Notes under the pieces: generated by a model | What the model saw: the letters and a program-made list of their open reading frames with translations, nothing else | What the model was told of the DNA's origin: nothing | Databases searched by the model: none | In this document: one piece after another, positions 1 through 64,000 of the stretch | Numbering within the stretch: position 1 is the stretch's first letter | Layout: each line of letters starts with the position of its first letter | Translations under genes and position numbers: made by a program | Virus record (IMG/VR): IMGVR_UViG_3300027996_003878 | DNA length: 64,000 nucleotides | Reading direction: 5' to 3' (one strand) | Source of the DNA: a virus | Taxonomy: Duplodnaviria; Caudoviricetes

Positions 1-62
1 GGTATATATCTCTCGATATACAAATACTCATATTGAAAATTATCTGATTTTTTCTGAGTCAT
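1..62 (-). CDS. 5' fragment of a hypothetical protein running off the window (MTQKKSDNFQYEYLYIERYI...)
   Basis: ATG at 62-60 preceded by AAGGA; frame open to the window edge. Confidence 0.4.
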   Translation of the reverse strand, partial: MTQKKSDNFQYEYLYIERYI

Positions 63-173
63 GGTGTCCTTTTGTTTGAGGTTAAACACTGCTCTTTCAA
101 AATCTTAAATTGAAATAATCTTAAAATGCACATGATCGCACATCATAAAAATGCGAAAATATGCGCTCAAGCA

Positions 174-1211
174 TCAAAGGCCTACTTTAACTCCCGCCAA
201 AACGCTAAATGATCCAGATGTATTGACTGAAACAGATGGCCCAACATAAACATTATCCATGAATGGAATATGCTTAGCTACATTGTAATTAACGGGACTT
301 AATATCACTCCAAGCTTCTTATCTTGAGATTCAAAACCTAACCCAACGCCAAGAAAAGTCCATTTTGGATTAATCTTTGTTCTTCCATATGAAAAAATTG
401 ACACTTGCAAGTTGGGCGTAACCTCGGCCTTTGGCGCTGGATTAACGTGAGCACCAGCGTCAACACCTAAGTAAACTCGGGGTGAAAGTCTAAATTCAGG
501 ATCAGGGAAAGTTTCTAAAAATTTAGAATTAGTAATCTTTATAGGATGATCGTTACCATTTGCTTTTATAGAAAATTTATTATATACAATATGTTTTCCC
601 TCAACATCATGACCTAAAACTGTAGTAAGAGAGTAAGATCTAGGATAAACCTCCAGATCCCAAGGCTTCTTTTTCCAAGATCGAAACTTAACACGACCAA
701 AAGGCACAGACAAATCACCACCAAAAGGCTCACTCACCCTCAGAACCTGCACTGTAGATAAATAGCCAAATGGATCTGGGCAATCAAGCTTTGAGCCATC
801 ATTGCATTTTACTTTATACGGCTTTGAGCTAGAGTCTTCAGACGAAGGATCTTCAGATGTACCAGAAACACCTCTACTTATAACGCCCGGAGTAACAACG
901 CTCACATTATTAACACCAACCATTTTTGCATTTAAATCACTTAAATCTTTTATAATTTCTTTTAAATCAAGACCAACGTCTTTTGAGAATTTATTCAAAT
1001 CTTTTTTTGTAACAAGAGACGAGCTACTTCTTGTTACTTCATCACGCAAACGCTTCATTTCCAACAAAGATTGATTCAAATTATTTTCATATAAATATAA
1101 ATCATAATTTGTTTTAACCAAAAGCAATGCCAAGAAAAATATTACAAATATTGATATTACAAATTTAACTTTATCTGAAATAACGAATGTACTGCTTGAA
1201 TTATTACTCAT
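174..1211 (-). CDS. Membrane-anchored hypothetical protein (N-terminal TM, coiled coil, C-terminal beta-strand region)
   Basis: 345 aa ORF; hydrophobic FVISIFVIFFLALLLV; alternating beta-like C-terminus ending SVLAGVKVGL. Confidence 0.75.
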   Translation of the reverse strand: MSNNSSSTFVISDKVKFVISIFVIFFLALLLVKTNYDLYLYENNLNQSLLEMKRLRDEVTRSSSSLVTKKDLNKFSKDVGLDLKEIIKDLSDLNAKMVGVNNVSVVTPGVISRGVSGTSEDPSSEDSSSKPYKVKCNDGSKLDCPDPFGYLSTVQVLRVSEPFGGDLSVPFGRVKFRSWKKKPWDLEVYPRSYSLTTVLGHDVEGKHIVYNKFSIKANGNDHPIKITNSKFLETFPDPEFRLSPRVYLGVDAGAHVNPAPKAEVTPNLQVSIFSYGRTKINPKWTFLGVGLGFESQDKKLGVILSPVNYNVAKHIPFMDNVYVGPSVSVNTSGSFSVLAGVKVGL

Positions 1212-1225
1212 ATTAATATTATATA
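1212..1225 (-). promoter_or_regulatory. TATATAATATTAAT motif immediately upstream of the ATG (candidate non-sigma70 promoter)
   Basis: Same 14-mer at 17170-17183 (-) and a one-mismatch copy at 2701-2714 (+), each just upstream of a gene. Confidence 0.3.
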
Positions 1226-1242
1226 ACTATTTAGACGATTTT

Positions 1243-1788
1243 TTAAAAAGAACCAGTAGAACCAAATCCGCCCACACCACGACTTCCATTTCGAATACTT
1301 GAAAGACTATCAAAATCCGACCTGTTTATAATCTCACATCCCATTGTTTCTCTTTTTACAGGAATAAGTTGCGCAATTCGTTCGCCAAACAATATAGACT
1401 TAGTAGAATCATCATCACTCACATCAGGAATGTACTGACCTACGAAAAAGAACTGATTTTCATAGCTTTCGTCTATAACACCATAGAGTGCATGAATCTT
1501 TCTTTTAATCATAGTACTAGAGCGAGGGGTCAACTTTAACCACCAACCATCTGGACTAAAAGCCCTGAAACCTAAAGGTATTTTAACGTAAGAATAGGGC
1601 TTAAACTCTACCCCATTAGGTTCTGCACATCTAACATCATAACCAGTGGCTTGCGACTCGGATCTACAAGGCAAGAAACTGCTAGGACGTAAGGGCTCTA
1701 TATTAGGATGCCTTTCATTAAAGGCAATACAGCTAGACTCAAGGTTATCATTTAAAAGAAATTTAAAAACAGGAATATTATTTGACAT
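1243..1788 (-). CDS. dut: Trimeric dUTPase
   Basis: Motifs GYDV, PRSS, GVIDESY, ERIAQL, RGVGGFGSTG. Confidence 0.95.
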   Translation of the reverse strand: MSNNIPVFKFLLNDNLESSCIAFNERHPNIEPLRPSSFLPCRSESQATGYDVRCAEPNGVEFKPYSYVKIPLGFRAFSPDGWWLKLTPRSSTMIKRKIHALYGVIDESYENQFFFVGQYIPDVSDDDSTKSILFGERIAQLIPVKRETMGCEIINRSDFDSLSSIRNGSRGVGGFGSTGSF

Positions 1789-1825
1789 TTAACTCTCCAG
1801 GCTTTAACTACAAAGGGCCTGAATG

Positions 1826-2143
1826 TCATCGACCTAATTCAAATTTTTTTTTAGCAATTTTTTTCAACATTGCTAGTATTTTTTTAAATTCATTAAATTG
1901 ATATTTTGAATTTTTTCCATGACCATAAATATCATGAAATGTCATATGGCAATTTTTACAAAGAGTTACACCATTGTTGGTATTGAATCTTTTATCAATA
2001 TAAATATCCCAAGAATCTTTATGGTGGGCATGTATCTCTCCACCTGTTTTATTACATAACTGACACGTATAACTATCTCTTTCCTTAACCAGCTTCGACC
2101 ATTCTATATACTTTGGGTCATTAAATCTATTATAGTTAGACAT
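1826..2143 (-). CDS. HNH endonuclease
   Basis: RDSYTCQLC...HAHH...NGVTLCKNCH. Confidence 0.9.
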   Translation of the reverse strand: MSNYNRFNDPKYIEWSKLVKERDSYTCQLCNKTGGEIHAHHKDSWDIYIDKRFNTNNGVTLCKNCHMTFHDIYGHGKNSKYQFNEFKKILAMLKKIAKKKFELGR

Positions 2144-2647
2144 TTAGTAATTAATATAATGACGCCAGTCATTATGTTTATTTTTAATTAAAATATGATC
2201 ATAAAACAATCTCGTCTTAGGTTTTTTTGGCTTTTTTATCAATTTAAACCCGACCTCTTGAAGCGTTTTATTTCCCTTTTTATTATTACAACCGGCACAA
2301 CATGCAACGCAATTATCCCAAGTAGTGCCGCCTCCTTTACATTTTGGTATAATATGATCTATCGTTAATCTTGTTTTATGAACCTTTCGATTGCAATACT
2401 GACACCTATAAGAATCGCGCATAAATAAAATATTTTTATTAAACCTTGACTCCTGCCTTCGATGATTCACACGGGATTTTAACCGCAGAACTGCCGGCAA
2501 ATTCATCGATCCAGAAGGCCAAAAAACCTGCTCATCCCAATTAGCAAGTATTTCAACCTTGTCTTTTAAAATAAATTTAAATATTTTTCTCTCAGAAATA
2601 AAAGATATACACTCATAAGTAGAATTCAAAAGCAAAGCAAAGAACAT
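2144..2647 (-). CDS. HNH endonuclease (McrA-like)
   Basis: RDSYRCQYC...TIDHIIP...GG..WDNCVACCAGCNNKKG. Confidence 0.92.
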   Translation of the reverse strand: MFFALLLNSTYECISFISERKIFKFILKDKVEILANWDEQVFWPSGSMNLPAVLRLKSRVNHRRQESRFNKNILFMRDSYRCQYCNRKVHKTRLTIDHIIPKCKGGGTTWDNCVACCAGCNNKKGNKTLQEVGFKLIKKPKKPKTRLFYDHILIKNKHNDWRHYINY

Positions 2648-2741
2648 ATATTTATAATAAAATAATCAAATAATATAGTAATATAATTTGTCAAAACAAC
2701 TATATAATACTAATCAATAAGCATTATTTTAGTTTTAGGCG

Positions 2742-3189
2742 GTGAATATGAAAATTAACAATATTACAAAGCTAGCAGATCAATTCTTACGAATTGCAAA
2801 ATCTGCATCGACTGAAGGCAAATACAAACACATCAACTTCGTGCCCCCTAAGTCTGTCGCAAAAGAGGCGGAGGAGGGTCTTAAATTACGCCAAATGGCC
2901 GGCGGAAAAGGCGGCCTGTCAGTAAGTCAGGCAAAAAAAGAAGGCGTTGGAAGCGGACCAGCGAGCTGTAAATTTAAAAAATAGAGACAAATTAAGCCCT
3001 AAGACTGTAAGAAGAATGAAGGCATTCTTTGACAGGCATCAAAAAAATAAAAAAATTGATAAAGGAAAAAAGCCACATGAAGATAGAGGATACGTAGCTC
3101 ACAAGTTATGGGGCGGTGATTCCGGGTACAGATGGGCAAAAAAAATAGTAAGACAAATGAACGCAGCTGACAATAAAGATAATAAATAA
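2742..3189 (+). pseudogene. Basic phage protein split by a frameshift near 2958 (ORFs 2742-2984 and 2947-3189)
   Basis: Joined reading PPKSVAKEAEEGLKLR...GVGSG-x-QRAVNL...LSPKTVRRMKAFFDRH...LWGGDSGYRWA resembles a common phage family; only one base lies between GGA(2955-57) and CAG(2959-61). Confidence 0.75.
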
Positions 3190-3191
3190 TT

Positions 3192-4001
3192 ATGAATAAC
3201 GAAAACATAAATAAACTTGCTGACCTATTTTTTTTAAAAACAACAGCGAAGAAGAAAAAAAAGAAGAAGAACATACCAAAAAACAAAAAACTTTGGGAAA
3301 AGGCCAAGTCATTAGCTAAATCCAAATTTGATGTATACCCTAGCATCTACGCGAATGCTTGGGCTGCCAAATGGTACAAAAGTAAGGGCGGCGAATGGAA
3401 AAAAGGGTATGCGGCTGATGACGGCCTTGCGGCAGACGATTACCATACTAACGATCAACCACGAGGCCTCTACCAAGATAATAATGAAGTTTTTGAAAAC
3501 GATAAAGGCAAGCTAGAATCTCACGGAAAAGTATATTCTGACAGCGGGCTTGGCAGATGGTTTGCAGAAGAGTGGGTTAATATTGGAAAGAAAGAAAAAG
3601 GTAAGCACCCACCATGCGGCAGAGATGACGCAGATGAAGGAGGGTATCCAAAGTGCGTTCCAAAATCAAAAGCAAAAAAAATGTCTAAAAAACAAAAAGA
3701 ATCAGCTACGAGAAGAAAAAGAAAAGTAGAGCGATCTAAAAAGAGAAAAGATAAAAAGCCACATTTTGTAAGCACAAAAAAAGCTGGACAAGAAACAATA
3801 GTAAAAGAGCATAAAAATGCTGAAAAATCTTACATGTCAAAAAGAAACTTAGAGAGCATTCACAGATACAGTCGCAAACTTATGGAAATGCTTAACGAAA
3901 AAGATGATATGCCTGATTAGTGCGATGACAAACTCTCCGTCGCAAAAAGTCTACTTAGCGACGTTTATAATTATATAGCTAACGAAAAAAACATACGCTA
4001 A
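3192..4001 (+). CDS. Lys-rich phage protein (DUF5872-like modules) with an internal TAG at 3918-3920
   Basis: YPSIYANAWAAKWYK, GLGRWFAEEWV, YPKCVP; frame continues 26 codons past TAG (DMPD*CDDKLSVAKSLLSDVYNY) to TAA 3999-4001. Confidence 0.75.
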
Positions 4002-4032
4002 ATATTAAATCAAAACAACTTTGGGCCTCTAA

Positions 4033-4200
4033 TTGAATGATGAAGATAACTCAATTATGTCATTAGCCTTCATGCTGCTTTGCTTGGGCTCAATAATCAT
4101 TGTAGCCGCTAGTATTATTGATGAAAAATGGTACCTAGTCGGACTATCGCCCGTGATATCTTCTTTTATCATAATGCTTCATATTTTATACAGAAAATAA
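4033..4200 (+). CDS. Small two-TM membrane protein (55 aa, below the ORF-track cutoff)
   Basis: Hand translation: ...MSLAFMLLCLGSIIIVAASIIDEKWYLVGLSPVISSFIIMLHILYRK. Confidence 0.55.
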   Translation: MNDEDNSIMSLAFMLLCLGSIIIVAASIIDEKWYLVGLSPVISSFIIMLHILYRK

Positions 4201-4201
4201 A

Positions 4202-4597
4202 CTAAAGATAACCCTCGCAGCACTTAACTTTCGCTAATAGCAAATCTATATTAAGAATGTAAATCTGCTCATTCAATCTAGCCAGCTCCTTAAAATTACC
4301 TTCTCTTTTTTTTTCTAAAACATGTCGCTCTTTAAGAATATTTAAATTGTAATCAATTTTTTTACCTTGCGAAAAGTCGCAAAGCTCGCGAAGTGATTCA
4401 ATTGGAAGTTTATCTGCCCAATCGAAATCACACCCTACAAAAGCCTTGCTGTTAAAATCGTCAACAATGACTTTGTCATATTTTTTCGCCTGTCTTTGCT
4501 TTTTCTTTAAAGCCTTTAGCTGAGATTTAATTGAGCATATGTCTCTATTTCTAAAGAAATAGCTCCTTACTTTTGATTTTTTATTTAGATCATTCAT
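4202..4597 (-). CDS. Hypothetical protein
   Basis: 131 aa ORF overlapping its neighbour by ATGA-type coupling. Confidence 0.7.
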   Translation of the reverse strand: MNDLNKKSKVRSYFFRNRDICSIKSQLKALKKKQRQAKKYDKVIVDDFNSKAFVGCDFDWADKLPIESLRELCDFSQGKKIDYNLNILKERHVLEKKREGNFKELARLNEQIYILNIDLLLAKVKCCEGYL

Positions 4598-4992
4598 TTA
4601 CTTACAACTTCAAAGCCTAATTTGACCATAAACTCGGCCAACTGCCCCCTGTAATGTGTGTTATAAGATCTTTCCCATGAAACTAACGTGTCTCCATCAT
4701 TAAAAGGCAAAAGATCTACTATATTATCATTAGAGCTTTTTGACAATGAAGCCAATTCACTGTAACATAAGTCCAACTGCTCTTGATATTTAGAAACAAA
4801 ATATGACCCTGCCTGTTCAGGATCCTTCTTTACCATCTCATAATAACTATCTAAAAGATCACAAGAAGGGGTAAATGGCTCAAATAAATAATCAATATTT
4901 AAATTTTTAGACTTATCTCCATAATATACACCAATAACTCTACCCGGTCCAAAGTTATCTGGCTCTAATATTGACGCTAAGAACACTTTCAT
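4594..4992 (-). CDS. DUF488/YeaO-like protein
   Basis: Pattern P-TPS..LL..Y...F...Y..QL...TLVSWE...HYRGQLAEF. Confidence 0.55.
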   Translation of the reverse strand: MKVFLASILEPDNFGPGRVIGVYYGDKSKNLNIDYLFEPFTPSCDLLDSYYEMVKKDPEQAGSYFVSKYQEQLDLCYSELASLSKSSNDNIVDLLPFNDGDTLVSWERSYNTHYRGQLAEFMVKLGFEVVSK

Positions 4993-5543
4993 TTTACTAT
5001 AATTTGATCTAAAACAAGAGGATGAGCGTCGGAAGAAACGTTTATAAAAAACTCTTTACTGAGAGCGGGTCGTTTTGTCGATCCTGGTTTATTTAAAACA
5101 ACCTTATACTTACCCTCACCAAGACCAACACTCCATTTGCCAGAAGAACTTGTCCTCGTCTTTTGAATTAAATTATTATCAGAATCAAAGATATGAATAT
5201 TAACCAGTATTACATTCTTATCGTCGCTATAAGTTATTTTCTGTTGAACTAAATATTTTTGAGCGCTATTTTTTTGATCATTCTCTGAATCACTATTATC
5301 AGAGACTATACCCCCCACGGGAGAGACCGACGGCTGAACGCTTGGTGTCGAAGCAGTTCGCTTTTGCACTTTTGAGCCAACTTCGACCGGAACTTTGCCG
5401 CCCTCCAGCTTAGATATTCTTTGAATAATTAATTTATTATTAAAATCAATATTTCTTATATACCCCAATATATTATCTAACTTACTTTCAATTTCAATAA
5501 GCACATCTGAGGCCATTCTTTTTTTATTCATAATGAAACACAA
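4989..5543 (-). CDS. Hypothetical protein with C-terminal beta-sandwich (carboxypeptidase-regulatory/Ig-like) domain
   Basis: VNIHIFDSDNNLIQKTRTSSSGKWSVGLGEGKYKVVL pattern. Confidence 0.6.
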   Translation of the reverse strand: MCFIMNKKRMASDVLIEIESKLDNILGYIRNIDFNNKLIIQRISKLEGGKVPVEVGSKVQKRTASTPSVQPSVSPVGGIVSDNSDSENDQKNSAQKYLVQQKITYSDDKNVILVNIHIFDSDNNLIQKTRTSSSGKWSVGLGEGKYKVVLNKPGSTKRPALSKEFFINVSSDAHPLVLDQIIVK

Positions 5544-6226
5544 ACACCAACCTTTAGCGGTAACCTCTTCATAACGACAAAATCACCCTGCTTCAGGCCC
5601 CCTTGATCTTTGAAGATAATACTTTCAATATAATTCTCTATGTCATCTATATTGTCAGATCCAAAAACTATTTGACCACGAATGGCGACAAAAAAATTAA
5701 AAGCAAAATAATTATGAGAAGACTCTTTCTCCGAAGAGCTAACCCATTTTCTAGAACCTACCTGTTCATCTTCCTTTGACTGAACATGATCAGGCTGTGT
5801 GTCAAATGAAACGGTCTCCTTATCGCTTGGTAAAGAGACTTCATCATAAAATATTTGATCTTCATTTACATCTATCTCAGCCTGCTCTCTTTGAGGCACC
5901 CAGGCGTGCTCCATACTGTTTCCACTTGCAACAAAATTACTTTTAGGAATATTTTTTTCCTCAAATGGGACGCTTGGAGGAGTCTTGCTTATAACATTCG
6001 GAATATTTTGTTTTAACATTTCTTTTGAATTAACAGATCTGCCTTGGCGATTGTTATTTCTATTTCTATTCGAATAAAAATGATCTGCTTCAGAAACCTG
6101 ACGAGGTCTAAGCGGCTCTACACCCAGTCGAACATATTCTGGCTGATATGGCTCTTCTTTAAGACCCATGTCTCTATGCTCTTGTCGAAGCGACCGAGTT
6201 TTATTTTTTATATAGTTATTTCCCAT
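5528..6226 (-). CDS. Hypothetical protein, largely low-complexity
   Basis: 232 aa ORF in the operon-like run. Confidence 0.7.
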   Translation of the reverse strand: MGNNYIKNKTRSLRQEHRDMGLKEEPYQPEYVRLGVEPLRPRQVSEADHFYSNRNRNNNRQGRSVNSKEMLKQNIPNVISKTPPSVPFEEKNIPKSNFVASGNSMEHAWVPQREQAEIDVNEDQIFYDEVSLPSDKETVSFDTQPDHVQSKEDEQVGSRKWVSSSEKESSHNYFAFNFFVAIRGQIVFGSDNIDDIENYIESIIFKDQGGLKQGDFVVMKRLPLKVGVCVSL

Positions 6227-6231
6227 TATGA

Positions 6232-6567
6232 TTACGAATTACTAAAATTCGCCTGCCTTTTAAGCCTATCTTCCATCTTTTTTCTCAGCTTTTCCTCTTT
6301 CTTACGCTGCTTTTTACCCCACTCACCCGATTTAACCTGAGCAGCTCGAAGATCCATAATTCTTTTACGCTCTTGCTGTTCTCTAAATTTTCTTCTCTTT
6401 TTAGCAGAAGGCTTTTCGTAACTCTGCCTGTCTCTAACTTGATTTATAATTTTTTCTTTTTGAACTATAGTTCTGAATTGCCTCATGGCATCCTCAGAAC
6501 GATCTTTATAAATCTTTACCTCAACACATTTGAACGTATCAAGATAGCTATCATCAAATTTATCCAT
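6232..6567 (-). CDS. rpsU: Ribosomal protein bS21 with N- and C-terminal extensions
   Basis: VKIYKDRSEDAMRQFRTIVQKEKIINQVRDRQSYEKPSAKKRRK matches the bS21 pattern (EDALRRFKR...G...E.R.R..YEKPS..RRRK). Confidence 0.88.
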   Translation of the reverse strand: MDKFDDSYLDTFKCVEVKIYKDRSEDAMRQFRTIVQKEKIINQVRDRQSYEKPSAKKRRKFREQQERKRIMDLRAAQVKSGEWGKKQRKKEEKLRKKMEDRLKRQANFSNS

Positions 6568-6575
6568 AATATATC

Positions 6576-7895
6576 CTATATTCCTATCTTTCTGCGAGCC
6601 GTATAAGAATTATCGAGCGCAGCTTCTTTTTCTAAAACAAGCCTCTCAATAGAAGACTTAATGTCTATATCATTTATTTTATTTCTACCATCTGACATAG
6701 CCTGAAACATCGACATTAAATACAATTCTTTTAAATACGCATAAGAGAATCCCTTATCCACAACTGTTTCAGTAATAACTTTATAAGCCGATGAAGAGAT
6801 TCCTTTTCCGCACCAATTTTTCAAAAACTTTTTAGCAAGCACTGAATCTGGCAGCGGAATGTGAAACTTTCGATCAAATCTTGAAGGCCTATCCACTATA
6901 GAACTCTTTAGTGAGCTTATGTCATTCGCAGTTCCTACAATAAATAAACCGTTCTTTGTATTTATACCATCCAAAAGATTTAAAAAATAAGACATATTAA
7001 CACTGTCATCTAATACAGAGTCAATGTCTTCTATGTAAAGGAGAGCTGGGTTTTGCTCTTGGGCATAATCAAAAGCATCATGAATAGTATCAGGATCAAT
7101 ATGATCTGATATATCCACCGTAACTGGCTTAAAATCATAATTAGAAATTATAGTTCTTATTATGCTAGTCTTACCACAACCTGGTGGGCCATACAAAAGC
7201 ATGCCTCTTTTCCAAGGAATTTTAGCATCTGAATAAAAACTTTCAGAATCTAACCACGACTCAACAGAATTTTTAATACTTAATTTTAAATCGTCTGGCA
7301 AAAACACATCATCCCAGGAATGATTTTTTTCATATGATATACTAGATCCGCCAGCTACATAAACCTGACAAGATTCCCTGTCTCTTGCCATACACCAATC
7401 GTCATATTTATTTCTAAAATCTAAATATTCTTGATAATTATCATCATTTATCAAAATGAAGGATAAAACGCCCTCTTCATCCGCGTACTTTTGATAAGCC
7501 AACGACGCCTGGACGAACTCTAAATCGCCACTTTTAATTACAAAAATACCTTGAGCAAAAAATCGCTCATTAATTCCATCCATCGCCCTCCACGATGTAA
7601 TACACTCCCTGAAAAGACATTCTAACTGAACATCATTTTCCTCACAAAATGATAAAAATGAGCCATCAATAGTTATACGGTTTTGAATGTAAGGACTTAC
7701 ATTGTCACCCCGCAACTCAGCTGAAAAGCAAGACAAAACCCATCGAATTAAAGAAGCAGAATCATTTGGGCGTCTTTTCGTTAAATCTATATAACTTCGA
7801 CCCTTAATTCTGGGAGACAGTTTATTTAAATTATCCGAACTTAAATGAAAGTAGCTAAATTCTTTTTCTTTCATGTTAAAACAGCTTTCACGCAA
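6576..7895 (-). CDS. AAA+ ATPase
   Basis: Walker A GPPGCGKT, Walker B LLYIEDID, FLNLLDG, DRPSRFD arginine finger. Confidence 0.93.
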   Translation of the reverse strand: MRESCFNMKEKEFSYFHLSSDNLNKLSPRIKGRSYIDLTKRRPNDSASLIRWVLSCFSAELRGDNVSPYIQNRITIDGSFLSFCEENDVQLECLFRECITSWRAMDGINERFFAQGIFVIKSGDLEFVQASLAYQKYADEEGVLSFILINDDNYQEYLDFRNKYDDWCMARDRESCQVYVAGGSSISYEKNHSWDDVFLPDDLKLSIKNSVESWLDSESFYSDAKIPWKRGMLLYGPPGCGKTSIIRTIISNYDFKPVTVDISDHIDPDTIHDAFDYAQEQNPALLYIEDIDSVLDDSVNMSYFLNLLDGINTKNGLFIVGTANDISSLKSSIVDRPSRFDRKFHIPLPDSVLAKKFLKNWCGKGISSSAYKVITETVVDKGFSYAYLKELYLMSMFQAMSDGRNKINDIDIKSSIERLVLEKEAALDNSYTARRKIGI

Positions 7896-7988
7896 ACAGA
7901 AATATTAAACAGATAATCTTAACCCTGCTCACAATTATTCAAAATAAAATACCAAGTTTTTGGTTAATCTCGACAACAACAATTAAGG

Positions 7989-10142
7989 CTATTTTATAAT
8001 TTTTTTTATATCAGAGTGAATTTTATTGCTCAAACATAACTTTTCAGGATTTGCAATAAAATTGTCAGGAAGTGGCTCAGAGTGCGTACAGTTAGGATAA
8101 TTCATACAGAATAAAATATTCTGATCATTAAATATAGTTGCATAAAGCTCTCCGTTGCACTTATTGCACTTCTTTCCAAATGGGACCTTGCGAGATCCAT
8201 TGCAGCGCGGATACTTAGAGCAAGAATAAAAAGGCCCCCACTTCCCATTTCTCTTAGACATAGGCGCACTGCACTTTGGGCAAAGCACATTATCAACAAT
8301 ATCTAATTTACTGTCCTTTAAAACTACATCACCATCAACAACATCACAACTCAACGTATTTTTACAATCTGGGTAGTTGTAACAAGCTAAATAAAATCCA
8401 AAAGAACCATGCTTAAGAAGCATTCTTTCATCACAAATGTCACAATTATATCCATAATCTTTTTCCTGAGACAAGTAAGCCTTCTTTAATTGCAATTTAA
8501 ATGAATCATAGAAATTATTCAACATCTCTATGTAAGTCAACTTACCATTTGCAATTAAATCTAAACCCCTCTCTAGCTTTGCAGTGTATTTCACCTCCAT
8601 AAAGTCAAAAAAAGGAACTAACGTTTCTATAACTTTAATACCAATCTCAGTAGGTAAAAAAGAACCTTTATTCTTTTTTACATAATTTCTAATTGATAAT
8701 TTATTTATCGTTTCCGCATATGTCGAAGATCTTCCTATTCCTTTATTCTCTAGCTCTTTAATTAAATGACCTTCGCTAAATCTACTTGGCGGTTTCGTCT
8801 TTTTGCTTACTACATCTACACCGCCTTTATTTAATACAAACCTCTCCCCCTCACTCAAAGAAGGTATTATCTTATTTTTTTTATTACGATCTGCAATAAC
8901 ACCCTCAGCGACATCAAGCCAACCTTTCACCCTTAGAATTCGACCATCTAATTTGAACTTATGCCCGCTTGATGACTGAATCTCAACCGAAGAAACATCA
9001 TATTTAGCCGCAATCATCTGACTTGCAACAAACCTTCTCCAAATTAAATTATAGATTTTTAACTCGTCTTGAGATAAAAATACTTTATCTGGCGTTCGCG
9101 TTACATCTGTGGGCCTAATAGCCTCATGGGCATCTTGAGCGTTATTTTTATTCTTATATGCATTTGACCTAGCTGGAGTTTCGTAACTATTAGCCTTTAG
9201 CCACTTTCTACAAGCAACCACTGATTCTTTTGAACTTCTAACAGAATCAGTGCGCATATACGTTATTAGACCGCTTTCATATAAAACTTGCGCTATCTGC
9301 ATCGTTTTCTTCGTTGTAAACTTATACAAAGAAGAGGCTGATGTCGCCAAGGCAGACGTAATAAGAGGCGGCAACGGCTGTCTGTCTTTGGAATAATTAT
9401 CTATTTTTACAATTTTAAATTGATCATAATCTAAATCACTAGTTATTTTTAATAATTTTTTATTATCTTTTATTGTAGACTCATAATTAGCAACAATTAT
9501 TTTATCTGGAGACGATTTACTCTTCAAACTAACATTAATAGTCCAAAAATCTTCAGACTTAAAATTATTTATATCCTTCTCTCTATCAACAATAAGCCTC
9601 AAAGCAACTGACTGAACTCTCCCTGCCGACAGTTTAGAGCTTAAAACTGAACTTAAATATGGAGAGACCAAAAAACCAACAATCCTATCAAGAACACGTC
9701 TTGCTTGTTGCGAGTCATACAAGTTTGAATTTAAACTAGTCGCGTTCTTTACTGCTTTTTTTACCTCTCTGGAGGTTACTTCATGAAATAAGACTCTATG
9801 AATTGGCACGCCCGTAGAATCCAAGGCGTCAGCTAAGTGCCATGCTATCGCCTCGCCCTCTCTATCAGGGTCAGATGCTATATAAATGTTTTCAATACCA
9901 TGAGCGCTCTCAATAATAACCCTTAATTTATCCTTCTTTCCCTCAATCAAACGATATTTAGGCGTAAAATTATTATCAATATTGATCCCAAGATTAAATT
10001 TACCAGACGTACTAAGGTCCATAATATGACCATAACTTGCACGCACCATATAGTCCTTACCTAAATACTTAGAAATTGTTTTAGCCTTAGCGGGTGACTC
10101 TACAATAAGCAAATTTTTCGGATGATTACCCATAGATAACAC
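7989..10142 (-). CDS. topA: DNA topoisomerase IA with C-terminal Zn ribbons
   Basis: TOPRIM IVESPAKA, DPDREGEAIA, SAGRVQS, catalytic ITYMRTDS, QDAHEAIRP, repeated CxxC...C.YP.C ribbons. Confidence 0.97.
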   Translation of the reverse strand: MLSMGNHPKNLLIVESPAKAKTISKYLGKDYMVRASYGHIMDLSTSGKFNLGINIDNNFTPKYRLIEGKKDKLRVIIESAHGIENIYIASDPDREGEAIAWHLADALDSTGVPIHRVLFHEVTSREVKKAVKNATSLNSNLYDSQQARRVLDRIVGFLVSPYLSSVLSSKLSAGRVQSVALRLIVDREKDINNFKSEDFWTINVSLKSKSSPDKIIVANYESTIKDNKKLLKITSDLDYDQFKIVKIDNYSKDRQPLPPLITSALATSASSLYKFTTKKTMQIAQVLYESGLITYMRTDSVRSSKESVVACRKWLKANSYETPARSNAYKNKNNAQDAHEAIRPTDVTRTPDKVFLSQDELKIYNLIWRRFVASQMIAAKYDVSSVEIQSSSGHKFKLDGRILRVKGWLDVAEGVIADRNKKNKIIPSLSEGERFVLNKGGVDVVSKKTKPPSRFSEGHLIKELENKGIGRSSTYAETINKLSIRNYVKKNKGSFLPTEIGIKVIETLVPFFDFMEVKYTAKLERGLDLIANGKLTYIEMLNNFYDSFKLQLKKAYLSQEKDYGYNCDICDERMLLKHGSFGFYLACYNYPDCKNTLSCDVVDGDVVLKDSKLDIVDNVLCPKCSAPMSKRNGKWGPFYSCSKYPRCNGSRKVPFGKKCNKCNGELYATIFNDQNILFCMNYPNCTHSEPLPDNFIANPEKLCLSNKIHSDIKKIIK

Positions 10143-10145
10143 CTA

Positions 10146-10691
10146 TTGCTTAGCCAGCTTAGCATCGACAAAGCTTTAAGGAGCCGCCCTGCGATGCCAA
10201 TAAATATATATATAACCATGAACAATGAAGGCGTAATTCAAGCCCTAAGTTTATTGGACTTCTTTAAAGAAGACATCCAAAATATACCAAATTGCAGCTC
10301 TGAAACGAAATCGTATATATTACAGGTACTAAAAGAACCAGAAAAATTTTATCAGGAAATTTCCGGTAAGAGCATCACTTTGCTGTACGCCGATGCCAGC
10401 TTCAACTTCGACTTCAAATTATTTCAAATGATTGGTGACTTTTTGTTATTTTCAAAAGGAATACTGCCTAACTCGTTAAACGGTGCGTCTTTAAATTATT
10501 ATAATAATATAGCAATTAGCTCTTATAGGTCTTGTCATTTATTGCTTCAAAAGCAATGGCCCTTATTCGCAGAGCTTGCAAGCAATTTTTTAATAATAAC
10601 AAAATATATACAATCAATACTTGAAATTAAAATAAAAGAAAGCGAAGAAGATAAAGGTGAATTAATAAAAATAATTAATCCAAAAAAATAA
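10146..10691 (+). CDS. Hypothetical protein (true start possibly downstream)
   Basis: 181 aa ORF, divergent from topA. Confidence 0.6.
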   Translation: MLSQLSIDKALRSRPAMPINIYITMNNEGVIQALSLLDFFKEDIQNIPNCSSETKSYILQVLKEPEKFYQEISGKSITLLYADASFNFDFKLFQMIGDFLLFSKGILPNSLNGASLNYYNNIAISSYRSCHLLLQKQWPLFAELASNFLIITKYIQSILEIKIKESEEDKGELIKIINPKK

Positions 10692-10693
10692 TT

Positions 10694-11062
10694 ATGTATA
10701 TATTTAATTTTATAACTCTAACCGCCGCCAAGATAATAAGTGATTCTGACGTTTTTGCTATTGAAAGAATCTTTACTGACCTTATTGGCAAATATGGGTG
10801 GCTATTTATTGGGGCTTTCTTTACTTTGTTATTTAAAAACCTTGTATCTAATATTTTAGCTGGCATGATGTTCATGTTTGGAAGTGATTTTGATACAGAT
10901 GATGTTGTATTTATCGATGGTGAGAAAAAAGCAAGGATAGTAAGACAAACTCCCACAAAAACCGTATTTCATATTATCGAAAGCGACAGAAAGCTAATAG
11001 TTCCAAATATTGATCTATATAAACTAAAAATAGAAAAGATTCTTCCAGAAGCAAAAGATTAA
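10694..11062 (+). CDS. Minimal MscS-like protein (TM plus Sm-like beta domain)
   Basis: TM segment then FDTDDVVFIDG...TKT...LIVPNIDL, resembling the MscS F..GD.I...T...IPN pattern. Confidence 0.6.
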   Translation: MYIFNFITLTAAKIISDSDVFAIERIFTDLIGKYGWLFIGAFFTLLFKNLVSNILAGMMFMFGSDFDTDDVVFIDGEKKARIVRQTPTKTVFHIIESDRKLIVPNIDLYKLKIEKILPEAKD

Positions 11063-11066
11063 TAAG

Positions 11067-11968
11067 GTGATGAGTAAGTTTAATAAAGTTGTGGGGAACA
11101 CGCCGTTAATAATGATTAATGAACGTGTATACGGAAAGCTTGAAACATACAACCCAACAGGTTCCGTAAAAGATAGAGTGATAAGCTATATTGTTGATGA
11201 AGCAGTCTCTAATAATATAATAAATAATAAAACAATTCTCTGTGAGGCAACAAGCGGTAATCAGGAATTGCCCTTAGCGCTATAGCTGCATCATTAGGTT
11301 TAAAATGTAAAATATTTATGCCATCCAATATGTCAGATGAGCGTAAAAAAATGATGAAGGTCTTCGGATCAGAGATAATCGAATCACCTCCAAACGATTT
11401 TGAGCATGCAATTAATTCTCGCGACCAATTCATATCCAAGACAGAAAACGCCTGGTCTCCGATGCAATTTAGCAACCCTAAGAACATCGAGTGTCACCGA
11501 AAAACAACGGCACCAGAAATTTGCAAGAACGCTTGCGGAATTTCAAAAAATCTTAGCGCATTTATACACGGCTCAGGTACCGGCGGAACAATAGAGGGAG
11601 TAAGGCAATTTTTTCAAAACAAAGACCCAGTTAGATGTTGGGGTAAATGTCAGTATAAATCAAGCGAGCAAAGCCCTAAAATAATAATGGTAGTGCCAGA
11701 CGAAGAGATACATGGAATACAAGGTATCGCTGATGGGAAAGATTTTCTAGCCAAATCATCAGACATGGATGAGGTGATTAGAATTACAACACAAGATGCG
11801 ATTGACAGGGCAAAACTTTTTGCAAAAGAGACAGGTATACTCGTCGGGATAAGCTCAGGAGCAAACATTTTAGCATCCGAAAGATGGGTTAAAGAAAACG
11901 ACCCAGACGGAATAGTAATCACTATTCTATGTGATCGAGGCGAAAGGTATATGTCTATTTATAATTAA
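11067..11968 (+). pseudogene. cysK: Cysteine synthase (CysK/CysM family) broken by a 1-nt deletion near 11262
   Basis: VGNTPL, KLETYNPTGSVKDR, EATSGN-[T]GIAL (AAT CA GGA lacks one base), GSGTGGTIEG, GISSGA, LCDRGERY. Confidence 0.92.
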
Positions 11969-11975
11969 TTTATAA

Positions 11976-12179
11976 TTATTTTTTTTTCAATTCATCATAA
12001 CCACCATACAATTGAGTTAATTCTTGCAACTCATCCAATTTAGATTTTTTTCTATACGGGCAATGCCGACAATCATTGTCACAACAATAACCTCTCTTCA
12101 GCAAGAACGATGCAGTCAGAACGACAAAGCCATCTTCAATATAAAAATCTTTGCCTTCAATTAATTTTTTATTACTCAT
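11976..12179 (-). CDS. DUF5522-like Cys-rich small protein
   Basis: DFYIEDGFVVLTASFLLKRGYCCDNDCRHCPY. Confidence 0.75.
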   Translation of the reverse strand: MSNKKLIEGKDFYIEDGFVVLTASFLLKRGYCCDNDCRHCPYRKKSKLDELQELTQLYGGYDELKKK

Positions 12180-12186
12180 AAATATT

Positions 12187-13044
12187 TTAATTTTTAAATT
12201 TAAAAGAAGACTCGTGTAATGTTTGGCGAATTAATCTCTTCTTTCTTTTTTTTGCTAAAAAGGCATCCATAGAGCGTAATTCAACAACTAATAGTCGGCT
12301 AGGCGAGCCACAATCTAGCATCATGAATTCTTCTCTTATTAAAGGCTTATAACTTGAACTGCCTAATTTTACCAACTCCTTATAATTGGCGCCGGCAACA
12401 ATTGTTTTACCACTTAATGCACTTACTTTCTCGCCCATACCAATGCTTCTAATTACACTAGTGCAAAGCTTCCTATCAAAAAACAAGCTCTGGAAAGAGC
12501 TGCCTTCCAGATCTTTATCTAAATCTAAGCCAGCATGTACAAAAATATAATCCTCTAAATGGTAGTAATTAATTGTATGATTTATTAAAAAATTAACATG
12601 AACTTCGGGTATTAAATTTAATATCCTGTCAGTCGTCAAACAATGAGGGTTTACATCTGATACGTTAAATCTTTTAAGATACCCAGAGATAGTCTCGTAG
12701 CCGCCACTACGAAGCCAAACGCTGATTGCATCCTCGCTGCACTCAAACGAAAATGGCTTGTCAATGACACCTAGCTTCCTTAAAATACACGCCTCTGTCG
12801 CGCCTCTTAAAAAGACAACCCTATCACCAAATTTCTCTTTTATGTCAATTAAATAATCAAAAACATAAGCAGATTGCTCTGTTTTGCCTGTATAATTGCC
12901 TAAAAATACTAAAGTATCATTGCCGCCATCGCTCTTACGTAGCGGTAAGATTCGAGCACAAATATTTTTTAATAAATCTAAAGAGCCGCGTATATCAGGA
13001 ATTACATATATGCAATTCAGAAAGGACGGACGCCACTTACTCAT
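12187..13044 (-). CDS. Metallophosphoesterase (PPP/calcineurin-like) homologue with degenerate metal-binding motifs
   Basis: PDIRG (vs GDIHG), FLGNYTGK (vs GDYIDRG), LRGATE (vs GNHE), FVHAG retained. Confidence 0.8.
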   Translation of the reverse strand: MSKWRPSFLNCIYVIPDIRGSLDLLKNICARILPLRKSDGGNDTLVFLGNYTGKTEQSAYVFDYLIDIKEKFGDRVVFLRGATEACILRKLGVIDKPFSFECSEDAISVWLRSGGYETISGYLKRFNVSDVNPHCLTTDRILNLIPEVHVNFLINHTINYYHLEDYIFVHAGLDLDKDLEGSSFQSLFFDRKLCTSVIRSIGMGEKVSALSGKTIVAGANYKELVKLGSSSYKPLIREEFMMLDCGSPSRLLVVELRSMDAFLAKKRKKRLIRQTLHESSFKFKN

Positions 13045-13052
13045 TAAATTGC

Positions 13053-13517
13053 TTAAAATGAATCAAATGCTTTGACAACACCTTCAACGACAGAAGGATC
13101 TGACGAAACACAAGTATAATCAAGGGTATCACTTACAACATCACTTTTAGATCTCTTAACGTACAATGCCCCTGACTCAAAAACATAAAATGATTCACTG
13201 ACACTTCGTGAAGTTTCGCTCTTATAAATCAGCCTGCCGTCCATAGACCTCACAAGCTTAAGAACATCAGCATCTTTTGAAGAAGTTGAAATATACCGAC
13301 TAACATCATGCAAACACGAATTCGTAGATAACGATTGAAAAAATAAAGACAATCGAGTGAAATTTATCAGATTACTAGGACTGAATTCTTTAGTATCTGG
13401 ATAAGAGTAAAATTGCCACCACTTTGGCTTTGCCGGCTGTCCAGCGGCAGTGCCGCCTAAACCTTTTAGCATTTCCATTAACTCATTCATATCAGGCATT
13501 TTAGTTTGATTCATCAA
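13053..13517 (-). CDS. Hypothetical protein
   Basis: 154 aa ORF. Confidence 0.7.
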   Translation of the reverse strand: MMNQTKMPDMNELMEMLKGLGGTAAGQPAKPKWWQFYSYPDTKEFSPSNLINFTRLSLFFQSLSTNSCLHDVSRYISTSSKDADVLKLVRSMDGRLIYKSETSRSVSESFYVFESGALYVKRSKSDVVSDTLDYTCVSSDPSVVEGVVKAFDSF

Positions 13518-13577
13518 TAATTCCTCTCCATATAAGTTCCACTAAAAAGCTTGTGTTATCGAAGAATAAAGTTAAAA

Positions 13578-15077
13578 TTAACATCTCTTTTTTCTAACTT
13601 CTCTTTTTTTATTGTTTAATCTAAAATAAACGCTATCAACTATTTGCCTCCTGATTCGTTGCAAGAATACAAGACTATCTATCTCATAATGTGATGGAAT
13701 TCTAAAATGAGTTACATGAACCGGAGTTCCCGGCAACACAGTGTCATTCATAGATATCTTAGAAAAACTATACTCTTTTACAGCGCCCATTAAAGATTCC
13801 TCAGCGTCTAGGCTCTTTACATCTATAAGCCTACCAATAAAACAAGGCCCATAATCCTTAAACTTTCTACCACCAATATATTTTTCTTCGGTTTTGTTTG
13901 GAATTGTTCTTTTTTCAGTGACATGAGCCTTAAACTCACTGATGCCTAAAAACAATGCTAAATTAGGATCTGTTAAAGAGACAATATCAATTGTTTCGCC
14001 ATTTTTTACAATAGAGAATGGCAAGTAATTTTCAACTAATTTTGAATATTCTTGAAAAATTCTTGCATGGATAGGAAAATCTGCCGTTTGATGTTTTAAA
14101 TGAACAAGATAAGAAATCATTTCTTCTGGAAAGTTTGCAAGCATTATCTTAAATGCTTCGTACATCAACTTCTTCTTCACAAAGGTAGACTTGTTCTGAT
14201 TTCTTGATATTAATCTAATTTGATTTTCGATGACATCTTTAAGGACATCATGCTCACGTATGAATCTTTGCTTATGCTCCAACTGATCGTCAGCAAAAAC
14301 GATTTTATAATCTGTTAAAGTATCCTCAAGCGTAAAATCGCCTCCGTCACCTTGGTTTAAACTGAAATTAAGGCTTAAAATATTTCTTGAAAATTGCTTA
14401 GTGGGGTGACTTTTTTTATCTAAATTATAACTTGCCCCGCAGTAAGAGCAATTAATGTAAGGGCAAGAGACACCAAACTCTGTCGCAGATGATTCAGGAA
14501 TAAACCGGACGCATTCTGGACAGCGATAGCCTTTCTTGGAATGCTTAACAAAGGCCCTATGAAGCATGAGTCTAGACTCCAGAGAGGCCTTTTCTTCAAC
14601 AGATGTAACTCTATCAATTTTATTCGAAATGATATTTATTTCTTTCGCACACTCCTTACACCGAAAATACTTTCCATCTTTATCAAGCCTCTCAATTTTT
14701 CCATAACACCTACAAGCGGGACATATAGGGGCAGTGACTTTTTCTTGCGTATTATTTTCTTTGTAAATTTTTATTGGAAGAATATTAATACATTTTAATA
14801 AGTATAAATTTAAATCTCTTCCGTCCCTCCAATGCTGTAATTTACAAAAGAAAACATAAAGAGCATTTCTAAGCTCTTGCTTTGCTCTTGCTCGAAACGA
14901 GCGTAACAAACTTTCCGGTACCTCGTCCGACAATTTTAAATTGTAAGCTTTGTATATCAAACGATCTATTTTCGACTTATACAATTCAAAAATATCATTT
15001 AATATCCAATTATCTATGTCGTTTTCAGTAATTTTATCGATAATTTGATTAAGCTTGAAAAAAATATTGTCAACCAT
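13578..15077 (-). CDS. Large Zn-ribbon protein with sigma70-like segments (probable start MVDNIFF at 15077)
   Basis: CPAC/CKEC/CPEC/CPYINC pairs; LSLNFSL..GDGGDFTLEDTL resembles sigma region 3.2; a terminator lies over the longer 15176 start. Confidence 0.7.
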   Translation of the reverse strand: MVDNIFFKLNQIIDKITENDIDNWILNDIFELYKSKIDRLIYKAYNLKLSDEVPESLLRSFRARAKQELRNALYVFFCKLQHWRDGRDLNLYLLKCINILPIKIYKENNTQEKVTAPICPACRCYGKIERLDKDGKYFRCKECAKEINIISNKIDRVTSVEEKASLESRLMLHRAFVKHSKKGYRCPECVRFIPESSATEFGVSCPYINCSYCGASYNLDKKSHPTKQFSRNILSLNFSLNQGDGGDFTLEDTLTDYKIVFADDQLEHKQRFIREHDVLKDVIENQIRLISRNQNKSTFVKKKLMYEAFKIMLANFPEEMISYLVHLKHQTADFPIHARIFQEYSKLVENYLPFSIVKNGETIDIVSLTDPNLALFLGISEFKAHVTEKRTIPNKTEEKYIGGRKFKDYGPCFIGRLIDVKSLDAEESLMGAVKEYSFSKISMNDTVLPGTPVHVTHFRIPSHYEIDSLVFLQRIRRQIVDSVYFRLNNKKREVRKKRC

Positions 15078-15141
15078 GCTTTTGTCTGTGATTAAAGGCA
15101 GATTAATTAACCGAACGACGCTTTTTAGGCTAATTAGAAGC

Positions 15142-15173
15142 AAAAAAAAGCCGAGATATGACCTATCTCGGCT
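15142..15173 (-). terminator. Rho-independent terminator after the FtsK-like gene
   Basis: 10-bp stem AGCCGAGATA/TATCTCGGCT, 5-nt loop, U-tract on the minus strand. Confidence 0.8.
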
Positions 15174-15239
15174 CATTGTCGTAACTCGACTAAAGCATAA
15201 TGCACGTATAACAAATACACAAATTCATTATTTTTTCAT

Positions 15240-16250
15240 CTAAGGCGCTATGTAAGCTGATTGAAACCGTACCTCTCCAAGCGAGGGGCTAATTAAAATG
15301 GCATCACCCTTACCCGCCAACAATTCGGCCCCTGGCCGGTCGATGATAACCTGAGAGTCCACTCTAGAGCTTGTACGGCACGCAATTCGTGCAGGAAAGT
15401 TCGCCTTAATTAGGCCCGTCAAGATGTCAACTGAAGGCCTCTGCGTCGCCACAATAATATGAATTCCGCATGCTCTTGATTTCTGAGCAATTTTAACAAG
15501 AAGTCTTTCAAATAAATTATTCTTATCATCCGTAATTAAATCAGCCACTTCGTCAATTACAATTAATATTTTTGAAAACAAGTTAGGCTTTTTCTTCAAG
15601 TCATTGACTCCACGCCTACTCATGATCGCATATCTTTTTTCCATTATTTTTTGGATTTTTTCAAGCATTTTTATTGTCGCATTAAGATCATTGCAAATTA
15701 CTTTCGCCTTGCGTTTATAAGAAGAAAATTCTACACGCTTAGGATCTACCAAATACAAATCAATATTCTGAAAATTCAATGCATTATAAATTAGGTTATG
15801 CAAAAGAACGCTTTTGCCAGAACCCGTTGTACCTGCAATTAGCAAATGGGGGTTATCACTCATATCCAAATGCAATGGCATACCGTGATCTGTCTCTCCA
15901 ATAACAAGCGGGAAAAAACCTCTTAAATTATTACGCTCACGCTTGTACAGTTCTTTGAGACATAGGGCCTTAGAGTCCCCACGAGTTCCCTGAAGCCGAA
16001 CAACCCCTTCTTCAGGGATTAGTTTACATGTCAGATTAGATTTTGTTTTTAAATACAAAGAGATTTCATCTATATATTTTTTAATCTCAGCTACACGATG
16101 GCCAGTTTTAATCATCGCATCATAGCTAACAAAATGACGATGCTCTCGTGCATTAACACAAACAGCGCCGATCTTAAAAGACTGAAACGCTTTATTTAAC
16201 TCCAACCTCATTGCAGAACTCATGACAGCATCGCAACCTTTCCAGACCAT
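15240..16250 (-). CDS. FtsK/SpoIIIE-family DNA translocase ATPase domain (no TM region)
   Basis: PHLLIAGTTGSGKS, LVDPKRVEF, IVIDEVADL, RACGIHIIVATQRPSVDILTGLIKANFPARIA...GAELLAGKGD. Confidence 0.93.
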   Translation of the reverse strand: MVWKGCDAVMSSAMRLELNKAFQSFKIGAVCVNAREHRHFVSYDAMIKTGHRVAEIKKYIDEISLYLKTKSNLTCKLIPEEGVVRLQGTRGDSKALCLKELYKRERNNLRGFFPLVIGETDHGMPLHLDMSDNPHLLIAGTTGSGKSVLLHNLIYNALNFQNIDLYLVDPKRVEFSSYKRKAKVICNDLNATIKMLEKIQKIMEKRYAIMSRRGVNDLKKKPNLFSKILIVIDEVADLITDDKNNLFERLLVKIAQKSRACGIHIIVATQRPSVDILTGLIKANFPARIACRTSSRVDSQVIIDRPGAELLAGKGDAILISPSLGEVRFQSAYIAP

Positions 16251-16411
16251 CTACCCTGATGCATACTCCACTCAAGTATCCGCCTGAACATAAAAACATG
16301 ATCAGAATTATAATAATTAATCCTTAACGGCTCTTGATCAATAAATTCTTTGATTTTTTTATTGCTAAATATACTTTTATAAGTTGACTTACGCATCTTA
16401 ATTAAATTCAA
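16220..16411 (-). CDS. Hypothetical small protein
   Basis: 63 aa ORF coupled to neighbours. Confidence 0.45.
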   Translation of the reverse strand: MNLIKMRKSTYKSIFSNKKIKEFIDQEPLRINYYNSDHVFMFRRILEWSMHQGRWSGKVAMLS

Positions 16412-16674
16412 TTTTTTTTTACCAAGTCTTTGTTGAAAAAATGAGCGCTAATATCTTTGTAAAGAAAATGCACATCCATGGACAATTCTTTACATACTCG
16501 CCTATGATCTTTTTTAAAAAGATCTTTTCCCTCATTGAACAAAAACTGATTACTTTTACCAGTAACTCTGTCGTTTGCCCGTAATTTAGCCCTAACGACT
16601 CTTTTCAACTCATCGCATCTTTCGCCATTTCCAGATGCAACTAAAACACTAAATAATTTTGGTATTGTCACCAC
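16408..16674 (-). CDS. Hypothetical protein
   Basis: 88 aa ORF. Confidence 0.55.
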   Translation of the reverse strand: MVTIPKLFSVLVASGNGERCDELKRVVRAKLRANDRVTGKSNQFLFNEGKDLFKKDHRRVCKELSMDVHFLYKDISAHFFNKDLVKKN

Positions 16675-16741
16675 AACTTTGAACTCCTCATGATTATAAA
16701 TTTAACCACTGAAGCTCACAGTGCAAGTTTTTTAATAATTA

Positions 16742-17161
16742 CTAGTGCTGTTTTTTTATTTTTTGAGCAATTTTTAATAATTTATCACTTCTTGAGATAC
16801 TAGAATCTTTTAACAATTCAACCTTATCTCCTAATTTAATTTTAAATTTGATTGCATGGCCAAAAGGTAACTCGATAACCATGTCAGAAGGCTCATTCGG
16901 GCCAACAGACTCTGTACTGAAGGGCACTCCCTTACAGATATCTATAATCTTACCTTTTTTACAGAAAATGATATCTAAAGGCGACGGCGTATCCTTCATC
17001 CAAAACTTCCTAACCATTGGAGTTCTGTAGGGAAAGACCATGCAATTTGGCGGCCACTCAACGCCCATCAATCCCTTTTGATACTCAAGTGAGCAAGTGG
17101 GAATAATTACATCAAAAATATGTTCATTTATTTTTATAATACCAGACTTCATTACTACCAA
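16742..17161 (-). CDS. DUF192-family protein
   Basis: QKGLM...MVF...FWMKDTPSPLDIIF...VIELP.G. Confidence 0.88.
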   Translation of the reverse strand: MVVMKSGIIKINEHIFDVIIPTCSLEYQKGLMGVEWPPNCMVFPYRTPMVRKFWMKDTPSPLDIIFCKKGKIIDICKGVPFSTESVGPNEPSDMVIELPFGHAIKFKIKLGDKVELLKDSSISRSDKLLKIAQKIKKQH

Positions 17162-17203
17162 CCTTGCTAATTAATATTATATAGTTAATAACAAATTATT
17201 AAT

Positions 17204-17857
17204 TTATTTTATCTTTGATGCCTTGTCAGTAATTTTCTTTTTTTTTAATGGCTTATCAATAAGTCTAGGTATGTCTTTTTTAGGTCTTATTATTTTATCA
17301 ATTAAACCATAATTCAGCGCCTCTTCCGCTGTAAAATATTTATCCGTAACACAGTCTTTTCTTATTTTGTCCAAAGTCTTGCCGCAATGTCTGGCCAAAA
17401 TATTCATAAGCACTTCGTTCAACTCCTTAACTCTATTTGATTCCAGTTCAATTTCTTTTTGACTGCCCTGAATTCCCCAAACTTGAACTGCATGAATCAT
17501 TACCTTAGAGTGCTGGTAGGCAAATCGCTTACCCTTAGTGCCTGCCGATAAAATAACAGCAGCAGCAGAGTAGGCTTCTCCTATACAAATCGTCCTAACC
17601 GGAGATTCAATAAATTGAATTGTATCATATATAGTTAATAAACCATCATTAACAGTGCCGCCTGGACTATTAATATAAATTGAAATATCTTCTTTATTAT
17701 TTTGCGAATCAAGCCAAAATAAAGTAGCAGTGAATGCAGTTGCGACTTCGGCGTCAATTTCGTCATGCAAAAATAGTATTCTATCTTTTGCTAATCGAGA
17801 ATAAATATCATATACAGCTTCACCGCCCTTGACTTTTTCATAAATCATCGGATGCAT
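17204..17857 (-). CDS. clpP: ATP-dependent Clp protease proteolytic subunit
   Basis: YDIYSRLAKDRILFL, YINSPGG, nucleophile AYSAAA, MIH, DKYFTAEEALNYGLID. Confidence 0.96.
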   Translation of the reverse strand: MHPMIYEKVKGGEAVYDIYSRLAKDRILFLHDEIDAEVATAFTATLFWLDSQNNKEDISIYINSPGGTVNDGLLTIYDTIQFIESPVRTICIGEAYSAAAVILSAGTKGKRFAYQHSKVMIHAVQVWGIQGSQKEIELESNRVKELNEVLMNILARHCGKTLDKIRKDCVTDKYFTAEEALNYGLIDKIIRPKKDIPRLIDKPLKKKKITDKASKIK

Positions 17858-17904
17858 ATTTGTAATAATTAAATGTTAAAGATCTTCACGACATAAAAAG
17901 AAAA

Positions 17905-17936
17905 ATAAAAAACCCGCCAAATTGGCGGGCTTTTTT
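17905..17936. terminator. Bidirectional Rho-independent terminator
   Basis: CCCGCCAA/TTGGCGGG inverted repeat flanked by A- and T-tracts. Confidence 0.85.
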
Positions 17937-17959
17937 ATGACTAATATTTTAAGCTTAAA

Positions 17960-18481
17960 TCAGTCAGCGGGTGAGATGTTTTCTAGTGCAGATATTTCGA
18001 TAATCTTAGGAGCAGGCGTGCTTCTTTTTTTATCTGATCTTGGACTCACTTCATGCGTGAAAATAAAATAAGCCGCAATATCGCTATTCTCCAAATAATT
18101 AGCAACGCCACACCAACCGTTAAATACAGCTTCTTTGCGAACGCCATTAAAACGAAGATCTGCAAGGTTCATTTTTACACTTGCGCGCTTTTTAACCTTG
18201 CTTGCAGAGCCACCCTTCTTATCAAAGAACGGACCATAAACAACTTGAGGCTCGACATTCCATTTTTCCACAAAAATATCTACGACATTCTTTTTAGAAA
18301 AATTATCGTTTTCGTTGTCCTTTAGCTTGTCTTTATAATCTATAGAGCGATATCTTTCAGAAACCAGCTCGTTATTGATTAACGATGAACAAACCCAAAT
18401 AACCGGGCGCGACCCCTTCGGCGCCCCTCTTTTTTTCTTTTGAATATTTTCAGATTCAGTTGAATTTTCAATTTGATTCAT
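17960..18481 (-). CDS. Hypothetical protein
   Basis: 173 aa ORF downstream of a sigma70-type promoter. Confidence 0.7.
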   Translation of the reverse strand: MNQIENSTESENIQKKKRGAPKGSRPVIWVCSSLINNELVSERYRSIDYKDKLKDNENDNFSKKNVVDIFVEKWNVEPQVVYGPFFDKKGGSASKVKKRASVKMNLADLRFNGVRKEAVFNGWCGVANYLENSDIAAYFIFTHEVSPRSDKKRSTPAPKIIEISALENISPAD

Positions 18482-18580
18482 TTAATTATTACCCTACCCC
18501 TGAACTTTTATTTAGTAACGTAATATTAATAATTTAAAAAAATTACTAAATAATTGTTCAGCGTTTCTTTGTACCTGAAG

Positions 18581-18609
18581 ATATTAAGCACCGCTCAAAA
18601 AGATGTCAA
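18581..18609 (-). promoter_or_regulatory. Sigma70-type promoter
   Basis: TTGACA-N17-TAATAT on the minus strand. Confidence 0.65.
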
Positions 18610-18746
18610 GAGAATGTAGTGAGATGTAGCAAAATAATCCAAAAAGCCCAGTTTTATTGAAAATTAACGAATAAAACCAATAACTTGTTAGTGTTTTGTC
18701 AATGTTCTGCAAAACCAATGACAAAGAGGAAAAAGAAACAACGATC

Positions 18747-19073
18747 TTACTTTTTTTTAAAAAAGTCTTTTTTCTCTCTAATTAAATTACTGAACTCAGA
18801 GTCAGGTATAAATTTGGTACTATTAAAGCTTTCAACATATTTTGCCTCATCTGAGAATGGTAATTTTGCAGAATGTCCATGAAATACGTAATTAAATAAT
18901 GTTCCAAAATTTTTTATGTATATAGCATTGTTATTCAATAATTCATTTTCTAAAAAATTGGAAATTATTCTACAAGAATCAATCAAATATTTTTTTGGCA
19001 CTTGGCCGTCCAACTTTTCGTATAGAATATTCACCAGCTTAGTTCTATTGATTCTCAAGATTCTCCTTTTCAA
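18747..19073 (-). CDS. HU/IHF-family DNA-binding protein
   Basis: INRTKLVNIL...IYIKNFGTL...KFIPDSEF. Confidence 0.8.
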   Translation of the reverse strand: MKRRILRINRTKLVNILYEKLDGQVPKKYLIDSCRIISNFLENELLNNNAIYIKNFGTLFNYVFHGHSAKLPFSDEAKYVESFNSTKFIPDSEFSNLIREKKDFFKKK

Positions 19074-19230
19074 TTAACTTCAATCTTGCATAAAGCTCTT
19101 CTCTAAGGGGGATGATTTTAGTATCAAGCGTGCGAACCTCCCTCATAAGTAGATCTTTTAATTTTCTTAATTTTTTTAATTCATGCTCTATATCTTCACA
19201 TGTGCAATCTTCAATATTTTTAAATTTCAT
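19045..19230 (-). CDS. Small coiled-coil hypothetical protein
   Basis: 61 aa heptad-rich ORF. Confidence 0.55.
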   Translation of the reverse strand: MKFKNIEDCTCEDIEHELKKLRKLKDLLMREVRTLDTKIIPLREELYARLKLIEKENLENQ

Positions 19231-19242
19231 TTAATGAAATAT

Positions 19243-19725
19243 TTATGCCAATGGTCGTTTATCCCAATTTTCACCCTTAACAATCGGGCGGCTAACATTA
19301 TCCTCAATGCGAGTTATTATACCATGCCTCCACAGCCACTTTATGGCGGTATAAGACACCTTATTCTCCTTGACGCTAGTAACCTCATCCATAATATCTC
19401 TTGGGGTCACATAAGAAGGGTGCTTTTCTTCAATAAATGTACAAATTTTTGCACACAAATTTCTCATATAATCATCAAGCTTATTTTCAGGAATATTAAA
19501 ATCTAAAGCCGGAGATCTGCCCTCCTCGGCCCCTCTAGCCTTACCGCCTAAAGTTCTGACAATTGAATTAAGCTTTAATTGACGATTTCGAAGCTTTTCT
19601 ATTTCAAATATTTCATTATCAATATCTTTAATTTCTTTCTTAGCACACTCACAGATTTCATGCGGCGCTTTTTTACCAATACTAATACACTCATTCATAT
19701 ACTCTAAAAGAAAACTATCAGACAT
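19243..19725 (-). CDS. Hypothetical protein (coiled coil plus possible winged helix)
   Basis: VTPRDIMDEV...YTAIKWLWRHGIITR pattern. Confidence 0.65.
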   Translation of the reverse strand: MSDSFLLEYMNECISIGKKAPHEICECAKKEIKDIDNEIFEIEKLRNRQLKLNSIVRTLGGKARGAEEGRSPALDFNIPENKLDDYMRNLCAKICTFIEEKHPSYVTPRDIMDEVTSVKENKVSYTAIKWLWRHGIITRIEDNVSRPIVKGENWDKRPLA

Positions 19726-19743
19726 TTTTCCTCCAAAAAAAAG

Positions 19744-20244
19744 TTAGCTCAACTCAGCAAGTTTAAAAATAGATTCATAAAGATAAGGACAATCGTTACA
19801 AGAAGACCATTCTATACCTAAATAATTAAACCTATCAATCACAGATAAAACATTAGCTTGCGTGAATGTATCAACATCAAACCACATTTCTTTATTTTCA
19901 TCCAGAACGATGAATTTGTTATCTACAGACCCATCGGGTAGATTAAAATCACAACTCAAAGCCATTATTTTAGAATCATCCAAGCAAATCCCAAAAAGAA
20001 ACTCGGAACTGTCATCAATAGATAAATCAACGAGACACCCATGAAATATAGAGTCCCCGAGATCTATCCTAGCTGTATAAACAGCATGAGCTACGTCACC
20101 AGAACCATCGTATGTTAATACCAACTCTTGGTTTGGCAACCGAAAAGTTGGATCAGCCAGCCCGCGACCACTAACCCCCTTAGCGCTAACCCCTACGCAA
20201 TTTAAAATATGCTTAATTATTTCATTCTTTAAAAAATGATTCAT
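19744..20244 (-). CDS. Hypothetical protein
   Basis: 166 aa ORF. Confidence 0.7.
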   Translation of the reverse strand: MNHFLKNEIIKHILNCVGVSAKGVSGRGLADPTFRLPNQELVLTYDGSGDVAHAVYTARIDLGDSIFHGCLVDLSIDDSSEFLFGICLDDSKIMALSCDFNLPDGSVDNKFIVLDENKEMWFDVDTFTQANVLSVIDRFNYLGIEWSSCNDCPYLYESIFKLAELS

Positions 20245-20567
20245 AACTTGATTTTGAAATTAGCCAACAATGACTGGAGACTATCACTAACAATGCCAAA
20301 TGAGCCCTTAAAACCTGAAAGGTTTTGTATTTTCGGAAGCTTATCTAACTCCTCTGAAATAAAAGACTGATAGTCAAAATCATCCCCAGCCAGCTTCCGT
20401 CTTGCCAATTCCTGCATACATTCTAGAGCAAACTCTCGATTCATTCCTAATGATTTATATATTATCACTTGAGATGCTAAAAACTTAGAATCGCTCTCAC
20501 TGATTCTTTTTATTGCATCTTCAATAGATTTTTTTAAAAAAGTACCCTCGGAGCTATCTTCATTCAT
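20241..20567 (-). CDS. Hypothetical protein
   Basis: 108 aa ORF, coupled to both neighbours. Confidence 0.7.
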   Translation of the reverse strand: MNEDSSEGTFLKKSIEDAIKRISESDSKFLASQVIIYKSLGMNREFALECMQELARRKLAGDDFDYQSFISEELDKLPKIQNLSGFKGSFGIVSDSLQSLLANFKIKL

Positions 20568-20871
20568 TTAGTTTATCCATCAAACCTTTGTGCGGATCAA
20601 ATTTTGCAAAAACTTGAACTTTATTACCAGTAACAAGAGGGCTTGATACATAAAAAGAGCCAAACCCACGCAATGAAACAACGTCACCCTTTAACATAGA
20701 AGTCCGTATTTCTTGAAAAAATGACCTTATAATAACCTTGCATAAATCCATAGAAATATTAGAATTGGCATGTAACTTAAACACCAACTCATCAAGTCCG
20801 TCCAAAGTTACAGCTCTACCGTCATATATCGAGCCAATAAAATCATCAATATCTGGATAAAATTCATTCAT
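20560..20871 (-). CDS. Second HU/IHF-family protein
   Basis: LDELVFKLH...IIRSFFQEIRTSMLKGDVVSLRGFGSF...KFDP. Confidence 0.85.
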   Translation of the reverse strand: MNEFYPDIDDFIGSIYDGRAVTLDGLDELVFKLHANSNISMDLCKVIIRSFFQEIRTSMLKGDVVSLRGFGSFYVSSPLVTGNKVQVFAKFDPHKGLMDKLNE

Positions 20872-21002
20872 ATTAACGATATAATAAAACCTCGTAAATC
20901 ATATATAACGTAAAAATGCTGAAAGTAATCAAAAAAATAAAGTACCGATACTTACAGCAAGGTGATTAATTAAAAATTAATCTTTTAATAAAGAGCAGAA
21001 TT

Positions 21003-21929
21003 ATGGATATTGTTATTGAACGTGGCAAAGTTGTTGATATTGAAACTCTGCCAGAATTCTCTATTGCTCTTGACGGTTATGTTCAAGGCCCCAGAATCGA
21101 TTCAAAACACAAAAGATATAGTTTCGATCATCACGGAGACTGCATTCGCTTTTGCACCACTTCAGCCTGCATGCAAACTTGGACCGCAATACTCTTAGGT
21201 CTAAATCCCCAAGATTACACAGTATTTGCAAATGATATCGATGCTGATGTCTGCGTCAGCGTATGGTGCCTAAAAAACCCCGAAAGATGCACAGAGCCAC
21301 TAGTGAAGAAGCTCGTAGATGCCGTTGGCATAGGCGACATGCACGGAGGGGCGCTAACAAGTAATGGAATGACCAAAACGGTCGAATGGATTAGCGCTCC
21401 AGAAACTGATTCAAAAAGAAACAACGATTACCACAAGCTATCCAATGACGGCCTCGGTACTATTATGGAGTCGGTTCTCCATCGAATTGACATGTACGTC
21501 AACGGAGAGGCTTCGGCAGAAATAGCAAAGCAGGCAAAGCACGGAGAGTATAAAATTCTCAGAAATGAAAATAACTGGGTCTTAGCAGAGTCTCAGGACC
21601 CTCATGCGCTATCTTCTCTTTATCAAGGTGGTTTTGATCGTATTTTGCTAACAAGGCCTCAAGAAGACGGCTCTATCGCCGTAACAATCGCAAAGAGGAG
21701 CGACTTTATAAGCAGCTTCCCAATAACTAAAATGTATGATGAGCTTAACAAATTAGAAGATGGCTGGGGAGGAAGCTCAATTATTGGTGGTGCGCCAAGA
21801 AATGATGATGGCTCAAGAACTAGATTATCTTTAGATAAGATTTGTGAAATAATTGATAACTGCGTGCTCAATAAAAAAGTTCAAAGCGTAACAAAAAGAT
21901 CTAAAAAAACAAGATCAAAAAAAAGCTAA
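21003..21929 (+). CDS. DHH-family phosphoesterase-like protein
   Basis: ALDG, FDHH, NDIDAD motifs, GWGG near the C-terminus. Confidence 0.6.
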   Translation: MDIVIERGKVVDIETLPEFSIALDGYVQGPRIDSKHKRYSFDHHGDCIRFCTTSACMQTWTAILLGLNPQDYTVFANDIDADVCVSVWCLKNPERCTEPLVKKLVDAVGIGDMHGGALTSNGMTKTVEWISAPETDSKRNNDYHKLSNDGLGTIMESVLHRIDMYVNGEASAEIAKQAKHGEYKILRNENNWVLAESQDPHALSSLYQGGFDRILLTRPQEDGSIAVTIAKRSDFISSFPITKMYDELNKLEDGWGGSSIIGGAPRNDDGSRTRLSLDKICEIIDNCVLNKKVQSVTKRSKKTRSKKS

Positions 21930-21933
21930 AGAA

Positions 21934-22593
21934 TTATATTAAAGTAGATTCTATACGATTCTGATTAAAGATTTGAACACACAAGCGCCCAGTTTTCTCA
22001 GGCCGAGTATTTATATTACAAGAATATGAGTAATACTTTGGAAGGCCGTCAGAGTCAGAGCTACCTCCACTTACCACATAACCAAACCTGCCATCATAAT
22101 AATGATGCCATGACTTAGAGCTTACCTCTGCCTCCTTGTCCGGCAAGATATCATTTACAAAGCAAGAATCTATATCATTTGAAATATTGTACCAAGAAGA
22201 ATTGGGCTTAATTCCCCCGTGAAGTACAGTCACGCTGTTAGTTGAATTAAATGAAAACCCCACAACTAAAGGCTGTTTCTCCATCCAAAGAACAAGATCA
22301 GTTATTTCTCTTCTCTCCCTCGCCTTTCTAATGTGAGCCAATTCATTCACACCGCGAACAAAAAATACTTTACCAGACTTTTGTAAATCAATTATTTTTT
22401 TATAAATAGAAATATCTTCAATAGTGTAATCTACACTGGAAGCATTTCCAACAAAGCATATATAATTATCCCTCAACAAAGAATCTAAAGAACCCAACAA
22501 GCCCAGCTTTTTAAAAAAAAGCTGGGCTTGTCCATTTATATTACCAAAAACAATTAACTTGCCATTATTTAAAATATCAACCTTACCAAGCAT
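21934..22593 (-). CDS. Second degenerate metallophosphoesterase homologue
   Basis: FGNING (vs GDIHG), VGNASS (vs GDLVDRG), RGVNE (vs GNHE), LHGGI. Confidence 0.7.
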   Translation of the reverse strand: MLGKVDILNNGKLIVFGNINGQAQLFFKKLGLLGSLDSLLRDNYICFVGNASSVDYTIEDISIYKKIIDLQKSGKVFFVRGVNELAHIRKARERREITDLVLWMEKQPLVVGFSFNSTNSVTVLHGGIKPNSSWYNISNDIDSCFVNDILPDKEAEVSSKSWHHYYDGRFGYVVSGGSSDSDGLPKYYSYSCNINTRPEKTGRLCVQIFNQNRIESTLI

Positions 22594-22596
22594 ACA

Positions 22597-23328
22597 TCAA
22601 AATTTATAAGGAGTTAAAAATCCAATTTCTTCGGTAAATTGCCTCGCCATTTTCTCTTCAAGACTTTGCGCCTTGTACCCAAGCTTATGGTACAATCCGT
22701 ATTTATAACTAAGCGCATGATAAAGCTCATGAGCAAAAGCATGATGAAACTCATTCACTCTAATTTTCGCCTTCCCAAACCGAATTACGGTGCGATGTTT
22801 ATTCAACACGTCATTTCTTACATAAAGATGGCTTGATTGCCTAGAATAATAACCCCAAAGATTACCTTTACCCAACGATTTTGCCCTCTCACGAAAGCGA
22901 TACTTATAATCGTTCAAATTTCTGGCAGATCGACCTCCATCATAACTAGCAAAGGGAAGAAGAGAGACATCTATTCTTGAAGGGAGTTCATATTTATATT
23001 TATTAGACGAAACTCTTTTAATATTCAATCTAACTTTGTATTTTTTGATAAAGTGGGCAACCACATAGTTACAAGTCGCATTTAACTCTTTAACACTATG
23101 ATACGTTCTCTTTGAAATATTATACTCAATATTTGACGGACGCCACTCCACAATACGTACATTCTTACACAAATATTTAAGTTTAATTGTTTTTCGCAAA
23201 CGCTCCGATGGCATTGTCTCCTCCATACAGAAAGACTTTGACTTAAAAGTACAAGCATCCAATGCAAAAGAGTTATTTGAAAAAGAAATAACACTCAAAG
23301 CTACAAATAAAAAATAAAAAATTCTCAT
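22597..23328 (-). CDS. Secreted zincin-like metalloprotease candidate
   Basis: Signal-peptide-like N-terminus; FAHELYHA (HExxH). Confidence 0.5.
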   Translation of the reverse strand: MRIFYFLFVALSVISFSNNSFALDACTFKSKSFCMEETMPSERLRKTIKLKYLCKNVRIVEWRPSNIEYNISKRTYHSVKELNATCNYVVAHFIKKYKVRLNIKRVSSNKYKYELPSRIDVSLLPFASYDGGRSARNLNDYKYRFRERAKSLGKGNLWGYYSRQSSHLYVRNDVLNKHRTVIRFGKAKIRVNEFHHAFAHELYHALSYKYGLYHKLGYKAQSLEEKMARQFTEEIGFLTPYKF

Positions 23329-23375
23329 GAATATAATATAACTATTGTTATTTACATGTCAATATTAAATCGTTA

Positions 23376-23666
23376 CTAAATGGCTTTTTTTCTTTCTTTT
23401 TCAATCCGAGAGCTTTGCCAGTGCCAAATTGTTTTTTGTAGCTCCGAGTAAGAATTTATATTTAAATTTGAAGAAAGAAAGCAAATAATCATAACAATTT
23501 CGCCATAAACTACTCCGATAGCCTCCTCAGACAACTCACCGCTGATAAGCTCACTGATAAGATTGTTGAGCCTGGCCGCGCTATCCAGAAGTGATAGATT
23601 GTGCTTTTCAGCCTCACGCTCAGCTTCCTCCCACAAAACCTCAAAATGCTTCAAATTAGACCTCAC
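23376..23666 (-). CDS. Hypothetical protein, possibly MazG-like all-alpha fold
   Basis: WEEAERE and YGEIVMIICFLSSNLNINSYSEL loosely resemble MazG LGDVLF...ID.E.AL. Confidence 0.4.
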   Translation of the reverse strand: MRSNLKHFEVLWEEAEREAEKHNLSLLDSAARLNNLISELISGELSEEAIGVVYGEIVMIICFLSSNLNINSYSELQKTIWHWQSSRIEKERKKAI

Positions 23667-23670
23667 AAAT

Positions 23671-23708
23671 AAAAAACCCTTGTTTTTTTATAACAAGGGT
23701 TTTATTTT
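23671..23708. terminator. Bidirectional terminator
   Basis: 12-bp stem AAAACCCTTGTT/AACAAGGGTTTT. Confidence 0.75.
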
Positions 23709-23730
23709 TCTTTATTATTTATACGCCGCT

Positions 23731-24342
23731 TCACCTTGCAATGCTATAAACATAAGATCCTCGTGTTCCATCGACAACAATATCACCACGCTTTTTCAAT
23801 TGAAACAAATAACTATTAAGCATAGATCTTTTAATATCTACCTTTTGCTGTTTTAGGTAGGACTCAAGATCTCCAGCGGAGATGCCTTTATTATGACTGC
23901 CAATGGCGCTCAAAACAGCTGAAGTTTTTGTATTAGCACGTTTTTTAGACTTCGGCTTAGCCTTATTAACATGACTTTTTACCAACCCCTTAGTCTCTTG
24001 AGGGCGCTTATTTTCTTGAGGGCGCTTGCTAGCAGGAGCTGAATCAATATCAGATGACTTTGATCGATTTTTTGACTTACGATTCAAGGACTTATTATTG
24101 TCACTAAAATTAAATGCGTCTACAACATTACGCAATTCATAATAACTTTTTTCAGCTTGAATCATTTTTCGCTGAAGATGCCCTTCAATCAAATTTCTAA
24201 ACTTTTCATCATTCTGAATCATTTCATTCAAAAGAGCTACCTGGTTTTTGGTCAATTGCTTCATAGTTTTCCTTATCATTAAAAAGATTTTGGCCTTATT
24301 TAAAGGCCGCTTACAGAGAGTATAATAATAACAAAAATACAC
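23731..24342 (-). CDS. Basic protein with C-terminal winged-helix-like domain (start probably downstream of 24342)
   Basis: VLSAIGSHNKGISAGDL...LFQLKKRGDIV. Confidence 0.65.
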   Translation of the reverse strand: MYFCYYYTLCKRPLNKAKIFLMIRKTMKQLTKNQVALLNEMIQNDEKFRNLIEGHLQRKMIQAEKSYYELRNVVDAFNFSDNNKSLNRKSKNRSKSSDIDSAPASKRPQENKRPQETKGLVKSHVNKAKPKSKKRANTKTSAVLSAIGSHNKGISAGDLESYLKQQKVDIKRSMLNSYLFQLKKRGDIVVDGTRGSYVYSIAR

Positions 24343-24366
24343 AAGTCAATAGCATTACTTGTAAAA

Positions 24367-24397
24367 AAATAAAAAAGCCTCAATAAAACATTGAGGC
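24367..24397 (-). terminator. Rho-independent terminator
   Basis: 8-bp stem GCCTCAAT/ATTGAGGC with a U-tract on the minus strand. Confidence 0.8.
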
Positions 24398-24430
24398 CTT
24401 TAAATTTATGATTTAAAATAAATAATACCT

Positions 24431-24973
24431 TTAGTAGTCCTTAGGGTAGTCTCTGAAATTATTGAAGCTATCATTAAAGTCACGACCCGATTGGTAATCA
24501 AAACCATCAGATCCGCGATTATAATCACCACCTCGAACTACAACATCATAATTACTACGATTATAATTTTGACGTGAACGATGAGGTCGGTTGTACTCCT
24601 TAATCGGACCTACAACCTGCAATTCCTCACAGCCATCCTTACTTGTGAAGATGATAAAGATCATTCCTTTGCTGCAATCAATTGCACCTCGAAACATCAA
24701 CTTTCCAACATAAAACTTTTTCCCATACTTATCTTTTCTGGAGTCAAGGCTAACTCTAACCCTATCATTTCTTTTCGAATATTTGGAGAATGTTGTATTA
24801 TCATTATTTATAGTTGCAACCTGCAACTCCTCCTCACCATCTTCAGAAAGAAAAATCAAAAACGTCACACCGTCAGAGCAATTAATCGATCCAGGAAACT
24901 GAAGCTTCCCTAAATGAAACATACTACCGTTTTTATCTTCTCTTGGATGTAATTCTACTTTCATATTAACCAT
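24431..24973 (-). CDS. Hypothetical protein with a tandem-duplicated beta domain and an R/G/N/D/Y-rich tail
   Basis: Two copies of R.DK.G..F..GKL.F.G.I.CS.G..F.IF.S.DG.EELQV. Confidence 0.8.
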   Translation of the reverse strand: MVNMKVELHPREDKNGSMFHLGKLQFPGSINCSDGVTFLIFLSEDGEEELQVATINNDNTTFSKYSKRNDRVRVSLDSRKDKYGKKFYVGKLMFRGAIDCSKGMIFIIFTSKDGCEELQVVGPIKEYNRPHRSRQNYNRSNYDVVVRGGDYNRGSDGFDYQSGRDFNDSFNNFRDYPKDY

Positions 24974-25050
24974 AATACCTATCCTATTTTTTTTAATTTA
25001 ACTAATTGCCTAAATAATAATCCTTGCAACAAACAATCAAGGCTACGTAT

Positions 25051-25079
25051 ATAATAACCTTAAAGGCATTCCTAGTCAA
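25051..25079 (-). promoter_or_regulatory. Sigma70-type promoter
   Basis: TTGACT-N17-TATTAT. Confidence 0.65.
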
Positions 25080-25206
25080 GTGCAGCGTAAACCCCTAGAA
25101 TCATTGAAAAAAAATAAAGGTGTAATAAAAACATTGTAAGTTGCAATAAATCTTTATTTATAATTAAAATTATAATTAACAAAAATATATGAAATTATTA
25201 ATATTT

Positions 25207-26010
25207 TTATTTTTCATTGAATAGATTTTTCGCTCTAAATACGTCATAACCATTAAGCAATATATTATATATAAAATCTTTGTCATCTAAAAAGACTGGT
25301 ATGTCGCTATCAAGCGTCCATTTATTTTTTTTTAATTCCTTATTATTGTTATTGATTAATGTTGGTACTTTATAAGCCGCTGTACCTCGAACAAAGCTAG
25401 TCGGGTATAAATTGTAAAAATTAATATCACAAATTTCAAACAACAAATCTATTTTTTCTTCAACTGTCTTTCCGCTAATTAATCTTTCAGCTTCATGTCT
25501 GCCATAAACATCTGATATGTAATAAAAGCAAGAGTCATAAATTATTGATCTAATAGACTTCTGTTGCCTGTACATTAGATAATTGTAAACCTCAGCCAAA
25601 GACGGTAATGCAAATGCCTTTGAATAGAAGGCCACATCACCAGAATTACTTAAATCTGCCCTACACTTATTGAGTGACTTAATAAACCCTAGCGTAACCA
25701 AGCTTGCTGATATTGAAGATATTTTTTGAACGTTATTTTGATACCAAGAGTCATTGTCATTTTTAATGATTAAATTAATCTCATCATAACATTGTAATAC
25801 AAAAACTGCGCTTTGAACGTTAGTAGCCAAAAAAAGAGAAGCATCACCCATGCATTCCATTAGAAATGCATCAAACGAGCCATATTCTAAATCAAATATC
25901 TTTTTTAAATTTCTTGCTTGTATTCTTATAGCTAAAGGTAGTCCGCTTGTAATTTTATAATCATAACAGTCCTCATAAATTAACTGTCTTTTAGCTAGTG
26001 ATAATGACAT
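25207..26010 (-). CDS. tRNA-His guanylyltransferase (Thg1/TLP)-like protein, active site partly degenerate
   Basis: IRIQARNL (vs IRLDGR.F), QCYDEI (vs QSDEI), VQKISSISAS, EVYNYLMYRQ. Confidence 0.8.
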   Translation of the reverse strand: MSLSLAKRQLIYEDCYDYKITSGLPLAIRIQARNLKKIFDLEYGSFDAFLMECMGDASLFLATNVQSAVFVLQCYDEINLIIKNDNDSWYQNNVQKISSISASLVTLGFIKSLNKCRADLSNSGDVAFYSKAFALPSLAEVYNYLMYRQQKSIRSIIYDSCFYYISDVYGRHEAERLISGKTVEEKIDLLFEICDINFYNLYPTSFVRGTAAYKVPTLINNNNKELKKNKWTLDSDIPVFLDDKDFIYNILLNGYDVFRAKNLFNEK

Positions 26011-26012
26011 TT

Positions 26013-26591
26013 TTAAAATTTAGAATCTAGTAATTTTATAAAAGAATTTATACTACCCAGCTTATTGACTGGGATGCTTATACCAAGATGACCTCCTGTT
26101 CTAGGAATCTCGATAATTTTTTCACAATAATCATTCCAAATCTTGCTATTTCGAGCGCACCACCCTGCAATGTGAAAGTGGGGTTCAAAAAAACCATCAT
26201 TAAACTTTGGCTCTTTCAAATGAATAAAAACCTGAATGTAAGCATCAATTTCTTTTGTAATTTCTTCCTTTTTTATAAAAAGGTTCAAATTATCACGGTA
26301 AGGATAATAGCTACTAGTTTTTATATTAATAAGCTTTGTTGCATTATTAACCTTTACTACTAAATCTGATTCGTCGCCCGTCCCTACACAAAATTCAATG
26401 CTACACTTTTTATGCTGGCGACTTAAAATATCAAAGATTAGCAAGCTTCCAATCAAATCTAAAAGATCACCCTCACCGCGCTCTTGATCTTGAGTCTCAT
26501 TAAATCCAGAATACCTTTTATGCGGAGTATAATTTAAATAAGTATATTGAGCGTAGTCTAAAATTTGAGAAGGAATTATATTTTCATTCAT
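26013..26591 (-). CDS. PD-(D/E)xK nuclease-like hypothetical protein
   Basis: GDESD...INIKT resembles D...(D/E)xK with Asn in the second acidic position. Confidence 0.4.
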   Translation of the reverse strand: MNENIIPSQILDYAQYTYLNYTPHKRYSGFNETQDQERGEGDLLDLIGSLLIFDILSRQHKKCSIEFCVGTGDESDLVVKVNNATKLINIKTSSYYPYRDNLNLFIKKEEITKEIDAYIQVFIHLKEPKFNDGFFEPHFHIAGWCARNSKIWNDYCEKIIEIPRTGGHLGISIPVNKLGSINSFIKLLDSKF

Positions 26592-26653
26592 GATAAATAA
26601 TTGTAAGTGAGAGCTTTAAACCCTCACTTATACAAAATAATTAAAATTAAAAT

Positions 26654-26899
26654 CTAAACTTCAAAGTTTAGATTTATATCTAAATCGTTATTATCAACAG
26701 TTAACTTATCATTCAGAACAAACCATTGATCAAGATTACACCGCATAGCCATTACTGCTCTATCTGAGCAACGATACAATGTGTTATTAACCTCTGGTTC
26801 TTCGCTATGCAGAGCCTCTAGCGCGGAAAGTATATCGTAATGATGACTCAAAACTTCACCAGAAAACGACTCAATCTCAAAATTAATCTTACTGCTCAT
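26654..26899 (-). CDS. Hypothetical protein
   Basis: 81 aa ORF with SD-like GGGGAG upstream. Confidence 0.65.
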   Translation of the reverse strand: MSSKINFEIESFSGEVLSHHYDILSALEALHSEEPEVNNTLYRCSDRAVMAMRCNLDQWFVLNDKLTVDNNDLDINLNFEV

Positions 26900-27063
26900 T
26901 TAAACTCCCCGTTTATTCGCACACATCAGCGTTGATGAGACATCAACCCCTTTAAGGTTATACAAAGCAAGGAAAAAGTCAAACAAAAACGAACAAATCA
27001 CAGCACAATGAACAGGTTATCAACAGCTTAAATTATACATAAACAAGAGATATATAAAAATAC

Positions 27064-27321
27064 ATGAGACTTAATGCATTATTTATGCTAACTATCTTGC
27101 TAAGCGGTTGCAACTTTGGTAATTTTCATCTTGAGTATATAGCAAATAGAAAATTCGAATATTGTATACTGTTAGACATGGCGCAAAAAATAAATGATGG
27201 CGAAAAATTAGGTTGCTGGATAAAATGGCTATACTACAATTATGAGCATGCCAGCGAAGAAAGAAAAAAATATGGAGCAAAGAGGGTTAATGATATTTAC
27301 TCCATAATTAAATTCAAATAG
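27064..27321 (+). CDS. Putative lipoprotein
   Basis: Lipobox-like LLSGC after a hydrophobic stretch. Confidence 0.45.
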   Translation: MRLNALFMLTILLSGCNFGNFHLEYIANRKFEYCILLDMAQKINDGEKLGCWIKWLYYNYEHASEERKKYGAKRVNDIYSIIKFK

Positions 27322-27505
27322 ATCTAATTCTACCTGTAGCTATACCTTCTCCATTCAAGGTGTCAATAATATTATTGATAATAGCGCCGACAAGCAATAA
27401 TTGCCCGGATAATTCATCACAATCAATTAAATTATCGTTCAAGTAGTCAATTTTAGATTTTAAATCACCAAGCTCTTTAGCAATATTTTTTTTAGAGCCA
27501 AGCAT
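27314..27505 (-). CDS. Hypothetical small protein
   Basis: 63 aa ORF. Confidence 0.5.
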   Translation of the reverse strand: MLGSKKNIAKELGDLKSKIDYLNDNLIDCDELSGQLLLVGAIINNIIDTLNGEGIATGRIRSI

Positions 27506-27509
27506 ATAA

Positions 27510-27920
27510 TTAATTGGTAAGATAATTTACCACAAGACTATGAATCGAGCTATCTACATTTGACTTCCAGCTATCATCATTATTTTTTATTGACTCTCTA
27601 ATTGCCGTGGCGGAGATAAAACCAATATCCGCCGGAGGCTTATGCTCAATCGTGCCGTAGCCTACGCCTCTCCCCCAATTGACGCTTTCTATGTCGGGGA
27701 TGACCATTACCTCCACATCTTGATCTTTATAAACTTCTTTGATCATTTTCACAGTTTGATCTGTGGTGAATGGGTTTTTCTCATCAGGAGGAATGTCTCG
27801 AACACAGATCAAAACAGGGGTTCCCTCATCAAGCTTTTGACTAATAAGCCACTTGTGGCCGTTATGCATCGGCTGCCATCTACCTATAAACATAGCTCTT
27901 TTCATATTAACCCTCATCAC
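27510..27920 (-). CDS. HIGH-class nucleotidyltransferase (cytidylyltransferase-like)
   Basis: FIGRWQPMHNGH (HxGH) and ISATAIR. Confidence 0.88.
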   Translation of the reverse strand: MMRVNMKRAMFIGRWQPMHNGHKWLISQKLDEGTPVLICVRDIPPDEKNPFTTDQTVKMIKEVYKDQDVEVMVIPDIESVNWGRGVGYGTIEHKPPADIGFISATAIRESIKNNDDSWKSNVDSSIHSLVVNYLTN

Positions 27921-28266
27921 CTAATAATTGACTTTCAACTTGAGACCAGCTTTCAAATCTCAAAGCATGATCATCAATATAATAACTAGCAGCTATCTTC
28001 GTATTTGTAACATCATCAAAATAAGAAGAAAGATTATATTTTTCCAACCAGGGAACAATATACTTAACTGGCCTGCTTGACATAACGACCAAGCGGTAAC
28101 CTTTACTCTTTAATTTTTTTAAAGAAGCCTCTACCCCCTCCATTGGAGGATCATAAGCATTATCTAAACCTTGAAAGCCCCTGGAATATCGATGAATTAC
28201 TCCATCAAAATCAATTGCAAGGGTTTTTCTTTTTTGCTCTAGTGGTATCTCTTTAATCTCAGACAT
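27907..28266 (-). CDS. HAD-superfamily phosphatase
   Basis: AIDFDGVI, MSSR, K...YIDD. Confidence 0.88.
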   Translation of the reverse strand: MSEIKEIPLEQKRKTLAIDFDGVIHRYSRGFQGLDNAYDPPMEGVEASLKKLKSKGYRLVVMSSRPVKYIVPWLEKYNLSSYFDDVTNTKIAASYYIDDHALRFESWSQVESQLLGDEG

Positions 28267-28317
28267 AACAAATAACCAATGTCTAAAAACACATAAGAAA
28301 ATTAATGTATCGACAAA

Positions 28318-28668
28318 TTAAAAATTTATAACCTCAATACCATCTTCGGTTGTATAATAAATTTTATTAACTTTTTTTGTTTTTATTGCACTCATGCAGC
28401 GCGCACAAGGCCTGGCAAGGCCGTAAGATCCATCCCTCTTAACCCTAGCGACGTAAAGAGTACATCCAAAACCACACTTTCTTAGCACCCTTGTCTCTGC
28501 ATGAATATACGGAGTAACGACTCGATTTGAAGTATTTCGTGATGTTACAATAACACCATCTGCCCGAACAGCAGCCGCCCCCAAATAAAAATGACGACGA
28601 CGATCATTATTAAATTTAGCAGCGCTCGCCGCCAAATCAATCATTCTTTTAATTTTCAAAGACATCAA
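28318..28668 (-). CDS. Zn-dependent deaminase (cytidine/dCMP deaminase fold)
   Basis: HAE and ARPCARC. Confidence 0.88.
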   Translation of the reverse strand: MMSLKIKRMIDLAASAAKFNNDRRRHFYLGAAAVRADGVIVTSRNTSNRVVTPYIHAETRVLRKCGFGCTLYVARVKRDGSYGLARPCARCMSAIKTKKVNKIYYTTEDGIEVINF

Positions 28669-28952
28669 TTACGGCTAATCGAACTATCAATACTTCCGTC
28701 ATCCTGTGCAACTTTTAAGAGCACCAAATATCCTATTAAATCCATAACCGTATCTTCATCTAAGTCATTTCCATGACCGTTAGAAATTCTGGACAATTTA
28801 TCATCAATGCGGATTTTTATTTGCTCAACAGAATCCGCTCTTGAAAAAACTCTGATTGGAGAAATTGCCGAATCTCCATATTTACGATTTTTTGAAATTA
28901 ATAAATCTTTAACTTGATCTACTACAGATAATATTTTATCTTCTGTACTCAT
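28665..28952 (-). CDS. DUF1599 / nucleotide-modification-associated-domain-like protein
   Basis: KNRKYGDS...RIDDKLSRI...DTVMDLIGYLVL. Confidence 0.7.
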   Translation of the reverse strand: MSTEDKILSVVDQVKDLLISKNRKYGDSAISPIRVFSRADSVEQIKIRIDDKLSRISNGHGNDLDEDTVMDLIGYLVLLKVAQDDGSIDSSISRN

Positions 28953-28958
28953 TAATAA

Positions 28959-29834
28959 CTAATCTTCAAACTTTGAAGCCTCTCGTTTTCTATCTAAATA
29001 TACAGAAGCTCCGTTGTACAAAAAATCTGAAATCTTACGAAGATCTAACTTAGATGTATAAACAATATGACCTAGTTCTTTATTGTTTTTCGATCTTTTT
29101 ACTTTAATATCTCTTTCCCCAACACCACAATGGTTTTTCAGGACCGCCATGAAAGATTGTAAAAACTCAACAGGGCCGCTTGTTTTAAAGTATACAACCC
29201 TACCGGTATCTTTATCTTTATAAAAGTTACCCTTGGCATCCACCCACCCTCTAAGAAAATGTCGAACCAAAGAATGATTCTTAACCCAATCAGGCATGTT
29301 ATAGTTATAAGTTTTAGAAGAGGTTACATTGAATTCTTCTTCTAAATCTGTAACCATCTCCTTTGAAGATACCAAAAACCTTACCGTCAAATAAGGGTTT
29401 GTATTTTTGTTAATGGTCAATTTTTTTACAGGGGCCTCGGATTTGATCGCATTCTTTAACTTATTTAAAAACGCCTCTTCTCTAAAAGACATATTAACAA
29501 AAATTCTATAGCTAGACTTTCCGCTTGTATTTCGAGAGATATTTCCATTTCCCGCTAAAAAGCCAGCCCAATAAAACTGCTCCTCCCCTTCTCTTGAAAA
29601 GAAGCGATGATCGCAATCATATTTTCTAAAAGAAAAACCATATTTAATATTATTTTTCTTAAATAGGCCAACCATTTTTGACCGACTCATATTATACTTT
29701 TTCGCTACTTTAGAAATATTCTTGTATTTTAAGTAATCATCCTGCAATGCTTTTCTAACATCACCGCTAAGGACCCCCTCAAAATCAACAAGACTATTTA
29801 AACTTAAATCATCAAATAAAATATTTTCACTCAT
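28959..29834 (-). CDS. Free-standing double LAGLIDADG homing-endonuclease homologue with N-terminal HTH, both catalytic Asp replaced
   Basis: WAGFLAGNG and LRGWVDAKG; ISKVAKKYNMSRS HTH. Confidence 0.8.
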   Translation of the reverse strand: MSENILFDDLSLNSLVDFEGVLSGDVRKALQDDYLKYKNISKVAKKYNMSRSKMVGLFKKNNIKYGFSFRKYDCDHRFFSREGEEQFYWAGFLAGNGNISRNTSGKSSYRIFVNMSFREEAFLNKLKNAIKSEAPVKKLTINKNTNPYLTVRFLVSSKEMVTDLEEEFNVTSSKTYNYNMPDWVKNHSLVRHFLRGWVDAKGNFYKDKDTGRVVYFKTSGPVEFLQSFMAVLKNHCGVGERDIKVKRSKNNKELGHIVYTSKLDLRKISDFLYNGASVYLDRKREASKFED

Positions 29835-29904
29835 AGGGATAATCTAACCACCCTGGTCGTAATTGCAATAGTAAAAAATCTATTAAATTAAAAAGTAAAT
29901 ACAG

Positions 29905-30252
29905 TTAGTTTGACTTTTTTGAGCGCTCCTTCATTCGAGCTGATTTGTAATTCAAATCAAAGTTATTATTGGTTTTTAATTTTAATTTAGAATGAAGCTC
30001 TTTGAGAGCTGCCTGTGGCGCACCCATAATACTTATAGTTACAAAATCTTCAAAGCCGTCTGGGTTCTTTAGTACCGCCTTTGCAATAACGCTTTCCCCT
30101 ACGCCATCTTCGCCTTCGGAATAACAGTAAACGAAAGAAATTAAAACATGATCAGTTTTAAACGGCTTTGTGGTGTCGTAATAAATACTAGCAAGGTTAA
30201 TAATATCTTTAATGGTTTCTTTAAACCCCCTACTATCAAATTTCAATTCCAT
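29905..30252 (-). CDS. Hypothetical protein
   Basis: 115 aa ORF. Confidence 0.65.
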   Translation of the reverse strand: MELKFDSRGFKETIKDIINLASIYYDTTKPFKTDHVLISFVYCYSEGEDGVGESVIAKAVLKNPDGFEDFVTISIMGAPQAALKELHSKLKLKTNNNFDLNYKSARMKERSKKSN

Positions 30253-30304
30253 ACTTGTGAATATAACACTATTGATTCAATCAATAAAACAACATTGTTT
30301 TGAA

Positions 30305-30715
30305 ATGAAAAAGGACAGAAATTACTTTAATAATCGAAGAAAAAAGAGAAGAAAAGAATTTCTAGATACTCTTGGTGGCAAATGTGACAGCTGCGGAGCC
30401 ATTGATGGGTTGCAATTTGATCACATAGATCCAAAAACTAAAAAATTCAATATATCAAAAAAAATAGATGCCCCAAGAGAAATTATTATTGAAGAATTGA
30501 AAAAATGCAAAATACTGTGCGAGTCTTGTCATAGAAAAAAGACAAGAGATAATTGGGAATATGGAAGACCAAAAGCAGAACACGGCTCTTTATGGATGTA
30601 TAAAAAGTACAAATGTCGTTGCGATAAATGCAAAAAAACAATGAGCGATTACAATAAAAACAAAAGAATTCAGCTAATTAAAGAAATATCTGACCTTCTT
30701 AAAATTATGCTTTAA
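30305..30715 (+). CDS. HNH endonuclease
   Basis: GKCDSCG...LQFDHIDP...KCKILCESCH; C-terminal HG...Y...CRCDKC. Confidence 0.88.
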   Translation: MKKDRNYFNNRRKKRRKEFLDTLGGKCDSCGAIDGLQFDHIDPKTKKFNISKKIDAPREIIIEELKKCKILCESCHRKKTRDNWEYGRPKAEHGSLWMYKKYKCRCDKCKKTMSDYNKNKRIQLIKEISDLLKIML

Positions 30716-30803
30716 TTATATTTTTTAAATATTTTTATAATTATTAATAATAATTTATTATAATTGTGTAAGATAATAAATTATTATTTATTTAGGAGTA
30801 AAA

Positions 30804-31559
30804 TTGAAAAATATATATTTGTTTCTTTTTTTATTATTATTTTCATTTGGATGTTGCATTAATAAAACTAAGTCTCCTGAGGTAAAGCCGCCGAAATTAA
30901 GTCAGCAAAGCAGTGAAGTATCTGAAGCTCTAGCTTTAAAGTATCAAAACTCATCTGTGGCGTTAATTGTAAATTTGCCAAACACCTACAAAACCTATTG
31001 TAGCGGTGTGTGGGTTTCTAAGTACACAATGGTCACAGCCAAACATTGCGTTGAGCTTGAAGGATTGCTTGAAGGAGAGGATGTAATAGGAATGCCTTTA
31101 AGCTTAATAAGCTACAACGAATTCAGAGCCACTTTTCCACCAAAAAAGCGCGCAAAAGCCTTCAGCGCTATTGTTAGTGGCATATCTGAAGGCTCCGACA
31201 TCGCTCTTCTTACTACAAAAGAAGAAGTTGCTCATGAGACAGTAAGGGTGCCTGAAAGGCCAATCGCCGTTGGAGGGCCAGCTTATATAGTCGGAAGCAC
31301 CGCTGGCTTTCCATTTACGTTTATGAAGGGCGTTGTTTCTCAGATAAGAAAAATGAATATTTTTAAAAATAAGCCACCAATGAAAACGGTTCACATAACC
31401 GCTCATGTATGGTTTGGGAATTCAGGAGGCCCTGCTATTGACTCAAACGGAAACCTGCTGGGAATATGCTCTTTTATGATGAGGGCTCCAGGAGCCACAT
31501 TCTTCGTACACAGAGACGAGGTAATAAAGTTATTAGATAAATACGAAATAGAATTCTAA
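30804..31559 (+). CDS. Trypsin-like serine protease, probable lipoprotein
   Basis: TAKHC, SDIALL, GNSGGP catalytic triad; N-terminal FLLLFSFGC; AGGAG SD. Confidence 0.92.
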   Translation: MKNIYLFLFLLLFSFGCCINKTKSPEVKPPKLSQQSSEVSEALALKYQNSSVALIVNLPNTYKTYCSGVWVSKYTMVTAKHCVELEGLLEGEDVIGMPLSLISYNEFRATFPPKKRAKAFSAIVSGISEGSDIALLTTKEEVAHETVRVPERPIAVGGPAYIVGSTAGFPFTFMKGVVSQIRKMNIFKNKPPMKTVHITAHVWFGNSGGPAIDSNGNLLGICSFMMRAPGATFFVHRDEVIKLLDKYEIEF

Positions 31560-32788
31560 TCTTCATCGCTATAAGAATAAAACTCTAAAATCTTATCAGA
31601 AATTGATTTTAGAGTTTTTTGTTCAATTTTCCTAACGCCCTCCCGACTTAGATCTAACATCTCAGCGACTTTAACAAGGCTCGCGCATTCATTCTCAGAG
31701 TTAAATCCAAATCTTTGTTGGATAATAAACTTCTGCCTGTCATTTAATTGATTTAAAATAAAATTAACATCATCAATTAAACGCTTTTTCAGCAATGAGC
31801 CGTCTGGACTCTGAAATACATTGCTCTGAAGGGAGTCAGAGCTGCTTTTAAACAATGCAACATTTGTTGAAAATCCTTTTCCGAAGTCTTCTGCTTTATT
31901 TGGATGCTCCTCAAAGGAAGAATAGTTGAAATTATTTAAAACAACGTTTATAATGTCTTTTGTATTTCCTGTAATTTCTTTATATTCTTCTTCATTTAAA
32001 GTTCTGTTCTTTAATAGTAAAGATTTCTTATTAAGTTTTTTATATTTACGTCTTTTATTTTGAACATTAATTGGAAACCTTATTGTAGAATTCATATTAT
32101 CTATAAATCTATTTATAAAAAACTTAATCCAGTAAACGGAATATGTTCCAAAGGAATACCCTAATCTATAGTTATATTTATCAACCGCTCTCATTAAGCC
32201 GAAGATTCCCTCTTGAATCAAATCATCTACAGAAACATTAAGGCTATTTCTGTAGATTTTATAAGCAGACATTCTTACAAGTCCAATATGACTCTTTACA
32301 AATTTTTGTTTTTTATTAATTATATCTTTTAAGATATAATTAATTTCTTTCTTCCACTCTGAAAAGAATATAGTATTTTTTATCTTATTTATAGTCTGAG
32401 TGTAAATTTTATTATCGCTGTAGCTTATATTTGAAGAAAATATATTTTTATCAATAAGCCTAATCCATTCTGAAAAACCATCAGATCGGTTTATTTTTGA
32501 AACAAAGCTTGAGACTAACATACTAAAAGTACAAATACTGTAGTCGCAATTATTATAGATAATATCTTTTAATTGATTATAATCTTTAGATTTAAATAAC
32601 TCATCTGCATCAATAAATAATTCTTTTCTTTTGCTGTTGTTAATATCAGCTACTAGCTTTTCATTCAAATCTTTGAAAAAGCAAACCTGCAAAGGCTTGA
32701 ATGAAAATAGCCTCAAGCATAAATCTTGATAAGATTCTTCAAGGTTTACGAAAAAGGTATTAGTATCACTAGCGCTCGCAACAACCAT
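31556..32788 (-). CDS. RNA polymerase sigma70 factor, RpoD-like regions 2-4
   Basis: DLIQEGIFGLMRAVDKY...FGTYSVYWI, TIRFP, SLVKVAEMLDLSREGVRKIE. Confidence 0.93.
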   Translation of the reverse strand: MVVASASDTNTFFVNLEESYQDLCLRLFSFKPLQVCFFKDLNEKLVADINNSKRKELFIDADELFKSKDYNQLKDIIYNNCDYSICTFSMLVSSFVSKINRSDGFSEWIRLIDKNIFSSNISYSDNKIYTQTINKIKNTIFFSEWKKEINYILKDIINKKQKFVKSHIGLVRMSAYKIYRNSLNVSVDDLIQEGIFGLMRAVDKYNYRLGYSFGTYSVYWIKFFINRFIDNMNSTIRFPINVQNKRRKYKKLNKKSLLLKNRTLNEEEYKEITGNTKDIINVVLNNFNYSSFEEHPNKAEDFGKGFSTNVALFKSSSDSLQSNVFQSPDGSLLKKRLIDDVNFILNQLNDRQKFIIQQRFGFNSENECASLVKVAEMLDLSREGVRKIEQKTLKSISDKILEFYSYSDED

Positions 32789-32833
32789 AATAATTACCTG
32801 AGATCTAAAAACACCAATTTAAAATAAATTGAA

Positions 32834-33067
32834 TCAATCTCCGCTCGGAAGCTCCAAGCATAGCCTGTTAATCCTTACATTGCAATACAAGGTTGTGATT
32901 CCCAGAGCAATCGCAATAGAGGCCGACACAGCCGCCACAACCTTCAATGAGTAACAAAGAGAAAGAAGTGAAATCGCTAACATTACAACTGAAGTTGGAT
33001 GAGTTAAGCTTTTAATCGTTATTAGATTATCAATTATTAATAATATTTTTTTAGTTTTTTTATTCAC
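32834..33067 (-). CDS. Small membrane protein
   Basis: Two hydrophobic segments. Confidence 0.55.
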   Translation of the reverse strand: MNKKTKKILLIIDNLITIKSLTHPTSVVMLAISLLSLCYSLKVVAAVSASIAIALGITTLYCNVRINRLCLELPSGD

Positions 33068-33122
33068 ATAATATTCTTGCTAATAAATACAACAAGAATC
33101 GATAAAAACTAAAATTACTCAG

Positions 33123-33196
33123 TAGGGCGGGTCAGACTTGAACTGACAACCAACGGTTTATGAGACCGTTGCTCTAACCAATTGAGCTACCGCCCC
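33123..33196 (-). tRNA. Elongator tRNA with CAU anticodon (Ile2 if lysidinylated, otherwise Met); CCA not encoded
   Basis: Cloverleaf GGGGCGG/CCGCCCT-A, D arm GCTC/GAGC, anticodon arm ACGGT-CTCATAA-ACCGT, T arm GTCAG-TTCAAGT-CTGAC. Confidence 0.95.
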
Positions 33197-33207
33197 GTAG
33201 AAAAGGT

Positions 33208-33236
33208 AAAGTACTCACCGACTAAAGGAAAGTCAA
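33208..33236 (-). promoter_or_regulatory. Sigma70-type promoter for the tRNA
   Basis: TTGACT-N17-TACTTT just upstream of the tRNA 5' end. Confidence 0.6.
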
Positions 33237-33307
33237 GCAGTTAAGACGACTAAAGTTGTCAAAAAAAACAGGCATACTTCTTGCAAGAAAGAGATACATC
33301 TTCGTGG

Positions 33308-33919
33308 TCAAAGATCAGAGTATTTTACGTCAAGAAGCTTTTTTCTTATGACTTTTCTTATTCCTGGATTAATTTTTATAGCATAAGGCATTATTTTATT
33401 TCTAACTATATTTCTCATATATTTATTTGATTTGTTAGAAGGATCTTCTATATATTCGATACTATTTTTTAAAGACCAGTTTATAATTTGTTGTTTGCTA
33501 GTTAATAAAAACGGCCTTATTACATTTTTATTTTTATAAGGTGTTAGCTTTGGCTTTCCACATAGAGACGACAAGATCCACCACTCAACTACATCATCTA
33601 AATGATGTGCTGTTACAATTGGTAATTTGCAACTATGAAATATTTCATACCTTAAATTTCTCCAGTATTCTTCAGGAGATTCATTTGTATGAATAGCTCT
33701 TTTTGGTTTAAATAAAAGCAACTCAATATTATATTTTTTTGAAATTTCTTTTAGAAAAAAAGAGGCTTTTTCTCCATAATCTGTCCCATGATTAATATTT
33801 ATTAATTTGAAGTTATGACCTCCCTTTAATAAAAAATCCATAGCTACCATAGAATCTATACCTCCTGAGCAAGCTAAATAAAATAACTTTCTTGGTGGTT
33901 TTTTAAATAGGTGAATCAT
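33308..33919 (-). CDS. tilS: tRNA(Ile)-lysidine synthetase, catalytic domain only (203 aa)
   Basis: SGGIDS PP-loop, INHG, RNLRY, TAHHLDDVVE, IRPFL, EDPSN...YMRN.VRNKIMP. Confidence 0.93.
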   Translation of the reverse strand: MIHLFKKPPRKLFYLACSGGIDSMVAMDFLLKGGHNFKLININHGTDYGEKASFFLKEISKKYNIELLLFKPKRAIHTNESPEEYWRNLRYEIFHSCKLPIVTAHHLDDVVEWWILSSLCGKPKLTPYKNKNVIRPFLLTSKQQIINWSLKNSIEYIEDPSNKSNKYMRNIVRNKIMPYAIKINPGIRKVIRKKLLDVKYSDL

Positions 33920-34033
33920 ATTTGCTTAGTATTTAAGTGCTTTTATGAGATCTTATAAATAATAACATTATACTATAAACTAAGACTTATCCTAATAAAT
34001 ACAATCACTTAAGTATCTGTCAGAAAAAACTGC

Positions 34034-34140
34034 TATATAATACTTCGTATTATATGTATTTATATATATTTATATATTTTATAATATTATTTATAATTAT
34101 ATTACATATATTACAATTGACGCGCGCAGCACCTGCGCGT
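34034..34140. other. AT-rich tract flanked by two hairpins (candidate replication origin or regulatory hub)
   Basis: 9-bp hairpin 34035-34055, pure A/T run 34057-34104, 7-bp GC hairpin 34123-34139. Confidence 0.35.
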
Positions 34141-34209
34141 AGCAATATGCATGCCACAATCAGCTAAATCATATGTTTTTTTTTATTTGAATTTTTGTCG
34201 ATAAATTGG

Positions 34210-35070
34210 CTACGGGCTAATATTTTTTCGTATGCAGTATCTGTGGAGTTTATCTTTCACTTTCTTTTCAATTTGCCTGATTCTTTCTTTTGTTAAGTTG
34301 AGTTTTAATCCAATTTGTTCAAGTGTTTCTGGCTCGTCGCTTGTCATCCTCTTTTCTAAAATTAATAATTCAGCATCATTTAGAGATAGTTTAAATTTAT
34401 TTATGTTTTCTTTTAAAATTAAAATATTTTCTAAATTTTCAAATATTTTTTCTGGTGTGCCTGACTCTCTGGCGCTAAGTTTTTCTAAAGAGTTTATTAA
34501 ACCATTGCTGTCGTCTTCATTATTGTTGGACGAAGTGTCTAAGCTAAGCTCCGGCGACGATAGTCTTTGTTCCATTTCAGAAAGCTCTTGCACTTTGACG
34601 TCAAGTCGTGCTGCAAGTTGCTCCTGCGTTAGAGATATGCCTTGGCCCTCTAGCTTTGCTTTTTCTTTTTTTAATACATAAAATAGCTTTCTTTGCGCTT
34701 TGGTAGTTCCGATGCGAACTAAATATGTAGACTCAAGTGTATATTTTAAAATATAGGCTTTAATCCATCCCGCCGCATAGCTTCCTAAGGGGACTCCAAG
34801 ATACGGGTTAAATTTTTCAATGGCTCTCATTAATCCAAGAGTGCCTTCTTGAATTATATCTAGGAAATTTTCTGAATTAAATTTATACTTACTTGCTATT
34901 TTGATGACTAGTCTTAAGTTGTGGTAGACTAATCTTTCTTTAGTTTTTTCATCTTTAGTTTCGTAATAAAAAGAAGTTAATTGTAACTCTTCTCCTTTTG
35001 ACAATACTTTATATTCGCTAACTCTTTTAGTATAAAAATTTGATAGAATTGCTTTTTTTGAACTATGCAT
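34210..35070 (-). CDS. RpoH (sigma32)-like sigma factor
   Basis: HNLRLVIKIA, DIIQEGTLGLMRAIEKFNP, RpoH box LVRIGTTKAQRKLF, TLEQIG...TKERIRQIE. Confidence 0.93.
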   Translation of the reverse strand: MHSSKKAILSNFYTKRVSEYKVLSKGEELQLTSFYYETKDEKTKERLVYHNLRLVIKIASKYKFNSENFLDIIQEGTLGLMRAIEKFNPYLGVPLGSYAAGWIKAYILKYTLESTYLVRIGTTKAQRKLFYVLKKEKAKLEGQGISLTQEQLAARLDVKVQELSEMEQRLSSPELSLDTSSNNNEDDSNGLINSLEKLSARESGTPEKIFENLENILILKENINKFKLSLNDAELLILEKRMTSDEPETLEQIGLKLNLTKERIRQIEKKVKDKLHRYCIRKNISP

Positions 35071-35119
35071 TTTTCCCCGTGTTTGTTTTGCATATAAACA
35101 AGTTAAATTTTAAATAAAG

Positions 35120-35728
35120 TTATTTATTATATTTTAGTTCATTTAAAGCTTTTTTTGTTTTTATCATATCTTTAAGCGATACCATTCTTTTGCCCTTCAG
35201 GTTGGTATCCGAATATCCTAATTTTTTAGCCTCCCTTATTAGCTCAGATCTTGAAAGCAAATCAAGCTCTAAAGCTTTTTCTTGAGAAGAGGTTTTTTTT
35301 ACTTTAATAGAGCTATTGTCAGTTACGGAGGTTTCTTTTTTACTGTTACTATGATTTTTTTTATTATTTGTAATTTGAATTGATTTTTCAATTTCAATGT
35401 CTTTTAAAGCATTTGGTATTGCTGCGGCCTTCTTAGCTGCTTTAGTCGCCCGTGCCTCCGTAGCAGGGCCTGTAGGGCCAGCAGCTCTCTTAGGCGGCGG
35501 TGAGGGAGCGACAGCCGAGCTAGAGGCTGCGTTGTGCCTATTAAGGAGCTGCCTTAACCGTGACTCTGATATTTCATAACCAAAAGTTAAATCAATCAAC
35601 ATTTGATGCAAAGATCTAAATAGCGATATATTATTTTCAATATTCATTGAAACTTTGCTTATCTCATAATTTATAAGACCTACTAATTCTTTGTTATTTT
35701 TCATCAATGTATAAGTAAAAAAAATCAA
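35120..35728 (-). CDS. Hypothetical protein with Ala/Lys/Pro linker and C-terminal Rho-N/HeH-like helical module
   Basis: LDLLSRSELIREAKKLG...LKDMI. Confidence 0.6.
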   Translation of the reverse strand: MIFFTYTLMKNNKELVGLINYEISKVSMNIENNISLFRSLHQMLIDLTFGYEISESRLRQLLNRHNAASSSAVAPSPPPKRAAGPTGPATEARATKAAKKAAAIPNALKDIEIEKSIQITNNKKNHSNSKKETSVTDNSSIKVKKTSSQEKALELDLLSRSELIREAKKLGYSDTNLKGKRMVSLKDMIKTKKALNELKYNK

Positions 35729-35762
35729 GTAATATAATTTATAAATTACTTGATTTTTTTTT
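35717..35762. terminator. Long A/T-rich inverted repeat (terminator or operator)
   Basis: AAAAAAATCAAGTAAT / ATTACTTGATTTTTTT. Confidence 0.5.
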
Positions 35763-35781
35763 CGTCAAATTTTGTTAAAGT

Positions 35782-36474
35782 TTAATCTTCTGAGCTGAAA
35801 TGCTGACTTGATTCTTCCGATTCATCAAAAAATAATCTAAATGGAGGGCTGATTTCCGTTTTGAAATTATCCGCTTGATCCTCCTCTTCATTGGGCTTTG
35901 CTGTGAGTTTAGCTCGGAGTGGCAAACGCCCTCTAATAACCCTCTGCGAGGTAAAGGGTTCGTCGGAATCATCGCTCTGCCCTGACGGAGGCTGAGGCTT
36001 ACGCCTGATGCCCCCATAAATCCCAGTGCGAGACTCATAACCCTTAAGCTGACCGGATTTTAGAGCACGAGATATTTTTTGTTCTGTACTAAGACCCTCA
36101 AGGCCCATAACTTTCGCTATCACTTTGCGGCTAACACACGCATCGCCAATACATAGCCTTTCAAGAGTAGCTGTTAGCAGCTCAACAAACGCCTCATCCA
36201 CCCTAGCGGCCGGGGTGGAAGGGCTGTTAGCTTTTTTAATGGGTCTTATTGCTTCAGTGCCAAGCTTGTAAACTCCACCAGACGGACCTCGCTTAATATC
36301 AAAGCCGTCTAGTATGCCCGTTTTGATGATTGCGCCAATCGTAGATTCAAACTCTTTATGAATGCCAAAATGTTTGCAAATATTTTTTCTAGTAATAGAA
36401 GAACCATCCGCACATTCTTCATTTAAAAAAACGATTAATTGATCAATAAAATTTTTATTAAATAATTCTTTCAT
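35782..36474 (-). CDS. Hypothetical protein with two tandem winged-helix-like repeats
   Basis: ITRKNICKHFG...GILDGFDIKRGPSGGV vs VSRKVIAKVMG...GQLKGYESRTGIYGGI. Confidence 0.75.
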   Translation of the reverse strand: MKELFNKNFIDQLIVFLNEECADGSSITRKNICKHFGIHKEFESTIGAIIKTGILDGFDIKRGPSGGVYKLGTEAIRPIKKANSPSTPAARVDEAFVELLTATLERLCIGDACVSRKVIAKVMGLEGLSTEQKISRALKSGQLKGYESRTGIYGGIRRKPQPPSGQSDDSDEPFTSQRVIRGRLPLRAKLTAKPNEEEDQADNFKTEISPPFRLFFDESEESSQHFSSED

Positions 36475-36520
36475 AAATACACCTAATTTTTTATGCTTAT
36501 ATTCTTATCTTTACCGTTGA

Positions 36521-36548
36521 ATCATAATCATACCGTGATAATTGTCAA
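36521..36548 (-). promoter_or_regulatory. Sigma70-type promoter
   Basis: TTGACA-N16-TATGAT. Confidence 0.6.
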
Positions 36549-36571
36549 GATTTTTTTTATCTTTGCTCGAT

Positions 36572-37075
36572 TTAATTACCATAATGGTTTTGCATGCTCA
36601 AATAGCCGATATTATAGTAATTGTAGTCAATTTTTTTATTTTTTAGCTTAATATCTTTATACCAATCGTTTTTAAACTTACCTTTTAACAGGACATCATT
36701 AACAATAAAAGAAAGCGCGCCATGCTTAAAGCTATTTGAGATGGTCTTGCTATTTTTCAAATTTATTTTTTTAAATTTTTTATAAATTTTATTTATTTCA
36801 ATGCATGCCTTTTTAAAATTTTCTTTAATGTGCTTTGTTTTGCTTGTGTCGCCAAAGATAAAGCAATCAATGCCTTTTTTATTGTAATCATAAACAATTT
36901 CACAATTATTAGCAACTGCCAAAACTTGAGCTAAATTGTGCTTCCAATAGGTAATTTTTTCTTGACTATAAAGAACGTTTTCTTCTTGAAAGTCTGTTTT
37001 ATTCTTAAACTCTTCGTTGTTAAAGAAGACTATCTGTCTAGCTTCTTTTAATTTATTTAGATTTAATTCTTCCAT
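36572..37075 (-). CDS. Hypothetical protein resembling the C-terminal domain of DUF2786-type proteins
   Basis: WKHNLAQVLAVANNC...IFG...NSFKHG. Confidence 0.5.
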   Translation of the reverse strand: MEELNLNKLKEARQIVFFNNEEFKNKTDFQEENVLYSQEKITYWKHNLAQVLAVANNCEIVYDYNKKGIDCFIFGDTSKTKHIKENFKKACIEINKIYKKFKKINLKNSKTISNSFKHGALSFIVNDVLLKGKFKNDWYKDIKLKNKKIDYNYYNIGYLSMQNHYGN

Positions 37076-37135
37076 AAAGTAAACATAACCACTAAGTGGT
37101 CTTACGCAACTTTTTTTTTTGAAAAAAAAACTAAA

Positions 37136-37915
37136 TTAAGAATTAATTATATCATGAACTTTTGCAGAATTAATAGCGGCTTGAATATCAGTTTTCTTCA
37201 CAATATTAAAATCTGCCTTATTGCGTTGTACAAATTTATGCAGCATCAATATAGATTCATTACTTATCCCTGAATTCATTATATTAAGAAGCTCTGAGGG
37301 TTTTAGTTGAATGAGTTCAGGGTTTTTGGCTAGCAATCGCGTAAGCTTTTTTTTAAAATTATTTCTTTCTCTTTTAGAGTTTTTTTTCTTATGCGCATTT
37401 AGGATGCTTTTCGCGTTGAGTGTGAGGCAGTCCCATTCCTGATCTGTTATTGACTTAAAAGTTTTTAATTTTTCATGAAGTCCTTCAGAGAAAACTTCAT
37501 AAAGATCTTCTAAGTATAAAGGGTTAATTCTTCCAGAAAGAAGAACCCTTCCAATATAAAAGTTTGTTAAAATATTATTCTTGCCTATTGAATCTATTTT
37601 GAACTTTCCCTTGATAGGAATGTATTTATTTTTTGTATATAAAAATAATTGAGGGCAAATATACAAATTGTCTATTTCAATATATTGTGCGTCTGGTTTT
37701 ATTCTTAATATTTTTGGATTTGCTTTTTTAATATCGCAATTGAGTAAAAACTTTCTTATGACGTATAATTCATCATAACTCTCTCTAATAGCCGACTCCA
37801 TATGAGAGGTGTAATGGCTTCTGACAGAGGTATATGTTTTTTTTGACCTATTTCTATATTTTAAAGCAGCTAAGTGGCATGCTTCTACTATTTTGTCAAA
37901 TTGCTGATCATCCAT
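37136..37915 (-). CDS. Hypothetical protein, divergent member of the shared-C-terminus family
   Basis: Ends IVKKTDIQAAINSAKVHDIINS. Confidence 0.7.
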   Translation of the reverse strand: MDDQQFDKIVEACHLAALKYRNRSKKTYTSVRSHYTSHMESAIRESYDELYVIRKFLLNCDIKKANPKILRIKPDAQYIEIDNLYICPQLFLYTKNKYIPIKGKFKIDSIGKNNILTNFYIGRVLLSGRINPLYLEDLYEVFSEGLHEKLKTFKSITDQEWDCLTLNAKSILNAHKKKNSKRERNNFKKKLTRLLAKNPELIQLKPSELLNIMNSGISNESILMLHKFVQRNKADFNIVKKTDIQAAINSAKVHDIINS

Positions 37916-37977
37916 AATTACGATATATAAACTTCAGATTATATGAAGATATATATCGCAATGTAATAAAAAATAGT

Positions 37978-39390
37978 TCAAGGGTTCTTGTATTTAAGAG
38001 GCACAACCCTTCCAAAGCTGGGTTGGAATGAAGCCAGATCAGTGCATAAAACCCAAACTACATCGCATGGGGGCCTTAGTGATTTGGGTATGTGAGGGAG
38101 ATAGCCGTCAGTTAAAACAATTATAACATCAAAATCTGTTCCTAAGCGGCTTGGAAAGTCTTGAAAAAATTCATCAAATACAGTTCCACCTCGGCCGATA
38201 ATCTTAACGGACTTAAGATCTTCTACATTAGATATAGACGTAACGTTGTTCCAATGAACTTTAGCGTCAACGGGAACTACAAACCCTTCAGATGTTGAGC
38301 CCAAAATTTGGAGCTGTGATACCGCATAAACGATGTCATTAATTGACATTGAAGCTGATGTATCTAAAAGGGCAAGCCACCGGGGTTTAAATCCATGTTT
38401 CTGTGGAATGTATTGTTTTGGATCACCTTCAATCCATCTCTTTCTAAATCTTTTCCAATTATTTCTTTGAGCTAATTGGTTTTCTTTTCTCATTAGTGAT
38501 GAGCGAACTAAATCAGTAAATTTAACTCTTGGCTTTTCTAAACTGCCAATAATATCTTCAATTTCATTAGGCACAGAGCCTGCTATGCGCTTTACTTGCT
38601 CAGCGGCACGGCGAATGTCTTGCAATACTTCGTTTTTTGAAAGGGCCTGCTCGATATGGCTATCTATCGATGAAAGGGGATCATGCTCGATACCACATTC
38701 AGGGCATGCCTTTGGGTTGCTTGTATCAGCACGAGGCAATAAATTACCATCTTTATCTTTTGTTAATCTCTCACATGTATTGCATTTTCTTGGACTTTTA
38801 TTCCATTGTTTTTTTATGTCATCATAAAGATCTTCTGGCGATCTTCCGTGGATTTTTTTGTCAGAAAAAATTGCCTTTTCTGGCAACTCACAGTCCCCAT
38901 TTATGTGGGAAAGTAAAGCGTCAAAAGAAACTGGGGTGCCTAAATTTCCTCCCCATAATTGAGAAGATCTTTTATTTTTATCATGTTCAATTTCAATTAT
39001 TGTATTTACAATATAATCAACACAAATATTAAATATTCTTCTATTTTTGTCTAATCCTCTTTTGGTGTGAAAAAATACCACATGGTATGACTCATGCTCC
39101 ATTACAATGGAGACCTCATCTAAACTAAGAGACTCTAAAAAATCTGGATTCCAAAAAAACTTTTTACCGTCAGTTGCAGCTGTAGTGAATGGCATACCGA
39201 GGCCAGGTAGGGTGATGGCTAATTCATGCTCCTTGGGTGCAATTAAAGAAAACAAAAATGGGTTGCCTCCCTTTTTTGGATCCCTAAAAAGTTTAGTCAT
39301 TGCTACAGATATTTTTTCCTGTAACTTTTTAAGTCTTTTTCTATCTTCAACACAATTGTGAGGGTCTTTTAGTCTAGTGACATTTGACAT
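37978..39390 (-). CDS. DUF2201-type metallopeptidase-like plus VWA domain protein
   Basis: TAATDG, HESYH, NICVDYIVN; MIDAS LLDTSASM, GRGGTVF, VLTDG. Confidence 0.9.
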   Translation of the reverse strand: MSNVTRLKDPHNCVEDRKRLKKLQEKISVAMTKLFRDPKKGGNPFLFSLIAPKEHELAITLPGLGMPFTTAATDGKKFFWNPDFLESLSLDEVSIVMEHESYHVVFFHTKRGLDKNRRIFNICVDYIVNTIIEIEHDKNKRSSQLWGGNLGTPVSFDALLSHINGDCELPEKAIFSDKKIHGRSPEDLYDDIKKQWNKSPRKCNTCERLTKDKDGNLLPRADTSNPKACPECGIEHDPLSSIDSHIEQALSKNEVLQDIRRAAEQVKRIAGSVPNEIEDIIGSLEKPRVKFTDLVRSSLMRKENQLAQRNNWKRFRKRWIEGDPKQYIPQKHGFKPRWLALLDTSASMSINDIVYAVSQLQILGSTSEGFVVPVDAKVHWNNVTSISNVEDLKSVKIIGRGGTVFDEFFQDFPSRLGTDFDVIIVLTDGYLPHIPKSLRPPCDVVWVLCTDLASFQPSFGRVVPLKYKNP

Positions 39391-39398
39391 TAGCTATC

Positions 39399-40517
39399 TT
39401 AAGACTTTCTTTGATCTTTTCTAATTTTAATAAATACTGGTAAAAATTCAGGAAATTTTTCAACATCAGAGAGTTCATTGTCATTAAGAATTTTACTATT
39501 GAAAGTATTTTTAACAGCGGCAAGGGAGAATTCACTTGGCAATTCATTTAACCAAACAAAAACATTTTTAACATATTTTTGTAACTTTTTTGTATGTGCC
39601 TCTTTTGCTTTTTTTGATTGTGGCGTCTCTTGGCAAAGGGAAGATACCGCTCCGGCCGCTGCTAGCGCGCAAACCAAAACTCGGTCAACTGTCATTTCTT
39701 CAGTATTTGGCTTAACCCCCTCTTGAACTAGCAAGTCAATTTGAGGAGAGATGTGCCTATAATGCTCAAGCCAAACTTGAAATTTAACAGCTGCGCTTTC
39801 GCCAACATGACCCGCTACTAGAAGGGCCTTCATTCCCACTGAGTCTTCTTCAGAGGATTTATCTAAATCGTATGCTGCCGAAGTCCAGCCGCGAGGAGAG
39901 CAGTGATTGTAGGCCGTGGCATCGCCTTCAGGCGCTGGCCTGAGAAGGTAATCCTGGTTTCTGCTTAAAAAGCCAACGACTAAGTTATTAATTCCTGAGT
40001 CAACAGCCCAGGCTCGCCACGGCTCAAAGGCGCATCCCACTTTGTATACCTTGCACCTGTTGGTCAAAGCGTGTGACATGGCTTTAGAAAAAGCGTGCTC
40101 GTCTGGCAGATTGGCTGTAGCAATTGATGAAGAAATATTTAATTTAGTAGAGTCTAAAGATCTAAACTGCAAAAGCTCTAAAAGAGGGTTTTGAAGATCA
40201 GGAGCCGCTTTATCCAACTCATCAAGCAACAAGACGCTTTTTGGACTTTCGCTACCATCCAAAGGAAAGCATTGCGGTAATGCATATTTGGTGACATTAC
40301 CATCTCTATATGGAAGTCCAATTAGGTCAGGACTTTCTTTTACTGTCAAATTTAAATATATTTCTTTTTTATTTAAAGACTTAATAACTTGTTGAGCCAT
40401 TTGAGTCTTACCAACACCAGAAGGCCCAATTATTAAAATATTCCCACCGGTCTTAATATTAAATTTATAAAGATCTTCTAATGTTTCTTGGTCTATCTCT
40501 CGAATATCTGTTAACAT
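39399..40517 (-). CDS. MoxR-like AAA+ ATPase
   Basis: GPSGVGKT, DLIGLP, LLLDELDKA, ATAN, ALTNRC. Confidence 0.9.
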   Translation of the reverse strand: MLTDIREIDQETLEDLYKFNIKTGGNILIIGPSGVGKTQMAQQVIKSLNKKEIYLNLTVKESPDLIGLPYRDGNVTKYALPQCFPLDGSESPKSVLLLDELDKAAPDLQNPLLELLQFRSLDSTKLNISSSIATANLPDEHAFSKAMSHALTNRCKVYKVGCAFEPWRAWAVDSGINNLVVGFLSRNQDYLLRPAPEGDATAYNHCSPRGWTSAAYDLDKSSEEDSVGMKALLVAGHVGESAAVKFQVWLEHYRHISPQIDLLVQEGVKPNTEEMTVDRVLVCALAAAGAVSSLCQETPQSKKAKEAHTKKLQKYVKNVFVWLNELPSEFSLAAVKNTFNSKILNDNELSDVEKFPEFLPVFIKIRKDQRKS

Positions 40518-40594
40518 TTACTACTTCTTTCAAAAAAAATATAAATTTACGATTATATCTTTTAACATAATCTTAAAAATGAAATATATTTTTA

Positions 40595-41362
40595 CTAACC
40601 ATACATTACATCAAAGATCTTCCTGTAAGCTAAGATTCTATCGAACAATCTTGTTTGTATGATATTCTCTTCTATCAAATATTTTGTCATTAAATGATAA
40701 GAATCTTTAATGTAGGTTGGCTGATTAGCGGACTTATTCCTCGCATTCCTCTTCTTATCTGATTTGGGAATTACACTTAAATAAGCAATTGTTTTAGCTA
40801 TTTTAGATATATCTGCATCATTATTTGCCCTAGACGTTGTCGCTTTTATATAGCCTTTGGGAACCCACGACTTTCTACCTTCCATGATCCAGAAATGAGA
40901 CGCATAAGTTAAGTCTAATTTTGTACATGCCTTCAAAAAGTGTATATGTCCAAAATTGACGGTTTGTCTTTCGCTCGATATTAGTAATTCATCATTTTGA
41001 GTACAAAAATTTAATTTATCAAAATCAATGCTAAAGCTTGAAATAAAGCGCTTGCCACGATACCGATAACTAAAAACTGGCTCATTAATTTTTACAGTAA
41101 TATTGTTGTTACAAGTATGACGTTTAAAATAATTTTCGCAAACGTTGTATCTTTTTGAAAGAGATATGAAATCCAACTTGTAGTGATTTTTAAAGGGGCG
41201 AGATATTGTTGGGAATTTTCTCTTTGGATCAAATTCTTCTTCTTCAATTTCATTGAGTGCTTTTTTAGCAATCTCCCCAAATCTAACAAGCCTCTTCAGG
41301 TCTTTGATTTTACCTTTAATATAAGAATCATCCTTTTGATTGTTAACGTTAAAATTATACAT
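40595..41362 (-). CDS. Hypothetical protein
   Basis: 255 aa ORF; ends RKIFDVMYG. Confidence 0.7.
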   Translation of the reverse strand: MYNFNVNNQKDDSYIKGKIKDLKRLVRFGEIAKKALNEIEEEEFDPKRKFPTISRPFKNHYKLDFISLSKRYNVCENYFKRHTCNNNITVKINEPVFSYRYRGKRFISSFSIDFDKLNFCTQNDELLISSERQTVNFGHIHFLKACTKLDLTYASHFWIMEGRKSWVPKGYIKATTSRANNDADISKIAKTIAYLSVIPKSDKKRNARNKSANQPTYIKDSYHLMTKYLIEENIIQTRLFDRILAYRKIFDVMYG

Positions 41363-41411
41363 AATTTATCTAATTTTTGTAAATTTATACAGCAGATCTT
41401 TCTTAATATAA

Positions 41412-41732
41412 TCATCTAGGAGTAAATGTCAATTTTTTTTTATTATATTTTCTCACCTTTATCATGGTAACATGTATATCTGAGAGAAGGCTGTTTTTCA
41501 ATTCATTTTCATGCAAGTCGCAAGAGAAGTTTATAAAAGCCTCACCTTCATCATTTTCAATAAAAAATATTTTAACAGGCTCACAAGAGCACTTCATGCA
41601 TTTGGGAATCAATACACTTGAGAGTTTGTTATTTAATTTATTTATTTCATTTCGGAATTCTTCAGCTCTATTTTCAGCTACAATTTTTTCTGTTTGCAGT
41701 GAGCGACATGACCAGCAATTATCCATAAGCAA
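41412..41732 (-). CDS. Hypothetical Cys-containing protein
   Basis: CWSC, CMKC...C motifs plus coiled coil. Confidence 0.6.
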   Translation of the reverse strand: MLMDNCWSCRSLQTEKIVAENRAEEFRNEINKLNNKLSSVLIPKCMKCSCEPVKIFFIENDEGEAFINFSCDLHENELKNSLLSDIHVTMIKVRKYNKKKLTFTPR

Positions 41733-41737
41733 CCTCG

Positions 41738-42427
41738 TTAATCTATATCCATAGTGCTTTTTATTAGATATTCACTTACAGCCATTTTTATTACATCTTT
41801 GCCTAAAGACTTGTGTCTTTCAACGACTTCTTGTATTTTTTTTATAGCGTTACTCTCAATAAATTTATTTAATTTTTTTTTAAATACCTCAGAGCTAATT
41901 ATTAAATCCATTTTTTCTTTAATTTTATCATAATAATCCATAAGCTCATCTTGCTTTAATTCAAAAATATAACTTACAAGCCAGCTGTAAAACGATCTTT
42001 GATATCTAGGCTTTGTCTTTTTGTTTATAGATCCGCCTTTTAAGATGATATCTTTTCTTAATTTTAAACGTATATTACTAATGCTATTATTAATGATAAT
42101 ATCACAGTCATCATGCGTGAAAATTAATCCAGAAATAATATTTTGTTTTATATAAATTAATTTGTCTAAAAATGAAGTGTATTGCTGGTAAGGGAGGTAA
42201 TATGTTTTATTTTTTTGAAAAATTTTAAATTTGACAGAAACATTGTGTTCTTTTGAAATAGAGTGCAGGGTTCTGTCTGGAAGAAATTGATAATCAATTA
42301 AATTATAATTCTTTAGTTTTGTATCTATTTCTTTTAATAAATTACGACCATGAGCTGATCTTAATAGTAATGATTTATAAGCTATCTCATAGTTATTTTT
42401 AGGCTTAATTTTATTAAGGCCTGACAT
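41738..42427 (-). CDS. Shared-C-terminal-domain family protein
   Basis: C-terminal ~60 aa aligns with 42500 and 43201. Confidence 0.75.
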   Translation of the reverse strand: MSGLNKIKPKNNYEIAYKSLLLRSAHGRNLLKEIDTKLKNYNLIDYQFLPDRTLHSISKEHNVSVKFKIFQKNKTYYLPYQQYTSFLDKLIYIKQNIISGLIFTHDDCDIIINNSISNIRLKLRKDIILKGGSINKKTKPRYQRSFYSWLVSYIFELKQDELMDYYDKIKEKMDLIISSEVFKKKLNKFIESNAIKKIQEVVERHKSLGKDVIKMAVSEYLIKSTMDID

Positions 42428-42499
42428 ATATATAAATATTTAATTATTAATAGCTCTATATCCTTGTAATTAGTGTAAAAAAAATAATATTAGTAATTA

Positions 42500-43114
42500 T
42501 TAATAAAGATCATTTATATCAAGATAGGGTAAGAGCCCTCTCCTGATAACGCTAGGATCCAGCGAATCATATTCCATCAACACGCTTACAATATCATCAA
42601 TAGCAATCTTTTTAATACTTTCTTTTTCTTTAGCTAAGTACTCTTCAGATTTGATAATCTTTTTTATTTCAGATTCAATAAATAAATCTTTTTTATTAAT
42701 GATATCTCTTAAATCTTCGTTTAGCGCTCCAATAAACCAATTGAAGAAAGATCCCTGTCGTCTTGAGCCGTATGTGGTTGAAACCATTCCACCATGAAGT
42801 ATAGTGGTTTTTTTACAATTGTAGCTTGGGACGTCAACATTCATGTGATTTCTAACAATGTCATTGACATTAGTGATCTTTATCAATCTCCAAAGAGGAA
42901 TTGTAAAGTAATATTTATAAGCCTCAAATAACTTATACCCATAGCTAATAAAAAAAACTGGAACAACAGGTGTGTTATTGTTGTCCCAGCCTCTAAAGTC
43001 ATACTTGACTATGCTCATTTTATCTATATTGTCACGTACCTTACGCCTCAGCGCCTTTGAAGTTGATGTATTAAATAATGATTCAAATAATAAATCGTAA
43101 TTGTTTTTTCGCAT
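42500..43114 (-). CDS. Shared-C-terminal-domain family protein
   Basis: C-terminal ~60 aa aligns with 41738 and 43201. Confidence 0.75.
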   Translation of the reverse strand: MRKNNYDLLFESLFNTSTSKALRRKVRDNIDKMSIVKYDFRGWDNNNTPVVPVFFISYGYKLFEAYKYYFTIPLWRLIKITNVNDIVRNHMNVDVPSYNCKKTTILHGGMVSTTYGSRRQGSFFNWFIGALNEDLRDIINKKDLFIESEIKKIIKSEEYLAKEKESIKKIAIDDIVSVLMEYDSLDPSVIRRGLLPYLDINDLY

Positions 43115-43200
43115 AAATAACCAATATTTTAATTTTATTAAAATAATTTAATAAAACAATAATAATTAATTAATTGCGATTTTATTGATAATTTTAAATA

Positions 43201-44037
43201 TTAATCTTCTAAAACATCATATAATATATATTTATTTACTGCGCGCTCTATTTCTTTTTTATTTAAAAAGTCATATCTTTTTAATAACTTAATTATATCG
43301 TTTGTAGCTATATTTTTAAATCCATCAATACATTTAGATTTAAAATTGTCGCCGCTTAGTATTTTTAAAATTGATTCACATATATATAATGTCTTTTCTT
43401 CAATGCTATTAAGAAAAGACATTTCTTTAAAAAATTGCATCGTTGACCAGTGCAAAAAAGAATTTACTGTTGGCCCCCATTTAGATCCGTTTAGGATTGT
43501 ATCTTTTTTGCATTTTTTTAATAATTTACTAATATCTTTTTTTTCTAAAATATTGATAATGTATGGCTCAAAGCCTTTGCAATGTCTGAATAATTGAGTT
43601 GAGCTTACAACTTTCACATATGATGACTTCCACAATCGAGTGTCAGGCAGATCAACTAAGGCATAACCTCCGTCTGTTCCAAGTCTTTCGCGCAAATTTA
43701 TATTACTGCCATCACTCTTGATGTCAAAAGAAATCATAAAATCAATATCAAATCCGCTCTTAGTAGGTTGCAGATTTGACCGTCCTAATATTGTTCTATT
43801 TTTTAAATTAATACTAGGGCTGTCCTTTTTATTTTTGATATTTTTAAGGTCTACTTTTGATTTAAATATAAAATTAACCCCAATAATAAAATGTTTTTCA
43901 TAGAGTGAAGGTGCATGTATTTTGAAATTATAATTTGAAAGTTTTATGTTTTTTAAACTTTGATAAAAAATATCTCGAATTGCTTGACCCTCTTCGGTCA
44001 AAAGCATTCTGTTATAAAGCTTAAGATAATAGCTCAT
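43201..44037 (-). CDS. Shared-C-terminal-domain family protein
   Basis: C-terminal ~60 aa aligns with 41738 and 42500. Confidence 0.75.
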   Translation of the reverse strand: MSYYLKLYNRMLLTEEGQAIRDIFYQSLKNIKLSNYNFKIHAPSLYEKHFIIGVNFIFKSKVDLKNIKNKKDSPSINLKNRTILGRSNLQPTKSGFDIDFMISFDIKSDGSNINLRERLGTDGGYALVDLPDTRLWKSSYVKVVSSTQLFRHCKGFEPYIINILEKKDISKLLKKCKKDTILNGSKWGPTVNSFLHWSTMQFFKEMSFLNSIEEKTLYICESILKILSGDNFKSKCIDGFKNIATNDIIKLLKRYDFLNKKEIERAVNKYILYDVLED

Positions 44038-44053
44038 ATTTACTTAAATATAA

Positions 44054-44479
44054 TTAATTGAAGCTCTTAGATGATCTTGGAGGCTCCTGAGAGTTTAGAT
44101 TAACTGTTTGAAATAAGGAGCTTTGGAAAACAACATTAGATTCTAAATTCTTTTTACCCTGACAGGAGATAACTTCGATGGGAACAAGGGATTCATAGGG
44201 ATCTTTTGAAAATAATTCAGCTAGTGGAATTATGTTGCTGGAATTCAACTCTTTATCTTCTAAAATAGCACACAGGACCAGCTTATTTTTTTCTGACTTC
44301 TGATCTTTACACAGAACAACCGAGAGACCGCTATCAGCAGAAAGCTTATTCAAAAGTCTTAAGAAGCTATGTAAATGCGGTTTTTTGTCATTGATGTCTT
44401 GCACAGTGAATTTCCTTTGCGGGGTACCTAGATACAAGGTAGACCGTTGTAGTTGTATGTGGTTACACAGTAAGCACAT
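44054..44479 (-). CDS. Hypothetical protein
   Basis: 141 aa ORF. Confidence 0.6.
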   Translation of the reverse strand: MCLLCNHIQLQRSTLYLGTPQRKFTVQDINDKKPHLHSFLRLLNKLSADSGLSVVLCKDQKSEKNKLVLCAILEDKELNSSNIIPLAELFSKDPYESLVPIEVISCQGKKNLESNVVFQSSLFQTVNLNSQEPPRSSKSFN

Positions 44480-44508
44480 ACTTAATCAGTGTCAAATTGA
44501 TATCAAAA

Positions 44509-44679
44509 CTACAGAAATCTCTTTAAATCAGATTTTCGAAACCTCGAAGGGGCTCCTAAGAGATCATCCTCTTTGCCCTCCGAATGTCCTATTTGATAAA
44601 AATGGTCGTTTGGAAGTTTAACATCATTCCCTTCGTAACCATCAATATAACCGACAAGATATCTCGCAAATGGCGTCAC
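44509..44679 (-). CDS. Small hypothetical protein (56 aa, GTG start)
   Basis: Hand translation: MTPFARYLVGYIDGYEGNDVKLPNDHFYQIGHSEGKEDDLLGAPSRF... Confidence 0.5.
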   Translation of the reverse strand: MTPFARYLVGYIDGYEGNDVKLPNDHFYQIGHSEGKEDDLLGAPSRFRKSDLKRFL

Positions 44680-44749
44680 GTAGGTATGTCATTTTATAGA
44701 CATTAAAATTATTTTTAAAGTGACAAAGTTGTAGGGGGGTATAAACAAA

Positions 44750-44929
44750 TTATTTGTTTGAAATATTTTTAGCAACATTTTGAATATATTTTATATTCCA
44801 ATCAATTTTCTCTGATATTTCATTGTTCATAAATAAGTATAAAACATCATTCCAAGAGTCAATTACATCAGCAATATTGTATAGATTTATTGATAAATTG
44901 CGCGCTACTTGTTTTTTATTTTTATGCAT
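44750..44929 (-). CDS. Small hypothetical protein (59 aa)
   Basis: Hand translation: MHKNKKQVARNLSINLYNIADVIDSW... Confidence 0.45.
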   Translation of the reverse strand: MHKNKKQVARNLSINLYNIADVIDSWNDVLYLFMNNEISEKIDWNIKYIQNVAKNISNK

Positions 44930-44937
44930 TTTTAATT

Positions 44938-45135
44938 TTAATTAATGTTAAAATTGTTTGGAATCACATAAAAGCCGTAACATTTACTTTTGTCATGAAG
45001 ATCACGATAACGGTAATGGCAAGATATATTAGTTTTATCATTACCTTTTAATTTTTTAATAAATTGTTTTGTAAAAGAAATATTTGTCTTGTGTCCACAT
45101 AAGTCGCATTTCATCGTAATGATAAAGTTATCCAT
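44938..45135 (-). CDS. Small Cys-containing hypothetical protein
   Basis: CDLC, CH...C. Confidence 0.55.
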   Translation of the reverse strand: MDNFIITMKCDLCGHKTNISFTKQFIKKLKGNDKTNISCHYRYRDLHDKSKCYGFYVIPNNFNIN

Positions 45136-45140
45136 TTTAC

Positions 45141-45416
45141 TTAATGCGATATTGTTTTCTTGTTGGTATCTTTCTCATCTGCGATTTGCGCCTCTTCATC
45201 AAGACGACTGGCGATGCTGCCTGATTTTTTGTGGAGAGAGGATACTGACTCTTTTTGCCAAGGCGCTGTCAAAGCCCAGCGAAAATCTTGGATCGCTCTT
45301 GATAATCCTGGGTGGTTTTGAGATTTTGCCTGTCTCTCTAAGTGAATAAATTTTTCACGCGCCATTTCCAATTCTGAAAAAATCTCATTTACTTTTTGTG
45401 TCCAGTTTTTTTTCAT
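45141..45416 (-). CDS. Hypothetical protein
   Basis: 91 aa ORF. Confidence 0.6.
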   Translation of the reverse strand: MKKNWTQKVNEIFSELEMAREKFIHLERQAKSQNHPGLSRAIQDFRWALTAPWQKESVSSLHKKSGSIASRLDEEAQIADEKDTNKKTISH

Positions 45417-45442
45417 TATAAATACTACTTAAATTAAAAAAT

Positions 45443-45545
45443 TAAATAAAAACCCTGGTGAGTGAAGTTATAAAAATAAACAGCCGGAAGGAGGGCAGCT
45501 AAAATTAAAAAGGCCACTCACCAGGGTGCTGCAAACGAAAAGGAT
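45443..45545 (-). ncRNA. Candidate structured small RNA or leader with an anti-Shine-Dalgarno loop
   Basis: Perfect 13-bp outer stem (45452-45464 / 45515-45527), inner hairpin with loop CCCUCCUUC, 3' U-tract, upstream promoter. Confidence 0.6.
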
Positions 45546-45551
45546 AAATCA

Positions 45552-45579
45552 ATAATAATCAGGGGCCTTAAAGTGTCAA
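45552..45579 (-). promoter_or_regulatory. Sigma70-type promoter
   Basis: TTGACA-N16-TATTAT. Confidence 0.65.
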
Positions 45580-45676
45580 GCGCTTACTAAAGTTTTTATT
45601 TTTAAATTAATTAAAATATCTTTAATACTTTTGAAGTAAGCATTTTTGTATATTACTGGTTATATTATTATTTGCT

Positions 45677-46414
45677 ATGGTGGACTCTAAATCTAGAAGC
45701 TTTTTAAAAGCAATAACGTGGAGAATTTTTGCGGTCATTCTTTTAATGTTAGTTTCGTTTGCTTTAACTCGCAGCATTAAAACGGTAACCTATATCACTT
45801 TACTTTATCATTCAATTCAAATATTTATGTTTTACTTACACGAACAACTTTGGAATTATATAAAATGGGGCAAAACAAGAGGCTTGTTTGTTCAAATGAC
45901 TGGCTTGAGCGGAGCTGGCAAGACTACTTTAGCTCAAGCGCTTGCGGAAAAATTAAGAAAGCAAGGCTACAAAATAGAAATAATTGACGGCGATGAGTAT
46001 CGTGAGGGGATTTGTAAGGACCTTGGTTTTTCAAAGCAAGATCGTTGCACAAATATACGACGTCTAGGTTTTGTTGGTAAGGTTTTAGCAAGAAATAATG
46101 TAATCGCAATTATGTCTGCAATTAATCCTTATGATGAAGTTAGAAATGAGCTAACTTCTATGGGAGAATTTGTAAGAACCGTGCATGTTAAATGTGACAT
46201 TGAAACGCTAAAAAAGCGTGATACAAAAGGGCTTTATGCAAGGGCTCTACTGCCTGATGGAGATCCCAATAAGGTCCACAATTTTACAGGCATATCTGAT
46301 CCATTTGAAGAGCCTACTAGCGCAGATCTCACAATTGAGACCAACAAAGAAGAAATGGAAGCTTCTTTGAAGAAGCTTCATGAATTTGTTCTAAGAGAAG
46401 CGGGCTCTAAATAA
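45677..46414 (+). CDS. cysC: Adenylylsulfate (APS) kinase fused to an N-terminal DUF2061-like membrane domain
   Basis: SRSFLKAITWR N-terminus; TGLSGAGKTT, IDGD, LGFSKQDR..NIRR, KGLYARA, FTGISDPFEEP. Confidence 0.93.
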   Translation: MVDSKSRSFLKAITWRIFAVILLMLVSFALTRSIKTVTYITLLYHSIQIFMFYLHEQLWNYIKWGKTRGLFVQMTGLSGAGKTTLAQALAEKLRKQGYKIEIIDGDEYREGICKDLGFSKQDRCTNIRRLGFVGKVLARNNVIAIMSAINPYDEVRNELTSMGEFVRTVHVKCDIETLKKRDTKGLYARALLPDGDPNKVHNFTGISDPFEEPTSADLTIETNKEEMEASLKKLHEFVLREAGSK

Positions 46415-46416
46415 AA

Positions 46417-47607
46417 TTAATTAACGTTATTTATATTATTTTTACTTGGAACATCATTGATTGTCTGATGTCTGCCTGGGCCTACAGAAACCAAGCAGAC
46501 GTCAATATTTAATTCTTCTGAGATATATTTGATAAATAATTTTGCATTTTTTGGAAGATCGTTAAAGCTTTTCACATTTGTAATGTCTTCCTTCCAACCA
46601 GGAAACGTAGTAAAGCTATTATCTCCAATAACTTTTGGTAAATTATCTAAGCAAGGATATTTATCATTATTATAATCGGTCGCCACTTTGATTTTATCAA
46701 AGCCAGACAAAACATCTAATTTTGTTATGGCTAGCTTTGTAATTCCATTAACCTCAACCGCATATCTCATTAAAGGCATATCCAGCCATCCCACTTTGCG
46801 AGGTCGGCCTGTAACAGAGCCAAACTCATGACCAACGGTTTGTAGGTGCGATGCAAGCTCTCCTTTTATTTCGGATGGGAACGGACCCTCGCCTACTCTT
46901 GTCACATAGGCCTTTGTTATTCCGATAACCTCGTCTATTAAGGTTGGCCCAACACCAGCTCCAGTACAGGCCCCGCCAGCGGTAGCGTTAGAGGAAGTTA
47001 CAAAAGGGTAAGTTCCAAGGTCAACGTCTAGCAAGGTGCCTTGAGCGCCCTCAAACATCACCTTTTTATTTTCTTTTATATTGTTATTTATAATTCTTGG
47101 AATATCAGCTTTTGAAAATCTTTTCAAATTATCAATAACTTCTTGTTTGAAATTATAATTATTATTTTTAATAATATCTAGTACACGAATTCCATTTCGA
47201 CTTATTTTATCTTCGTAGGTAGGTCCAATGCCTTTTTTCGTAGTTCCAATTTTAGAATTTTTATTTATGTCACTTTCAATATGCTTTGGAAGAATGACGT
47301 GAGCGCGATCTGACAACATCAACCTACCCTCAAGCGTTAAGCCTAACCTTTCAAGGCCCTTCACCTCTTCGTAAAAGACGTTAGGGTCAATGACCATTCC
47401 ATGACCCAAAATGCAAGTAGTATGAGGATGAAGTATGCCAGACGGTATTAATCGCAAGATAGTCTTTTCACCATCCACATTTAATGTATGACCTGCATTA
47501 GGGCCTCCGGCGTATCGAACTACAATGTCGTAATCCTTTGCATAAAAATCAACGATTTTGCCCTTACCTTCGTCACCAAAAGCACAACCTACAAAAACAG
47601 TATTCAT
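46417..47607 (-). CDS. purA: Adenylosuccinate synthetase
   Basis: GDEGKGK, GGPNAGHT, GTTKKGIGP, EGAQGTLLD.DLGTYPFVTSS, TRVG.GPFP, VTGRPR, TKLD. Confidence 0.97.
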   Translation of the reverse strand: MNTVFVGCAFGDEGKGKIVDFYAKDYDIVVRYAGGPNAGHTLNVDGEKTILRLIPSGILHPHTTCILGHGMVIDPNVFYEEVKGLERLGLTLEGRLMLSDRAHVILPKHIESDINKNSKIGTTKKGIGPTYEDKISRNGIRVLDIIKNNNYNFKQEVIDNLKRFSKADIPRIINNNIKENKKVMFEGAQGTLLDVDLGTYPFVTSSNATAGGACTGAGVGPTLIDEVIGITKAYVTRVGEGPFPSEIKGELASHLQTVGHEFGSVTGRPRKVGWLDMPLMRYAVEVNGITKLAITKLDVLSGFDKIKVATDYNNDKYPCLDNLPKVIGDNSFTTFPGWKEDITNVKSFNDLPKNAKLFIKYISEELNIDVCLVSVGPGRHQTINDVPSKNNINNVN

Positions 47608-47661
47608 ATCTTTGAAATGAATAAAGGCAAGGTAGACTCGATGATTTAAGTTAAAAAAGAA

Positions 47662-47829
47662 TTATTTTTTCTTAAGTTTTTTACTGTGAGCAAGTAAATC
47701 GCCTAGCGAGACTTTTAATACTTTTTCATCATATTTAGAATTATTTATAAAGTCGCCTTCGATCTGAGTATCTGAACTTTTAATCTCATTGTTGATTAAT
47801 TTTTCGTCGCTAATGTCTTTATTTTTCAT
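47662..47829 (-). CDS. Small hypothetical protein (55 aa)
   Basis: Hand translation: MKNKDISDEKLINNEIK...SLGDLLAHSKKLKKK. Confidence 0.4.
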   Translation of the reverse strand: MKNKDISDEKLINNEIKSSDTQIEGDFINNSKYDEKVLKVSLGDLLAHSKKLKKK

Positions 47830-47943
47830 GATTAAAATTTTTTATTCTTTTTTTCTTTTAGACGCATCTTATTATATATCAAAAAGTCAGCTCTTTATCG
47901 TTACAATTAGTAATTTAAAAAAAATAAAAAAACAATCATTAGA

Positions 47944-47972
47944 TTGACTTTTCAAGTGTTCAGTATTAACGT
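47944..47972 (+). promoter_or_regulatory. Sigma70-type promoter
   Basis: TTGACT-N17-TAACGT upstream of 48024. Confidence 0.5.
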
Positions 47973-48023
47973 AAAAGTACTGTTTTTATTTTTAATATTT
48001 ACATTAAAAAAAATGGAGATTTT

Positions 48024-48239
48024 ATGAAAGAGTGGGGCGGTAAGTGTCAACGATGTTGTGGCGAAAGTAACACACACGTTATGAGTATGTTTAATGAAGA
48101 TCTTATTTGTGAAGAATGCAAAGAAAGTGAAAGAAATCACCCTCAGTATAAGCGAGCTTGTATTGAGGAAATTAAGGCCATTATGAATGGCAATATGAAT
48201 TATAAAGGTATGTTTGCAAATGTTAAATTTGAGAATTAG
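48024..48239 (+). CDS. Small Zn-finger-like phage protein
   Basis: CQRC...MSMFN.D.IC.EC...E..HP.Y. Confidence 0.7.
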   Translation: MKEWGGKCQRCCGESNTHVMSMFNEDLICEECKESERNHPQYKRACIEEIKAIMNGNMNYKGMFANVKFEN

Positions 48240-48697
48240 TTATTATAAATAACTAAATCTTGATCATTTTTTAACTTTAAAGGGGCGTCACTAAGCAGCT
48301 GGGACGCCTTTTCTATTGGTACTTCTTTCGGATCTATTAAATCGACGTCTTCTCTCCACACCACCTCTTCAATATACCCATGAGCTGGCAGTGTAGTTGT
48401 TTTAAATTTAATTGCAGAAATTTCTTTTTCTTTATCAAGATGAGTTAGTTGGACGCTAGGAATAAAGTCTCCATATACAAGAGAGACAGCAAAATTAGAC
48501 CCTGCACTTTGAAGTTTTTTTAATGAAAGAATTTTTTCTATATTTTCTTTATATGTAAAGTGAATGAACTCATCATTACTTATTTGCATGTAAAAAATAT
48601 CACCATCTAAAAATGTTTTTTTACCACTGTAGATTAGCGTACTATCTTTTAGATTTGCATTTATAAATATTTTTAATTTTTGAAGCGTTGAAGGCAT
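48236..48697 (-). CDS. Hypothetical protein, possible ADP-ribosyltransferase fold
   Basis: FIHFT..N.EKIL..KKL...FAVS...EEV pattern. Confidence 0.55.
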   Translation of the reverse strand: MPSTLQKLKIFINANLKDSTLIYSGKKTFLDGDIFYMQISNDEFIHFTYKENIEKILSLKKLQSAGSNFAVSLVYGDFIPSVQLTHLDKEKEISAIKFKTTTLPAHGYIEEVVWREDVDLIDPKEVPIEKASQLLSDAPLKLKNDQDLVIYNN

Positions 48698-48710
48698 TAC
48701 GGTTTATGGA

Positions 48711-49103
48711 TCAATAGCCAACACCCTCAAGCCACTTTACTTCCATTACTTCTGCTGGAAGAATTTTTTTATTTCTTAACACTGACGTCATTTTAGGCCC
48801 AAAGGTAAACTGAAGATCTTTTTTTAGCATAGGATTGTCGCCAGCTGTTAGCTTAATTTCAACGTCTCCTGAAGGCGATACCATAAGGCTTGCAGAAAAT
48901 TTTCCTTCATAATTTATTTTATCTAAAATACCAAATATTTTGTTAGCCACACCGCCCTGAAGATCAAAGGGACTTCCTCCCCACAATCCAGCGTTATCTA
49001 GTGCTTTTTGGATATCAGCGGGTTGAGCGGAAGATGCGATTTCGGCTTTCTTCTGAAATTTATTTGCATAACTTAAAATTTTATTAGTAGATAAAAGTCC
49101 CAT
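48711..49103 (-). CDS. Hypothetical protein carrying the shared N-terminal leader motif
   Basis: NKILSYANKFQKKA. Confidence 0.7.
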   Translation of the reverse strand: MGLLSTNKILSYANKFQKKAEIASSAQPADIQKALDNAGLWGGSPFDLQGGVANKIFGILDKINYEGKFSASLMVSPSGDVEIKLTAGDNPMLKKDLQFTFGPKMTSVLRNKKILPAEVMEVKWLEGVGY

Positions 49104-49117
49104 TACTTTATAATTAA

Positions 49118-50428
49118 TTATTGGTTAATTTGGTTAAATATTTTTTTGTAATTATTATCAATTTCAACTATGTTATTTGCGTGCTTTGAGTCAATTCCTC
49201 GTAATGATCTATTGTGGTAATTTAATTTAAACTCTGTAAACTTCAAAGCATTTGCGGTTGATATAACTACAACAGTGTCATCTGTCTTGATATGAGTATT
49301 TAAGCTTTTTTTAAGAGATGCAAACCCAACGGCAGTATGTGGGCATGTATAAAACCCACATTGGTCTACCTGCGAGGCAATGTCACTTAACTCTTGATCT
49401 GTTGATTGCTCTACAATTCCATTTGTTTCCTGCAAGGCGATTGCGGCTCGATCAGCGGATACAGGATCGCCAATTTGAATAGCTGTAGCTAACGTTTTTT
49501 TTGCTTTAATCGGCTTTAAATCACTTTTATTTTTATAGGATTGGTAAAGAGGATTTGCGCTAGCTGACTGAGCGAGTAACAGTCTAGGCATCTTGTCGGT
49601 ACAGCCAAGGTCTTTCAGCATCTTGAACCCTTTATACAAGGCATAGCTGTTGCCTAAATTACCGCTTGGTAATACTATCCAGTCTGGAACGACACCTTGT
49701 AAACTATCATAAATCTCAAATGCAATTGACTTTTGACCTTCAATGCGTAAGCAGTTTTTTGAATTAGCGAGGTAAATATGGTCATCATTGGCTAATTTTT
49801 GTATTAGCTTCATGCATCCATCGAAATCTGTATCTACAGCAAAAACCTTTGATCCTGTGGCTATTGGCTGAATTAATTGAGCCTTCGAAACTTTGTTACG
49901 AGGTAATAAAATTATAGAGGGAATTCCAGCAATTGCCGCATAAAGAGACAAAGAGGCAGATGTGTCGCCAGTAGAGGCACAACCGATAGCTTTTATTTTT
50001 TTACCATTTTTTATAGCTTGCTTTACAGAAGAAACTAAAACAGTCATGCCAAGATCTTTAAAAGATCCAGTATAATTATTACCACATAATTTAACATAAA
50101 GATTTTTAATACCAAAAAGCTCTGACAAACGATTGGTCCTTATCAGAGGATTATTGCCTTCATGTGTTGTAATGATATTATCTGATAGAATATCTGGAAG
50201 CACTAACTCTTTGTACCGCCATACTCCAGAGTTCCTAAAATTTTCTCTTAAATGATTCTTATTTTTATTTTTTAGATTGTAAGCGGCGCAAAAATAATTA
50301 ATATTACTTATTCTATGACTTACATCCAGAAGACTGCCGCACTTTGGGCAATTATAGATAGTATCTTCAATCGAATAAGACTCTTCGCTACATTGCTTTA
50401 AACATTTTAATTCACACAAGCGCCTCAT
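49118..50428 (-). CDS. thrC: Threonine synthase (PLP fold II)
   Basis: CPKCGSLLDV, GVWRY, EGNNPL, SFKDLG (PLP Lys), ASTGDTSAS, YLANS.N.LRIEGQK, PSGNLGN, TAIQIGDP. Confidence 0.93.
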   Translation of the reverse strand: MRRLCELKCLKQCSEESYSIEDTIYNCPKCGSLLDVSHRISNINYFCAAYNLKNKNKNHLRENFRNSGVWRYKELVLPDILSDNIITTHEGNNPLIRTNRLSELFGIKNLYVKLCGNNYTGSFKDLGMTVLVSSVKQAIKNGKKIKAIGCASTGDTSASLSLYAAIAGIPSIILLPRNKVSKAQLIQPIATGSKVFAVDTDFDGCMKLIQKLANDDHIYLANSKNCLRIEGQKSIAFEIYDSLQGVVPDWIVLPSGNLGNSYALYKGFKMLKDLGCTDKMPRLLLAQSASANPLYQSYKNKSDLKPIKAKKTLATAIQIGDPVSADRAAIALQETNGIVEQSTDQELSDIASQVDQCGFYTCPHTAVGFASLKKSLNTHIKTDDTVVVISTANALKFTEFKLNYHNRSLRGIDSKHANNIVEIDNNYKKIFNQINQ

Positions 50429-50469
50429 ATTTAAATATTATTTTATACTATATTTTTGTATTTTAATAA

Positions 50470-50610
50470 ATGATGATTATAAAAAAGAGATGTTTAAAAT
50501 GCTGGGTTGAATATAAAACATGGGACAAATTCAACACACCGCAACTCTGCCTGGACTGTTGTTTTAAAATAAAATTTACTAATAAAAATCATTTGAAGCT
50601 AGTAAAATGA
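50470..50610 (+). CDS. Small CxxC...CxxC protein (46 aa)
   Basis: Hand translation: MMIIKKRCLKCWVEY...LCLDCC...; ATGA-coupled to the next ORF. Confidence 0.45.
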   Translation: MMIIKKRCLKCWVEYKTWDKFNTPQLCLDCCFKIKFTNKNHLKLVK

Positions 50611-50780
50611 GGATAAAAGTTGAAAGCCTCATTACAGCGGAAGAGAATGATTGCAAAAAGGTAGAGGTAGTATTTTATATAAATTCGAGATATTACAAAG
50701 AAAAGTGCAAAGAAAATATAAATAAAACAATAGCTATAATACAATATAAATTATCAAGATGGCGGAGTTCTACGCAATAA
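50607..50780 (+). CDS. Small hypothetical protein (57 aa)
   Basis: Hand translation: MRIKVESLITAEENDCKKVEVVFY... Confidence 0.4.
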   Translation: MRIKVESLITAEENDCKKVEVVFYINSRYYKEKCKENINKTIAIIQYKLSRWRSSTQ

Positions 50781-50944
50781 AAAATAAGCACGATTTTACT
50801 TTTTTGAAATCTAGTGAAAATGAAATAAATTCATTTATTTGCACCAAATGTGGGGAGCAGGCAAACTCAATTAGTCTGTATGATATGGAAAGAACAGAGT
50901 GTAGCGCTTTAACTAATTATTTATCAATTACTAAAAAAATATAG
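50759..50944 (+). CDS. Small Zn-ribbon-like protein
   Basis: CTKC...C. Confidence 0.45.
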   Translation: MAEFYAIKNKHDFTFLKSSENEINSFICTKCGEQANSISLYDMERTECSALTNYLSITKKI

Positions 50945-51033
50945 CTTTATTTTGATATAAAAATATAAAAGATTTAATTAAGATCAGATTATTTTATTTT
51001 ATTAATTTTTTTTTTACCATTAATTGAGGATAT

Positions 51034-51258
51034 ATGGATCCAATAATTTCCGGCTTAGCTCAATACGGCGTCCTTGGCTTATGGACGGCTTCTTTGCTTT
51101 ACCATAAATGGCAAATGAGTAAAGAGCTAAACACAAGATATAATGAATTAAGTCAGAGAACTCAAAGGTTAGATGACGAAATGCTTGATTTGCTTAGAGA
51201 AAATAATAGATTATTAGAGATTGGGTTTAAAGAAATGATGTCTAAGCTCGACAAGTGA
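51034..51258 (+). CDS. Single-TM holin-like small protein
   Basis: LAQYGVLGLWTASLLY then coiled coil; GAGG SD. Confidence 0.5.
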   Translation: MDPIISGLAQYGVLGLWTASLLYHKWQMSKELNTRYNELSQRTQRLDDEMLDLLRENNRLLEIGFKEMMSKLDK

Positions 51259-51264
51259 TAGCAA

Positions 51265-51735
51265 TCAATCAAAAGGTCCGGGTTTAACCACATCTTTTTC
51301 GTCTAAAAATCTTCCCTCTGGACCCATTTCAAGTTCTTTTTGGTATTGACCCCAGGCCCTTGCCTCGAAAAGCGTGGCGTAGTTTGATAGAACATCCTTT
51401 AGAGGTAAGTTTTTTCCTAGCTCCTCTTTAATGTCCGAAGTATAATTTTTACCCTCTTGCTCAAGTAAAGTTTTGAATATTTTTTCAACTCTTGACAGTT
51501 GGTAGCGTTGGTTGTCTTTGTAGCGCCCTAAGTCTTCGCCTACAGCTCTCTCTAAAGCCTCTCTTACCTTATTTGCGACGTTAGATGGGTTTAGGTCCAA
51601 AAGAGGCGCCATTGCCTTTCCAAAGTCCTGAGCCATCGTAAGCGCGGTCATTGTAAGATTGTTGGATGAACTTGCGGTCTTTAATTTCCATGCATTTGCT
51701 ATTTTGTATAGTTTAGATAAGTTATTTTTTGCCAT
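51265..51735 (-). CDS. Hypothetical protein with the shared leader motif (start MAKNN at 51735)
   Basis: SKLYKIANAWKLKTA. Confidence 0.7.
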   Translation of the reverse strand: MAKNNLSKLYKIANAWKLKTASSSNNLTMTALTMAQDFGKAMAPLLDLNPSNVANKVREALERAVGEDLGRYKDNQRYQLSRVEKIFKTLLEQEGKNYTSDIKEELGKNLPLKDVLSNYATLFEARAWGQYQKELEMGPEGRFLDEKDVVKPGPFD

Positions 51736-51799
51736 TTTTTTTCCTAGAGTCAATGCCCTTATATTCAGAGAAAGCGGACCCGCCTTCCAGCTATTTCAT

Positions 51800-53569
51800 T
51801 CATCCCTTAGACAGCTTAGGCCCCCAATAACCCCACTCCATTAAATCATCGCCTGCCCATCGTATATGCCTTAATGGAACTTCAAACTCTACTATGTGCC
51901 AGTCTTTTTCGCCTTCAGCGTGCTGCTCTGCGTAAGTCTTTGAAAGAGTTATCCAGTTTCCAGTATTAATCGTTGAACCTGCTGACTTTGGAAGTGCGCG
52001 ATAGATTATGACTTTCTTATCAGGCATGCCAATCCCTCTCTTTATCTTTGACCAAAATTCTTTAAGCTCATTTGGATATCCCGTATACCATTCTGGCTTT
52101 TGAAGTATGTCTCGCGGAAAATCATCTGTTTGACCGATTTCATGACCAGCAGGTCCCCACGCCGGCTGATGCTGCATTCGATAATCTTTATATTCTGACT
52201 CTAAATCATCCTTAGAATAAAGATCGGTTTTTGACTTGCTTTCTATTCCTAATATTTTATTTCGAATATTCTCTTTTATTTCATAATTTCTTACTGGACG
52301 CCAGCCTGCTATTGGGTTTAAATATTCAACTATGTCATTGTTTAGTCTGTAACGTTTGCCAGAATCTTCAATGATAGTTAAGTCAGCGCTAGCTGCTTTT
52401 AAATTCAATTCGTCAGCATTTAACTTTTCGACATCGTAAAGCTTCGCTCTTTGTACTTTAATCTCACCATCCTCATCAGGATTACCTTTGATTAAATCCC
52501 TTGGGTTATACTCAAAGGTTAATAGTAATTCCTGATCATCTGTCAAACCTGAGTAATAATCTAAAACAAATTTTTTAGAAGTGCCTAAATAGACGCCCTG
52601 CTTTGATTTAATTACTGAGCCGGGTTCTAGCTGGTAAATAAAATCACCGTCCATGAGGCTTTTAGCTTCTTCAGCGTTATCATCGTATTTAACGACTTTA
52701 TAGCCGAAATTAAGATCGCCTGCTGCTGCTTTTAGAAACTTACGAGCTATAACTAAAATATCAGAAGCTGTAAGTAGCAATTGCTCGTATTTTTTAGCCG
52801 CAGTTTCGCCAAAAGCTTTATTCAGCAAATACTCAAGAAACTTACCCTCTGGCTTTTTCTTGGTTAATTCTATTTGCTTTATTACTTTGTCTTTTGAAAC
52901 GCCAAACCTGCGCGATAGTAATTCTATTACTTTTTCTTTAGAGTAGCCAGGGTAAGAGACATTATAATCTAACTCTTCAATCTTTTGCTTTTTACCATAA
53001 GGCTGGTCTTTTGCCGGAATCGCTTCAAGCCCCAAGTTTAAAAACTCTTCACGCGAAAACCATTGGGCCTCTTTTCCATAAGGCTTGTATCGAATTGCTT
53101 TTATTTTACTAGGTGCAATTAAACCCCGTAATAAAGCTTGTGGCTCTGATTTTTGACTTAAAGTATCGCTTAAGTAGGGGCGGAAGCTTTCTGGAAATTT
53201 CCGATAGGCTAATTCTATCGCAGATTCAGCCCTCTGTCTGCCGTGAGGGTCATCTTCTCTTCCTATGTTGCCAGACCAATCTGTGCCGTGTAGATATTTT
53301 GCAGGAACTTGAAGTTTAATAATAACTTCTCCACGGTTAGAAAATCGATCTGCAAGATCTTCATTTGGAGATACAAATAAACCCTTATGCCGAGGACCAC
53401 CGTAATGTCTTGATTTTACCTCATTTGCATCAAACCCATTAATCATTTCATGCAAATGAGATAAGCTGGTACCATGGTAAACTACTAGCTCATCATCACT
53501 CTTTAACTTGCTATACTCCATTGAGTATTTTAACAAGTTATTTGCGGCTTTATATAACTTCGACCTCAT
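51800..53569 (-). CDS. Multidomain (polyvalent-type) protein with three ADP-ribosyltransferase-like domains
   Basis: YHGT...GLFVS; GYK...GVYLGT...GEI; IYRALP...GNWITLS..YA...EWGY. Confidence 0.7.
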   Translation of the reverse strand: MRSKLYKAANNLLKYSMEYSKLKSDDELVVYHGTSLSHLHEMINGFDANEVKSRHYGGPRHKGLFVSPNEDLADRFSNRGEVIIKLQVPAKYLHGTDWSGNIGREDDPHGRQRAESAIELAYRKFPESFRPYLSDTLSQKSEPQALLRGLIAPSKIKAIRYKPYGKEAQWFSREEFLNLGLEAIPAKDQPYGKKQKIEELDYNVSYPGYSKEKVIELLSRRFGVSKDKVIKQIELTKKKPEGKFLEYLLNKAFGETAAKKYEQLLLTASDILVIARKFLKAAAGDLNFGYKVVKYDDNAEEAKSLMDGDFIYQLEPGSVIKSKQGVYLGTSKKFVLDYYSGLTDDQELLLTFEYNPRDLIKGNPDEDGEIKVQRAKLYDVEKLNADELNLKAASADLTIIEDSGKRYRLNNDIVEYLNPIAGWRPVRNYEIKENIRNKILGIESKSKTDLYSKDDLESEYKDYRMQHQPAWGPAGHEIGQTDDFPRDILQKPEWYTGYPNELKEFWSKIKRGIGMPDKKVIIYRALPKSAGSTINTGNWITLSKTYAEQHAEGEKDWHIVEFEVPLRHIRWAGDDLMEWGYWGPKLSKG

Positions 53570-53615
53570 GCCTTAATAAGAAATTAAGCAATGAAGTAAT
53601 ATAAAATTAAAATTA

Positions 53616-53864
53616 CTAAGGCATTATTAATGATATTCCAGATTTCTTCGGAATATTCGGGCGATCATCGGATAAATCCAGGTAACAAAGACCCCCGCAC
53701 TGACCGCACTCTCCTGCCGGAACCTCTTGTCCAGGACTAATACGATTCCAAAGGTAAGGGATGTTGCTCATTTTAATCTCTAAATCATCCTCATAACCAG
53801 ACCAATCGCAAGAAAAACACTTTACTTTACTCATCAATAATCTCGTCGCTGCTGCCAAAGGCAT
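53616..53864 (-). CDS. Small double-CxxC protein
   Basis: CFSC...PAGECGQCG. Confidence 0.65.
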   Translation of the reverse strand: MPLAAATRLLMSKVKCFSCDWSGYEDDLEIKMSNIPYLWNRISPGQEVPAGECGQCGGLCYLDLSDDRPNIPKKSGISLIMP

Positions 53865-53984
53865 AGGTATCCCTTTAACCTATTCATTCAAAAAAAAATG
53901 TCAATCTTTTTTTCTTTTTATGCCAAATAACGTTATTTTTTAAATTTTATTAAAAGAATTTAATTGCATCTTTAAAATATTTTT

Positions 53985-54608
53985 TTACAAGATATGAGAA
54001 TATCTCCTTAAAAGAAGTTTACGAAACGCGACTCCAGCTAACTTATTTTGATCTTTAGACTCTAAGTCTGCGATTAAACAAGAAGTATTAAAAGACTCTA
54101 TAAATTCATCTTTTTCATTAAAATGACCAACTTCATGTTCTAAAAATTTACGAAATCCTTCACGCTCTTGCTCGCTCATGTTTTTACAAATATAAACAAT
54201 ATCGCTATTATCTTTTGCCCTGGTAGATGCAAGTTTTAAGTACAATAATTGATTCCTACCGAGAACGGGAAGGCCTAGAAAGCTTCCCCTATCTTTATAA
54301 AAAAAATCTTCGTGAGGTTCTGAAAAAATAAAATCAACATCAGCATCATTAAAGATTGTTGTAATTCCATCACGACCAGGCATTGAAAGTGGCCGAGTGT
54401 CAAAAAGCTCCTCTAATTTGCTTCTTGATGAGGCAGGTACAATAAAATCAATATCGCCTGTATCTCGTGGACTTGACCAGCGCGCAACCGCTATCCCGCC
54501 GATAACTGCATAGTTAATATTGTTCTCATTTAAAATGTCAATGATGCCCTTGCCAACCTCTGGAAGGTCTTTGAGAATTCTTTGGGCCTTTAATTCATTG
54601 TTATTCAT
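53985..54608 (-). CDS. Pol-beta-superfamily nucleotidyltransferase (MNT/AbiEii-like)
   Basis: YAVIGGIAV...PRDTGDIDFIV...YLKLASTRAKDNSDI. Confidence 0.85.
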   Translation of the reverse strand: MNNNELKAQRILKDLPEVGKGIIDILNENNINYAVIGGIAVARWSSPRDTGDIDFIVPASSRSKLEELFDTRPLSMPGRDGITTIFNDADVDFIFSEPHEDFFYKDRGSFLGLPVLGRNQLLYLKLASTRAKDNSDIVYICKNMSEQEREGFRKFLEHEVGHFNEKDEFIESFNTSCLIADLESKDQNKLAGVAFRKLLLRRYSHIL

Positions 54609-54715
54609 AATACCTCAGAACTATAACCATTAATAGTGGTCATATCAATTAGTTTTTTTTTGTAAGTTTACGTATTAAATAGCATTTTAATATATCATTA
54701 GCTAAATTAAAAAAA

Positions 54716-55042
54716 ATGAAATATTTAATTAATTTGTTTAAGTGGATTAAGCGCAAAATTAAGCACAAATTAAGCCATTTGTCTTGGAATTATGTGAAAG
54801 AAACATTCAAGAAGCACGGGCTTGCCCTCGTTGTTATTTTTATAATATGGGAATTATTGGAAGATGTATTTTTTCCTGTCCTTTTTATTTGGCTGGGAAA
54901 AAATATTAATCCATGGTTTTATACTGGAGCACCGCTAAGTTGGCTTCTTTGCCTGCACCCAATCGCAGTACCGCTGATTTGGGGGTTTTGGATTAAAATT
55001 TCTGGAAGTAAAGATCAAGTTAGCAATTTACATAAACATTGA
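54716..55042 (+). CDS. Small membrane protein
   Basis: Two to three hydrophobic segments. Confidence 0.65.
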   Translation: MKYLINLFKWIKRKIKHKLSHLSWNYVKETFKKHGLALVVIFIIWELLEDVFFPVLFIWLGKNINPWFYTGAPLSWLLCLHPIAVPLIWGFWIKISGSKDQVSNLHKH

Positions 55043-55518
55043 AATAAAGGCTCAGCATCTCTTGAGCCTCTTAATTTTTTTTCAAATAGCGGGTGCTCTT
55101 GACGGTACATTTCTAAAATTTTAGTATTTTTTGTAGATGATGCATGCCTAACATTTGCTAAGCGATCAGATGCCTTAATCAAAACTGCGCCTGGCACTAG
55201 AGGAATGAGCTTGTACGGCCTAGCTTTACGCTCCTCTCGGGTGTCTCCGGGGCCATCGGATACGGCATCTACAAGACTCGCAACACGTTCGCCAAAAAAG
55301 CCGTACAAATCAAAATAGGTCGCTTGGGTGTCTTCAATCACATCATGCAATAGACCTGCTCTTAATAAATCTCTATCGTGAATGTTAAATTCGATCATAA
55401 CATTGATAACATCAATCAAATGACAAATATAAGGTTTATCTCCATACATTTGATCGCCATGGCACTTAGTGGCAAATTTATACGCAGAAGTTAAAAACAA
55501 AGGAACATGATAAGTCAT
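55015..55518 (-). CDS. HD-domain hydrolase, RelA/SpoT small-alarmone-hydrolase (Mesh1-like) type
   Basis: FA..CH..Q...PYI.H..V, LLHDVIEDT, VASLVDAVSD, IKASDRLAN. Confidence 0.9.
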   Translation of the reverse strand: MTYHVPLFLTSAYKFATKCHGDQMYGDKPYICHLIDVINVMIEFNIHDRDLLRAGLLHDVIEDTQATYFDLYGFFGERVASLVDAVSDGPGDTREERKARPYKLIPLVPGAVLIKASDRLANVRHASSTKNTKILEMYRQEHPLFEKKLRGSRDAEPLFQCLCKLLT

Positions 55519-55528
55519 ACTTTATTTT

Positions 55529-55756
55529 TTAACTTTTTTTATCTTTTGCTATCGAAGAATTGCTCATTCCAAGCTGAAAACGTATCTCCCTTACACCTAT
55601 TAACGTCCAATGAGAAAATGAAAGCGACGTCTTACCTCTAATCTTTAAAATAATCCATTGAAATGAGCTATATATAATTTTTAAATACTTAAACCTTCCT
55701 AATATTTTTTCTAACCCGCTACGTTTGCCCCAAGGCTTAATTGGATATCTTCGCAT
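55529..55756 (-). CDS. Small basic hypothetical protein
   Basis: 75 aa ORF. Confidence 0.4.
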   Translation of the reverse strand: MRRYPIKPWGKRSGLEKILGRFKYLKIIYSSFQWIILKIRGKTSLSFSHWTLIGVREIRFQLGMSNSSIAKDKKS

Positions 55757-55821
55757 TTATTTTTTTTAGAAATAAAAAAAAATAATATCGACAGCAATTT
55801 GTTGTTATATATAGCGCTACT

Positions 55822-56076
55822 ATGATTATGCTAGTTTTGCTCTTTATTTGTGCTTTAACGGTTAATCCACTCCCACCGAGCCAGCAAGATGCCAGCAGTT
55901 CTTCTGACATTAAAGGTTCTAAAGTTTCAGATATTTCCGAAGAACAATTTAAAGGAAATATGATGCCGCCCGAAGAGTATGAGGAGTACGAAGAAGATTA
56001 CTATGACGGCACTTTTTATGAATATCCTTGCGCGGAGAGAAGTCCACGAATTCCGTGCTTTGAAGAAATCGATTAG
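55822..56076 (+). CDS. Small secreted acidic protein
   Basis: Signal-like N-terminus, EEYEEYEEDYY tract. Confidence 0.55.
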   Translation: MIMLVLLFICALTVNPLPPSQQDASSSSDIKGSKVSDISEEQFKGNMMPPEEYEEYEEDYYDGTFYEYPCAERSPRIPCFEEID

Positions 56077-56088
56077 CTTAATTAGCTG

Positions 56089-56259
56089 TCAAAAAAAATC
56101 AGACGGGTTCATTTCCACTTCAGTCCATTTAAAGTCACAAGCATTGCAAGTGACTAAAATGTCCTCATCATGGGCGTAAGCTTCTAGTTTAATTTTGCTT
56201 TCACATAAATCATCGTCAAAGCATTTGGGACAGCGAAGTTGAGGTATTTCGTAATGCAT
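56089..56259 (-). CDS. Zn-ribbon microprotein (56 aa)
   Basis: Hand translation: MHYEIPQLRCPKC...VTCNACDFKW... Confidence 0.55.
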   Translation of the reverse strand: MHYEIPQLRCPKCFDDDLCESKIKLEAYAHDEDILVTCNACDFKWTEVEMNPSDFF

Positions 56260-56271
56260 GATTTTATCAAA

Positions 56272-56535
56272 TTATTTGCGATACCAAAGAAATCCGCATT
56301 GCCTACATTCACAAACATAAAGGGATAGAGAGCTTAGTTTGTAATGATTTTTATTTAAACGATCACATTGAATGCATGGGTCTTTAAATATTTTGACGGC
56401 TTTTGCCCTCGTCCCTCCGAGACAATCAGGGAGCCTTATCCAAGCCACACCGCCCTCTCCAATTAAAAGCATTGCCGGCTCTTCTTTACTTTGTAGCACC
56501 GAGCTTTCAGGGCGTTTGATGAAGGTTTCAATCAT
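56272..56535 (-). CDS. Zn-ribbon protein, paralogue of 56584
   Basis: LP..L.G...CIQC...H.KL...VCECRQCGFLWY. Confidence 0.7.
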   Translation of the reverse strand: MIETFIKRPESSVLQSKEEPAMLLIGEGGVAWIRLPDCLGGTRAKAVKIFKDPCIQCDRLNKNHYKLSSLSLYVCECRQCGFLWYRK

Positions 56536-56583
56536 TTACTGGTAATCTTTCTTTTTATTTTAGATTTGTTAAAACAGTTTTTA

Positions 56584-56811
56584 TTAATCTAGATATCTCA
56601 AATACCAAACATATCCATCACATATTTTGCACTTACAAACGCAGACCATCGAGCCTTGGTAGTTAAAGTCGAGCTTTAAATGATCTTTTAACTCCCCATC
56701 CAGACATATTGGGCACTCCTCTCGAACTAAGGCAAGAACAGTTACCAAAGTGCCGCCCCCGCCGGTTAGTTCCTTTGGCAGGGATATAGTGTAACCATCA
56801 CCTAATTCCAT
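56584..56811 (-). CDS. Zn-ribbon protein, paralogue of 56272
   Basis: LP.EL.G...CPIC...HLKL...VCKCKICDGYVWY. Confidence 0.7.
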   Translation of the reverse strand: MELGDGYTISLPKELTGGGGTLVTVLALVREECPICLDGELKDHLKLDFNYQGSMVCVCKCKICDGYVWYLRYLD

Positions 56812-56855
56812 GTAAATATGGAAAAAAAGTAATATAAATTATTTTTTAATTCACC

Positions 56856-57092
56856 TCATTCTTCTTGAATGCTTACCCATCCGCCTTCATAAAGATCAAT
56901 GGCAGTCCGTTGATAAGAACCCTGCAACTTCCAGACAATGCCAGTGTCAATTAATTCTTGAAAAAAATCTACAACATCTTCAAAATGCTCTTCAAAACTC
57001 ATCTTGCCTGATTCAAAATCTCTAATTTTTGTAATAATGCTTTTGTTAATCATTTTGCCTCCTGTAATTTGGTATAATACCATTATAACCAC
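56856..57092 (-). CDS. Small phage hypothetical protein (start probably MINKS)
   Basis: FFQELIDTGIVWKLQGSYQRTA pattern common in phages. Confidence 0.65.
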   Translation of the reverse strand: MVIMVLYQITGGKMINKSIITKIRDFESGKMSFEEHFEDVVDFFQELIDTGIVWKLQGSYQRTAIDLYEGGWVSIQEE

Positions 57093-57109
57093 ACAGCGCG
57101 ATAAGTCAA
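57082..57109 (-). promoter_or_regulatory. Sigma70-type promoter
   Basis: TTGACT-N16-TATAAT. Confidence 0.7.
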
Positions 57110-57258
57110 GTAAATTCCATTGCGATATTACTTTTTAGAAAAGTTTCGATGTTATTAAAAAACAACAGTGCTTAGAGCATGATTGTTTTTTTTCTTTTAG
57201 AGCAATTTTTAATGTATTTTGAGATGATATATAATGTTTTGCTTGTAGGGGAATTATT

Positions 57259-57930
57259 TTGAAAAATAATGTTTTAATATTTGGACTAAGCGATTCGAGT
57301 TCATTAGCGCATTTTTACTTTAATAACGATTCTGATTATAATGTAATTGGCTTTACGGTATCAGGCGAGTACCTTCCTGAAGACGGCTTGTTTGAAGGAA
57401 AGCCCGTATATGATTGGGATAATATAAATAAGCATGAAGAGCTAAATCCTAATAGTACAAAATTATTTGCTCCACTTTATCACAACGGTATGAACTCTTT
57501 TAGAGAGCTTATTTATAATAAAGGAAAAGAGCAAGGTTATTCTTTTGCTTCGTATATTAGCTCAAAGGCAACTGTCTGGCAACCTAATCTAATTGGTGAA
57601 AACTGTTTCATCTTAGAGGATAACACAATTCAGCCTTATACTAGGATTGGTAATAACTGCGTTTTATGGAGCGGCAATCATATAGGTCATCATAGTGAAG
57701 TTAAAGATCACAATTATTTTACATCTCATGTTGTTCTATCAGGTCATTGTGTTGTTGAGCCTTATTGTTTTTTAGGCGTTAACTCAACAATTCGTAATGG
57801 CATAACAATTGCCAAAGGATCACTAATTGCAATGGGCGCAGCTGTGACAAAAAGCACCGAGCCTTGGGGTGTTTATAAAGGAACTCCGGCAAAAAAGGGC
57901 AAAGTTCTTAGCAAAGATTTAAAGTTTTAA
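57259..57930 (+). CDS. Sugar O/N-acyltransferase (NeuD/PglD-like hexapeptide repeat)
   Basis: IGENCFILEDNTIQP...IGNNCVLWSGNHIGHHS left-handed beta-helix repeats. Confidence 0.9.
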   Translation: MKNNVLIFGLSDSSSLAHFYFNNDSDYNVIGFTVSGEYLPEDGLFEGKPVYDWDNINKHEELNPNSTKLFAPLYHNGMNSFRELIYNKGKEQGYSFASYISSKATVWQPNLIGENCFILEDNTIQPYTRIGNNCVLWSGNHIGHHSEVKDHNYFTSHVVLSGHCVVEPYCFLGVNSTIRNGITIAKGSLIAMGAAVTKSTEPWGVYKGTPAKKGKVLSKDLKF

Positions 57931-58859
57931 TGCAAAAGTGGCAAAAAAAAGGATTAATATATTGCACGGATGGGAGTGCTTTATGGAGCAGAAGTCACGC
58001 GCAGGTTCCTGTCGTTTTGGATATGCCAAGCTGTTGGCGAATTTATTATGCGACAAGAAATGAGGCAGGGCAAAGTAGTATTTCTTTTATTGATGTAACG
58101 AAGGGGCGTCCAGAGAATATATTATATTGTCACTCAAAGCCTGTTTTTGAGTCAGGCAAAATCGGCGCTTTTGATGACTGTGGCGTCATGCCGTCATCTT
58201 TCATACAAAAAGATGATAAAATATTTATGTACTATATAGGCTGGTCGGTTAGGAGTACTATTCCATATCACAATTCAATTGGACTGGCCGTTAGCTCTGA
58301 AGGTAATAGTTTCAAGCGAGTTTTTGAGGGTCCCATAGTTGCTCCAAACCATTTGGAGCCTTACTTCACCGGCACATCTTGGGTTATGAATGATGAGGGT
58401 GTGTTTAGAATGTGGTACTTGTCTTGTACCAGGTGGGACTGCACAGATAGTGGTAAATATGAGCCAGCTTATCATATAAAATATGCAGAGTCTAAGGATG
58501 GTATAACTTGGACTAGAGAGGGGGCAGTGGCTATTGATTATAAAGAAAATGAAATGGCAATTGCGAATGCTTGTGTAATTAAGGAATTAAGTCTATACAA
58601 AATGTGGTATTGTTATAGAGGAGGGGCGGATTACCGAACTAACCCCAATACAAGTTATAAAATTGGCTATGCAGAATCTGTAAATGCAAAAGAGTGGTTG
58701 AGAAAAGATGAAGAGGTTGATCTGTCTACCTCACACGACGGCTGGGACTCAACGATGTTAGCTTATCCTAATGTCATAAAGCATGATGGTAAACTTTACT
58801 TATTTTACAATGGTAATGGATTTGGAAAATCCGGCTTTGGGTACGCTATTTTAAATTAA
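57930..58859 (+). CDS. Five-bladed beta-propeller glycosidase-like protein (GH32/43/130-like)
   Basis: Repeated WRIYY, FDDCGV, YMYYIGW, IGLAVS, YAESKDGITW, YP.VI blades. Confidence 0.8.
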   Translation: MQKWQKKGLIYCTDGSALWSRSHAQVPVVLDMPSCWRIYYATRNEAGQSSISFIDVTKGRPENILYCHSKPVFESGKIGAFDDCGVMPSSFIQKDDKIFMYYIGWSVRSTIPYHNSIGLAVSSEGNSFKRVFEGPIVAPNHLEPYFTGTSWVMNDEGVFRMWYLSCTRWDCTDSGKYEPAYHIKYAESKDGITWTREGAVAIDYKENEMAIANACVIKELSLYKMWYCYRGGADYRTNPNTSYKIGYAESVNAKEWLRKDEEVDLSTSHDGWDSTMLAYPNVIKHDGKLYLFYNGNGFGKSGFGYAILN

Positions 58860-58933
58860 ATTAATGAGCAAAAAAATTAAACACGCTAATAGTTTAAAAA
58901 TTAGAACGAGTAATAGAACGTAGGGGTTTTCCT

Positions 58934-59716
58934 GTGAGTAACGAAAAACAGGCGTTTAACAGAGATGGTTTTTTGCTTAAAAAAAATTTTTTAAGCAAAA
59001 CTAATGTAAAAACAATTTTAAAATCTGCTAAGTCAGTTTTCAAACCGCACCTATCGCCAGAATTAACATTTAAAGACGGCATGGTTAGGCTATTTAACGA
59101 AGATTTAAATGCCTTTATTAACTGTGGTAAAATTTGCCAACATACCGTTGATCTTCACAAGCTATGCGTTAGCGATAAGATGATGTCGCAAATTAAAAAA
59201 CTAGGAATTGAAAGTCCTGTCATATGCACAAGGCCTGTGTTGTTTTTCAATTCAAGATCCCTAGCAAAGTCAGAAGTGTATTACAAAACGCCTCCTCATC
59301 AAGATTGGCGCAGCATGCAAGGGTCACTAAATGCCATTGTAGTGTGGGTGCCATTAGTCGATATAAACATAGACTTAGGCGCTTTAGAAGTTATACCTGG
59401 AAGTCATAAGTGGGGGTTAGTGGCGGGTGATCTCGAAAACGGGTTTGGAACTTGTAAAGATGTATCCGACGATCAATTTACTAGTATTAAAGTAGAGGCG
59501 GGCGATGTGTTGTTTTTTTCAGCATTCTTGGTGCATCGATCTGGAAACAACGTTACAGAGCGTATAAGGTGGTCATGTCACTTTAGATATAATGATTTAA
59601 ATGAAGCAACATTTAAAGATAGAAAATACCCTTGTCCATATAAATATGGCCCACAACCAGAGCTTATAACGCCTAACTTTCCAAACAAAGAATTACTATT
59701 GGAGCAATTTAAATGA
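58934..59716 (+). CDS. PhyH-family 2OG-Fe(II) dioxygenase
   Basis: PPHQDW, WVPLVD...GALEVIPGSH, GDVLFFS.FLVHRSG.N...R. Confidence 0.9.
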   Translation: MSNEKQAFNRDGFLLKKNFLSKTNVKTILKSAKSVFKPHLSPELTFKDGMVRLFNEDLNAFINCGKICQHTVDLHKLCVSDKMMSQIKKLGIESPVICTRPVLFFNSRSLAKSEVYYKTPPHQDWRSMQGSLNAIVVWVPLVDINIDLGALEVIPGSHKWGLVAGDLENGFGTCKDVSDDQFTSIKVEAGDVLFFSAFLVHRSGNNVTERIRWSCHFRYNDLNEATFKDRKYPCPYKYGPQPELITPNFPNKELLLEQFK

Positions 59717-60420
59717 GCAGAGATACAGTCAAAAGAAATGTCAGAGGAATAAATCTAACACTATTGGCAAGCACAGGTCCTCTAATTAAATTCTCTAAAA
59801 TGGACAAAGAAATAGAAGTCTTAGATTTTATAGATCAAATAAAGGCAGGAGAGGTTCTTTATGACTTAGGCTCTTGTGATGGTAGATTTGCTGTCTATGC
59901 AGCTAGTAAAAAAATATTATGTTATGCCTTTGAGCCTGAGCAAAAGAATTATGGTGTACTTGTAAAAAACTTACAGCTAAATAAAGTTGGAAGCCATTTA
60001 AAGCCATTTCAATTAGCTGTAGGAGAGTACGATCATGAATCTCAAATTATTATTGGCGGAGCTGGCGCAGCTGGGGGTCACCAAAGAATAGTGGCAGATG
60101 CAGAAGGAGGTCGGGACGATTTAAAGATAAAGGGACAAAAGGACAAAATAAAAGTTGTCTCTTTAGATAGCGCTATAAAGAAACACAATCTAAAGAAGCC
60201 AGATTATCTTAAAATAGATATAGACGGCTCTGAGCTTTCATTTATCAAAGGGGCTGACAGTACGTTTGCCGACAAACAGCTTAAAAAAATAATTTTCGAA
60301 CTTAATCCGAATGATTCGAGCTATAATACAATTATTAAGTTTTTAAATAAGCATGGATTTATTGAAAGCTCTAGATACAAAGTGAATCAATGGTTATTTA
60401 ATATAATCTTTTCAAGATAA
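59713..60420 (+). CDS. FkbM-family methyltransferase
   Basis: YDLGSCDG, YAFEP, LDS, YLKIDIDGSE. Confidence 0.88.
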   Translation: MSRDTVKRNVRGINLTLLASTGPLIKFSKMDKEIEVLDFIDQIKAGEVLYDLGSCDGRFAVYAASKKILCYAFEPEQKNYGVLVKNLQLNKVGSHLKPFQLAVGEYDHESQIIIGGAGAAGGHQRIVADAEGGRDDLKIKGQKDKIKVVSLDSAIKKHNLKKPDYLKIDIDGSELSFIKGADSTFADKQLKKIIFELNPNDSSYNTIIKFLNKHGFIESSRYKVNQWLFNIIFSR

Positions 60421-61092
60421 AGTATATTCATGCAAATAACTTTGAATTGATTCCTTCTTACAGTGCATAAGAATATCAATTATTGATAAGGATTGATTCT
60501 CATAATCAATCTTTTTCATTTGTATAAAATTTAACTTTATACCTTGCCTTTCAAAGATATCATAGTCATAAAGATCCCTTCCACCCGTGGGGTTTATATA
60601 ATGACTGGCAGATGAATCTTTACATATTTTTAATATGCGTTGCTGACCTCGAAGGTCACTTGTATTGTAATCCTGAGAGCTGTCTATAAGATTAGTATTT
60701 ATTTCAAGATATTTACATATATTACCAATACCCTTTTTACAAATTTCAGAAAGATAGGAAGTATTAGTTTCTAGTGCGTCTTTAACGAGGGCATTAACCG
60801 CTTCAAAATTTATTGCAGATCCATAGGCGTGACGTAATGTTTTCAATAATTTATTACGCCACTTTTCATCAGCAACAATTTTTACTTCATTTATCTTTTG
60901 AAACTGACTGGATTTGCTGGTTGAGGCTCCAAAGTATATGATGCCCGATTTAGTCATAATTCTATTTCTATGAATCCAACCTCTTTTTATATAATTTACA
61001 TTATCTAAGAATATAAATTGATCAACGGCATGAATAAGCTGAAAATACCCTAAATAAGGAAAAAAGTAAGGCTGCATAATAGCTGTTTTCAT
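60412..61092 (-). CDS. WbqC-family protein
   Basis: AIMQPYFFPYLGYFQLI..VD.FIFLDNVNY.KRGWI.RN, YINP.GG..LY, LSIID. Confidence 0.92.
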   Translation of the reverse strand: MKTAIMQPYFFPYLGYFQLIHAVDQFIFLDNVNYIKRGWIHRNRIMTKSGIIYFGASTSKSSQFQKINEVKIVADEKWRNKLLKTLRHAYGSAINFEAVNALVKDALETNTSYLSEICKKGIGNICKYLEINTNLIDSSQDYNTSDLRGQQRILKICKDSSASHYINPTGGRDLYDYDIFERQGIKLNFIQMKKIDYENQSLSIIDILMHCKKESIQSYLHEYTLS

Positions 61093-62126
61093 ATCATCTC
61101 TGAGTATGTGTTAATCGCATCAATAATACCGTTGACCTCATTTTCTTTCAATGAGCTATATAGTGGGAAGTTAACTATTTTATCATACAACATCATTGAA
61201 TTAGGTAGCGCTTTTAATGGTTTATAATATTTTTGGGCAATGATACTAAAAGATTTAAAAGAGTTATGATCTGTTTTGTCTAAAAATATAATCGGTAAGT
61301 TTCCATAAACTACCTCGGACGTGTAACCTAAAGGGCGAGCTTTATTTTTATCTTTTATGCCGTCAAGTATTACATTTTGAATCTCTATATGTTTATCTAA
61401 ATCATAATTATCTATGTGCTGAATAATAAATGCAGCTGAAATATCAGACATTTTAAAATTTGAAGATAATTTATCATGCTCTCTGGCGTCATAAAATCCA
61501 AAATTGGCAATTGCGTTTAAGGCATTGTAATCTTCTTTGGGGGCGACAGCGAAACCGCCCTCACCAAAGCCAAGAAACTTGGTATGGTGGAGGCTGCCGA
61601 AAGAATAATTTCCAAAATTACATATATTAACGCCATTTATTGCGCTCATAGGGGAGCTTGCATTGTCTAGTATCAAAAACTTATTATTAGCTCTGCAAAA
61701 GTCCTCCCATGCTTTTAGGTCACTTGTAGCTCCAAAGAGATTGGTAATTATTACTCCAGATACATCTTTCAACAATAGCTCGTCCATCGGCAATGTAAAT
61801 GTTCCTTGGTCGATATCACAAATAGAAACATCTGCTATTCCCTCCCCTCCTACTACCGCAGAGGGGAAAGTGAATGCGGGGGTAATCCATTTCGTTGCAT
61901 TGTACTTCTTTCTACATAGAAACATAATTGCATGAAGCGCTGTTGTCCCATTATTAAAACATACAACTTTTTTATCACAAGAAATATTTAAGAGCTTTGC
62001 AAGCTTCTTTTCCAGTGACCCCTTGACTGGACCATTATTTGTAAAATGATTTAATGCTTGAGATATTGATAATAAATCTTTTACTTTTTCATAGTCTATA
62101 GCTTTGCTTTCTATATAATTAATCAT
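61089..62126 (-). CDS. DegT/DnrJ/EryC1/StrS-family sugar aminotransferase
   Basis: NNGTTALH, FTFPS, SLHHTK (PLP Lys), GEGG, NFKMSDISAA. Confidence 0.9.
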   Translation of the reverse strand: MINYIESKAIDYEKVKDLLSISQALNHFTNNGPVKGSLEKKLAKLLNISCDKKVVCFNNGTTALHAIMFLCRKKYNATKWITPAFTFPSAVVGGEGIADVSICDIDQGTFTLPMDELLLKDVSGVIITNLFGATSDLKAWEDFCRANNKFLILDNASSPMSAINGVNICNFGNYSFGSLHHTKFLGFGEGGFAVAPKEDYNALNAIANFGFYDAREHDKLSSNFKMSDISAAFIIQHIDNYDLDKHIEIQNVILDGIKDKNKARPLGYTSEVVYGNLPIIFLDKTDHNSFKSFSIIAQKYYKPLKALPNSMMLYDKIVNFPLYSSLKENEVNGIIDAINTYSEMI

Positions 62127-62129
62127 TCT

Positions 62130-63098
62130 ATGGTTATATATATCAAGTTGATAGGTATAACGGCGTATAATTTAAGTATGTCAAAAGATCGATTTATTAA
62201 AAGATTCCCGCTATTTAAAGGCTCCTCGTTAGAGGTTGGCCGTCCGACAATTGATTATTTTATAAATCGCATAAAGAATAAAGATTATTTTTCTTTAGTT
62301 AGATTTCAAATTGAATATTGGAAAATGGTTCGTATCGCCCTACAGTCGATGGGTTACCCCGGTCTTTCGGCTCCTAAGATTTTAAAAAAGGACTCACAAT
62401 TTGCTGAAAAGCTTGGCTCTGCAATGTTGCGTACATTTGATAATGTTCAGGAGGTAAATGGAGATAGGCCTTGGGAATTTAGCGAGCGAGTATTTGCAGA
62501 TCATATCAAAATGATAATATCAAATAAGCCAAATAATTTCTTCTTATCTGTTAGCGACAAATCTGTTTATTTGAAAGATAATACGCCGGATGTAGGTAAT
62601 AAATGGATGGCTGATCTTATAAAGGAACTGATACCTGATAGTGAGGTGCCTCTTTTATCAACTATATGGCGAAGATGGGCTCAAAATGGTGAAATACAAC
62701 GACTTATGGATCTTTGCAAAGACAGGGCGGTTGTAGTTGTAGGCCCTTACTATTATGAAAAGTTTGGTAAAAAATTAGGTTTCAACAATTGTCATTACGT
62801 AAGAATAGATCTTTTCAAAGCTTGCCTGCAAGTACATGAAACTTATATAAACATAAAAAAATTACATAATAAATTATTAAAAACAAATGATGATGTAATA
62901 TATTTATTTGCAGGAGGATCAGCCGGAGCATGGTTGATAGATAAACTACACAACCAGATTCCAAGAGCTTTTATGATTGAGTTTGGGAGAGCGCTTGATG
63001 TATACTTTTACAACGATCCAGTAAGGTGGAAAAGTGAAAAATGGGTTTTTGGCTATTGGATGGATAAGAGACCTCCTACTTGGCTGAAGGGTCGATAA
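62130..63098 (+). CDS. Hypothetical protein, possibly GT-D-fold glycosyltransferase-like (start may be 62178)
   Basis: FSLVRF, VVVVGP, IEFGRALD loosely resemble GT-D motifs. Confidence 0.45.
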   Translation: MVIYIKLIGITAYNLSMSKDRFIKRFPLFKGSSLEVGRPTIDYFINRIKNKDYFSLVRFQIEYWKMVRIALQSMGYPGLSAPKILKKDSQFAEKLGSAMLRTFDNVQEVNGDRPWEFSERVFADHIKMIISNKPNNFFLSVSDKSVYLKDNTPDVGNKWMADLIKELIPDSEVPLLSTIWRRWAQNGEIQRLMDLCKDRAVVVVGPYYYEKFGKKLGFNNCHYVRIDLFKACLQVHETYINIKKLHNKLLKTNDDVIYLFAGGSAGAWLIDKLHNQIPRAFMIEFGRALDVYFYNDPVRWKSEKWVFGYWMDKRPPTWLKGR

Positions 63099-63835
63099 TT
63101 TTACGTACTACTCAGCGTATTTGTTTAAAAATATTTTTATACATTTTCATCATTTTATTTCTTTTAAAACATCACATGTCAAATAAAAATAAAAGTCCGT
63201 TACCTGAAATATATAAATTTTTATCAAAAACACTACCCAAGATCTCTGCACCTGTAATATTTGAGCTGGGCCTTCATAGAGGAGTAGATACAGAAAGAAT
63301 TTTTAATTTATGTACGTCTCCTGAATACCATGGATTTGAACCTGATCCCAGAAACATCAGTGCATTCAAAAAGAAAGATATTTATACAAAAATTACATTC
63401 GTTGAGAAGGCAGTTGCGAACTATGACGGCAACGGCACTCTTAATCAGTCAAGCGGCACCCCCGAGCATCATAATAGACAGAATAACGCCTCGTCATCCC
63501 TGCACAAGCCAAAAGAACATCTAAAGCGCTGGCCTTGGGTTAAGTTTGAAACGCAGGTTGAAGCTCCGGTCTGCAAGCTAGACACTTATTGTGACACAAA
63601 TAGTATAAATAGTATAGATTTCATCTGGTGCGACATACAAGGTGGCGAGTATTACATGATTCTTGGTGCGCAAAAGATTTTAAGAAAAACAAAATATATC
63701 TTTATGGAATATGAAGATACAGCGCTTTATGAGGGCCACAAAATGCTCCCACAAATAATGAAAGCTTTACCAGGCAAATGGGAAGTCTTAAAAAAATACC
63801 CCGCAGATGTTCTTTTAAAAAATACAGAGATTTGA
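63080..63835 (+). CDS. FkbM-family methyltransferase (start probably MSNK at 63176)
   Basis: IFELG.H.G.DT, FEPDPRN, SSSL.KP, LDTY, IDFIWCDIQGGE. Confidence 0.9.
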   Translation: MAEGSIILRTTQRICLKIFLYIFIILFLLKHHMSNKNKSPLPEIYKFLSKTLPKISAPVIFELGLHRGVDTERIFNLCTSPEYHGFEPDPRNISAFKKKDIYTKITFVEKAVANYDGNGTLNQSSGTPEHHNRQNNASSSLHKPKEHLKRWPWVKFETQVEAPVCKLDTYCDTNSINSIDFIWCDIQGGEYYMILGAQKILRKTKYIFMEYEDTALYEGHKMLPQIMKALPGKWEVLKKYPADVLLKNTEI

Positions 63836-63847
63836 ATAAGAATAATA

Positions 63848-64000
63848 TTAAAAATCAATAAAATATTTTAAATCAAGATAACTAAATTCTTCTTCAAAAT
63901 AAATTGGCTTAAAGTTAGATTTAGTCAATTCATAAAAAATATAATTTTTATTTTTATAAGCGTCTTTGGCTTTTAGAGCTTTAGCTTTATTTATAAAAGG
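63848..64000 (-). CDS. 3' fragment of a protein entering from beyond the window
   Basis: Open frame ...YKNKNYIFYELTKSNFKPIYFEEEFSYLDLKYFIDF*. Confidence 0.45.
   Translation of the reverse strand, partial: PFINKAKALKAKDAYKNKNYIFYELTKSNFKPIYFEEEFSYLDLKYFIDF

Follow-up and report, generated by a model that had tools for sequence, protein, structure and literature searches.

Background

Pseudoenzymes are well known in cells, and to our knowledge those of phages have hardly been charted so far. Among PPP-type metallophosphoesterases, Vps29 and the B subunits of DNA polymerases are non-catalytic relatives, and the exchange of aspartate for asparagine is a substitution that classically preserves ligand binding. 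For LAGLIDADG proteins, the bI3 maturase has lost its endonuclease activity and binds RNA, and in WhiA the metal-binding acids are missing and DNA is not cleaved (PMC3384342). In the Thg1-like protein (TLP) of Bacillus thuringiensis (BtTLP), Asp30 and Asp75 bind two Mg ions and the D75A variant is nearly inactive (PMC3701042), while Thg1 and calcineurin-like phosphatases of jumbo phages have been assigned roles in RNA repair and counter-signalling (PMC7824862).

Here, we analysed a window of 64 kb from the ~296-kb genome of an uncultured marine giant phage, for which an initial annotation had listed six ORFs with substituted catalytic residues (two phosphoesterases, a Thg1-like protein, a LAGLIDADG protein, and, more tentatively, a PD-(D/E)xK-like and a MazG-like protein) and had read them as one systematic exaptation of enzyme scaffolds into binders or inhibitors. 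Alignments with many homologues bear out the residue loss in the first four; the PD-(D/E)xK-like (192-aa) and MazG-like (96-aa) assignments were not confirmed. All four have the full length of the enzymes they resemble (two phosphatases, a tRNA-repair polymerase, and a homing nuclease), but active-site residues are gone while the remaining protein is conserved.

Results

Two phosphatase homologues without canonical active sites

The first phosphoesterase, MP1 (12187..13044, minus strand, 285 aa), is a candidate pseudo-phosphatase of the PPP (lambda-phosphatase/ApaH/Pnkp-like) type whose family membership extends over the whole domain, with 256 homologues, 119 of them aligned at ~40% identity and nearly all carrying PF00149. 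The PF00149 match of MP1 itself falls just below the cutoff (E=0.0017), and MP1 matches PF00149-carrying family members at E=1e-60 as well as PDB 5VJV. The nine PPP active-site positions read D-H-D-D-R-N-H-H-H in 105 of the 119 homologues and D-R-N-G-K-A-T-H-A in MP1, where the expected metal and catalytic motifs (DxH, GDxxDR, GNH(E), the motif IV His, and GH) are replaced by DIR / GNYTGK / GATE / HAG / GA and only Asp17 and His170 are retained. The substituted catalytic acids noted in the initial annotation are thus part of a change at seven of nine positions relative to the homologue consensus. This change is concentrated in the active site, as only 5 of the 56 other positions that are ≥90% conserved differ (Fisher p=3.5e-5) and MP1 retains the other 51. 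Degenerate MP1 proteins generally keep 45-51 of these 56 positions (canonical mean 54), and two sister proteins, already degenerate, are identical at 51 of the 56 conserved versus 103 of 207 other columns. With catalytic columns removed, an AU test rejects a single clade of degenerate MP1s (p=7e-7), ruling out their common origin; the active site was lost at least three separate times, with convergent changes of H to R/N/Y and of D to N. A single metagenome scan with MP1 as the query yielded nothing closer than relatives at 35-37% identity, and not the sister strain.

The second candidate pseudo-phosphatase, MP2 (21934..22593, minus strand, 219 aa), belongs to a PPP family different from that of MP1. 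A direct Pfam match was sought for MP2 and none was found; its homology to the PPP family is given by 31-39% identity (E~1e-27) to the PF00149-carrying proteins P0029 and P0030, and IMG/VR holds 16 relatives. Its motifs (GNING / GNASS / GVNE / HGG / GG) read N-N-N-S-V-N-H-G where canonical relatives have D-H-D-D-N-H-H-H, so that seven of eight metal or catalytic residues are gone and one His is left, again in agreement with the earlier claim of substituted catalytic acids. The closest canonical homologues retain all eight residues, a second degenerate relative exists beside canonical ones, and the family motif W..YDGRFGYVVS is kept in MP2.

In 12 contigs (11 distinct), the orthologues of MP1 and MP2 are both canonical, which indicates that both lost their active sites in the window lineage. 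Further, where MP1 is degenerate, MP2 is either absent (G034, G036) or itself degenerate (the window phage); MP2 is also deleted in G022 and G031. The losses of MP1 and MP2 correlate across genomes (Fisher p=0.015-0.018, uncorrected for phylogeny, with at most three independent contrasts and fragmentary contigs included), and such correlated loss is seen only for the two phosphatases. Because they are lost or degraded together, MP1 and MP2 probably act in one process or complex.

A Thg1-like protein without the first catalytic carboxylate

The TLP of the window (25207..26010, minus strand, 267 aa) carries both the catalytic and the C-terminal domain of Thg1 (Pfam Thg1, PF04446, E=6.6e-11; Thg1C, PF14413, E=4e-6; phrog_4717, E=2e-25) and aligns with the BtTLP structure 4KGK over 246 residues (E=1.5e-17). 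In this alignment, Gln31 stands at the Mg-binding Asp30, confirming a substituted catalytic acid, while Asp76 and Glu77 are retained, leaving the three-carboxylate set (D30, D75, E76) incomplete. Gly32 is Ala, and relative to the activation-step residues of ScThg1 (K44, S75, N161), Ser75 is replaced by Tyr, and the column of a conserved Asn (window position 155) holds Ser. The protein diverges mainly in its N-terminal palm domain, where 9 of 22 universally conserved residues are lost.

Replacement of the first carboxylate is not confined to the window: positional orthologues have D, N, K, S, or Q there, and Asn occupies the position in 38 sequences that form one deep clade. In these 38 the Asn is invariant and accompanied by the co-substitutions S75N, D129T, R131Q, R148K, and D151Q, a coherent set that looks like a selected alternative site; the window protein has Gln-Ala where this clade has Asn-Gly. 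Four of five complete genomes with an Asn-type TLP also carry a canonical one. TLP is degenerate in many genomes with intact phosphatases, so its degeneracy is uncoupled from theirs. The genomes with N-type TLPs are not close kin of the window phage, as 23 of 24 lack MP1, and a scan of IMG/VR with this single protein for close relatives of TLP found none. A 180-aa repeat protein was considered as a specific TLP partner and rejected: it co-occurs in 24 loci at a distance of 3-10 kb, i.e., in conserved synteny, not adjacency.

A free-standing HTH-LAGLIDADG protein

The fourth protein (28959..29834, minus strand, 291 aa) combines an N-terminal helix-turn-helix (HTH) with two LAGLIDADG domains and belongs to the fold family by its Pfam matches (PF14528, PF00961). 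In an alignment of 153 sequences, made up of 149 database representatives, three near-identical strain variants, and the window protein itself, 132 have Asp at both catalytic positions, whereas both acids are replaced in the window protein (Asn96, Lys201), as the initial annotation had stated of this protein's catalytic acids. Its report of several D-to-N changes likewise holds, with such changes in MP1, twice in MP2, and in the LAGLIDADG protein. At least one catalytic acid is missing from 17 homologous representatives, including the 12 nearest (31-49% identity), and nearly all of them lack both. The dead active site was inherited from this old nuclease-dead subfamily, and the nearest active relatives are homing endonucleases of phage introns.

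An AF2 model (pLDDT 88.7) shows a double LAGLIDADG core preceded by HTH-like helices (residues 24-60), and Foldseek returned the nuclease-dead bI3 maturase 2AB5 as the best PDB match (E=6e-11), along with I-AniI, I-SceI, and I-OnuI. The gene stands alone, with 6 bp separating it from the next one, and is not inserted in an intron, an intein, or a host gene; Rfam at the gathering threshold found no group I intron across the window. Pfam and NCBIfam gave no DUF199/WhiA match for the protein.

Small ORFs of doubtful affiliation

The 192-aa ORF (26013..26591, minus strand, 2 bp upstream of TLP), termed PD-(D/E)xK-like ("INIK") in the initial annotation, had no match in Pfam, PHROG, NCBIfam, PDB, or phage searches, and an IMG/VR scan with this single protein found no close relatives. 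An AF2 model from the single sequence reached pLDDT 32, and its language-model (Atlas) neighbours are named "restriction endonuclease" and "T4 endonuclease IV", which we take as leads only. The 96-aa ORF (probably 92 aa; 23376..23666, minus strand) is weakly MazG-like by Atlas feature scores of 0.85-0.89 against MazG-like clusters, in an alignment too uncertain for scoring EExxE...ExxD, and Pfam and PDB searches with it gave no match. PDB sequence searches with the 192-, 96-, and 95-aa ORFs returned nothing meaningful. The 95-aa ORF (28665-28952) was rejected as the "MazG-like" case, since it belongs to phrog_1485, a phage family with good conservation, and shows no lineage-specific loss; proteins of Synechococcus phage S-CRM01 and of Microbacterium phages share 50-54% identity with it.

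Gene neighbourhood

MP1, MP2, and TLP lie in a conserved huge-phage block from TopA to TLP (4989..26010, minus strand) that is colinear with L269-L276 and in at least seven huge-phage contigs, and that also holds TopA, a 532-aa Zn-ribbon protein, an FtsK-like ATPase, DUF192, ClpP, two HU-like proteins, a DHH protein, a HExxH protein, and the 180-aa repeat protein. The LAGLIDADG gene lies in a lineage-specific insert (26013..30252, minus strand) whose counterpart is absent in syntenic relatives and which further comprises the 192-aa ORF, an NMNAT-like protein, a small HAD protein, a deaminase, and the 95-aa phrog_1485 protein. A megablast of the region against INPHARED gave no match.

Between 12 and 30 kb, 4 of 11 recognisable enzyme-family ORFs are degenerate versus 0 of 20 elsewhere in the window (p=0.01, post hoc). 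That nearby enzymes are intact, taken in the initial annotation to exclude general decay, holds for the motifs checked, which look intact (TopA, dUTPase, ClpP, HAD, deaminase, NMNAT-like, trypsin-like protease, PP-loop, APS kinase, adenylosuccinate synthetase, and HD proteins). Decay is nonetheless present in the area: a cysteine-synthase-like gene beside MP1 carries a frameshift in at least 20 contigs of the window strain, and a sister strain has an intact copy.

Retention in strains and clades

Every strain variant of the four genes is full length and free of stops and frameshifts. At the strain level, amino-acid differences amount to 8/777 (1.0%) in the four ORFs versus 25/979 (2.6%) in neighbouring genes, although MP1 itself differs by 3.5% between two strains versus 0.5% for the adjacent gene. 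With ORFs intact in every variant found and divergence no higher than that of their neighbours, the four are not decaying pseudogenes, in line with the initial annotation. The degenerate LAGLIDADG and TLP forms, moreover, persist across deep clades.

The tree branches of MP1 (0.95) and TLP (1.29) are long, which also fits relaxed constraint.

Discussion

These observations support reading the four proteins as retained pseudoenzymes. On balance, we lean towards MP1, MP2, TLP, and the LAGLIDADG protein being folded, selectively retained, and no longer capable of the chemistry of their families, with at least three separate histories; they were probably kept as non-catalytic proteins of separate origins, not as one system. 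The exaptation proposed in the initial annotation is therefore sustained in part, by the intact ORFs, the conserved non-catalytic positions, and the deep clades, whereas the systematic scheme tied to the neighbourhood is not: that neighbourhood is a conserved ancestral block in which relatives have canonical enzymes, the LAGLIDADG gene sits in a separate insert and comes from an old dead subfamily, and TLP is degenerate where the phosphatases are intact.

By position, MP1 and MP2 are orthologous to two PPP-type phosphoesterases of the conserved huge-phage block, both of which most relatives carry in canonical form; the metal-binding residues of both were lost in the window phage lineage, and a second, non-catalytic role would keep MP1 once its active site was gone. 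The window TLP is likewise orthologous by position to a TLP in whose clade the first carboxylate is often replaced (N, K, S, Q) and whose degenerate form in larger phages usually adjoins a canonical TLP; most likely, it would still bind tRNA or nucleotide, or join a Thg1-type tetramer, without polymerising. For the LAGLIDADG protein, a role as a sequence-specific nucleic-acid binder, either a regulator or a maturase-like factor, seems most likely.

Slow decay, in which the genes are relics of unneeded functions, open only for lack of time and heading to deletion, is in our judgement unlikely. It would account for the frameshifted cysteine-synthase-like gene next to MP1, the deletion of MP2 in four genomes, the long branches of MP1 and TLP, and the many universally conserved palm residues gone from TLP, but not for the complete lack of stops and frameshifts in any variant of the four genes, the retention of non-catalytic conserved positions at a nearly canonical level, the persistence of degenerate forms in deep clades down to 31-49% identity, or a strain-level divergence that is not raised overall. 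We find it very unlikely that the proteins are still enzymes with altered chemistry, through another metal, a metal-independent reaction, or an Asn/Gln-type TLP step needing only the Asp-Glu pair. MP1 retains Asp17 and His170 and MP2 one His, but six or seven of eight or nine ligands are gone, and Gly, Ala, Thr, Val, and Ser in their place make metal binding impossible there. The invariant Asn with its coherent co-substitutions would suit an altered TLP site, yet the window TLP departs from that clade's Asn-Gly and also lacks the activation-step Ser, and the LAGLIDADG protein has neither acid, a state shared with proteins whose inactivity has been shown (PMC3384342).

The idea closest to the initial annotation is that TLP and the two phosphoesterases, an ancestral enzymatic module possibly for RNA-end repair or nucleotide-signal degradation, were jointly turned into non-catalytic binders, sponges, or decoys against host defence. 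All three syntenic genes are degenerate in the window lineage while both phosphatases are canonical in 11-12 relatives, the MP1 and MP2 losses are correlated, the ORFs are conserved, D-to-N is the classic binding-preserving change, and the jumbo-phage counterparts are assigned to RNA repair and counter-signalling (PMC7824862). We nonetheless consider such a coordinated conversion doubtful, given that TLP is degenerate in many genomes with intact phosphatases, MP2 was deleted outright and not converted in G034 and G036, the LAGLIDADG protein is of separate origin, and PADLOC and anti-defence searches for a binder or inhibitor role returned zero matches for all candidates. Similarly tentative, and taken jointly rather improbable, are two conjectures of our own: in a huge-phage clade, MP1 and MP2 may function as an obligate pair, with the neighbouring TLP perhaps acting with them, and this module may have been converted here into non-catalytic binders for counter-defence, such as sponges or decoys directed at damaged tRNA ends or signalling nucleotides; separately, Asn-type TLPs may be regulatory or tRNA-holding subunits in mixed tetramers with canonical TLP, which, if true, would pair a pseudoenzyme with an enzyme in a way not described for 3'-5' polymerases.

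Under the preferred reading of retained pseudoenzymes, the window provides four concrete, conserved phage cases, each with active orthologues for comparison: a phosphatase family with repeated active-site loss and convergent D-to-N and H-to-R changes, two unrelated huge-phage PPP phosphoesterases that appear functionally linked, a widespread TLP clade without the first catalytic Asp that usually accompanies a canonical copy, and a nuclease-dead HTH-LAGLIDADG subfamily distinct from WhiA. Annotation pipelines currently label such genes as active phosphatases, guanylyltransferases, and endonucleases.

Comparison with known systems

MP1 and MP2 are clear homologues of canonical lambda phosphatase/ApaH/Pnkp-type PPP proteins, and their canonical relatives show weak similarity to ApaH, PrpA/B, PrpE, and the phosphatase domain of Pnkp. 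They form phage families of their own, marked by the motifs MSKWRP...ILPLR (MP1) and W..YDGRFGYVVS (MP2), and unlike canonical PPP enzymes have six or seven metal or catalytic residues replaced. In keeping the fold without the metal site they are like Vps29, while the recurrent, convergent loss within one phage family (MP1) sets them apart from known PPP proteins.

The window TLP shares with BtTLP (4KGK) the equivalents Asp76, Glu77, Arg29, and Glu13 and a well-conserved C-terminal domain, and differs from it in the first Mg-binding Asp, which is Gln (Asn in the large sister clade), in the activation-step Ser, which is Tyr, and in Arg131, which is Lys. Asn-type TLPs usually accompany a canonical TLP in the same genome, and no description of Asn- or Gln-type forms was found in the literature searched.

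The best structural matches of the LAGLIDADG protein, bI3 maturase (2AB5) and I-AniI, are like it monomeric double-LAGLIDADG folds; it differs from them in its low identity (17%), in not being intron-encoded, and in its N-terminal HTH. Like WhiA/DUF199, it combines a helix-turn-helix with a double LAGLIDADG core that is nuclease-dead, but the HTH lies at the N-terminus here and at the C-terminus in WhiA, and the conserved Lys174 is retained here whereas basic residues are lost in WhiA. The LAGLIDADG protein is a domestication separate from that of WhiA.

Four intact genes with replaced catalytic residues

The window comes from an uncultured phage and covers part of a ~296-kb contig (34% GC); a search of INPHARED revealed no near relative of it. 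All candidate genes are on the minus strand. The initial annotation proposed that catalytic residues had been lost serially across unrelated folds. Alignments bore this out for four proteins: MP1 and MP2, two PPP-type pseudo-phosphatases of different families, a Thg1-like protein (TLP), and a LAGLIDADG protein, while two tentative cases remained unconfirmed. The 192-aa ORF (26013-26591; PD-(D/E)xK-like, "INIK") had no match in Pfam, PHROGs, NCBIfam, PDB, phage tblastn, or IMG/VR, single-sequence folding yielded no usable model, and a nuclease was hinted at by Atlas neighbours only; for the 96-aa ORF (23376-23666), the MazG likeness is a weak lead. As also proposed, nearby TopA, ClpP, dUTPase, HAD, and deaminase keep their catalytic residues on motif inspection, and so do the trypsin-like protease, HD protein, PP-loop protein, APS kinase, adenylosuccinate synthetase, and NMNAT-like protein.

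An ancestral gene block and a lineage-specific insert

Comparing all window proteins by tblastn with fetched regions of relatives, we found ~5 kb to 26 kb of the window colinear with seven IMG/VR huge-phage contigs, in the order TopA, MP1, a 532-aa Zn-ribbon protein, FtsK-like ATPase, DUF192, ClpP, two HU-like proteins, DHH, MP2, HExxH protein, a 180-aa repeat protein, and TLP. The 26.0-30.3 kb stretch, holding the 192-aa ORF, NMNAT-like protein, HAD, deaminase, a 95-aa protein, and the LAGLIDADG protein, had no tblastn counterpart in these contigs. Thus, three of the four pseudoenzymes are positional orthologues in an ancestral block, and the fourth, the LAGLIDADG protein, came with a lineage-specific insert.

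The 532-aa protein (13578-15176, minus strand) has several Cys clusters and no Pfam match; most syntenic relatives examined (L269-L275, with no match in L276) have a 31-40% identical counterpart, placed between MP1 and the FtsK-like gene. The DHH-motif protein (21003-21929, plus strand) and its L270 counterpart share 57% identity; in L270 this gene is on the strand of the block genes, so that it appears inverted in the window phage. The 180-aa protein (24431-24973, minus strand) consists of two ~65-residue repeats and a low-complexity tail without a family match; homologues with one or two repeats lie near TLP in 24 huge-phage loci and adjoin it in the closest syntenic relatives. The 95-aa protein (28665-28952, minus strand; phrog_1485) shares 50-54% identity with Synechococcus phage S-CRM01 and Microbacterium phage proteins, a level of conservation that is unusually high for phages so different. 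By eye, Walker B of an AAA+ ATPase (6576-7895, minus strand) reads LLYIEDID vs the usual hhhhDE.

Repeated active-site loss in MP1 and its association with MP2

MP1 (12187-13044, minus strand) scored just under the cutoff for Pfam Metallophos and aligns with Rhizobiales-like phosphatase 2; its family (256 hits, ~40% identity) has distinctive motifs in common, e.g., MSKWRP and ILPLR. The nine PPP active-site positions read DHDDRNHHH in 105 of 119 homologues but DRNGKATHA in the window protein. Changes affect 7/9 catalytic vs 5/56 other positions that are ≥90% conserved (p=3.5e-5), indicating a loss confined to active-site residues in particular. Eight further degenerate members, with active-site residues replaced, came from the protein collection and IMG/VR. 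On the best tree, built with the catalytic columns removed, canonical (residues kept) and degenerate states need seven changes, at least three of them forced by well-supported branches; a single origin was rejected (AU test, p=7e-7). The changes H19 to R/N/Y and D50 to N recur convergently in independent degenerate lineages, and degenerate members retain 45-51 of the 56 conserved non-catalytic positions (canonical mean 54). In a pair of sister proteins, both already degenerate, the residues agree at 51/56 of these positions vs 103/207 elsewhere, which argues that constraint went on after active-site loss. Intact pseudo-phosphatase orthologues in L274 (genome G034; 2269-3039) and L273 (G036; 3729-4490) carry substitutions other than those of the window protein, with motifs DIN/GNYMGG/GDND and PEVRG/GGYIDGD/GDHE, respectively.

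MP2 (21934-22593, minus strand) gave no hit in a direct Pfam search and is 31-39% identical to PF00149-carrying proteins. Its active-site positions read NNNSVNHG vs DHDDNHHH in canonical relatives, and P0031 is another degenerate relative. The family motif W..YDGRFGYVVS is invariant. Both phosphatases are canonical in 12 relative contigs (11 distinct). In G034 and G036, MP1 is intact though degenerate and the syntenic interval holds no MP2 gene, two complete genomes without MP1 have a non-canonical MP2, and two contig fragments have a canonical MP1 and no MP2. The states are correlated (Fisher p=0.015; ~0.018 with near-identical contigs merged), in a test that ignores phylogeny and draws on at most three independent contrasts. 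In this pair, catalysis appears to have been lost jointly.

A divergent Thg1-like protein

TLP (25207-26010, minus strand) contains Thg1 and Thg1C domains and can be aligned to BtTLP (4KGK, E=1.5e-17). The two Mg ions of BtTLP are bound by D30 and D75, and its D75A mutant is almost inactive (PMC3701042). At the positions of D30-G31, the window protein carries Gln31-Ala32; D76 and E77 are kept, and the activation-step Ser is replaced by Tyr. Among universally conserved positions, 9/22 in the palm domain are changed vs 0/9 in the C-terminal half. Asn occupies the first metal-binding Asp position in 38 of 88 homologues. These have further active-site changes in common, which make up a coherent set, and they group as a deep huge-phage clade (IMG/VR loci L001-L033; L009/L073, L008/L048, L023/L047, and L030/L044); of five complete genomes encoding the Asn type, four also have a canonical TLP. 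The window protein was placed beside this clade on a very long branch (1.29).

Probable retention and separate histories

Every strain variant of the four genes is full length. On one sister-strain contig, 8/777 residues differ in three degenerate genes vs 25/979 in seven neighbouring genes; on another, 3.5% of MP1 residues differ vs 0.5% in its neighbour. Decay does occur nearby: in a gene for a cysteine-synthase-like PLP enzyme (11067-11968, plus strand), a frameshift at the SGN/TGIAL motif leaves two ORFs of 72 and 216 aa. At least 20 contigs on record encode the truncated product, and the protein of a sister strain (P0304, 299 aa) is intact. The window has another PALP gene, at 49118-50428, which is complete.

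The initial annotation further envisaged one systematic exaptation of enzyme scaffolds into binders or inhibitors. In genomes with intact phosphatases, however, TLP orthologues differ freely at the first metal-binding position (D, N, K, S, or Q) and in E77 (to K, Q, or D), hence TLP degeneracy is uncoupled from that of MP1 and MP2, and the LAGLIDADG gene sits in a separate insert. A single systematic exaptation is not supported, one confined to the block genes being a less likely alternative, and the four are best read as retained pseudoenzymes with separate histories, whose functions we infer. Thg1 and calcineurin-like phosphatases of jumbo phages have been described as RNA-repair or counter-signalling enzymes (PMC7824862); the literature searched contained no mention of inactive forms.

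A predicted nuclease-dead LAGLIDADG subfamily and its known analogues

The LAGLIDADG protein (28959-29834, minus strand) has two LAGLIDADG domains, whose motifs end in Asn96 and Lys201; in phage intron endonucleases each of these motifs ends in Asp. Asp stands at both catalytic positions in 132 of 153 aligned sequences (149 database representatives, three near-identical strain variants, and the window protein itself); 17 representatives, among them the 12 nearest (31-49% identity), lack at least one, and nearly all of these lack both. The window protein belongs with them to an old subfamily predicted to be nuclease-dead. It is encoded by a free-standing gene, and an Rfam search of the window found no group I intron. 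The AF2 model (pLDDT 88.7) places N-terminal HTH-like helices before a double LAGLIDADG core, and in the PDB it best matches bI3 maturase, which is nuclease-dead, and I-AniI. WhiA, to which no sequence match was found, is a known analogue, with its HTH at the C-terminus rather than, as here, at the N-terminus.

What the first reader, a model, noticed from the sequence alone, without database searches (positions are those of the whole stretch)
45443..45579. Small structured RNA displaying a perfect anti-Shine-Dalgarno sequence in a hairpin loop
Seen: a minus-strand promoter TTGACA-N16-TATTAT (45579-45552), then a perfect 13-bp GC-rich stem (ACCCUGGUGAGUG / CACUCACCAGGGU) followed by UUUUAUUU. 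The stem encloses two U-rich linkers and an inner hairpin UAGCUG-[CCCUCCUUC]-CGGCUG. The inner stem needs two G-U pairs and folds only on the minus strand, matching the promoter direction. The loop is complementary to GAAGGAGGG and mimics the 16S 3' end (CCUCCUU). Established: C-rich-loop sRNAs can pair with SD sequences to block translation. Inference: a phage RNA that broadly silences SD-led host mRNAs while sparing SD-poor phage genes, or a decoy for anti-SD-binding proteins such as bS21 (also encoded here). Alternatively it is an attenuator for ORF 45416.
Basis: partly seen in the sequence, partly recalled or inferred. Interest (0 to 1): 0.8.

Follow-up and report, generated by a model that had tools for sequence, protein, structure and literature searches.

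The report
Promoter-terminator RNA unit, jumbo phage
An uncultured marine giant phage carries a strong bacterial-type promoter followed at once by a very stable terminator hairpin, so it probably makes a roughly 100-base RNA just in front of a block of unknown genes. The eye-catching ribosome-like loop varies between natural strains, and nothing yet shows that it silences host messages.

Summary
On the minus strand, TTGACA-N16-TATTAT (45579-45552) is followed by a perfect 13-bp stem (14 bp with a G-U pair), an inner hairpin with loop CCCUCCUUC, and a U-run. This ends 20 nt before the ATG of a 91-aa ORFan.

Both signals exceed chance:
- Near-consensus sigma70 sites number 9, against 3.05 in shuffles.
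- A GC-rich stem of 9 bp or more plus a U-run occurs at 2 loci, against 0.075 in shuffles.

The fold is strand-specific. The two natural stem substitutions keep pairing only on the minus strand.

The anti-SD interpretation gains little:
- No Rfam family matches, and no homologue turned up in anything searched.
- No complementary target in the window beats shuffled controls.
- No RNA data cover the element.
- In one of the four natural haplotypes, seen in two samples, the CCUCC core reads CUUCU.
- The element is no more conserved than its flanks (about 2% divergence).
- The inner stem alone is weak.

Best reading (0.45): a promoter-proximal terminator or leader unit, like lambda PR'-6S-tR', that releases a short RNA and gates a 4-kb ORFan block. 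A trans-acting anti-SD sRNA remains possible (0.2). The scan logged this same stretch once before (first-reader note only). Interest is modest.

The parts
45574..45579 (-). -35 hexamer TTGACA
   Evidence: One of 9 sites in the window matching at least 11 of 12 positions, against 3.05 expected.
45552..45557 (-). -10 hexamer TATTAT, 16-nt spacer. The inferred transcription start is near 45545.
   Evidence: The start site is inferred from the usual 7-nt distance and is not mapped.
45528..45548 (-). U-rich single-stranded 5' tail of the predicted RNA
   Evidence: Unpaired probability is 0.8 or more at nearly all positions.
45514..45527 (-). 5' arm of the outer 14-bp stem
   Evidence: Invariant in all haplotypes.
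45481..45501 (-). Weak inner hairpin: 6 bp with two G-U pairs in the reference. U45497 is C in haplotypes H2 and H3.
45487..45495 (-). Apical C/U loop CCCUCCUUC (anti-SD-like). C45491 is U in haplotype H3.
   Evidence: unpaired probability about 0.9.
45452..45465 (-). 3' arm of the outer stem. A45459 is G in H2 and H3, giving U-G on the minus strand but C-A on the plus strand.
45436..45451 (-). U-run directly after the stem (intrinsic-terminator tail). Its length and one base vary between haplotypes.
45141..45416 (-). 91-aa ORFan, 20 nt after the U-run, with no SD. It is the first gene of a roughly 4-kb block of ORFans that has no convincing promoter of its own.

Best explanation
This is a promoter-proximal terminator (leader) unit. 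A strong sigma70-type promoter starts a transcript near 45545. After a 21-nt U-rich tail, the transcript folds into an extended hairpin: a 14-bp GC-rich base, an AU-rich interior and a weak apical hairpin. A U-run follows directly.

Most RNA polymerases would stop there and release an RNA of about 95-110 nt. The fraction that reads through, whether spontaneously or with a phage antitermination factor, supplies the only evident transcription for the 91-aa ORFan at 45416 and the ORFan block behind it. The architecture is that of lambda PR'-6S RNA-tR' in front of the late operon.

On this reading the anti-SD-like loop is a feature of the reference haplotype, not a proven functional core.

Shown: the sequence signals, their excess over chance, strand-specific pairing, and the position relative to the genes. 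Inferred: transcription, termination, read-through control, and any function of the released RNA.
For: Promoter:
- 11 of 12 match with a 16-nt spacer.
- It belongs to a class enriched about threefold over shuffles and lying almost entirely on the coding strand.
- A sigma70-family factor is encoded in the window.

Terminator signature:
- A perfect 13-bp GC-rich stem followed by U5AU3. Such a signal occurs only twice in 64 kb, against 0.075 expected.
- The phage uses plain GC-hairpin-plus-U-run terminators elsewhere, for example 17895-17953.

Strand:
- G-U pairs exist only on the minus strand.
- Across haplotypes, the minus-strand MFE is -31.7 / -31.2 / -31.2, while the plus strand falls from -30.4 to -27.9.
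- 20 of 20 pairs are kept in 4 haplotypes, with two one-sided changes.

Gating:
- The neighbouring gene is divergent (kinase, 45677+), so nothing reads in from upstream.
- No -35/-10 pair fits between the hairpin and the ATG. The only candidate is a TATAAT overlapping the ATG itself, with a -35 match of 3 of 6 or worse.
- The downstream genes are all ORFans.
Against: - No transcript data exist for the element.
- The interior between the arms is 48 nt, far longer than the 3-8-nt loops of canonical terminators, so termination efficiency is uncertain.
- No antiterminator gene or alternative (antiterminator) fold was found. The nascent-RNA alternative structure is not better than shuffles (z = -0.8).
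- No homologous locus exists to show that the arrangement is conserved.
- The element is no more conserved than its flanks: about 2% divergence in both.
Confidence: 0.45

Rival explanations
1. A stand-alone, trans-acting phage sRNA whose exposed C/U loop pairs with Shine-Dalgarno regions (GGAGG) of particular host or phage mRNAs. Alternatively, the loop mimics the 16S 3' tail as a decoy for bS21, IF3 or similar factors.
For: - A strong promoter plus a terminator and no ORF between them is the standard design of an sRNA gene.
- The loop is unpaired with probability about 0.9. It is the only CCUCC in intergenic minus-sense RNA of the window.
- The phage's genes are SD-poor, and the phage encodes bS21.
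- Loop-borne anti-SD motifs are a known sRNA principle: the UCCC loops of S. aureus Rsa RNAs (PMC2790875) and the CCUCCUCCC loops of the alpha-r14/NfeR1 family (PMC10746234).
- The C-to-U loop variant could still pair with GGAGG through G-U.
Against: - The CCUCC core is polymorphic in nature (CCCUUCUUC in L041 and L043), with no sign of extra constraint on the loop.
- There is one copy of the motif, not several.
- No Rfam match even at E <= 10, and no homologue.
- The best complementary sites in the window (-24 kcal/mol) are no better than those of shuffled seeds (-22 to -27).
- GAAGGAGGG-like sites are not enriched.
- The host and its SD usage are unknown.
- A single sRNA cannot titrate all SD-led mRNAs (inference).
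Confidence: 0.2
2. A 5'-UTR hairpin that does not terminate. It would act as a processing or stability element for the ORFan operon mRNA, for example as an RNase III site of the T7 or lambda type, with lower stem, internal loop and upper stem.
For: - The whole element is a 34-nt-arm imperfect inverted repeat, 71% complementary, long enough for RNase III.
- It sits in the 5' leader of the operon.
- A large internal loop between two stems resembles T7 early processing sites (own knowledge).
Against: - The U-run placed exactly at the stem end is the hallmark of termination, is rare by chance, and is not needed for processing.
- The middle of the hairpin is predicted to be open.
Confidence: 0.1
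3. Leader-peptide attenuation. A 17-codon ORF runs from GUG at 45521 to UAA at 45470-45468 and includes Pro-Pro at the 'anti-SD' codons CCU-CCU. A translating ribosome would melt the 5' arm and cover the 3' arm, so translation or stalling would set read-through.
For: - The ORF exists in frame. Its stop lies 2 nt before the 3' arm of the 14-bp stem, 3 nt before the perfect 13-bp arm (sequence reading).
- Proline-codon leader peptides control attenuation in mgtL and mgtP (own knowledge).
Against: - Both natural substitutions inside it are first-codon-position and non-synonymous (Cys to Arg, and Pro to Ser which destroys Pro-Pro).
- The GUG start has no SD.
- A 17-codon ORF in 113 nt is unremarkable.
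Confidence: 0.04
4. Not an RNA element of the minus strand. It would be either a DNA-level inverted repeat (protein-binding site, recombination scar) or a plus-strand feature: the strong SD GGAGGG followed after 8-9 nt by AUU and a 28-codon ORF, or an SRP-RNA-like apex CCGGAAGG.
For: - The plus strand folds nearly as well in the reference.
- GGAGGG on the plus strand is a perfect SD.
Against: - The A-to-G variant makes a C-A mismatch on the plus strand and costs 2.5 kcal/mol there, but nothing on the minus strand.
- There is no plus-strand U-run or upstream promoter and no canonical start codon.
- No SRP or other Rfam match at E <= 10.
- The repeat is single-copy.
Confidence: 0.08

Closest known systems
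Lambda PR' - 6S RNA - tR' unit (Q-dependent late antitermination); more loosely the lambda oop RNA unit
   Same: - A strong constitutive sigma70 promoter is followed within about 100-200 nt by an intrinsic terminator.
- A short non-coding RNA is therefore the default product.
- The operon behind depends on read-through.
   Different: - No Q-like gene, qut site or promoter-proximal pause signal was identified.
- The RNA is about 100 nt, not 194 nt.
- The terminator is an extended 76-nt hairpin.
- The genes behind are ORFans, not late genes.
- There is no sequence similarity.
Anti-SD-motif sRNAs: alpha-r14/NfeR1 family (CCUCCUCCC in three loops, PMC10746234) and the S. aureus RsaE/RNAIII class (UCCC loops, PMC2790875)
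   Same: A C-rich motif complementary to the SD is displayed in an unpaired hairpin loop of a small terminator-ended RNA.
   Different: - There is a single motif copy, and it is polymorphic between strains instead of ultraconserved.
- No Rfam membership.
- No predicted targets.
- It is phage-encoded and sits directly in front of an operon.
Phage antisense/RBS-blocking RNAs (P22 sar, P1/P7 c4, DicF of Qin)
   Same: Short phage or prophage RNAs made from a dedicated promoter-terminator pair that occlude ribosome-binding sites.
   Different: Those have a defined complementary target encoded nearby. No such target is present in this 64-kb window.
PeSL (promoter-early stem-loop) cassettes of T4-like phages (lead from earlier scan notes; Arbiol et al. 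2010, PMC2839356, not read here)
   Same: An early-type promoter is associated with a stem-loop in a region of small variable ORFans.
   Different: - PeSLs are repeated many times per genome, with the stem-loop upstream of the promoter.
- This element is single-copy, with the hairpin downstream.

Membership tests
Any Rfam 15 family (including alpha-r14, suhB/MmgR, bacterial SRP RNA, riboswitches) | Covariance-model score at or above the gathering threshold | tested here: not met
   The whole window at gathering threshold gives only tRNA-Met at 33123-33196. The local search at E <= 10 gives at best 15.5 bits against cut-offs of 41-95, for example suhB at 13 bits versus 41.
Intrinsic (Rho-independent) terminator | GC-rich stem immediately followed by a U-tract on the transcribed strand | tested here: met
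   A 13-bp perfect stem with 8 GC pairs is followed by U5AU3. The signal occurs at 2 loci against 0.075 expected.
Intrinsic (Rho-independent) terminator | Compact hairpin (loop about 3-8 nt) | tested here: not met
   There are 48 nt between the arms. The standard scan did not list it for this reason. The interior is only partly structured.
Intrinsic (Rho-independent) terminator | RNA 3' ends at the U-tract | not testable with these tools
   No RNA holder was listed, and the laid contigs do not cover the element.
Sigma70-type promoter | -35/-10 hexamers with 16-18 nt spacing, above the chance frequency, oriented with the genes | tested here: met
   The match is 11 of 12 with a 16-nt spacer. The window has 9 such sites against 3.05 +/- 1.7 expected, with 0 of 100 shuffles as high and 8 of 9 on the minus strand.
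Anti-SD-motif trans sRNAs (alpha-r14 / RsaE type) | C-rich anti-SD motif unpaired in a loop | tested here: met
   The loop CCCUCCUUC has an unpaired probability of about 0.9.
Anti-SD-motif trans sRNAs (alpha-r14 / RsaE type) | Motif conserved while the surrounding stems vary | tested here: not met
   Only 4 near-identical haplotypes exist. The loop core changes C to U in one of them, seen in two samples, while the stems keep all their pairs.
Anti-SD-motif trans sRNAs (alpha-r14 / RsaE type) | Identifiable mRNA targets with SD-region complementarity | tested here: inconclusive
   No phage site beats shuffled seeds. The host genome is unknown, so host targets could not be examined.
Lambda-type Q/PR'-tR' antitermination unit | Promoter, short leader, terminator, then a dependent operon | tested here: met
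Lambda-type Q/PR'-tR' antitermination unit | Q-like antiterminator protein and qut/pause site | not tested
   Only 64 kb of about 296 kb was available. No antiterminator family appeared among the proteins scanned.
PeSL cassettes | Many near-identical copies flanking small genes | tested here: not met
   The element is single-copy in the window by pattern and by covariance model.

The most novel reading that the evidence does not exclude
A giant phage that already remodels translation initiation carries its own bS21 and, according to unchecked scan notes, IF3, plus mostly SD-less and partly leaderless genes. The novel reading is that it also makes an abundant small RNA displaying a copy of the 16S anti-SD tail. 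This RNA would either mask the few strong SD sequences of the host, such as an rpsU-type autoregulatory SD, or titrate a factor that binds the anti-SD tail. That would be the first viral 'rRNA-tail mimic'.
Probability: 0.1. Interest if true: 0.8.

Novelty: new member of a known kind. Interest (0 to 1): 0.33.

Why it matters
If the unit works as proposed, it is a clean example in an uncultured marine jumbo phage of gene-block gating by a promoter-proximal terminator, and a probable abundant phage small RNA. Such RNAs are almost unstudied in giant phages.

The more exciting idea, a viral mimic of the ribosome's anti-SD tail working alongside phage bS21, would link RNA-level and protein-level takeover of translation initiation. 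At present it rests only on a 7-nt identity that is polymorphic in nature.

Tried and rejected
- Rfam at gathering threshold and at E <= 10: nothing.
- Whole-genome tools: no genome is held for this window.
- INPHARED blastn of 44000-48000: no match.
- IMG/VR: the outer-stem pattern gave 0 hits and the 91-aa protein gave 0. The inner-hairpin 19-mer gave 5 hits, all inside coding sequence of unrelated contigs with 60-70% GC, which is chance.
- The 717-aa core protein found no close relatives.
- Metagenome contigs with the exact promoter 28-mer: 0 hits.
- Covariance model R1, searched over the window, 21 IMG/VR loci and five whole phage records: only the query itself and ordinary terminators.
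- Synteny route: relatives of the APS kinase are at most 67% identical and sit in co-directional operons without this intergenic region. The 91-aa ORF has no relatives.
- RNA evidence: no RNA holder was listed. Two 'RNA?' sediment runs hold only short, low-depth contigs in the kinase gene and at 43.7-44.0 kb, and none over the element. This says nothing about expression.
- Host inference: PurA is at most 48% identical to scattered phyla. There is no Bacteroidota-type TAnnTTTG promoter bias. The host remains unknown.
- Antiterminator alternative fold of the nascent RNA: not better than shuffles.
- Retron, CRISPR-repeat mimic, MITE, tRNA-like: rejected on anatomy. The interior is too short, there is no RT or transposase nearby, the element is single-copy, and ARAGORN was negative.

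Full report
**Context**

No whole genome is held for the window. Its proteins occur on many public metagenome contigs, the longest 296,258 bp. Earlier scan notes, unchecked by me except where stated, describe an uncultured marine jumbo phage of about 296 kb.

In the window I confirmed several phage-type genes:
- PHROG hits to FtsK-like, ParB-C and HNH proteins and to a sigma factor.
- A bS21 homologue at 6232-6567.
- A sigma70-family protein at 31556-32788.

The element lies in the 260-bp divergent intergenic region between two genes. One is a DUF2061-APS-kinase gene (45677-46414, plus strand). The other is a 91-aa ORF with no family and no relatives (45141-45416, minus strand). Behind that ORF lies about 4 kb of further ORFans with low GC.

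**Observation**

The minus-strand RNA folds at -31.7 kcal/mol (z about -6, no shuffle as good). It has a 14-bp base stem, an open AU-rich interior and a small apical hairpin whose loop carries CCCUCCUUC.

The promoter is one of nine sites in the window matching at least 11 of 12 positions. Shuffles give 3.05 +/- 1.7, and none of 100 reaches nine. Eight of the nine lie on the main coding strand, mostly with 16-nt spacers.

A perfect GC-rich stem of 9 bp or more followed by a U-run occurs at only two loci, against 0.075 expected. Ordinary short terminators of the same type are used elsewhere, for example at 17895-17953. The promoter and the terminator-like signal are therefore both more than chance.

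Weaker points:
- The inner hairpin by itself is marginal (-5.0 kcal/mol, 10 of 200 shuffles as good).
- CCUCCUU occurs in the window at exactly the chance frequency: 5 observed against 5.5 expected.
- Its placement in the apex of the strongest hairpin is what is unusual. It is also the only CCUCC in intergenic minus-sense RNA.

**Strand and natural variation**

The element is found, mostly 100% identical, in contigs from many samples. Four haplotypes exist.

Relative to the reference:
- H2 and H3 change the inner-stem U45497 to C, turning U-G into C-G.
- H2 and H3 also change the outer-stem A45459 to G, turning U-A into U-G. On the plus strand this would be a C-A mismatch.
- H3, seen in two JGI samples, also changes loop C45491 to U, so the loop reads CCCUUCUUC.
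- H4 only lengthens the U-run.

All 20 pairs are kept in all four haplotypes, with two one-sided changes and no double (compensatory) change. Minus-strand stability is unchanged (-31.7, -31.2, -31.2), whereas the plus strand loses 2.5 kcal/mol.

This is modest but consistent evidence for a minus-strand RNA structure. The element is nevertheless no more conserved than its surroundings. The variant strain differs by 2.0% over 6.7 kb. The 113-nt RNA has three substitution sites and the other 147 intergenic nt also have three.

The loop substitution hits the CCUCC core. G-U pairing with GGAGG would survive, so this weakens the anti-SD idea but does not refute it.

**Search for relatives and for a family**

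- Rfam gives nothing at gathering threshold or at E <= 10.
- A covariance model of the element (R1) finds only itself in the window, in 21 IMG/VR loci and in five whole phage records.
- Pattern and protein scans of IMG/VR, INPHARED and metagenome contigs found no homologue.
- Relatives of the kinase are at most 67% identical and are not syntenic.

The element is therefore specific to one phage species. No deep covariation test is possible.

**Targets and translation context**

Phage gene starts are SD-poor: 57 of 101 have no 4-mer SD and 11 have a match of 5 nt or more.

No site in the window pairs with the loop region better than with shuffled seeds, and GAAGGAGGG-like sites are not enriched.

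The host is unknown. PurA's best cellular matches are at most 48% identical and scattered over phyla. There is no Bacteroidota-type promoter signal, while TTGACA is strand-biased, 29 against 14.

Background from the literature:
- bS21 sequesters the anti-SD tail in Bacteroidia ribosomes (PMC7797042, PMC9976891).
- Large bS21-encoding phages have been described (PMC9723584).
- Neither fact links this RNA to bS21.

**Mechanism**

The neighbouring upstream gene is divergent. No acceptable -35/-10 pair fits between the hairpin and the ATG. The only -10 there overlaps the ATG itself and has a poor -35. P45579 is therefore the only evident promoter for the ORFan block, and its transcript must pass the hairpin and U-run.

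The most economical reading is a promoter-proximal terminator or leader unit:
- Default termination gives an RNA of about 95-110 nt.
- Read-through, whether basal or factor-dependent, expresses the block.
- This matches lambda PR'-6S-tR' (own knowledge).

I found no significant alternative (antiterminator) fold and no antiterminator gene in the part of the genome available. The control step is therefore inferred.

A stand-alone anti-SD sRNA is not excluded, and the two readings are not mutually exclusive, since the terminated leader could itself act in trans. The RNase III, leader-peptide and plus-strand/DNA readings are less likely for the reasons given under rival explanations.

**Verdict**

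The element is a new member of a known kind and of modest interest. Its value would rise sharply only if a discrete RNA and an SD-dependent or bS21-dependent effect were shown.

Noticed in passing
window 48226-48120 (minus strand): A second near-consensus promoter (TTAACA-N16-TATAAT) is followed at once by two small hairpins with weak U-rich tails. It runs antisense to a 71-aa plus-strand ORF (48024-48239) that has a GGAG SD. This is a candidate antisense RNA unit.
   Followed up: no
window 15149-15173 (minus strand): This is the only other perfect GC-rich stem of 9 bp or more plus U-run in the window. It begins right at the annotated ATG (15176) of the 532-aa ORF 13578-15176. It is probably the terminator of the FtsK-like gene upstream, in which case the ORF start is set too far upstream.
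   Followed up: no
window 23362-23328 (minus strand) and 57109-57082: Near-consensus sigma70-type promoters have -10 boxes ending only a few bases before, or overlapping, the annotated ATG (22597-23328 and 56856-57083). This is consistent with the leaderless starts that earlier notes reported elsewhere in this genome.
   Followed up: partly
window 46417-47607 (minus strand): The phage adenylosuccinate synthetase is a canonical PurA (PDB PurA chains at E about 1e-105), not a PurZ-like enzyme ('PurA-like' 7vf6 only at 9e-23). It gives no hint of a 2-aminoadenine genome. It is at most 48% identical to any cellular PurA found.
   Followed up: partly
window 43201-44479; L001, L041: The ORFan block behind the element varies between strains. 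The 141-aa ORF has a 116-aa form and the 278-aa ORF a 268-aa form. One short contig (L007) lacks about 80 bp at the kinase/PurA junction.
   Followed up: no
window 45622-45777 (minus strand): Some public gene calls shorten the kinase to 195 aa and call a 51-aa ORF on the opposite strand. The DUF2061 match at residues 10-60 and the fused relatives show that the 245-aa call is right and the 51-aa ORF is spurious.
   Followed up: yes

Follow-up and report, generated by a model that had tools for sequence, protein, structure and literature searches.

A phage protein predicted to combine two and probably three different ADP-ribosyltransferase-like enzymes, with leader-like tags between them

The gene and its modular product

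The window analysed here is the whole stretch of 64,000 nucleotides, which comes from an uncultured marine jumbo phage. One of its open reading frames encodes the protein named here P0001 (Table 1), and the translation from the window was identical to the 589-aa product found in public gene calls on 20 contigs; the phage occurs in samples such as JGI 3300037808 and 3300023210. A Shine-Dalgarno-like AAGG lies just 1–2 nt 5' of the first ATG, which makes the start codon ambiguous; translation may possibly start at M17, and the leader described below would then be removed. The gene is surrounded by genes encoding an HD_4 hydrolase, a nucleotidyltransferase-like protein, small ORFs of unknown function and a PALP enzyme. 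The scan for promoters and terminators around the gene gave only the background level, and megablast against cultured phages found no match. A search of NCBIfam with P0001 returned zero matches, sequence searches of the solved structures with the whole protein and with a domain 3 profile gave nothing meaningful, and no peptidase family was found in P0001 in Pfam, PHROGs or NCBIfam.

Table 1. Coordinates of the P0001 gene, its parts and the other leader-bearing genes of the window
Feature	Coordinates	Strand	Description or basis
Whole ORF, P0001	51800..53569	-	589 aa, 67.7 kDa
N-terminal leader, aa 1-16 (MRSKLYKAANNLLKYS)	53522..53569	-	Two Lys-x-Ala/Ser units; residue 5 carries the strict tag
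Domain 1, ART-fold core, aa 20-175	53045..53512	-	Model, structure matches, 43-homologue alignment
Helical extension of domain 1 module, aa 176-268	52766..53044	-	Alignment and model
Junction tag 1, aa 269-286 (SDILVIARKFLKAAAGDL)	52712..52765	-	Strict tag at 278
Domain 2, aa 287-383	52421..52711	-	Candidate minimal ART: K291, G325-VYLGTS, E369
Junction tag 2, aa 384-397 (NADELNLKAASADL)	52379..52420	-	Fails the strict pattern at position -2 only
333-nt cassette, 111 codons, K280-L390 in one register	52400..52732	-	Missing from the 98%-identical relative L007
Small beta-rich domain upstream of domain 3, aa 398-445	52235..52378	-	Model
Domain 3, aa ~455-589	51803..52207	-	phrog_2579, alignment, model
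Downstream gene, 156 aa from ATG, same leader (MAKNNLSKLYKIANAWKLKTASS)	51265..51735	-	Window ORF
130-aa gene, related leader (NKILSYANKFQKKAEIASS)	48711..49103	-	Window ORF
Leader-bearing gene (ITKLADQFLRIAKSA)	2742..2984	+	Strict/leader motif scan
Leader-bearing gene (INKLADLFFLKTTA)	3192..3920	+	Strict/leader motif scan

The original prediction described three ADP-ribosyltransferase (ART)-like domains joined by linkers, and this three-module anatomy was found to be correct. The motifs lie at the residues claimed for domain 1 (YHGT 31–34, GLFVS 63–67, EPQ 142–144), domain 2 (GYK 289–291, GVYLGT 325–330, GEI 368–370) and domain 3 (YRMQH 463–467, IYRALP 522–527, GNWITLS..YA 537–547, EWGY 578–581), and the linkers end as described, in ...ARKFLKAAA at 283 and ...LNLKAASA at 395. 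In all three domains the core motifs come in one order: Y-[H/K/R], then G-x-aromatic-h...S-helix, then h-h-h-x-h-x-[VY]-[PN], and lastly E-h. Profile-profile comparison gave no significant match of domain 2 to domain 1 (E 0.099) or to domain 3 (E 0.29), and that of domain 3 to domain 1, which aligns the strand 2-helix-strand 3 segments, was likewise not significant (E 0.015 at 3% probability), so that these comparisons do not show common ancestry of the three. The homologue search gave 2422 matches at E<=1e-3. Both domain 1 and domain 3 are found on their own as well as within multidomain proteins of 1000–4000 aa, and all three domains are found elsewhere in other orders, together with NUDIX, topoisomerase I, GNAT, ART-PolyVal and REC-like domains. 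Polyvalent proteins are recognised by at least two distinct effector domains in one phage or plasmid polypeptide that are shuffled among homologues, and P0001 holds three to four modules.

The predicted model of domain 1 (pLDDT 88.7, mostly >90) points with confidence to a split beta-sheet ART fold. Foldseek retrieved TreTu (prob 0.98, E 0.018), and VIA-align gave TreX (Z 6.8, 107 aa, rmsd 4.5), Tpt1 (Z 6.2, 94 aa, rmsd 3.0), pertussis S1 (Z 6.2), Scabin (6.0) and DarT (5.2); nearly all structure matches of this domain were ARTs. The best Z scores of domains 3 and 1, 5.7–6.8, lie below the level of a secure match for this tool, and the argument is one of the consistency of the matches and not of their strength. 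In the alignment of the 43 domain 1 homologues listed, H32, F65 and E142 were invariant. In the model, H32 is placed on strand 1 (27–34), F65 on strand 2 (64–67), where the Tyr of canonical ARTs would stand, and E142 just before strand 145–147, giving a predicted H-F-E triad. We also considered domain 1 as a member of Pfam PF18760 (ART-PolyVal) and rejected this, because it scored 18.6 bits against a cut-off of 31.2, over profile positions 7–65 only, and has H-F-E and not H-Y-D. A match to ART-PolyVal at E<=0.01 was obtained with 5 of the 43 homologues, and on these scores domain 1 is best described as only a sub-threshold relative of this family. The relative P0005 possesses a second, genuine ART-PolyVal domain (52 bits). 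The helical extension is kept with domain 1 in most homologues (WYSRxEFLxLGL...), and the model places helices at 211–284. The fold search with this extension gave unspecific helical matches only, and a weak match to DUF6840 was seen.

Domain 3 matched phrog_2579 with an E value of 1.4e-28, while Pfam and NCBIfam searches with it found no family. Its model (pLDDT >90) is predicted to have an ART fold, with modest scores. VIA-align gave KptA (Z 5.7, 76 aa, rmsd 2.9), CNFy domain 4 (Z 5.0, 84 aa, rmsd 2.8), TreX (4.2), Arr (3.9), pertussis S1 (3.9), diphtheria toxin (3.5) and Scabin (3.3). Over this domain (model residues 190–310) nearly every PDB match was an ART fold, and at least 10 different ART families were represented; the top rows in Foldseek were ARTs (E 0.1–2), and the Atlas structure matches included ADPrib_exo_Tox (TM 0.48) and NAD:arginine ART, in the range of TM 0.45–0.49. 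Among the 32 sequences of the alignment, R524 and E578 were invariant and S543 was at least 90% conserved, and H467, W539, Y546 and H550 were also conserved. The model places R524 on strand 1 (519–527), S543 between strand 2 (539–541) and helix 544–552, and E578 just before strand 579–581, and these predicted positions fit the R-S-E arrangement, in which Arg stands on strand 1, Ser closes strand 2 and Glu opens strand 5. It was claimed that the domains are different kinds of ART, and this agrees with the H-type configuration of domain 1 and the R-S-E-type configuration of domain 3. The small domain upstream of domain 3 was modelled with four strands and a helix (pLDDT 87–94) and co-occurs with domain 3 in P0056; the fold search with aa 398–445 gave only weak, unspecific matches (Z ~3).

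PHROG 2579 is annotated as "ParB C-terminal domain", and its members in the Mycobacterium phages Myrna (gp78) and Cjw1 (gp127) show 32–36% identity to domain 3. This name is derived from ParB because members are fused to ParB. In contrast to the name, the predicted fold and the conserved residues of domain 3 point to an ART-like enzyme.

The assignment of domain 2 is of another kind. Its only homologues among the matches listed were P0131 and P0024 (38% identity, 26 invariant columns). Nothing beyond the query was retrieved by word-index searches with domain 2 alone and with longer and near lengths, tblastn against cultured phages gave no match, the IMG/VR scan with the three-sequence alignment found no relative, and the Pfam search at E<=10 returned no match. 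As these searches gave no further homologues, the alignment stayed at three sequences, and the model made from it (pLDDT <50) was unusable. In the Atlas language-model features, the nearest named clusters to domain 2 were PARP, Arr-ms and Tox-ART-HYD1 (0.91–0.92), each of them an ART family. Together with the order of motifs, this suggests that domain 2 is possibly a minimal ART with Lys in the place of His/Arg. The prediction of three ARTs, for which structure prediction of each domain had been proposed as the check, was therefore borne out in the models of domains 1 and 3, and for domain 2 it stands on the motif order and the language-model neighbours only. It could be that activity is altered or lost, given the Phe at strand 2 of domain 1 and the Lys at strand 1 of domain 2. 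Taken together, these findings suggest that P0001 combines two and probably three different ART-like enzymes.

Leader-like tags in the window, in relatives and in head proteins

By their sequence, the linkers of P0001 read as punctuation, each one repeating a tag that resembles the leader. In its loose form, the motif h-x-K-x-[AS] was barely enriched at the N-termini of the window (0.45 versus 0.35 per 100 aa), and P0001 alone had three h-x-K-x-A sites against 0.98 expected (P ~0.07). The loose form being too common in the window, we used a stricter form of six residues, [LIVMF].K[VILFYAM]A[DNASG], called the strict tag, with shuffling within each protein as the control for composition. In the 94 ORFs of the window the strict tag was found seven times against 2.9 in the shuffles, and five of these seven sites are N-terminal leaders or linker 1 of P0001. 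The earlier suggestion that the linkers echo the N-terminal leader (SKLYKAANNLLKYS) thus holds beyond chance. The leader was modelled as a helix (residues 2–14, pLDDT ~60), and a leader of ~16 aa is common to five window ORFs with unrelated bodies, P0001 and four others (Table 1). A short N-terminal signal common to unrelated proteins is one mark of prohead-protease cargo with a capsid targeting sequence (CTS), such as T4 Alt and IPI-III, and the leaders of the window show this property.

Leader-like motifs were observed at the alignment position of junction 1 in the distant homologues P0028, P0033, P0022, P0017 and P0005, and in the relatives P0027, P0073 and P0008 the tag is internal and lies directly before domain 1. 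In the wider family, the motif [RKQ][VI]A.[RK][YFW][LIAV] occurred 12 times at N-termini and junctions against 0.54 expected. An HMM of 20 such RVAxRYL leaders from GC-rich homologues retrieved no Lys-type leader of the window; we take the link between the two motifs as one of analogy, in position and in the core of basic, hydrophobic, Ala and small residues only.

Comparison with the relative L007, which is 98% identical, showed that it lacks domain 2, its gap running exactly from one tag to the other. In the DNA, copies of the 10-nt direct repeat TAAAAGCAGC, whose translation gives the LKAA tag, flank the cassette, so this insertion or deletion of a module took place at the tag. As the deletion variant is so recent, the retention of internal tags in P0001 alone is not evidence of selection. 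In the same relative, the gene downstream of P0001 has its counterpart in a HEAT-repeat fusion of 705 aa, where it forms the C-terminal module and its leader is internal.

The head region was reached by walking along the genome. In 40 head-region proteins the strict tag was found 21 times against 3.0 ± 1.8 expected, a 7-fold enrichment, and none of 500 shuffles reached 21; these sites are candidate cut sites. In contrast, 32 proteins of the replication region had one site against 1.2 expected, without enrichment. The major capsid protein (334 aa), identified by phrog_2522 (E 7e-79), has a single strict site at residue 22 (LTKYAA), the portal has a tag site at residue 55, and a 1199-aa protein (L019:10910-14506) with a head-maturation-protease domain (phrog_18299, aa ~106–217) has tag sites at 34, 598 (FVKAASADG) and 662. 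The junction tags FLKAAAGDL and NLKAASADL resemble the internal site of this protease protein, and KAASAD of junction tag 2 is identical to it. Over ~135 kb, KAA[AS] occurred in real ORFs twice in P0001, twice in the protease protein and in two others only. Since P0001, the N-terminus of the major capsid protein, the portal and the protease protein have the tag in common, it is a reasonable reading that P0001 is packaged and cut by the prohead protease.

Proposed processing and competing explanations

We propose, with a probability of about one half, that P0001 is a polyvalent effector precursor which is loaded into the capsid and cut at its tags into separate host-modifying enzymes. The chain would then be read as a leader tag followed by module 1 (an H-type ART with its helical extension), a junction tag, module 2 (a cassette of ~100 aa), a second junction tag and module 3 (the small beta domain with the R-S-E-type ART-fold domain). 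The leader would carry the precursor into the assembling prohead, where the head protease would cut at the tags to give pieces of ~30, 12.5 and 23 kDa. These pieces would leave the capsid with the DNA and carry out NAD+-dependent ADP-ribosylation of different host targets early in infection. As each module has its own tag, recombination at this site could add, remove or join modules that would still be packaged and cut.

An alternative is that P0001 is packaged or injected but never cut, the N-terminal leader being a targeting helix and the internal tags either scars from the fusion of formerly separate genes with leaders or simple helical linkers. The module that is fused in L007, with its leader internal, is a separate gene in the window, and it follows that fusion and fission at leaders are recent and frequent. 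Stand-alone homologues of domain 1 end before the junction motif, which suggests that the motif perhaps belongs to the following module, and it has been reported that the polyvalent proteins N4 vRNAP, ArdC and TraC1 are delivered unprocessed (PMC5512222). On the other hand, distant homologues (~35–45% identity) also have a leader-like motif at the corresponding junction, which argues for a function and not for a scar, and the identity of KAASAD with a site inside the protein of the protease itself also stands against an uncut product, which we regard as unlikely. A more distant alternative would place P0001 outside the virion altogether, as a cytoplasmic enzyme of host takeover or anti-defence produced once infection has begun, the likeness of the linkers reflecting Lys/Ala-rich amphipathic helices in an AT-rich genome. 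The location agrees with this: the head genes lie ~80–110 kb (about 95 kb) from the P0001 gene, which adjoins the HD_4 hydrolase, the nucleotidyltransferase-like gene and small ORFs. The place beside virion or late genes that is one mark of polyvalent proteins is not seen. The T4 ARTs ModA and ModB remain unpackaged (PMC5512222), and the tag motif is short. Such an explanation of the tags by composition is hard to reconcile with their concentration in head-region proteins and at N-terminal positions, when the replication region has no excess and the composition was controlled by shuffling within proteins, nor does it fit the longer leader of ~16 aa in five unrelated window proteins. We therefore consider it quite improbable.

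A further doubt touches the chemistry alone and leaves room for capsid loading and cutting at the tags. At least one of the "ART" domains might not ADP-ribosylate proteins, and might instead be an NADase, a binding module without activity, or an enzyme that acts on the 2'-phosphate or the bases of RNA or DNA in the way of KptA/Tpt1, DarT or Scabin. The nucleic-acid-directed ARTs KptA/Tpt1, DarT and Scabin are among the best structural neighbours, domain 1 has Phe for the strand-2 Tyr and Glu for the Asp of ART-PolyVal (PMC5512222), the additional residues H467 and H550 are invariant in domain 3, and domain 2 has Lys at strand 1. That the candidate catalytic residues are kept across 32–43 divergent homologues, however, speaks for some form of activity, and we place this possibility somewhat on the unlikely side.

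The preferred reading of a capsid-loaded precursor cut at its tags can be extended, although only tentatively and with less than an even chance. The Lys-h-Ala-small tag would then be a portable load-and-cut signal of phage-G-like giant phages, and P0001 an effector polyprotein that releases three ARTs (H-type, Lys-type minimal and R-S-E) in the capsid for co-injection, as exchangeable cassettes, with other punctuation used analogously elsewhere. Under this extension, RVAxRYL in GC-rich phages and the 25-aa repeat KGGPYIGPRGGKWAD in L008 would be the analogous punctuation. No paper on the PRGGKW repeat came up in a search of the literature.

Known packaged effectors and a possible meaning of the tags

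Iyer, Burroughs, Anand, de Souza and Aravind reported in 2017 the polyvalent proteins of phages and conjugative elements, including ART-PolyVal (Tox-ART-HYD2), and predicted that these proteins are packaged, injected and processed (PMC5512222). ART was their commonest modifying domain, with up to 12 copies in one protein (PMC5512222). The strategy of P0001 had been called unusual for bacteriophages, and this was overstated, as such multi-ART polyvalent proteins are known and gp21 trims both ends of T4 Alt, also an ART (PMC5694885). P0001 resembles the polyvalent proteins in having several unrelated or repeated effector domains in one polypeptide, which are shuffled among many architectures. 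Unlike many of them it has no zincin-like MPTase or other peptidase, a feature that is frequent there and not obligatory; it is also small, and its proposed processing would fall to the head protease, acting at short tags that recur along the chain. Its catalytic residues differ from the H-Y-D of ART-PolyVal, being H-F-E in domain 1, which scores below the Pfam threshold, and R-S-E-like in domain 3. We regard P0001 as a variant of the already known polyvalent, head-packaged ART effectors, its own packaging being inferred from the tag.

In T4, Alt is loaded by a short N-terminal targeting sequence, and gp21, the prohead protease that trims it, also matures the capsid protein, at L/I-x-E sites (PMC5694885). 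As in T4 Alt and the internal proteins, one short tag is common here to the effector, the N-terminus of the capsid protein and the protein of the protease itself. The chemistry of the tag is different, being Lys-h-Ala-small and not h-x-Glu, and is known here from sequence alone, and the tags of P0001 lie between catalytic modules, where cutting would release several enzymes and not remove propeptides. In phiKZ, 201phi2-1 and SPN3US, many head ejection proteins carry long propeptides that are cut at several S/A/G-x-E sites, and the prohead protease cuts itself (PMC10052503, PMC5694885). These phages belong to a different lineage with a different motif, and the cuts described there remove N-terminal propeptides; the release of three enzymes from one chain is not reported in these papers (PMC10052503, PMC5694885).

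The tag may also be compared with sites outside phages. Phage prohead proteases have the assemblin fold, and the sites of herpesvirus assemblin are (V/L/I)-x-A↓S and Y-[VL]-[KQ]-A↓S. The tag (F-V-K-A-A-S, L-K-A-A-S) resembles this Ala↓Ser type of site, a likeness of short motifs only.

At 50% identity, the domain 3 family falls into hundreds of phage clusters, with well-studied mycobacteriophages among them. On the basis of the predicted fold and residues, it would stand for a large group of phage ARTs that has gone unrecognised under a ParB-derived name in PHROGs, and an R-S-E-type ART inside polyvalent proteins would be the first, as none was reported before. Understood as an R-S-E ART-like enzyme, this family would provide a testable function for many "hypothetical" phage proteins. 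The insertions and deletions at the tags show how the cargo could evolve by exchange of cassettes, and the tags themselves suggest a testable route by which a phage may split a multi-enzyme cargo without a built-in peptidase domain. The tag could allow the injected proteome of uncultured giant phages to be predicted from their sequence alone.

Domains of the product and its genomic setting

P0001, the product of the gene under study, was called in identical form on 20 public metagenome contigs (longest ~296 kb). The window has a GC content of 34% and comes from an uncultured giant phage, and no nucleotide match to it was found among cultured phages. The motifs listed for P0001 in the original prediction were all located at the residues it had named, and the linkers end as it described, with ...FLKAAA at 283 and ...NLKAASA at 395.

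Locations of P0001, its parts and two head proteins
Feature	Location	Strand	Remarks
P0001 ORF	51800..53569	-	encodes 589 aa
Domain 1	aa 20-175		followed by helical extension to ~285
Domain 2	aa 287-383
Small beta domain	aa 398-445		upstream of domain 3; model pLDDT ~90
Domain 3	aa ~455-589
Protease protein (1199 aa)	L019:10910-14509		~50 kb upstream of the window; protease domain N-terminal, aa ~106-217
Major capsid protein (334 aa, phrog_2522)	L020:17285-18289		sole strict tag at residue 22 (LTKYAA, followed by ILEDN)

Domain 1 matched the Pfam ART-PolyVal model of ADP-ribosyltransferases (ARTs) below threshold (18.6 bits, cut-off 31.2), and just 5 of its 43 homologues matched at E<=0.01. H32, T34, H61, G63, F65, E142 and Q144 were invariant in the alignment of these 43 sequences. 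The structural matches of its AlphaFold model (pLDDT 88.7) were almost all ARTs, with TreTu found by Foldseek (prob 0.98) and TreX (Z 6.8), pertussis S1 (6.2), Tpt1 (6.2), Scabin (6.0) and DarT (5.2) by VIA-align. H32 lies on strand 1 and F65 on strand 2, and E142 immediately precedes a strand. Members of the ART-PolyVal family have, by definition, an H-Y-D configuration (PMC5512222), so domain 1, with H-F-E, is an ART-fold relative outside this family.

Domain 3 matched phrog_2579, 'ParB C-terminal domain' (E 1.4e-28), and had further matches among Mycobacterium and Gordonia phage proteins; no family in Pfam or NCBIfam matched it. It occurs alone in 130-180-aa proteins and within proteins of up to ~4000 aa; among 32 aligned sequences, H467, R524, G537, W539, Y546 and E578 were invariant and S543 and H550 nearly so. 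In a structural search of its model (pLDDT > 90) against representatives, the rows covering the domain were almost all ARTs: KptA (Z 5.7), CNFy domain 4 (5.0), TreX (4.2), Arr (3.9), pertussis S1 (3.9), diphtheria toxin (3.5), and further PARP13, PltA, Scabin, C3 and HopU1. These Z values are modest and singly below the secure level for the search tool, so the assignment rests on the consistency of the matches. The Foldseek rows were weak and likewise ARTs, and ADPrib_exo_Tox and NAD:arginine ARTs were among its neighbours by structure in the Atlas. In the model, strand 1 carries R524, S543 ends strand 2 ahead of a helix and E578 stands before a strand, a predicted R-S-E arrangement.

The original prediction of three ART-like domains was borne out in fold for domains 1 and 3 by models and structural matches, while for domain 2 the structure prediction was unusable (pLDDT < 50) and sequence-profile comparisons did not confirm a minimal-ART reading. 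Only two relatives of domain 2 were detectable (38% identity), fused to a domain-3-like part in P0131 and to an ART-PolyVal-like part in P0024. The named clusters closest in language-model features were PARP, Arr-ms and Tox-ART-HYD1, and the order of core segments in domain 2 (Y-[H/K/R]; G-x-aromatic-h...S plus helix; h-h-h-x-h-x-[VY]-[PN]; E-h) is that of domains 1 and 3. These two observations make domain 2 a candidate minimal ART.

The second gene upstream of the P0001 gene, also on the minus strand and with only an 82-aa gene in between, encodes a 207-aa protein (53985-54608, -) whose N-terminus weakly resembles AbiEii/nucleotidyltransferases (Pfam E 0.029; phrog_1614 E 0.059). An adenylosuccinate-synthetase homologue is also encoded in the window, with a threonine-synthase-like PALP enzyme and an HD_4 phosphohydrolase close by (46417-47607, 49118-50428 and 55015-55518, all -). 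The homologue matched phrog_1211 (E 7e-101), named '2-aminooxy adenylosuccinate synthetase' in PHROGs, i.e., PurZ-like, and the three may together constitute a module for nucleotide or base modification. Loci 0-25 kb upstream of the window (L012, L015, L016) carry genes for ribosomal protein S21, IF3, peptide deformylase, thioredoxin, trigger factor, DnaJ, DNA pol III alpha subunit and RecA.

Leader-like motifs at module boundaries

The N-terminal leader of P0001, SKLYKAANNLLKYS, is also found on four other ORFs of the window with unrelated bodies. P0002 (478 aa, locus L007), 98% identical to P0001, lacks exactly residues 280-390, and the junction in the DNA lies in a 10-nt direct repeat, TAAAAGCAGC, coding LKAA of both linkers. 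The 156-aa leader-bearing gene downstream of P0001 has its counterpart in L007 as the C-terminal part of a HEAT-repeat protein of 705 aa, in which the leader is internal. In distant homologues a leader-like motif stands at the same position, after the domain 1 extension, and homologues also carry it directly upstream of domains 1, 3, ART-PolyVal or DUF5661; its GC-rich form, [RKQ][VI]A.[RK][YFW][LIAV], was counted 12 times in 163 homologues, where 0.54 were expected. Stand-alone domain 1 proteins stop short of the motif, which can therefore be read as the leader of the following module.

The spot is hypervariable between near-identical phages (window 51265-53985 vs L007:2583-6608, breakpoint in the window at 51751/51752). 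Besides the domain 2 cassette, the zinc-ribbon-like gene of 82 aa (window 53616-53864) is missing from the L007 relative, which also has 1.6 kb of extra DNA coding for an N-terminal part with HEAT/LRV repeats, fused there to the 156-aa module. P0005 (528 aa, on a 530-kb contig) has domain 1, a junction motif QQKVASRWIE at 273 and a genuine ART-PolyVal domain (52 bits), which gives a second case of different ART types stacked with a leader-like motif between them. In a >963-aa polyvalent protein (L008:564-3452, contig IMGVR_UViG_3300045738_001673), a copy of domain 3 (72% identity to aa 459-589) is flanked on both sides by a ~25-aa repeat, L-[LI]-KGGPYIGPRGGKWADAxHK[IV]PW, with a third copy near the N-terminus; P0057 has two copies. 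The repeat appears to be another form of punctuation, specific to a lineage, between modules of the same kinds, and a literature search for the string PRGGKW found no paper.

The tag on head proteins and the proposed fate of P0001

Walking ~65 kb upstream of the window reached the head region, with terminase, portal (phrog_16240, E 1e-55), major capsid protein (E 7e-79) and a protein of 1199 aa whose head-maturation-protease domain matched phrog_18299 (E 2e-13). In 40 head-region proteins the strict tag, [LIVMF].K[VILFYAM]A[DNASG], was found at 21 sites, compared with 3.0+-1.8 in shuffles (0/500), and two thirds of these sites fall within the first 75 residues; 32 replication-region proteins have one site, against 1.2. 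One site is in the portal, at residue 55. Cutting of the capsid protein after LTKYAA would release a short propeptide of ~26 aa. The protease protein has three strict tags, at 34, 598 (FVKAASADG) and 662, and may be a self-cutting protease-scaffold or protease-cargo polyprotein. FVKAASADG is nearly identical to the P0001 junctions FLKAAAGDL and NLKAASADL, and the ~135 kb examined contain few other instances of KAA[AS].

T4 Alt, an ART, is reported to be loaded by means of a targeting sequence and to be cut by the prohead protease at its two ends (PMC5694885), and packaging and processing have been predicted for polyvalent proteins (PMC5512222). On these grounds the best reading of P0001 is a head-loaded precursor, tag-cut into different ART-type enzymes, to which we give a probability of about 0.5. 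P0001 would be loaded into the head as a precursor, cutting at its tags would give pieces of ~30, 12.5 and 23 kDa, and every piece would bear a different ART-type enzyme. It is unlikely that P0001 stays uncut, as a polyvalent protein in which the internal tags are scars of fusions. A cytoplasmic, non-packaged enzyme appears quite improbable. Non-canonical chemistry of the domains is possible though rather doubtful.

Known and new features

The original prediction considered such a strategy unusual for bacteriophages; this is overstated, as multi-ART polyvalent proteins and ARTs packaged in heads are already known. What is new is that different ART configurations are combined in one chain, that an R-S-E-like ART family without a Pfam model occurs inside polyvalent proteins, and that there is direct evidence for modules gained or lost at tags. 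Also new is that the processing of P0001 is apparently left to the head protease, by way of portable tags, and not to a built-in peptidase.
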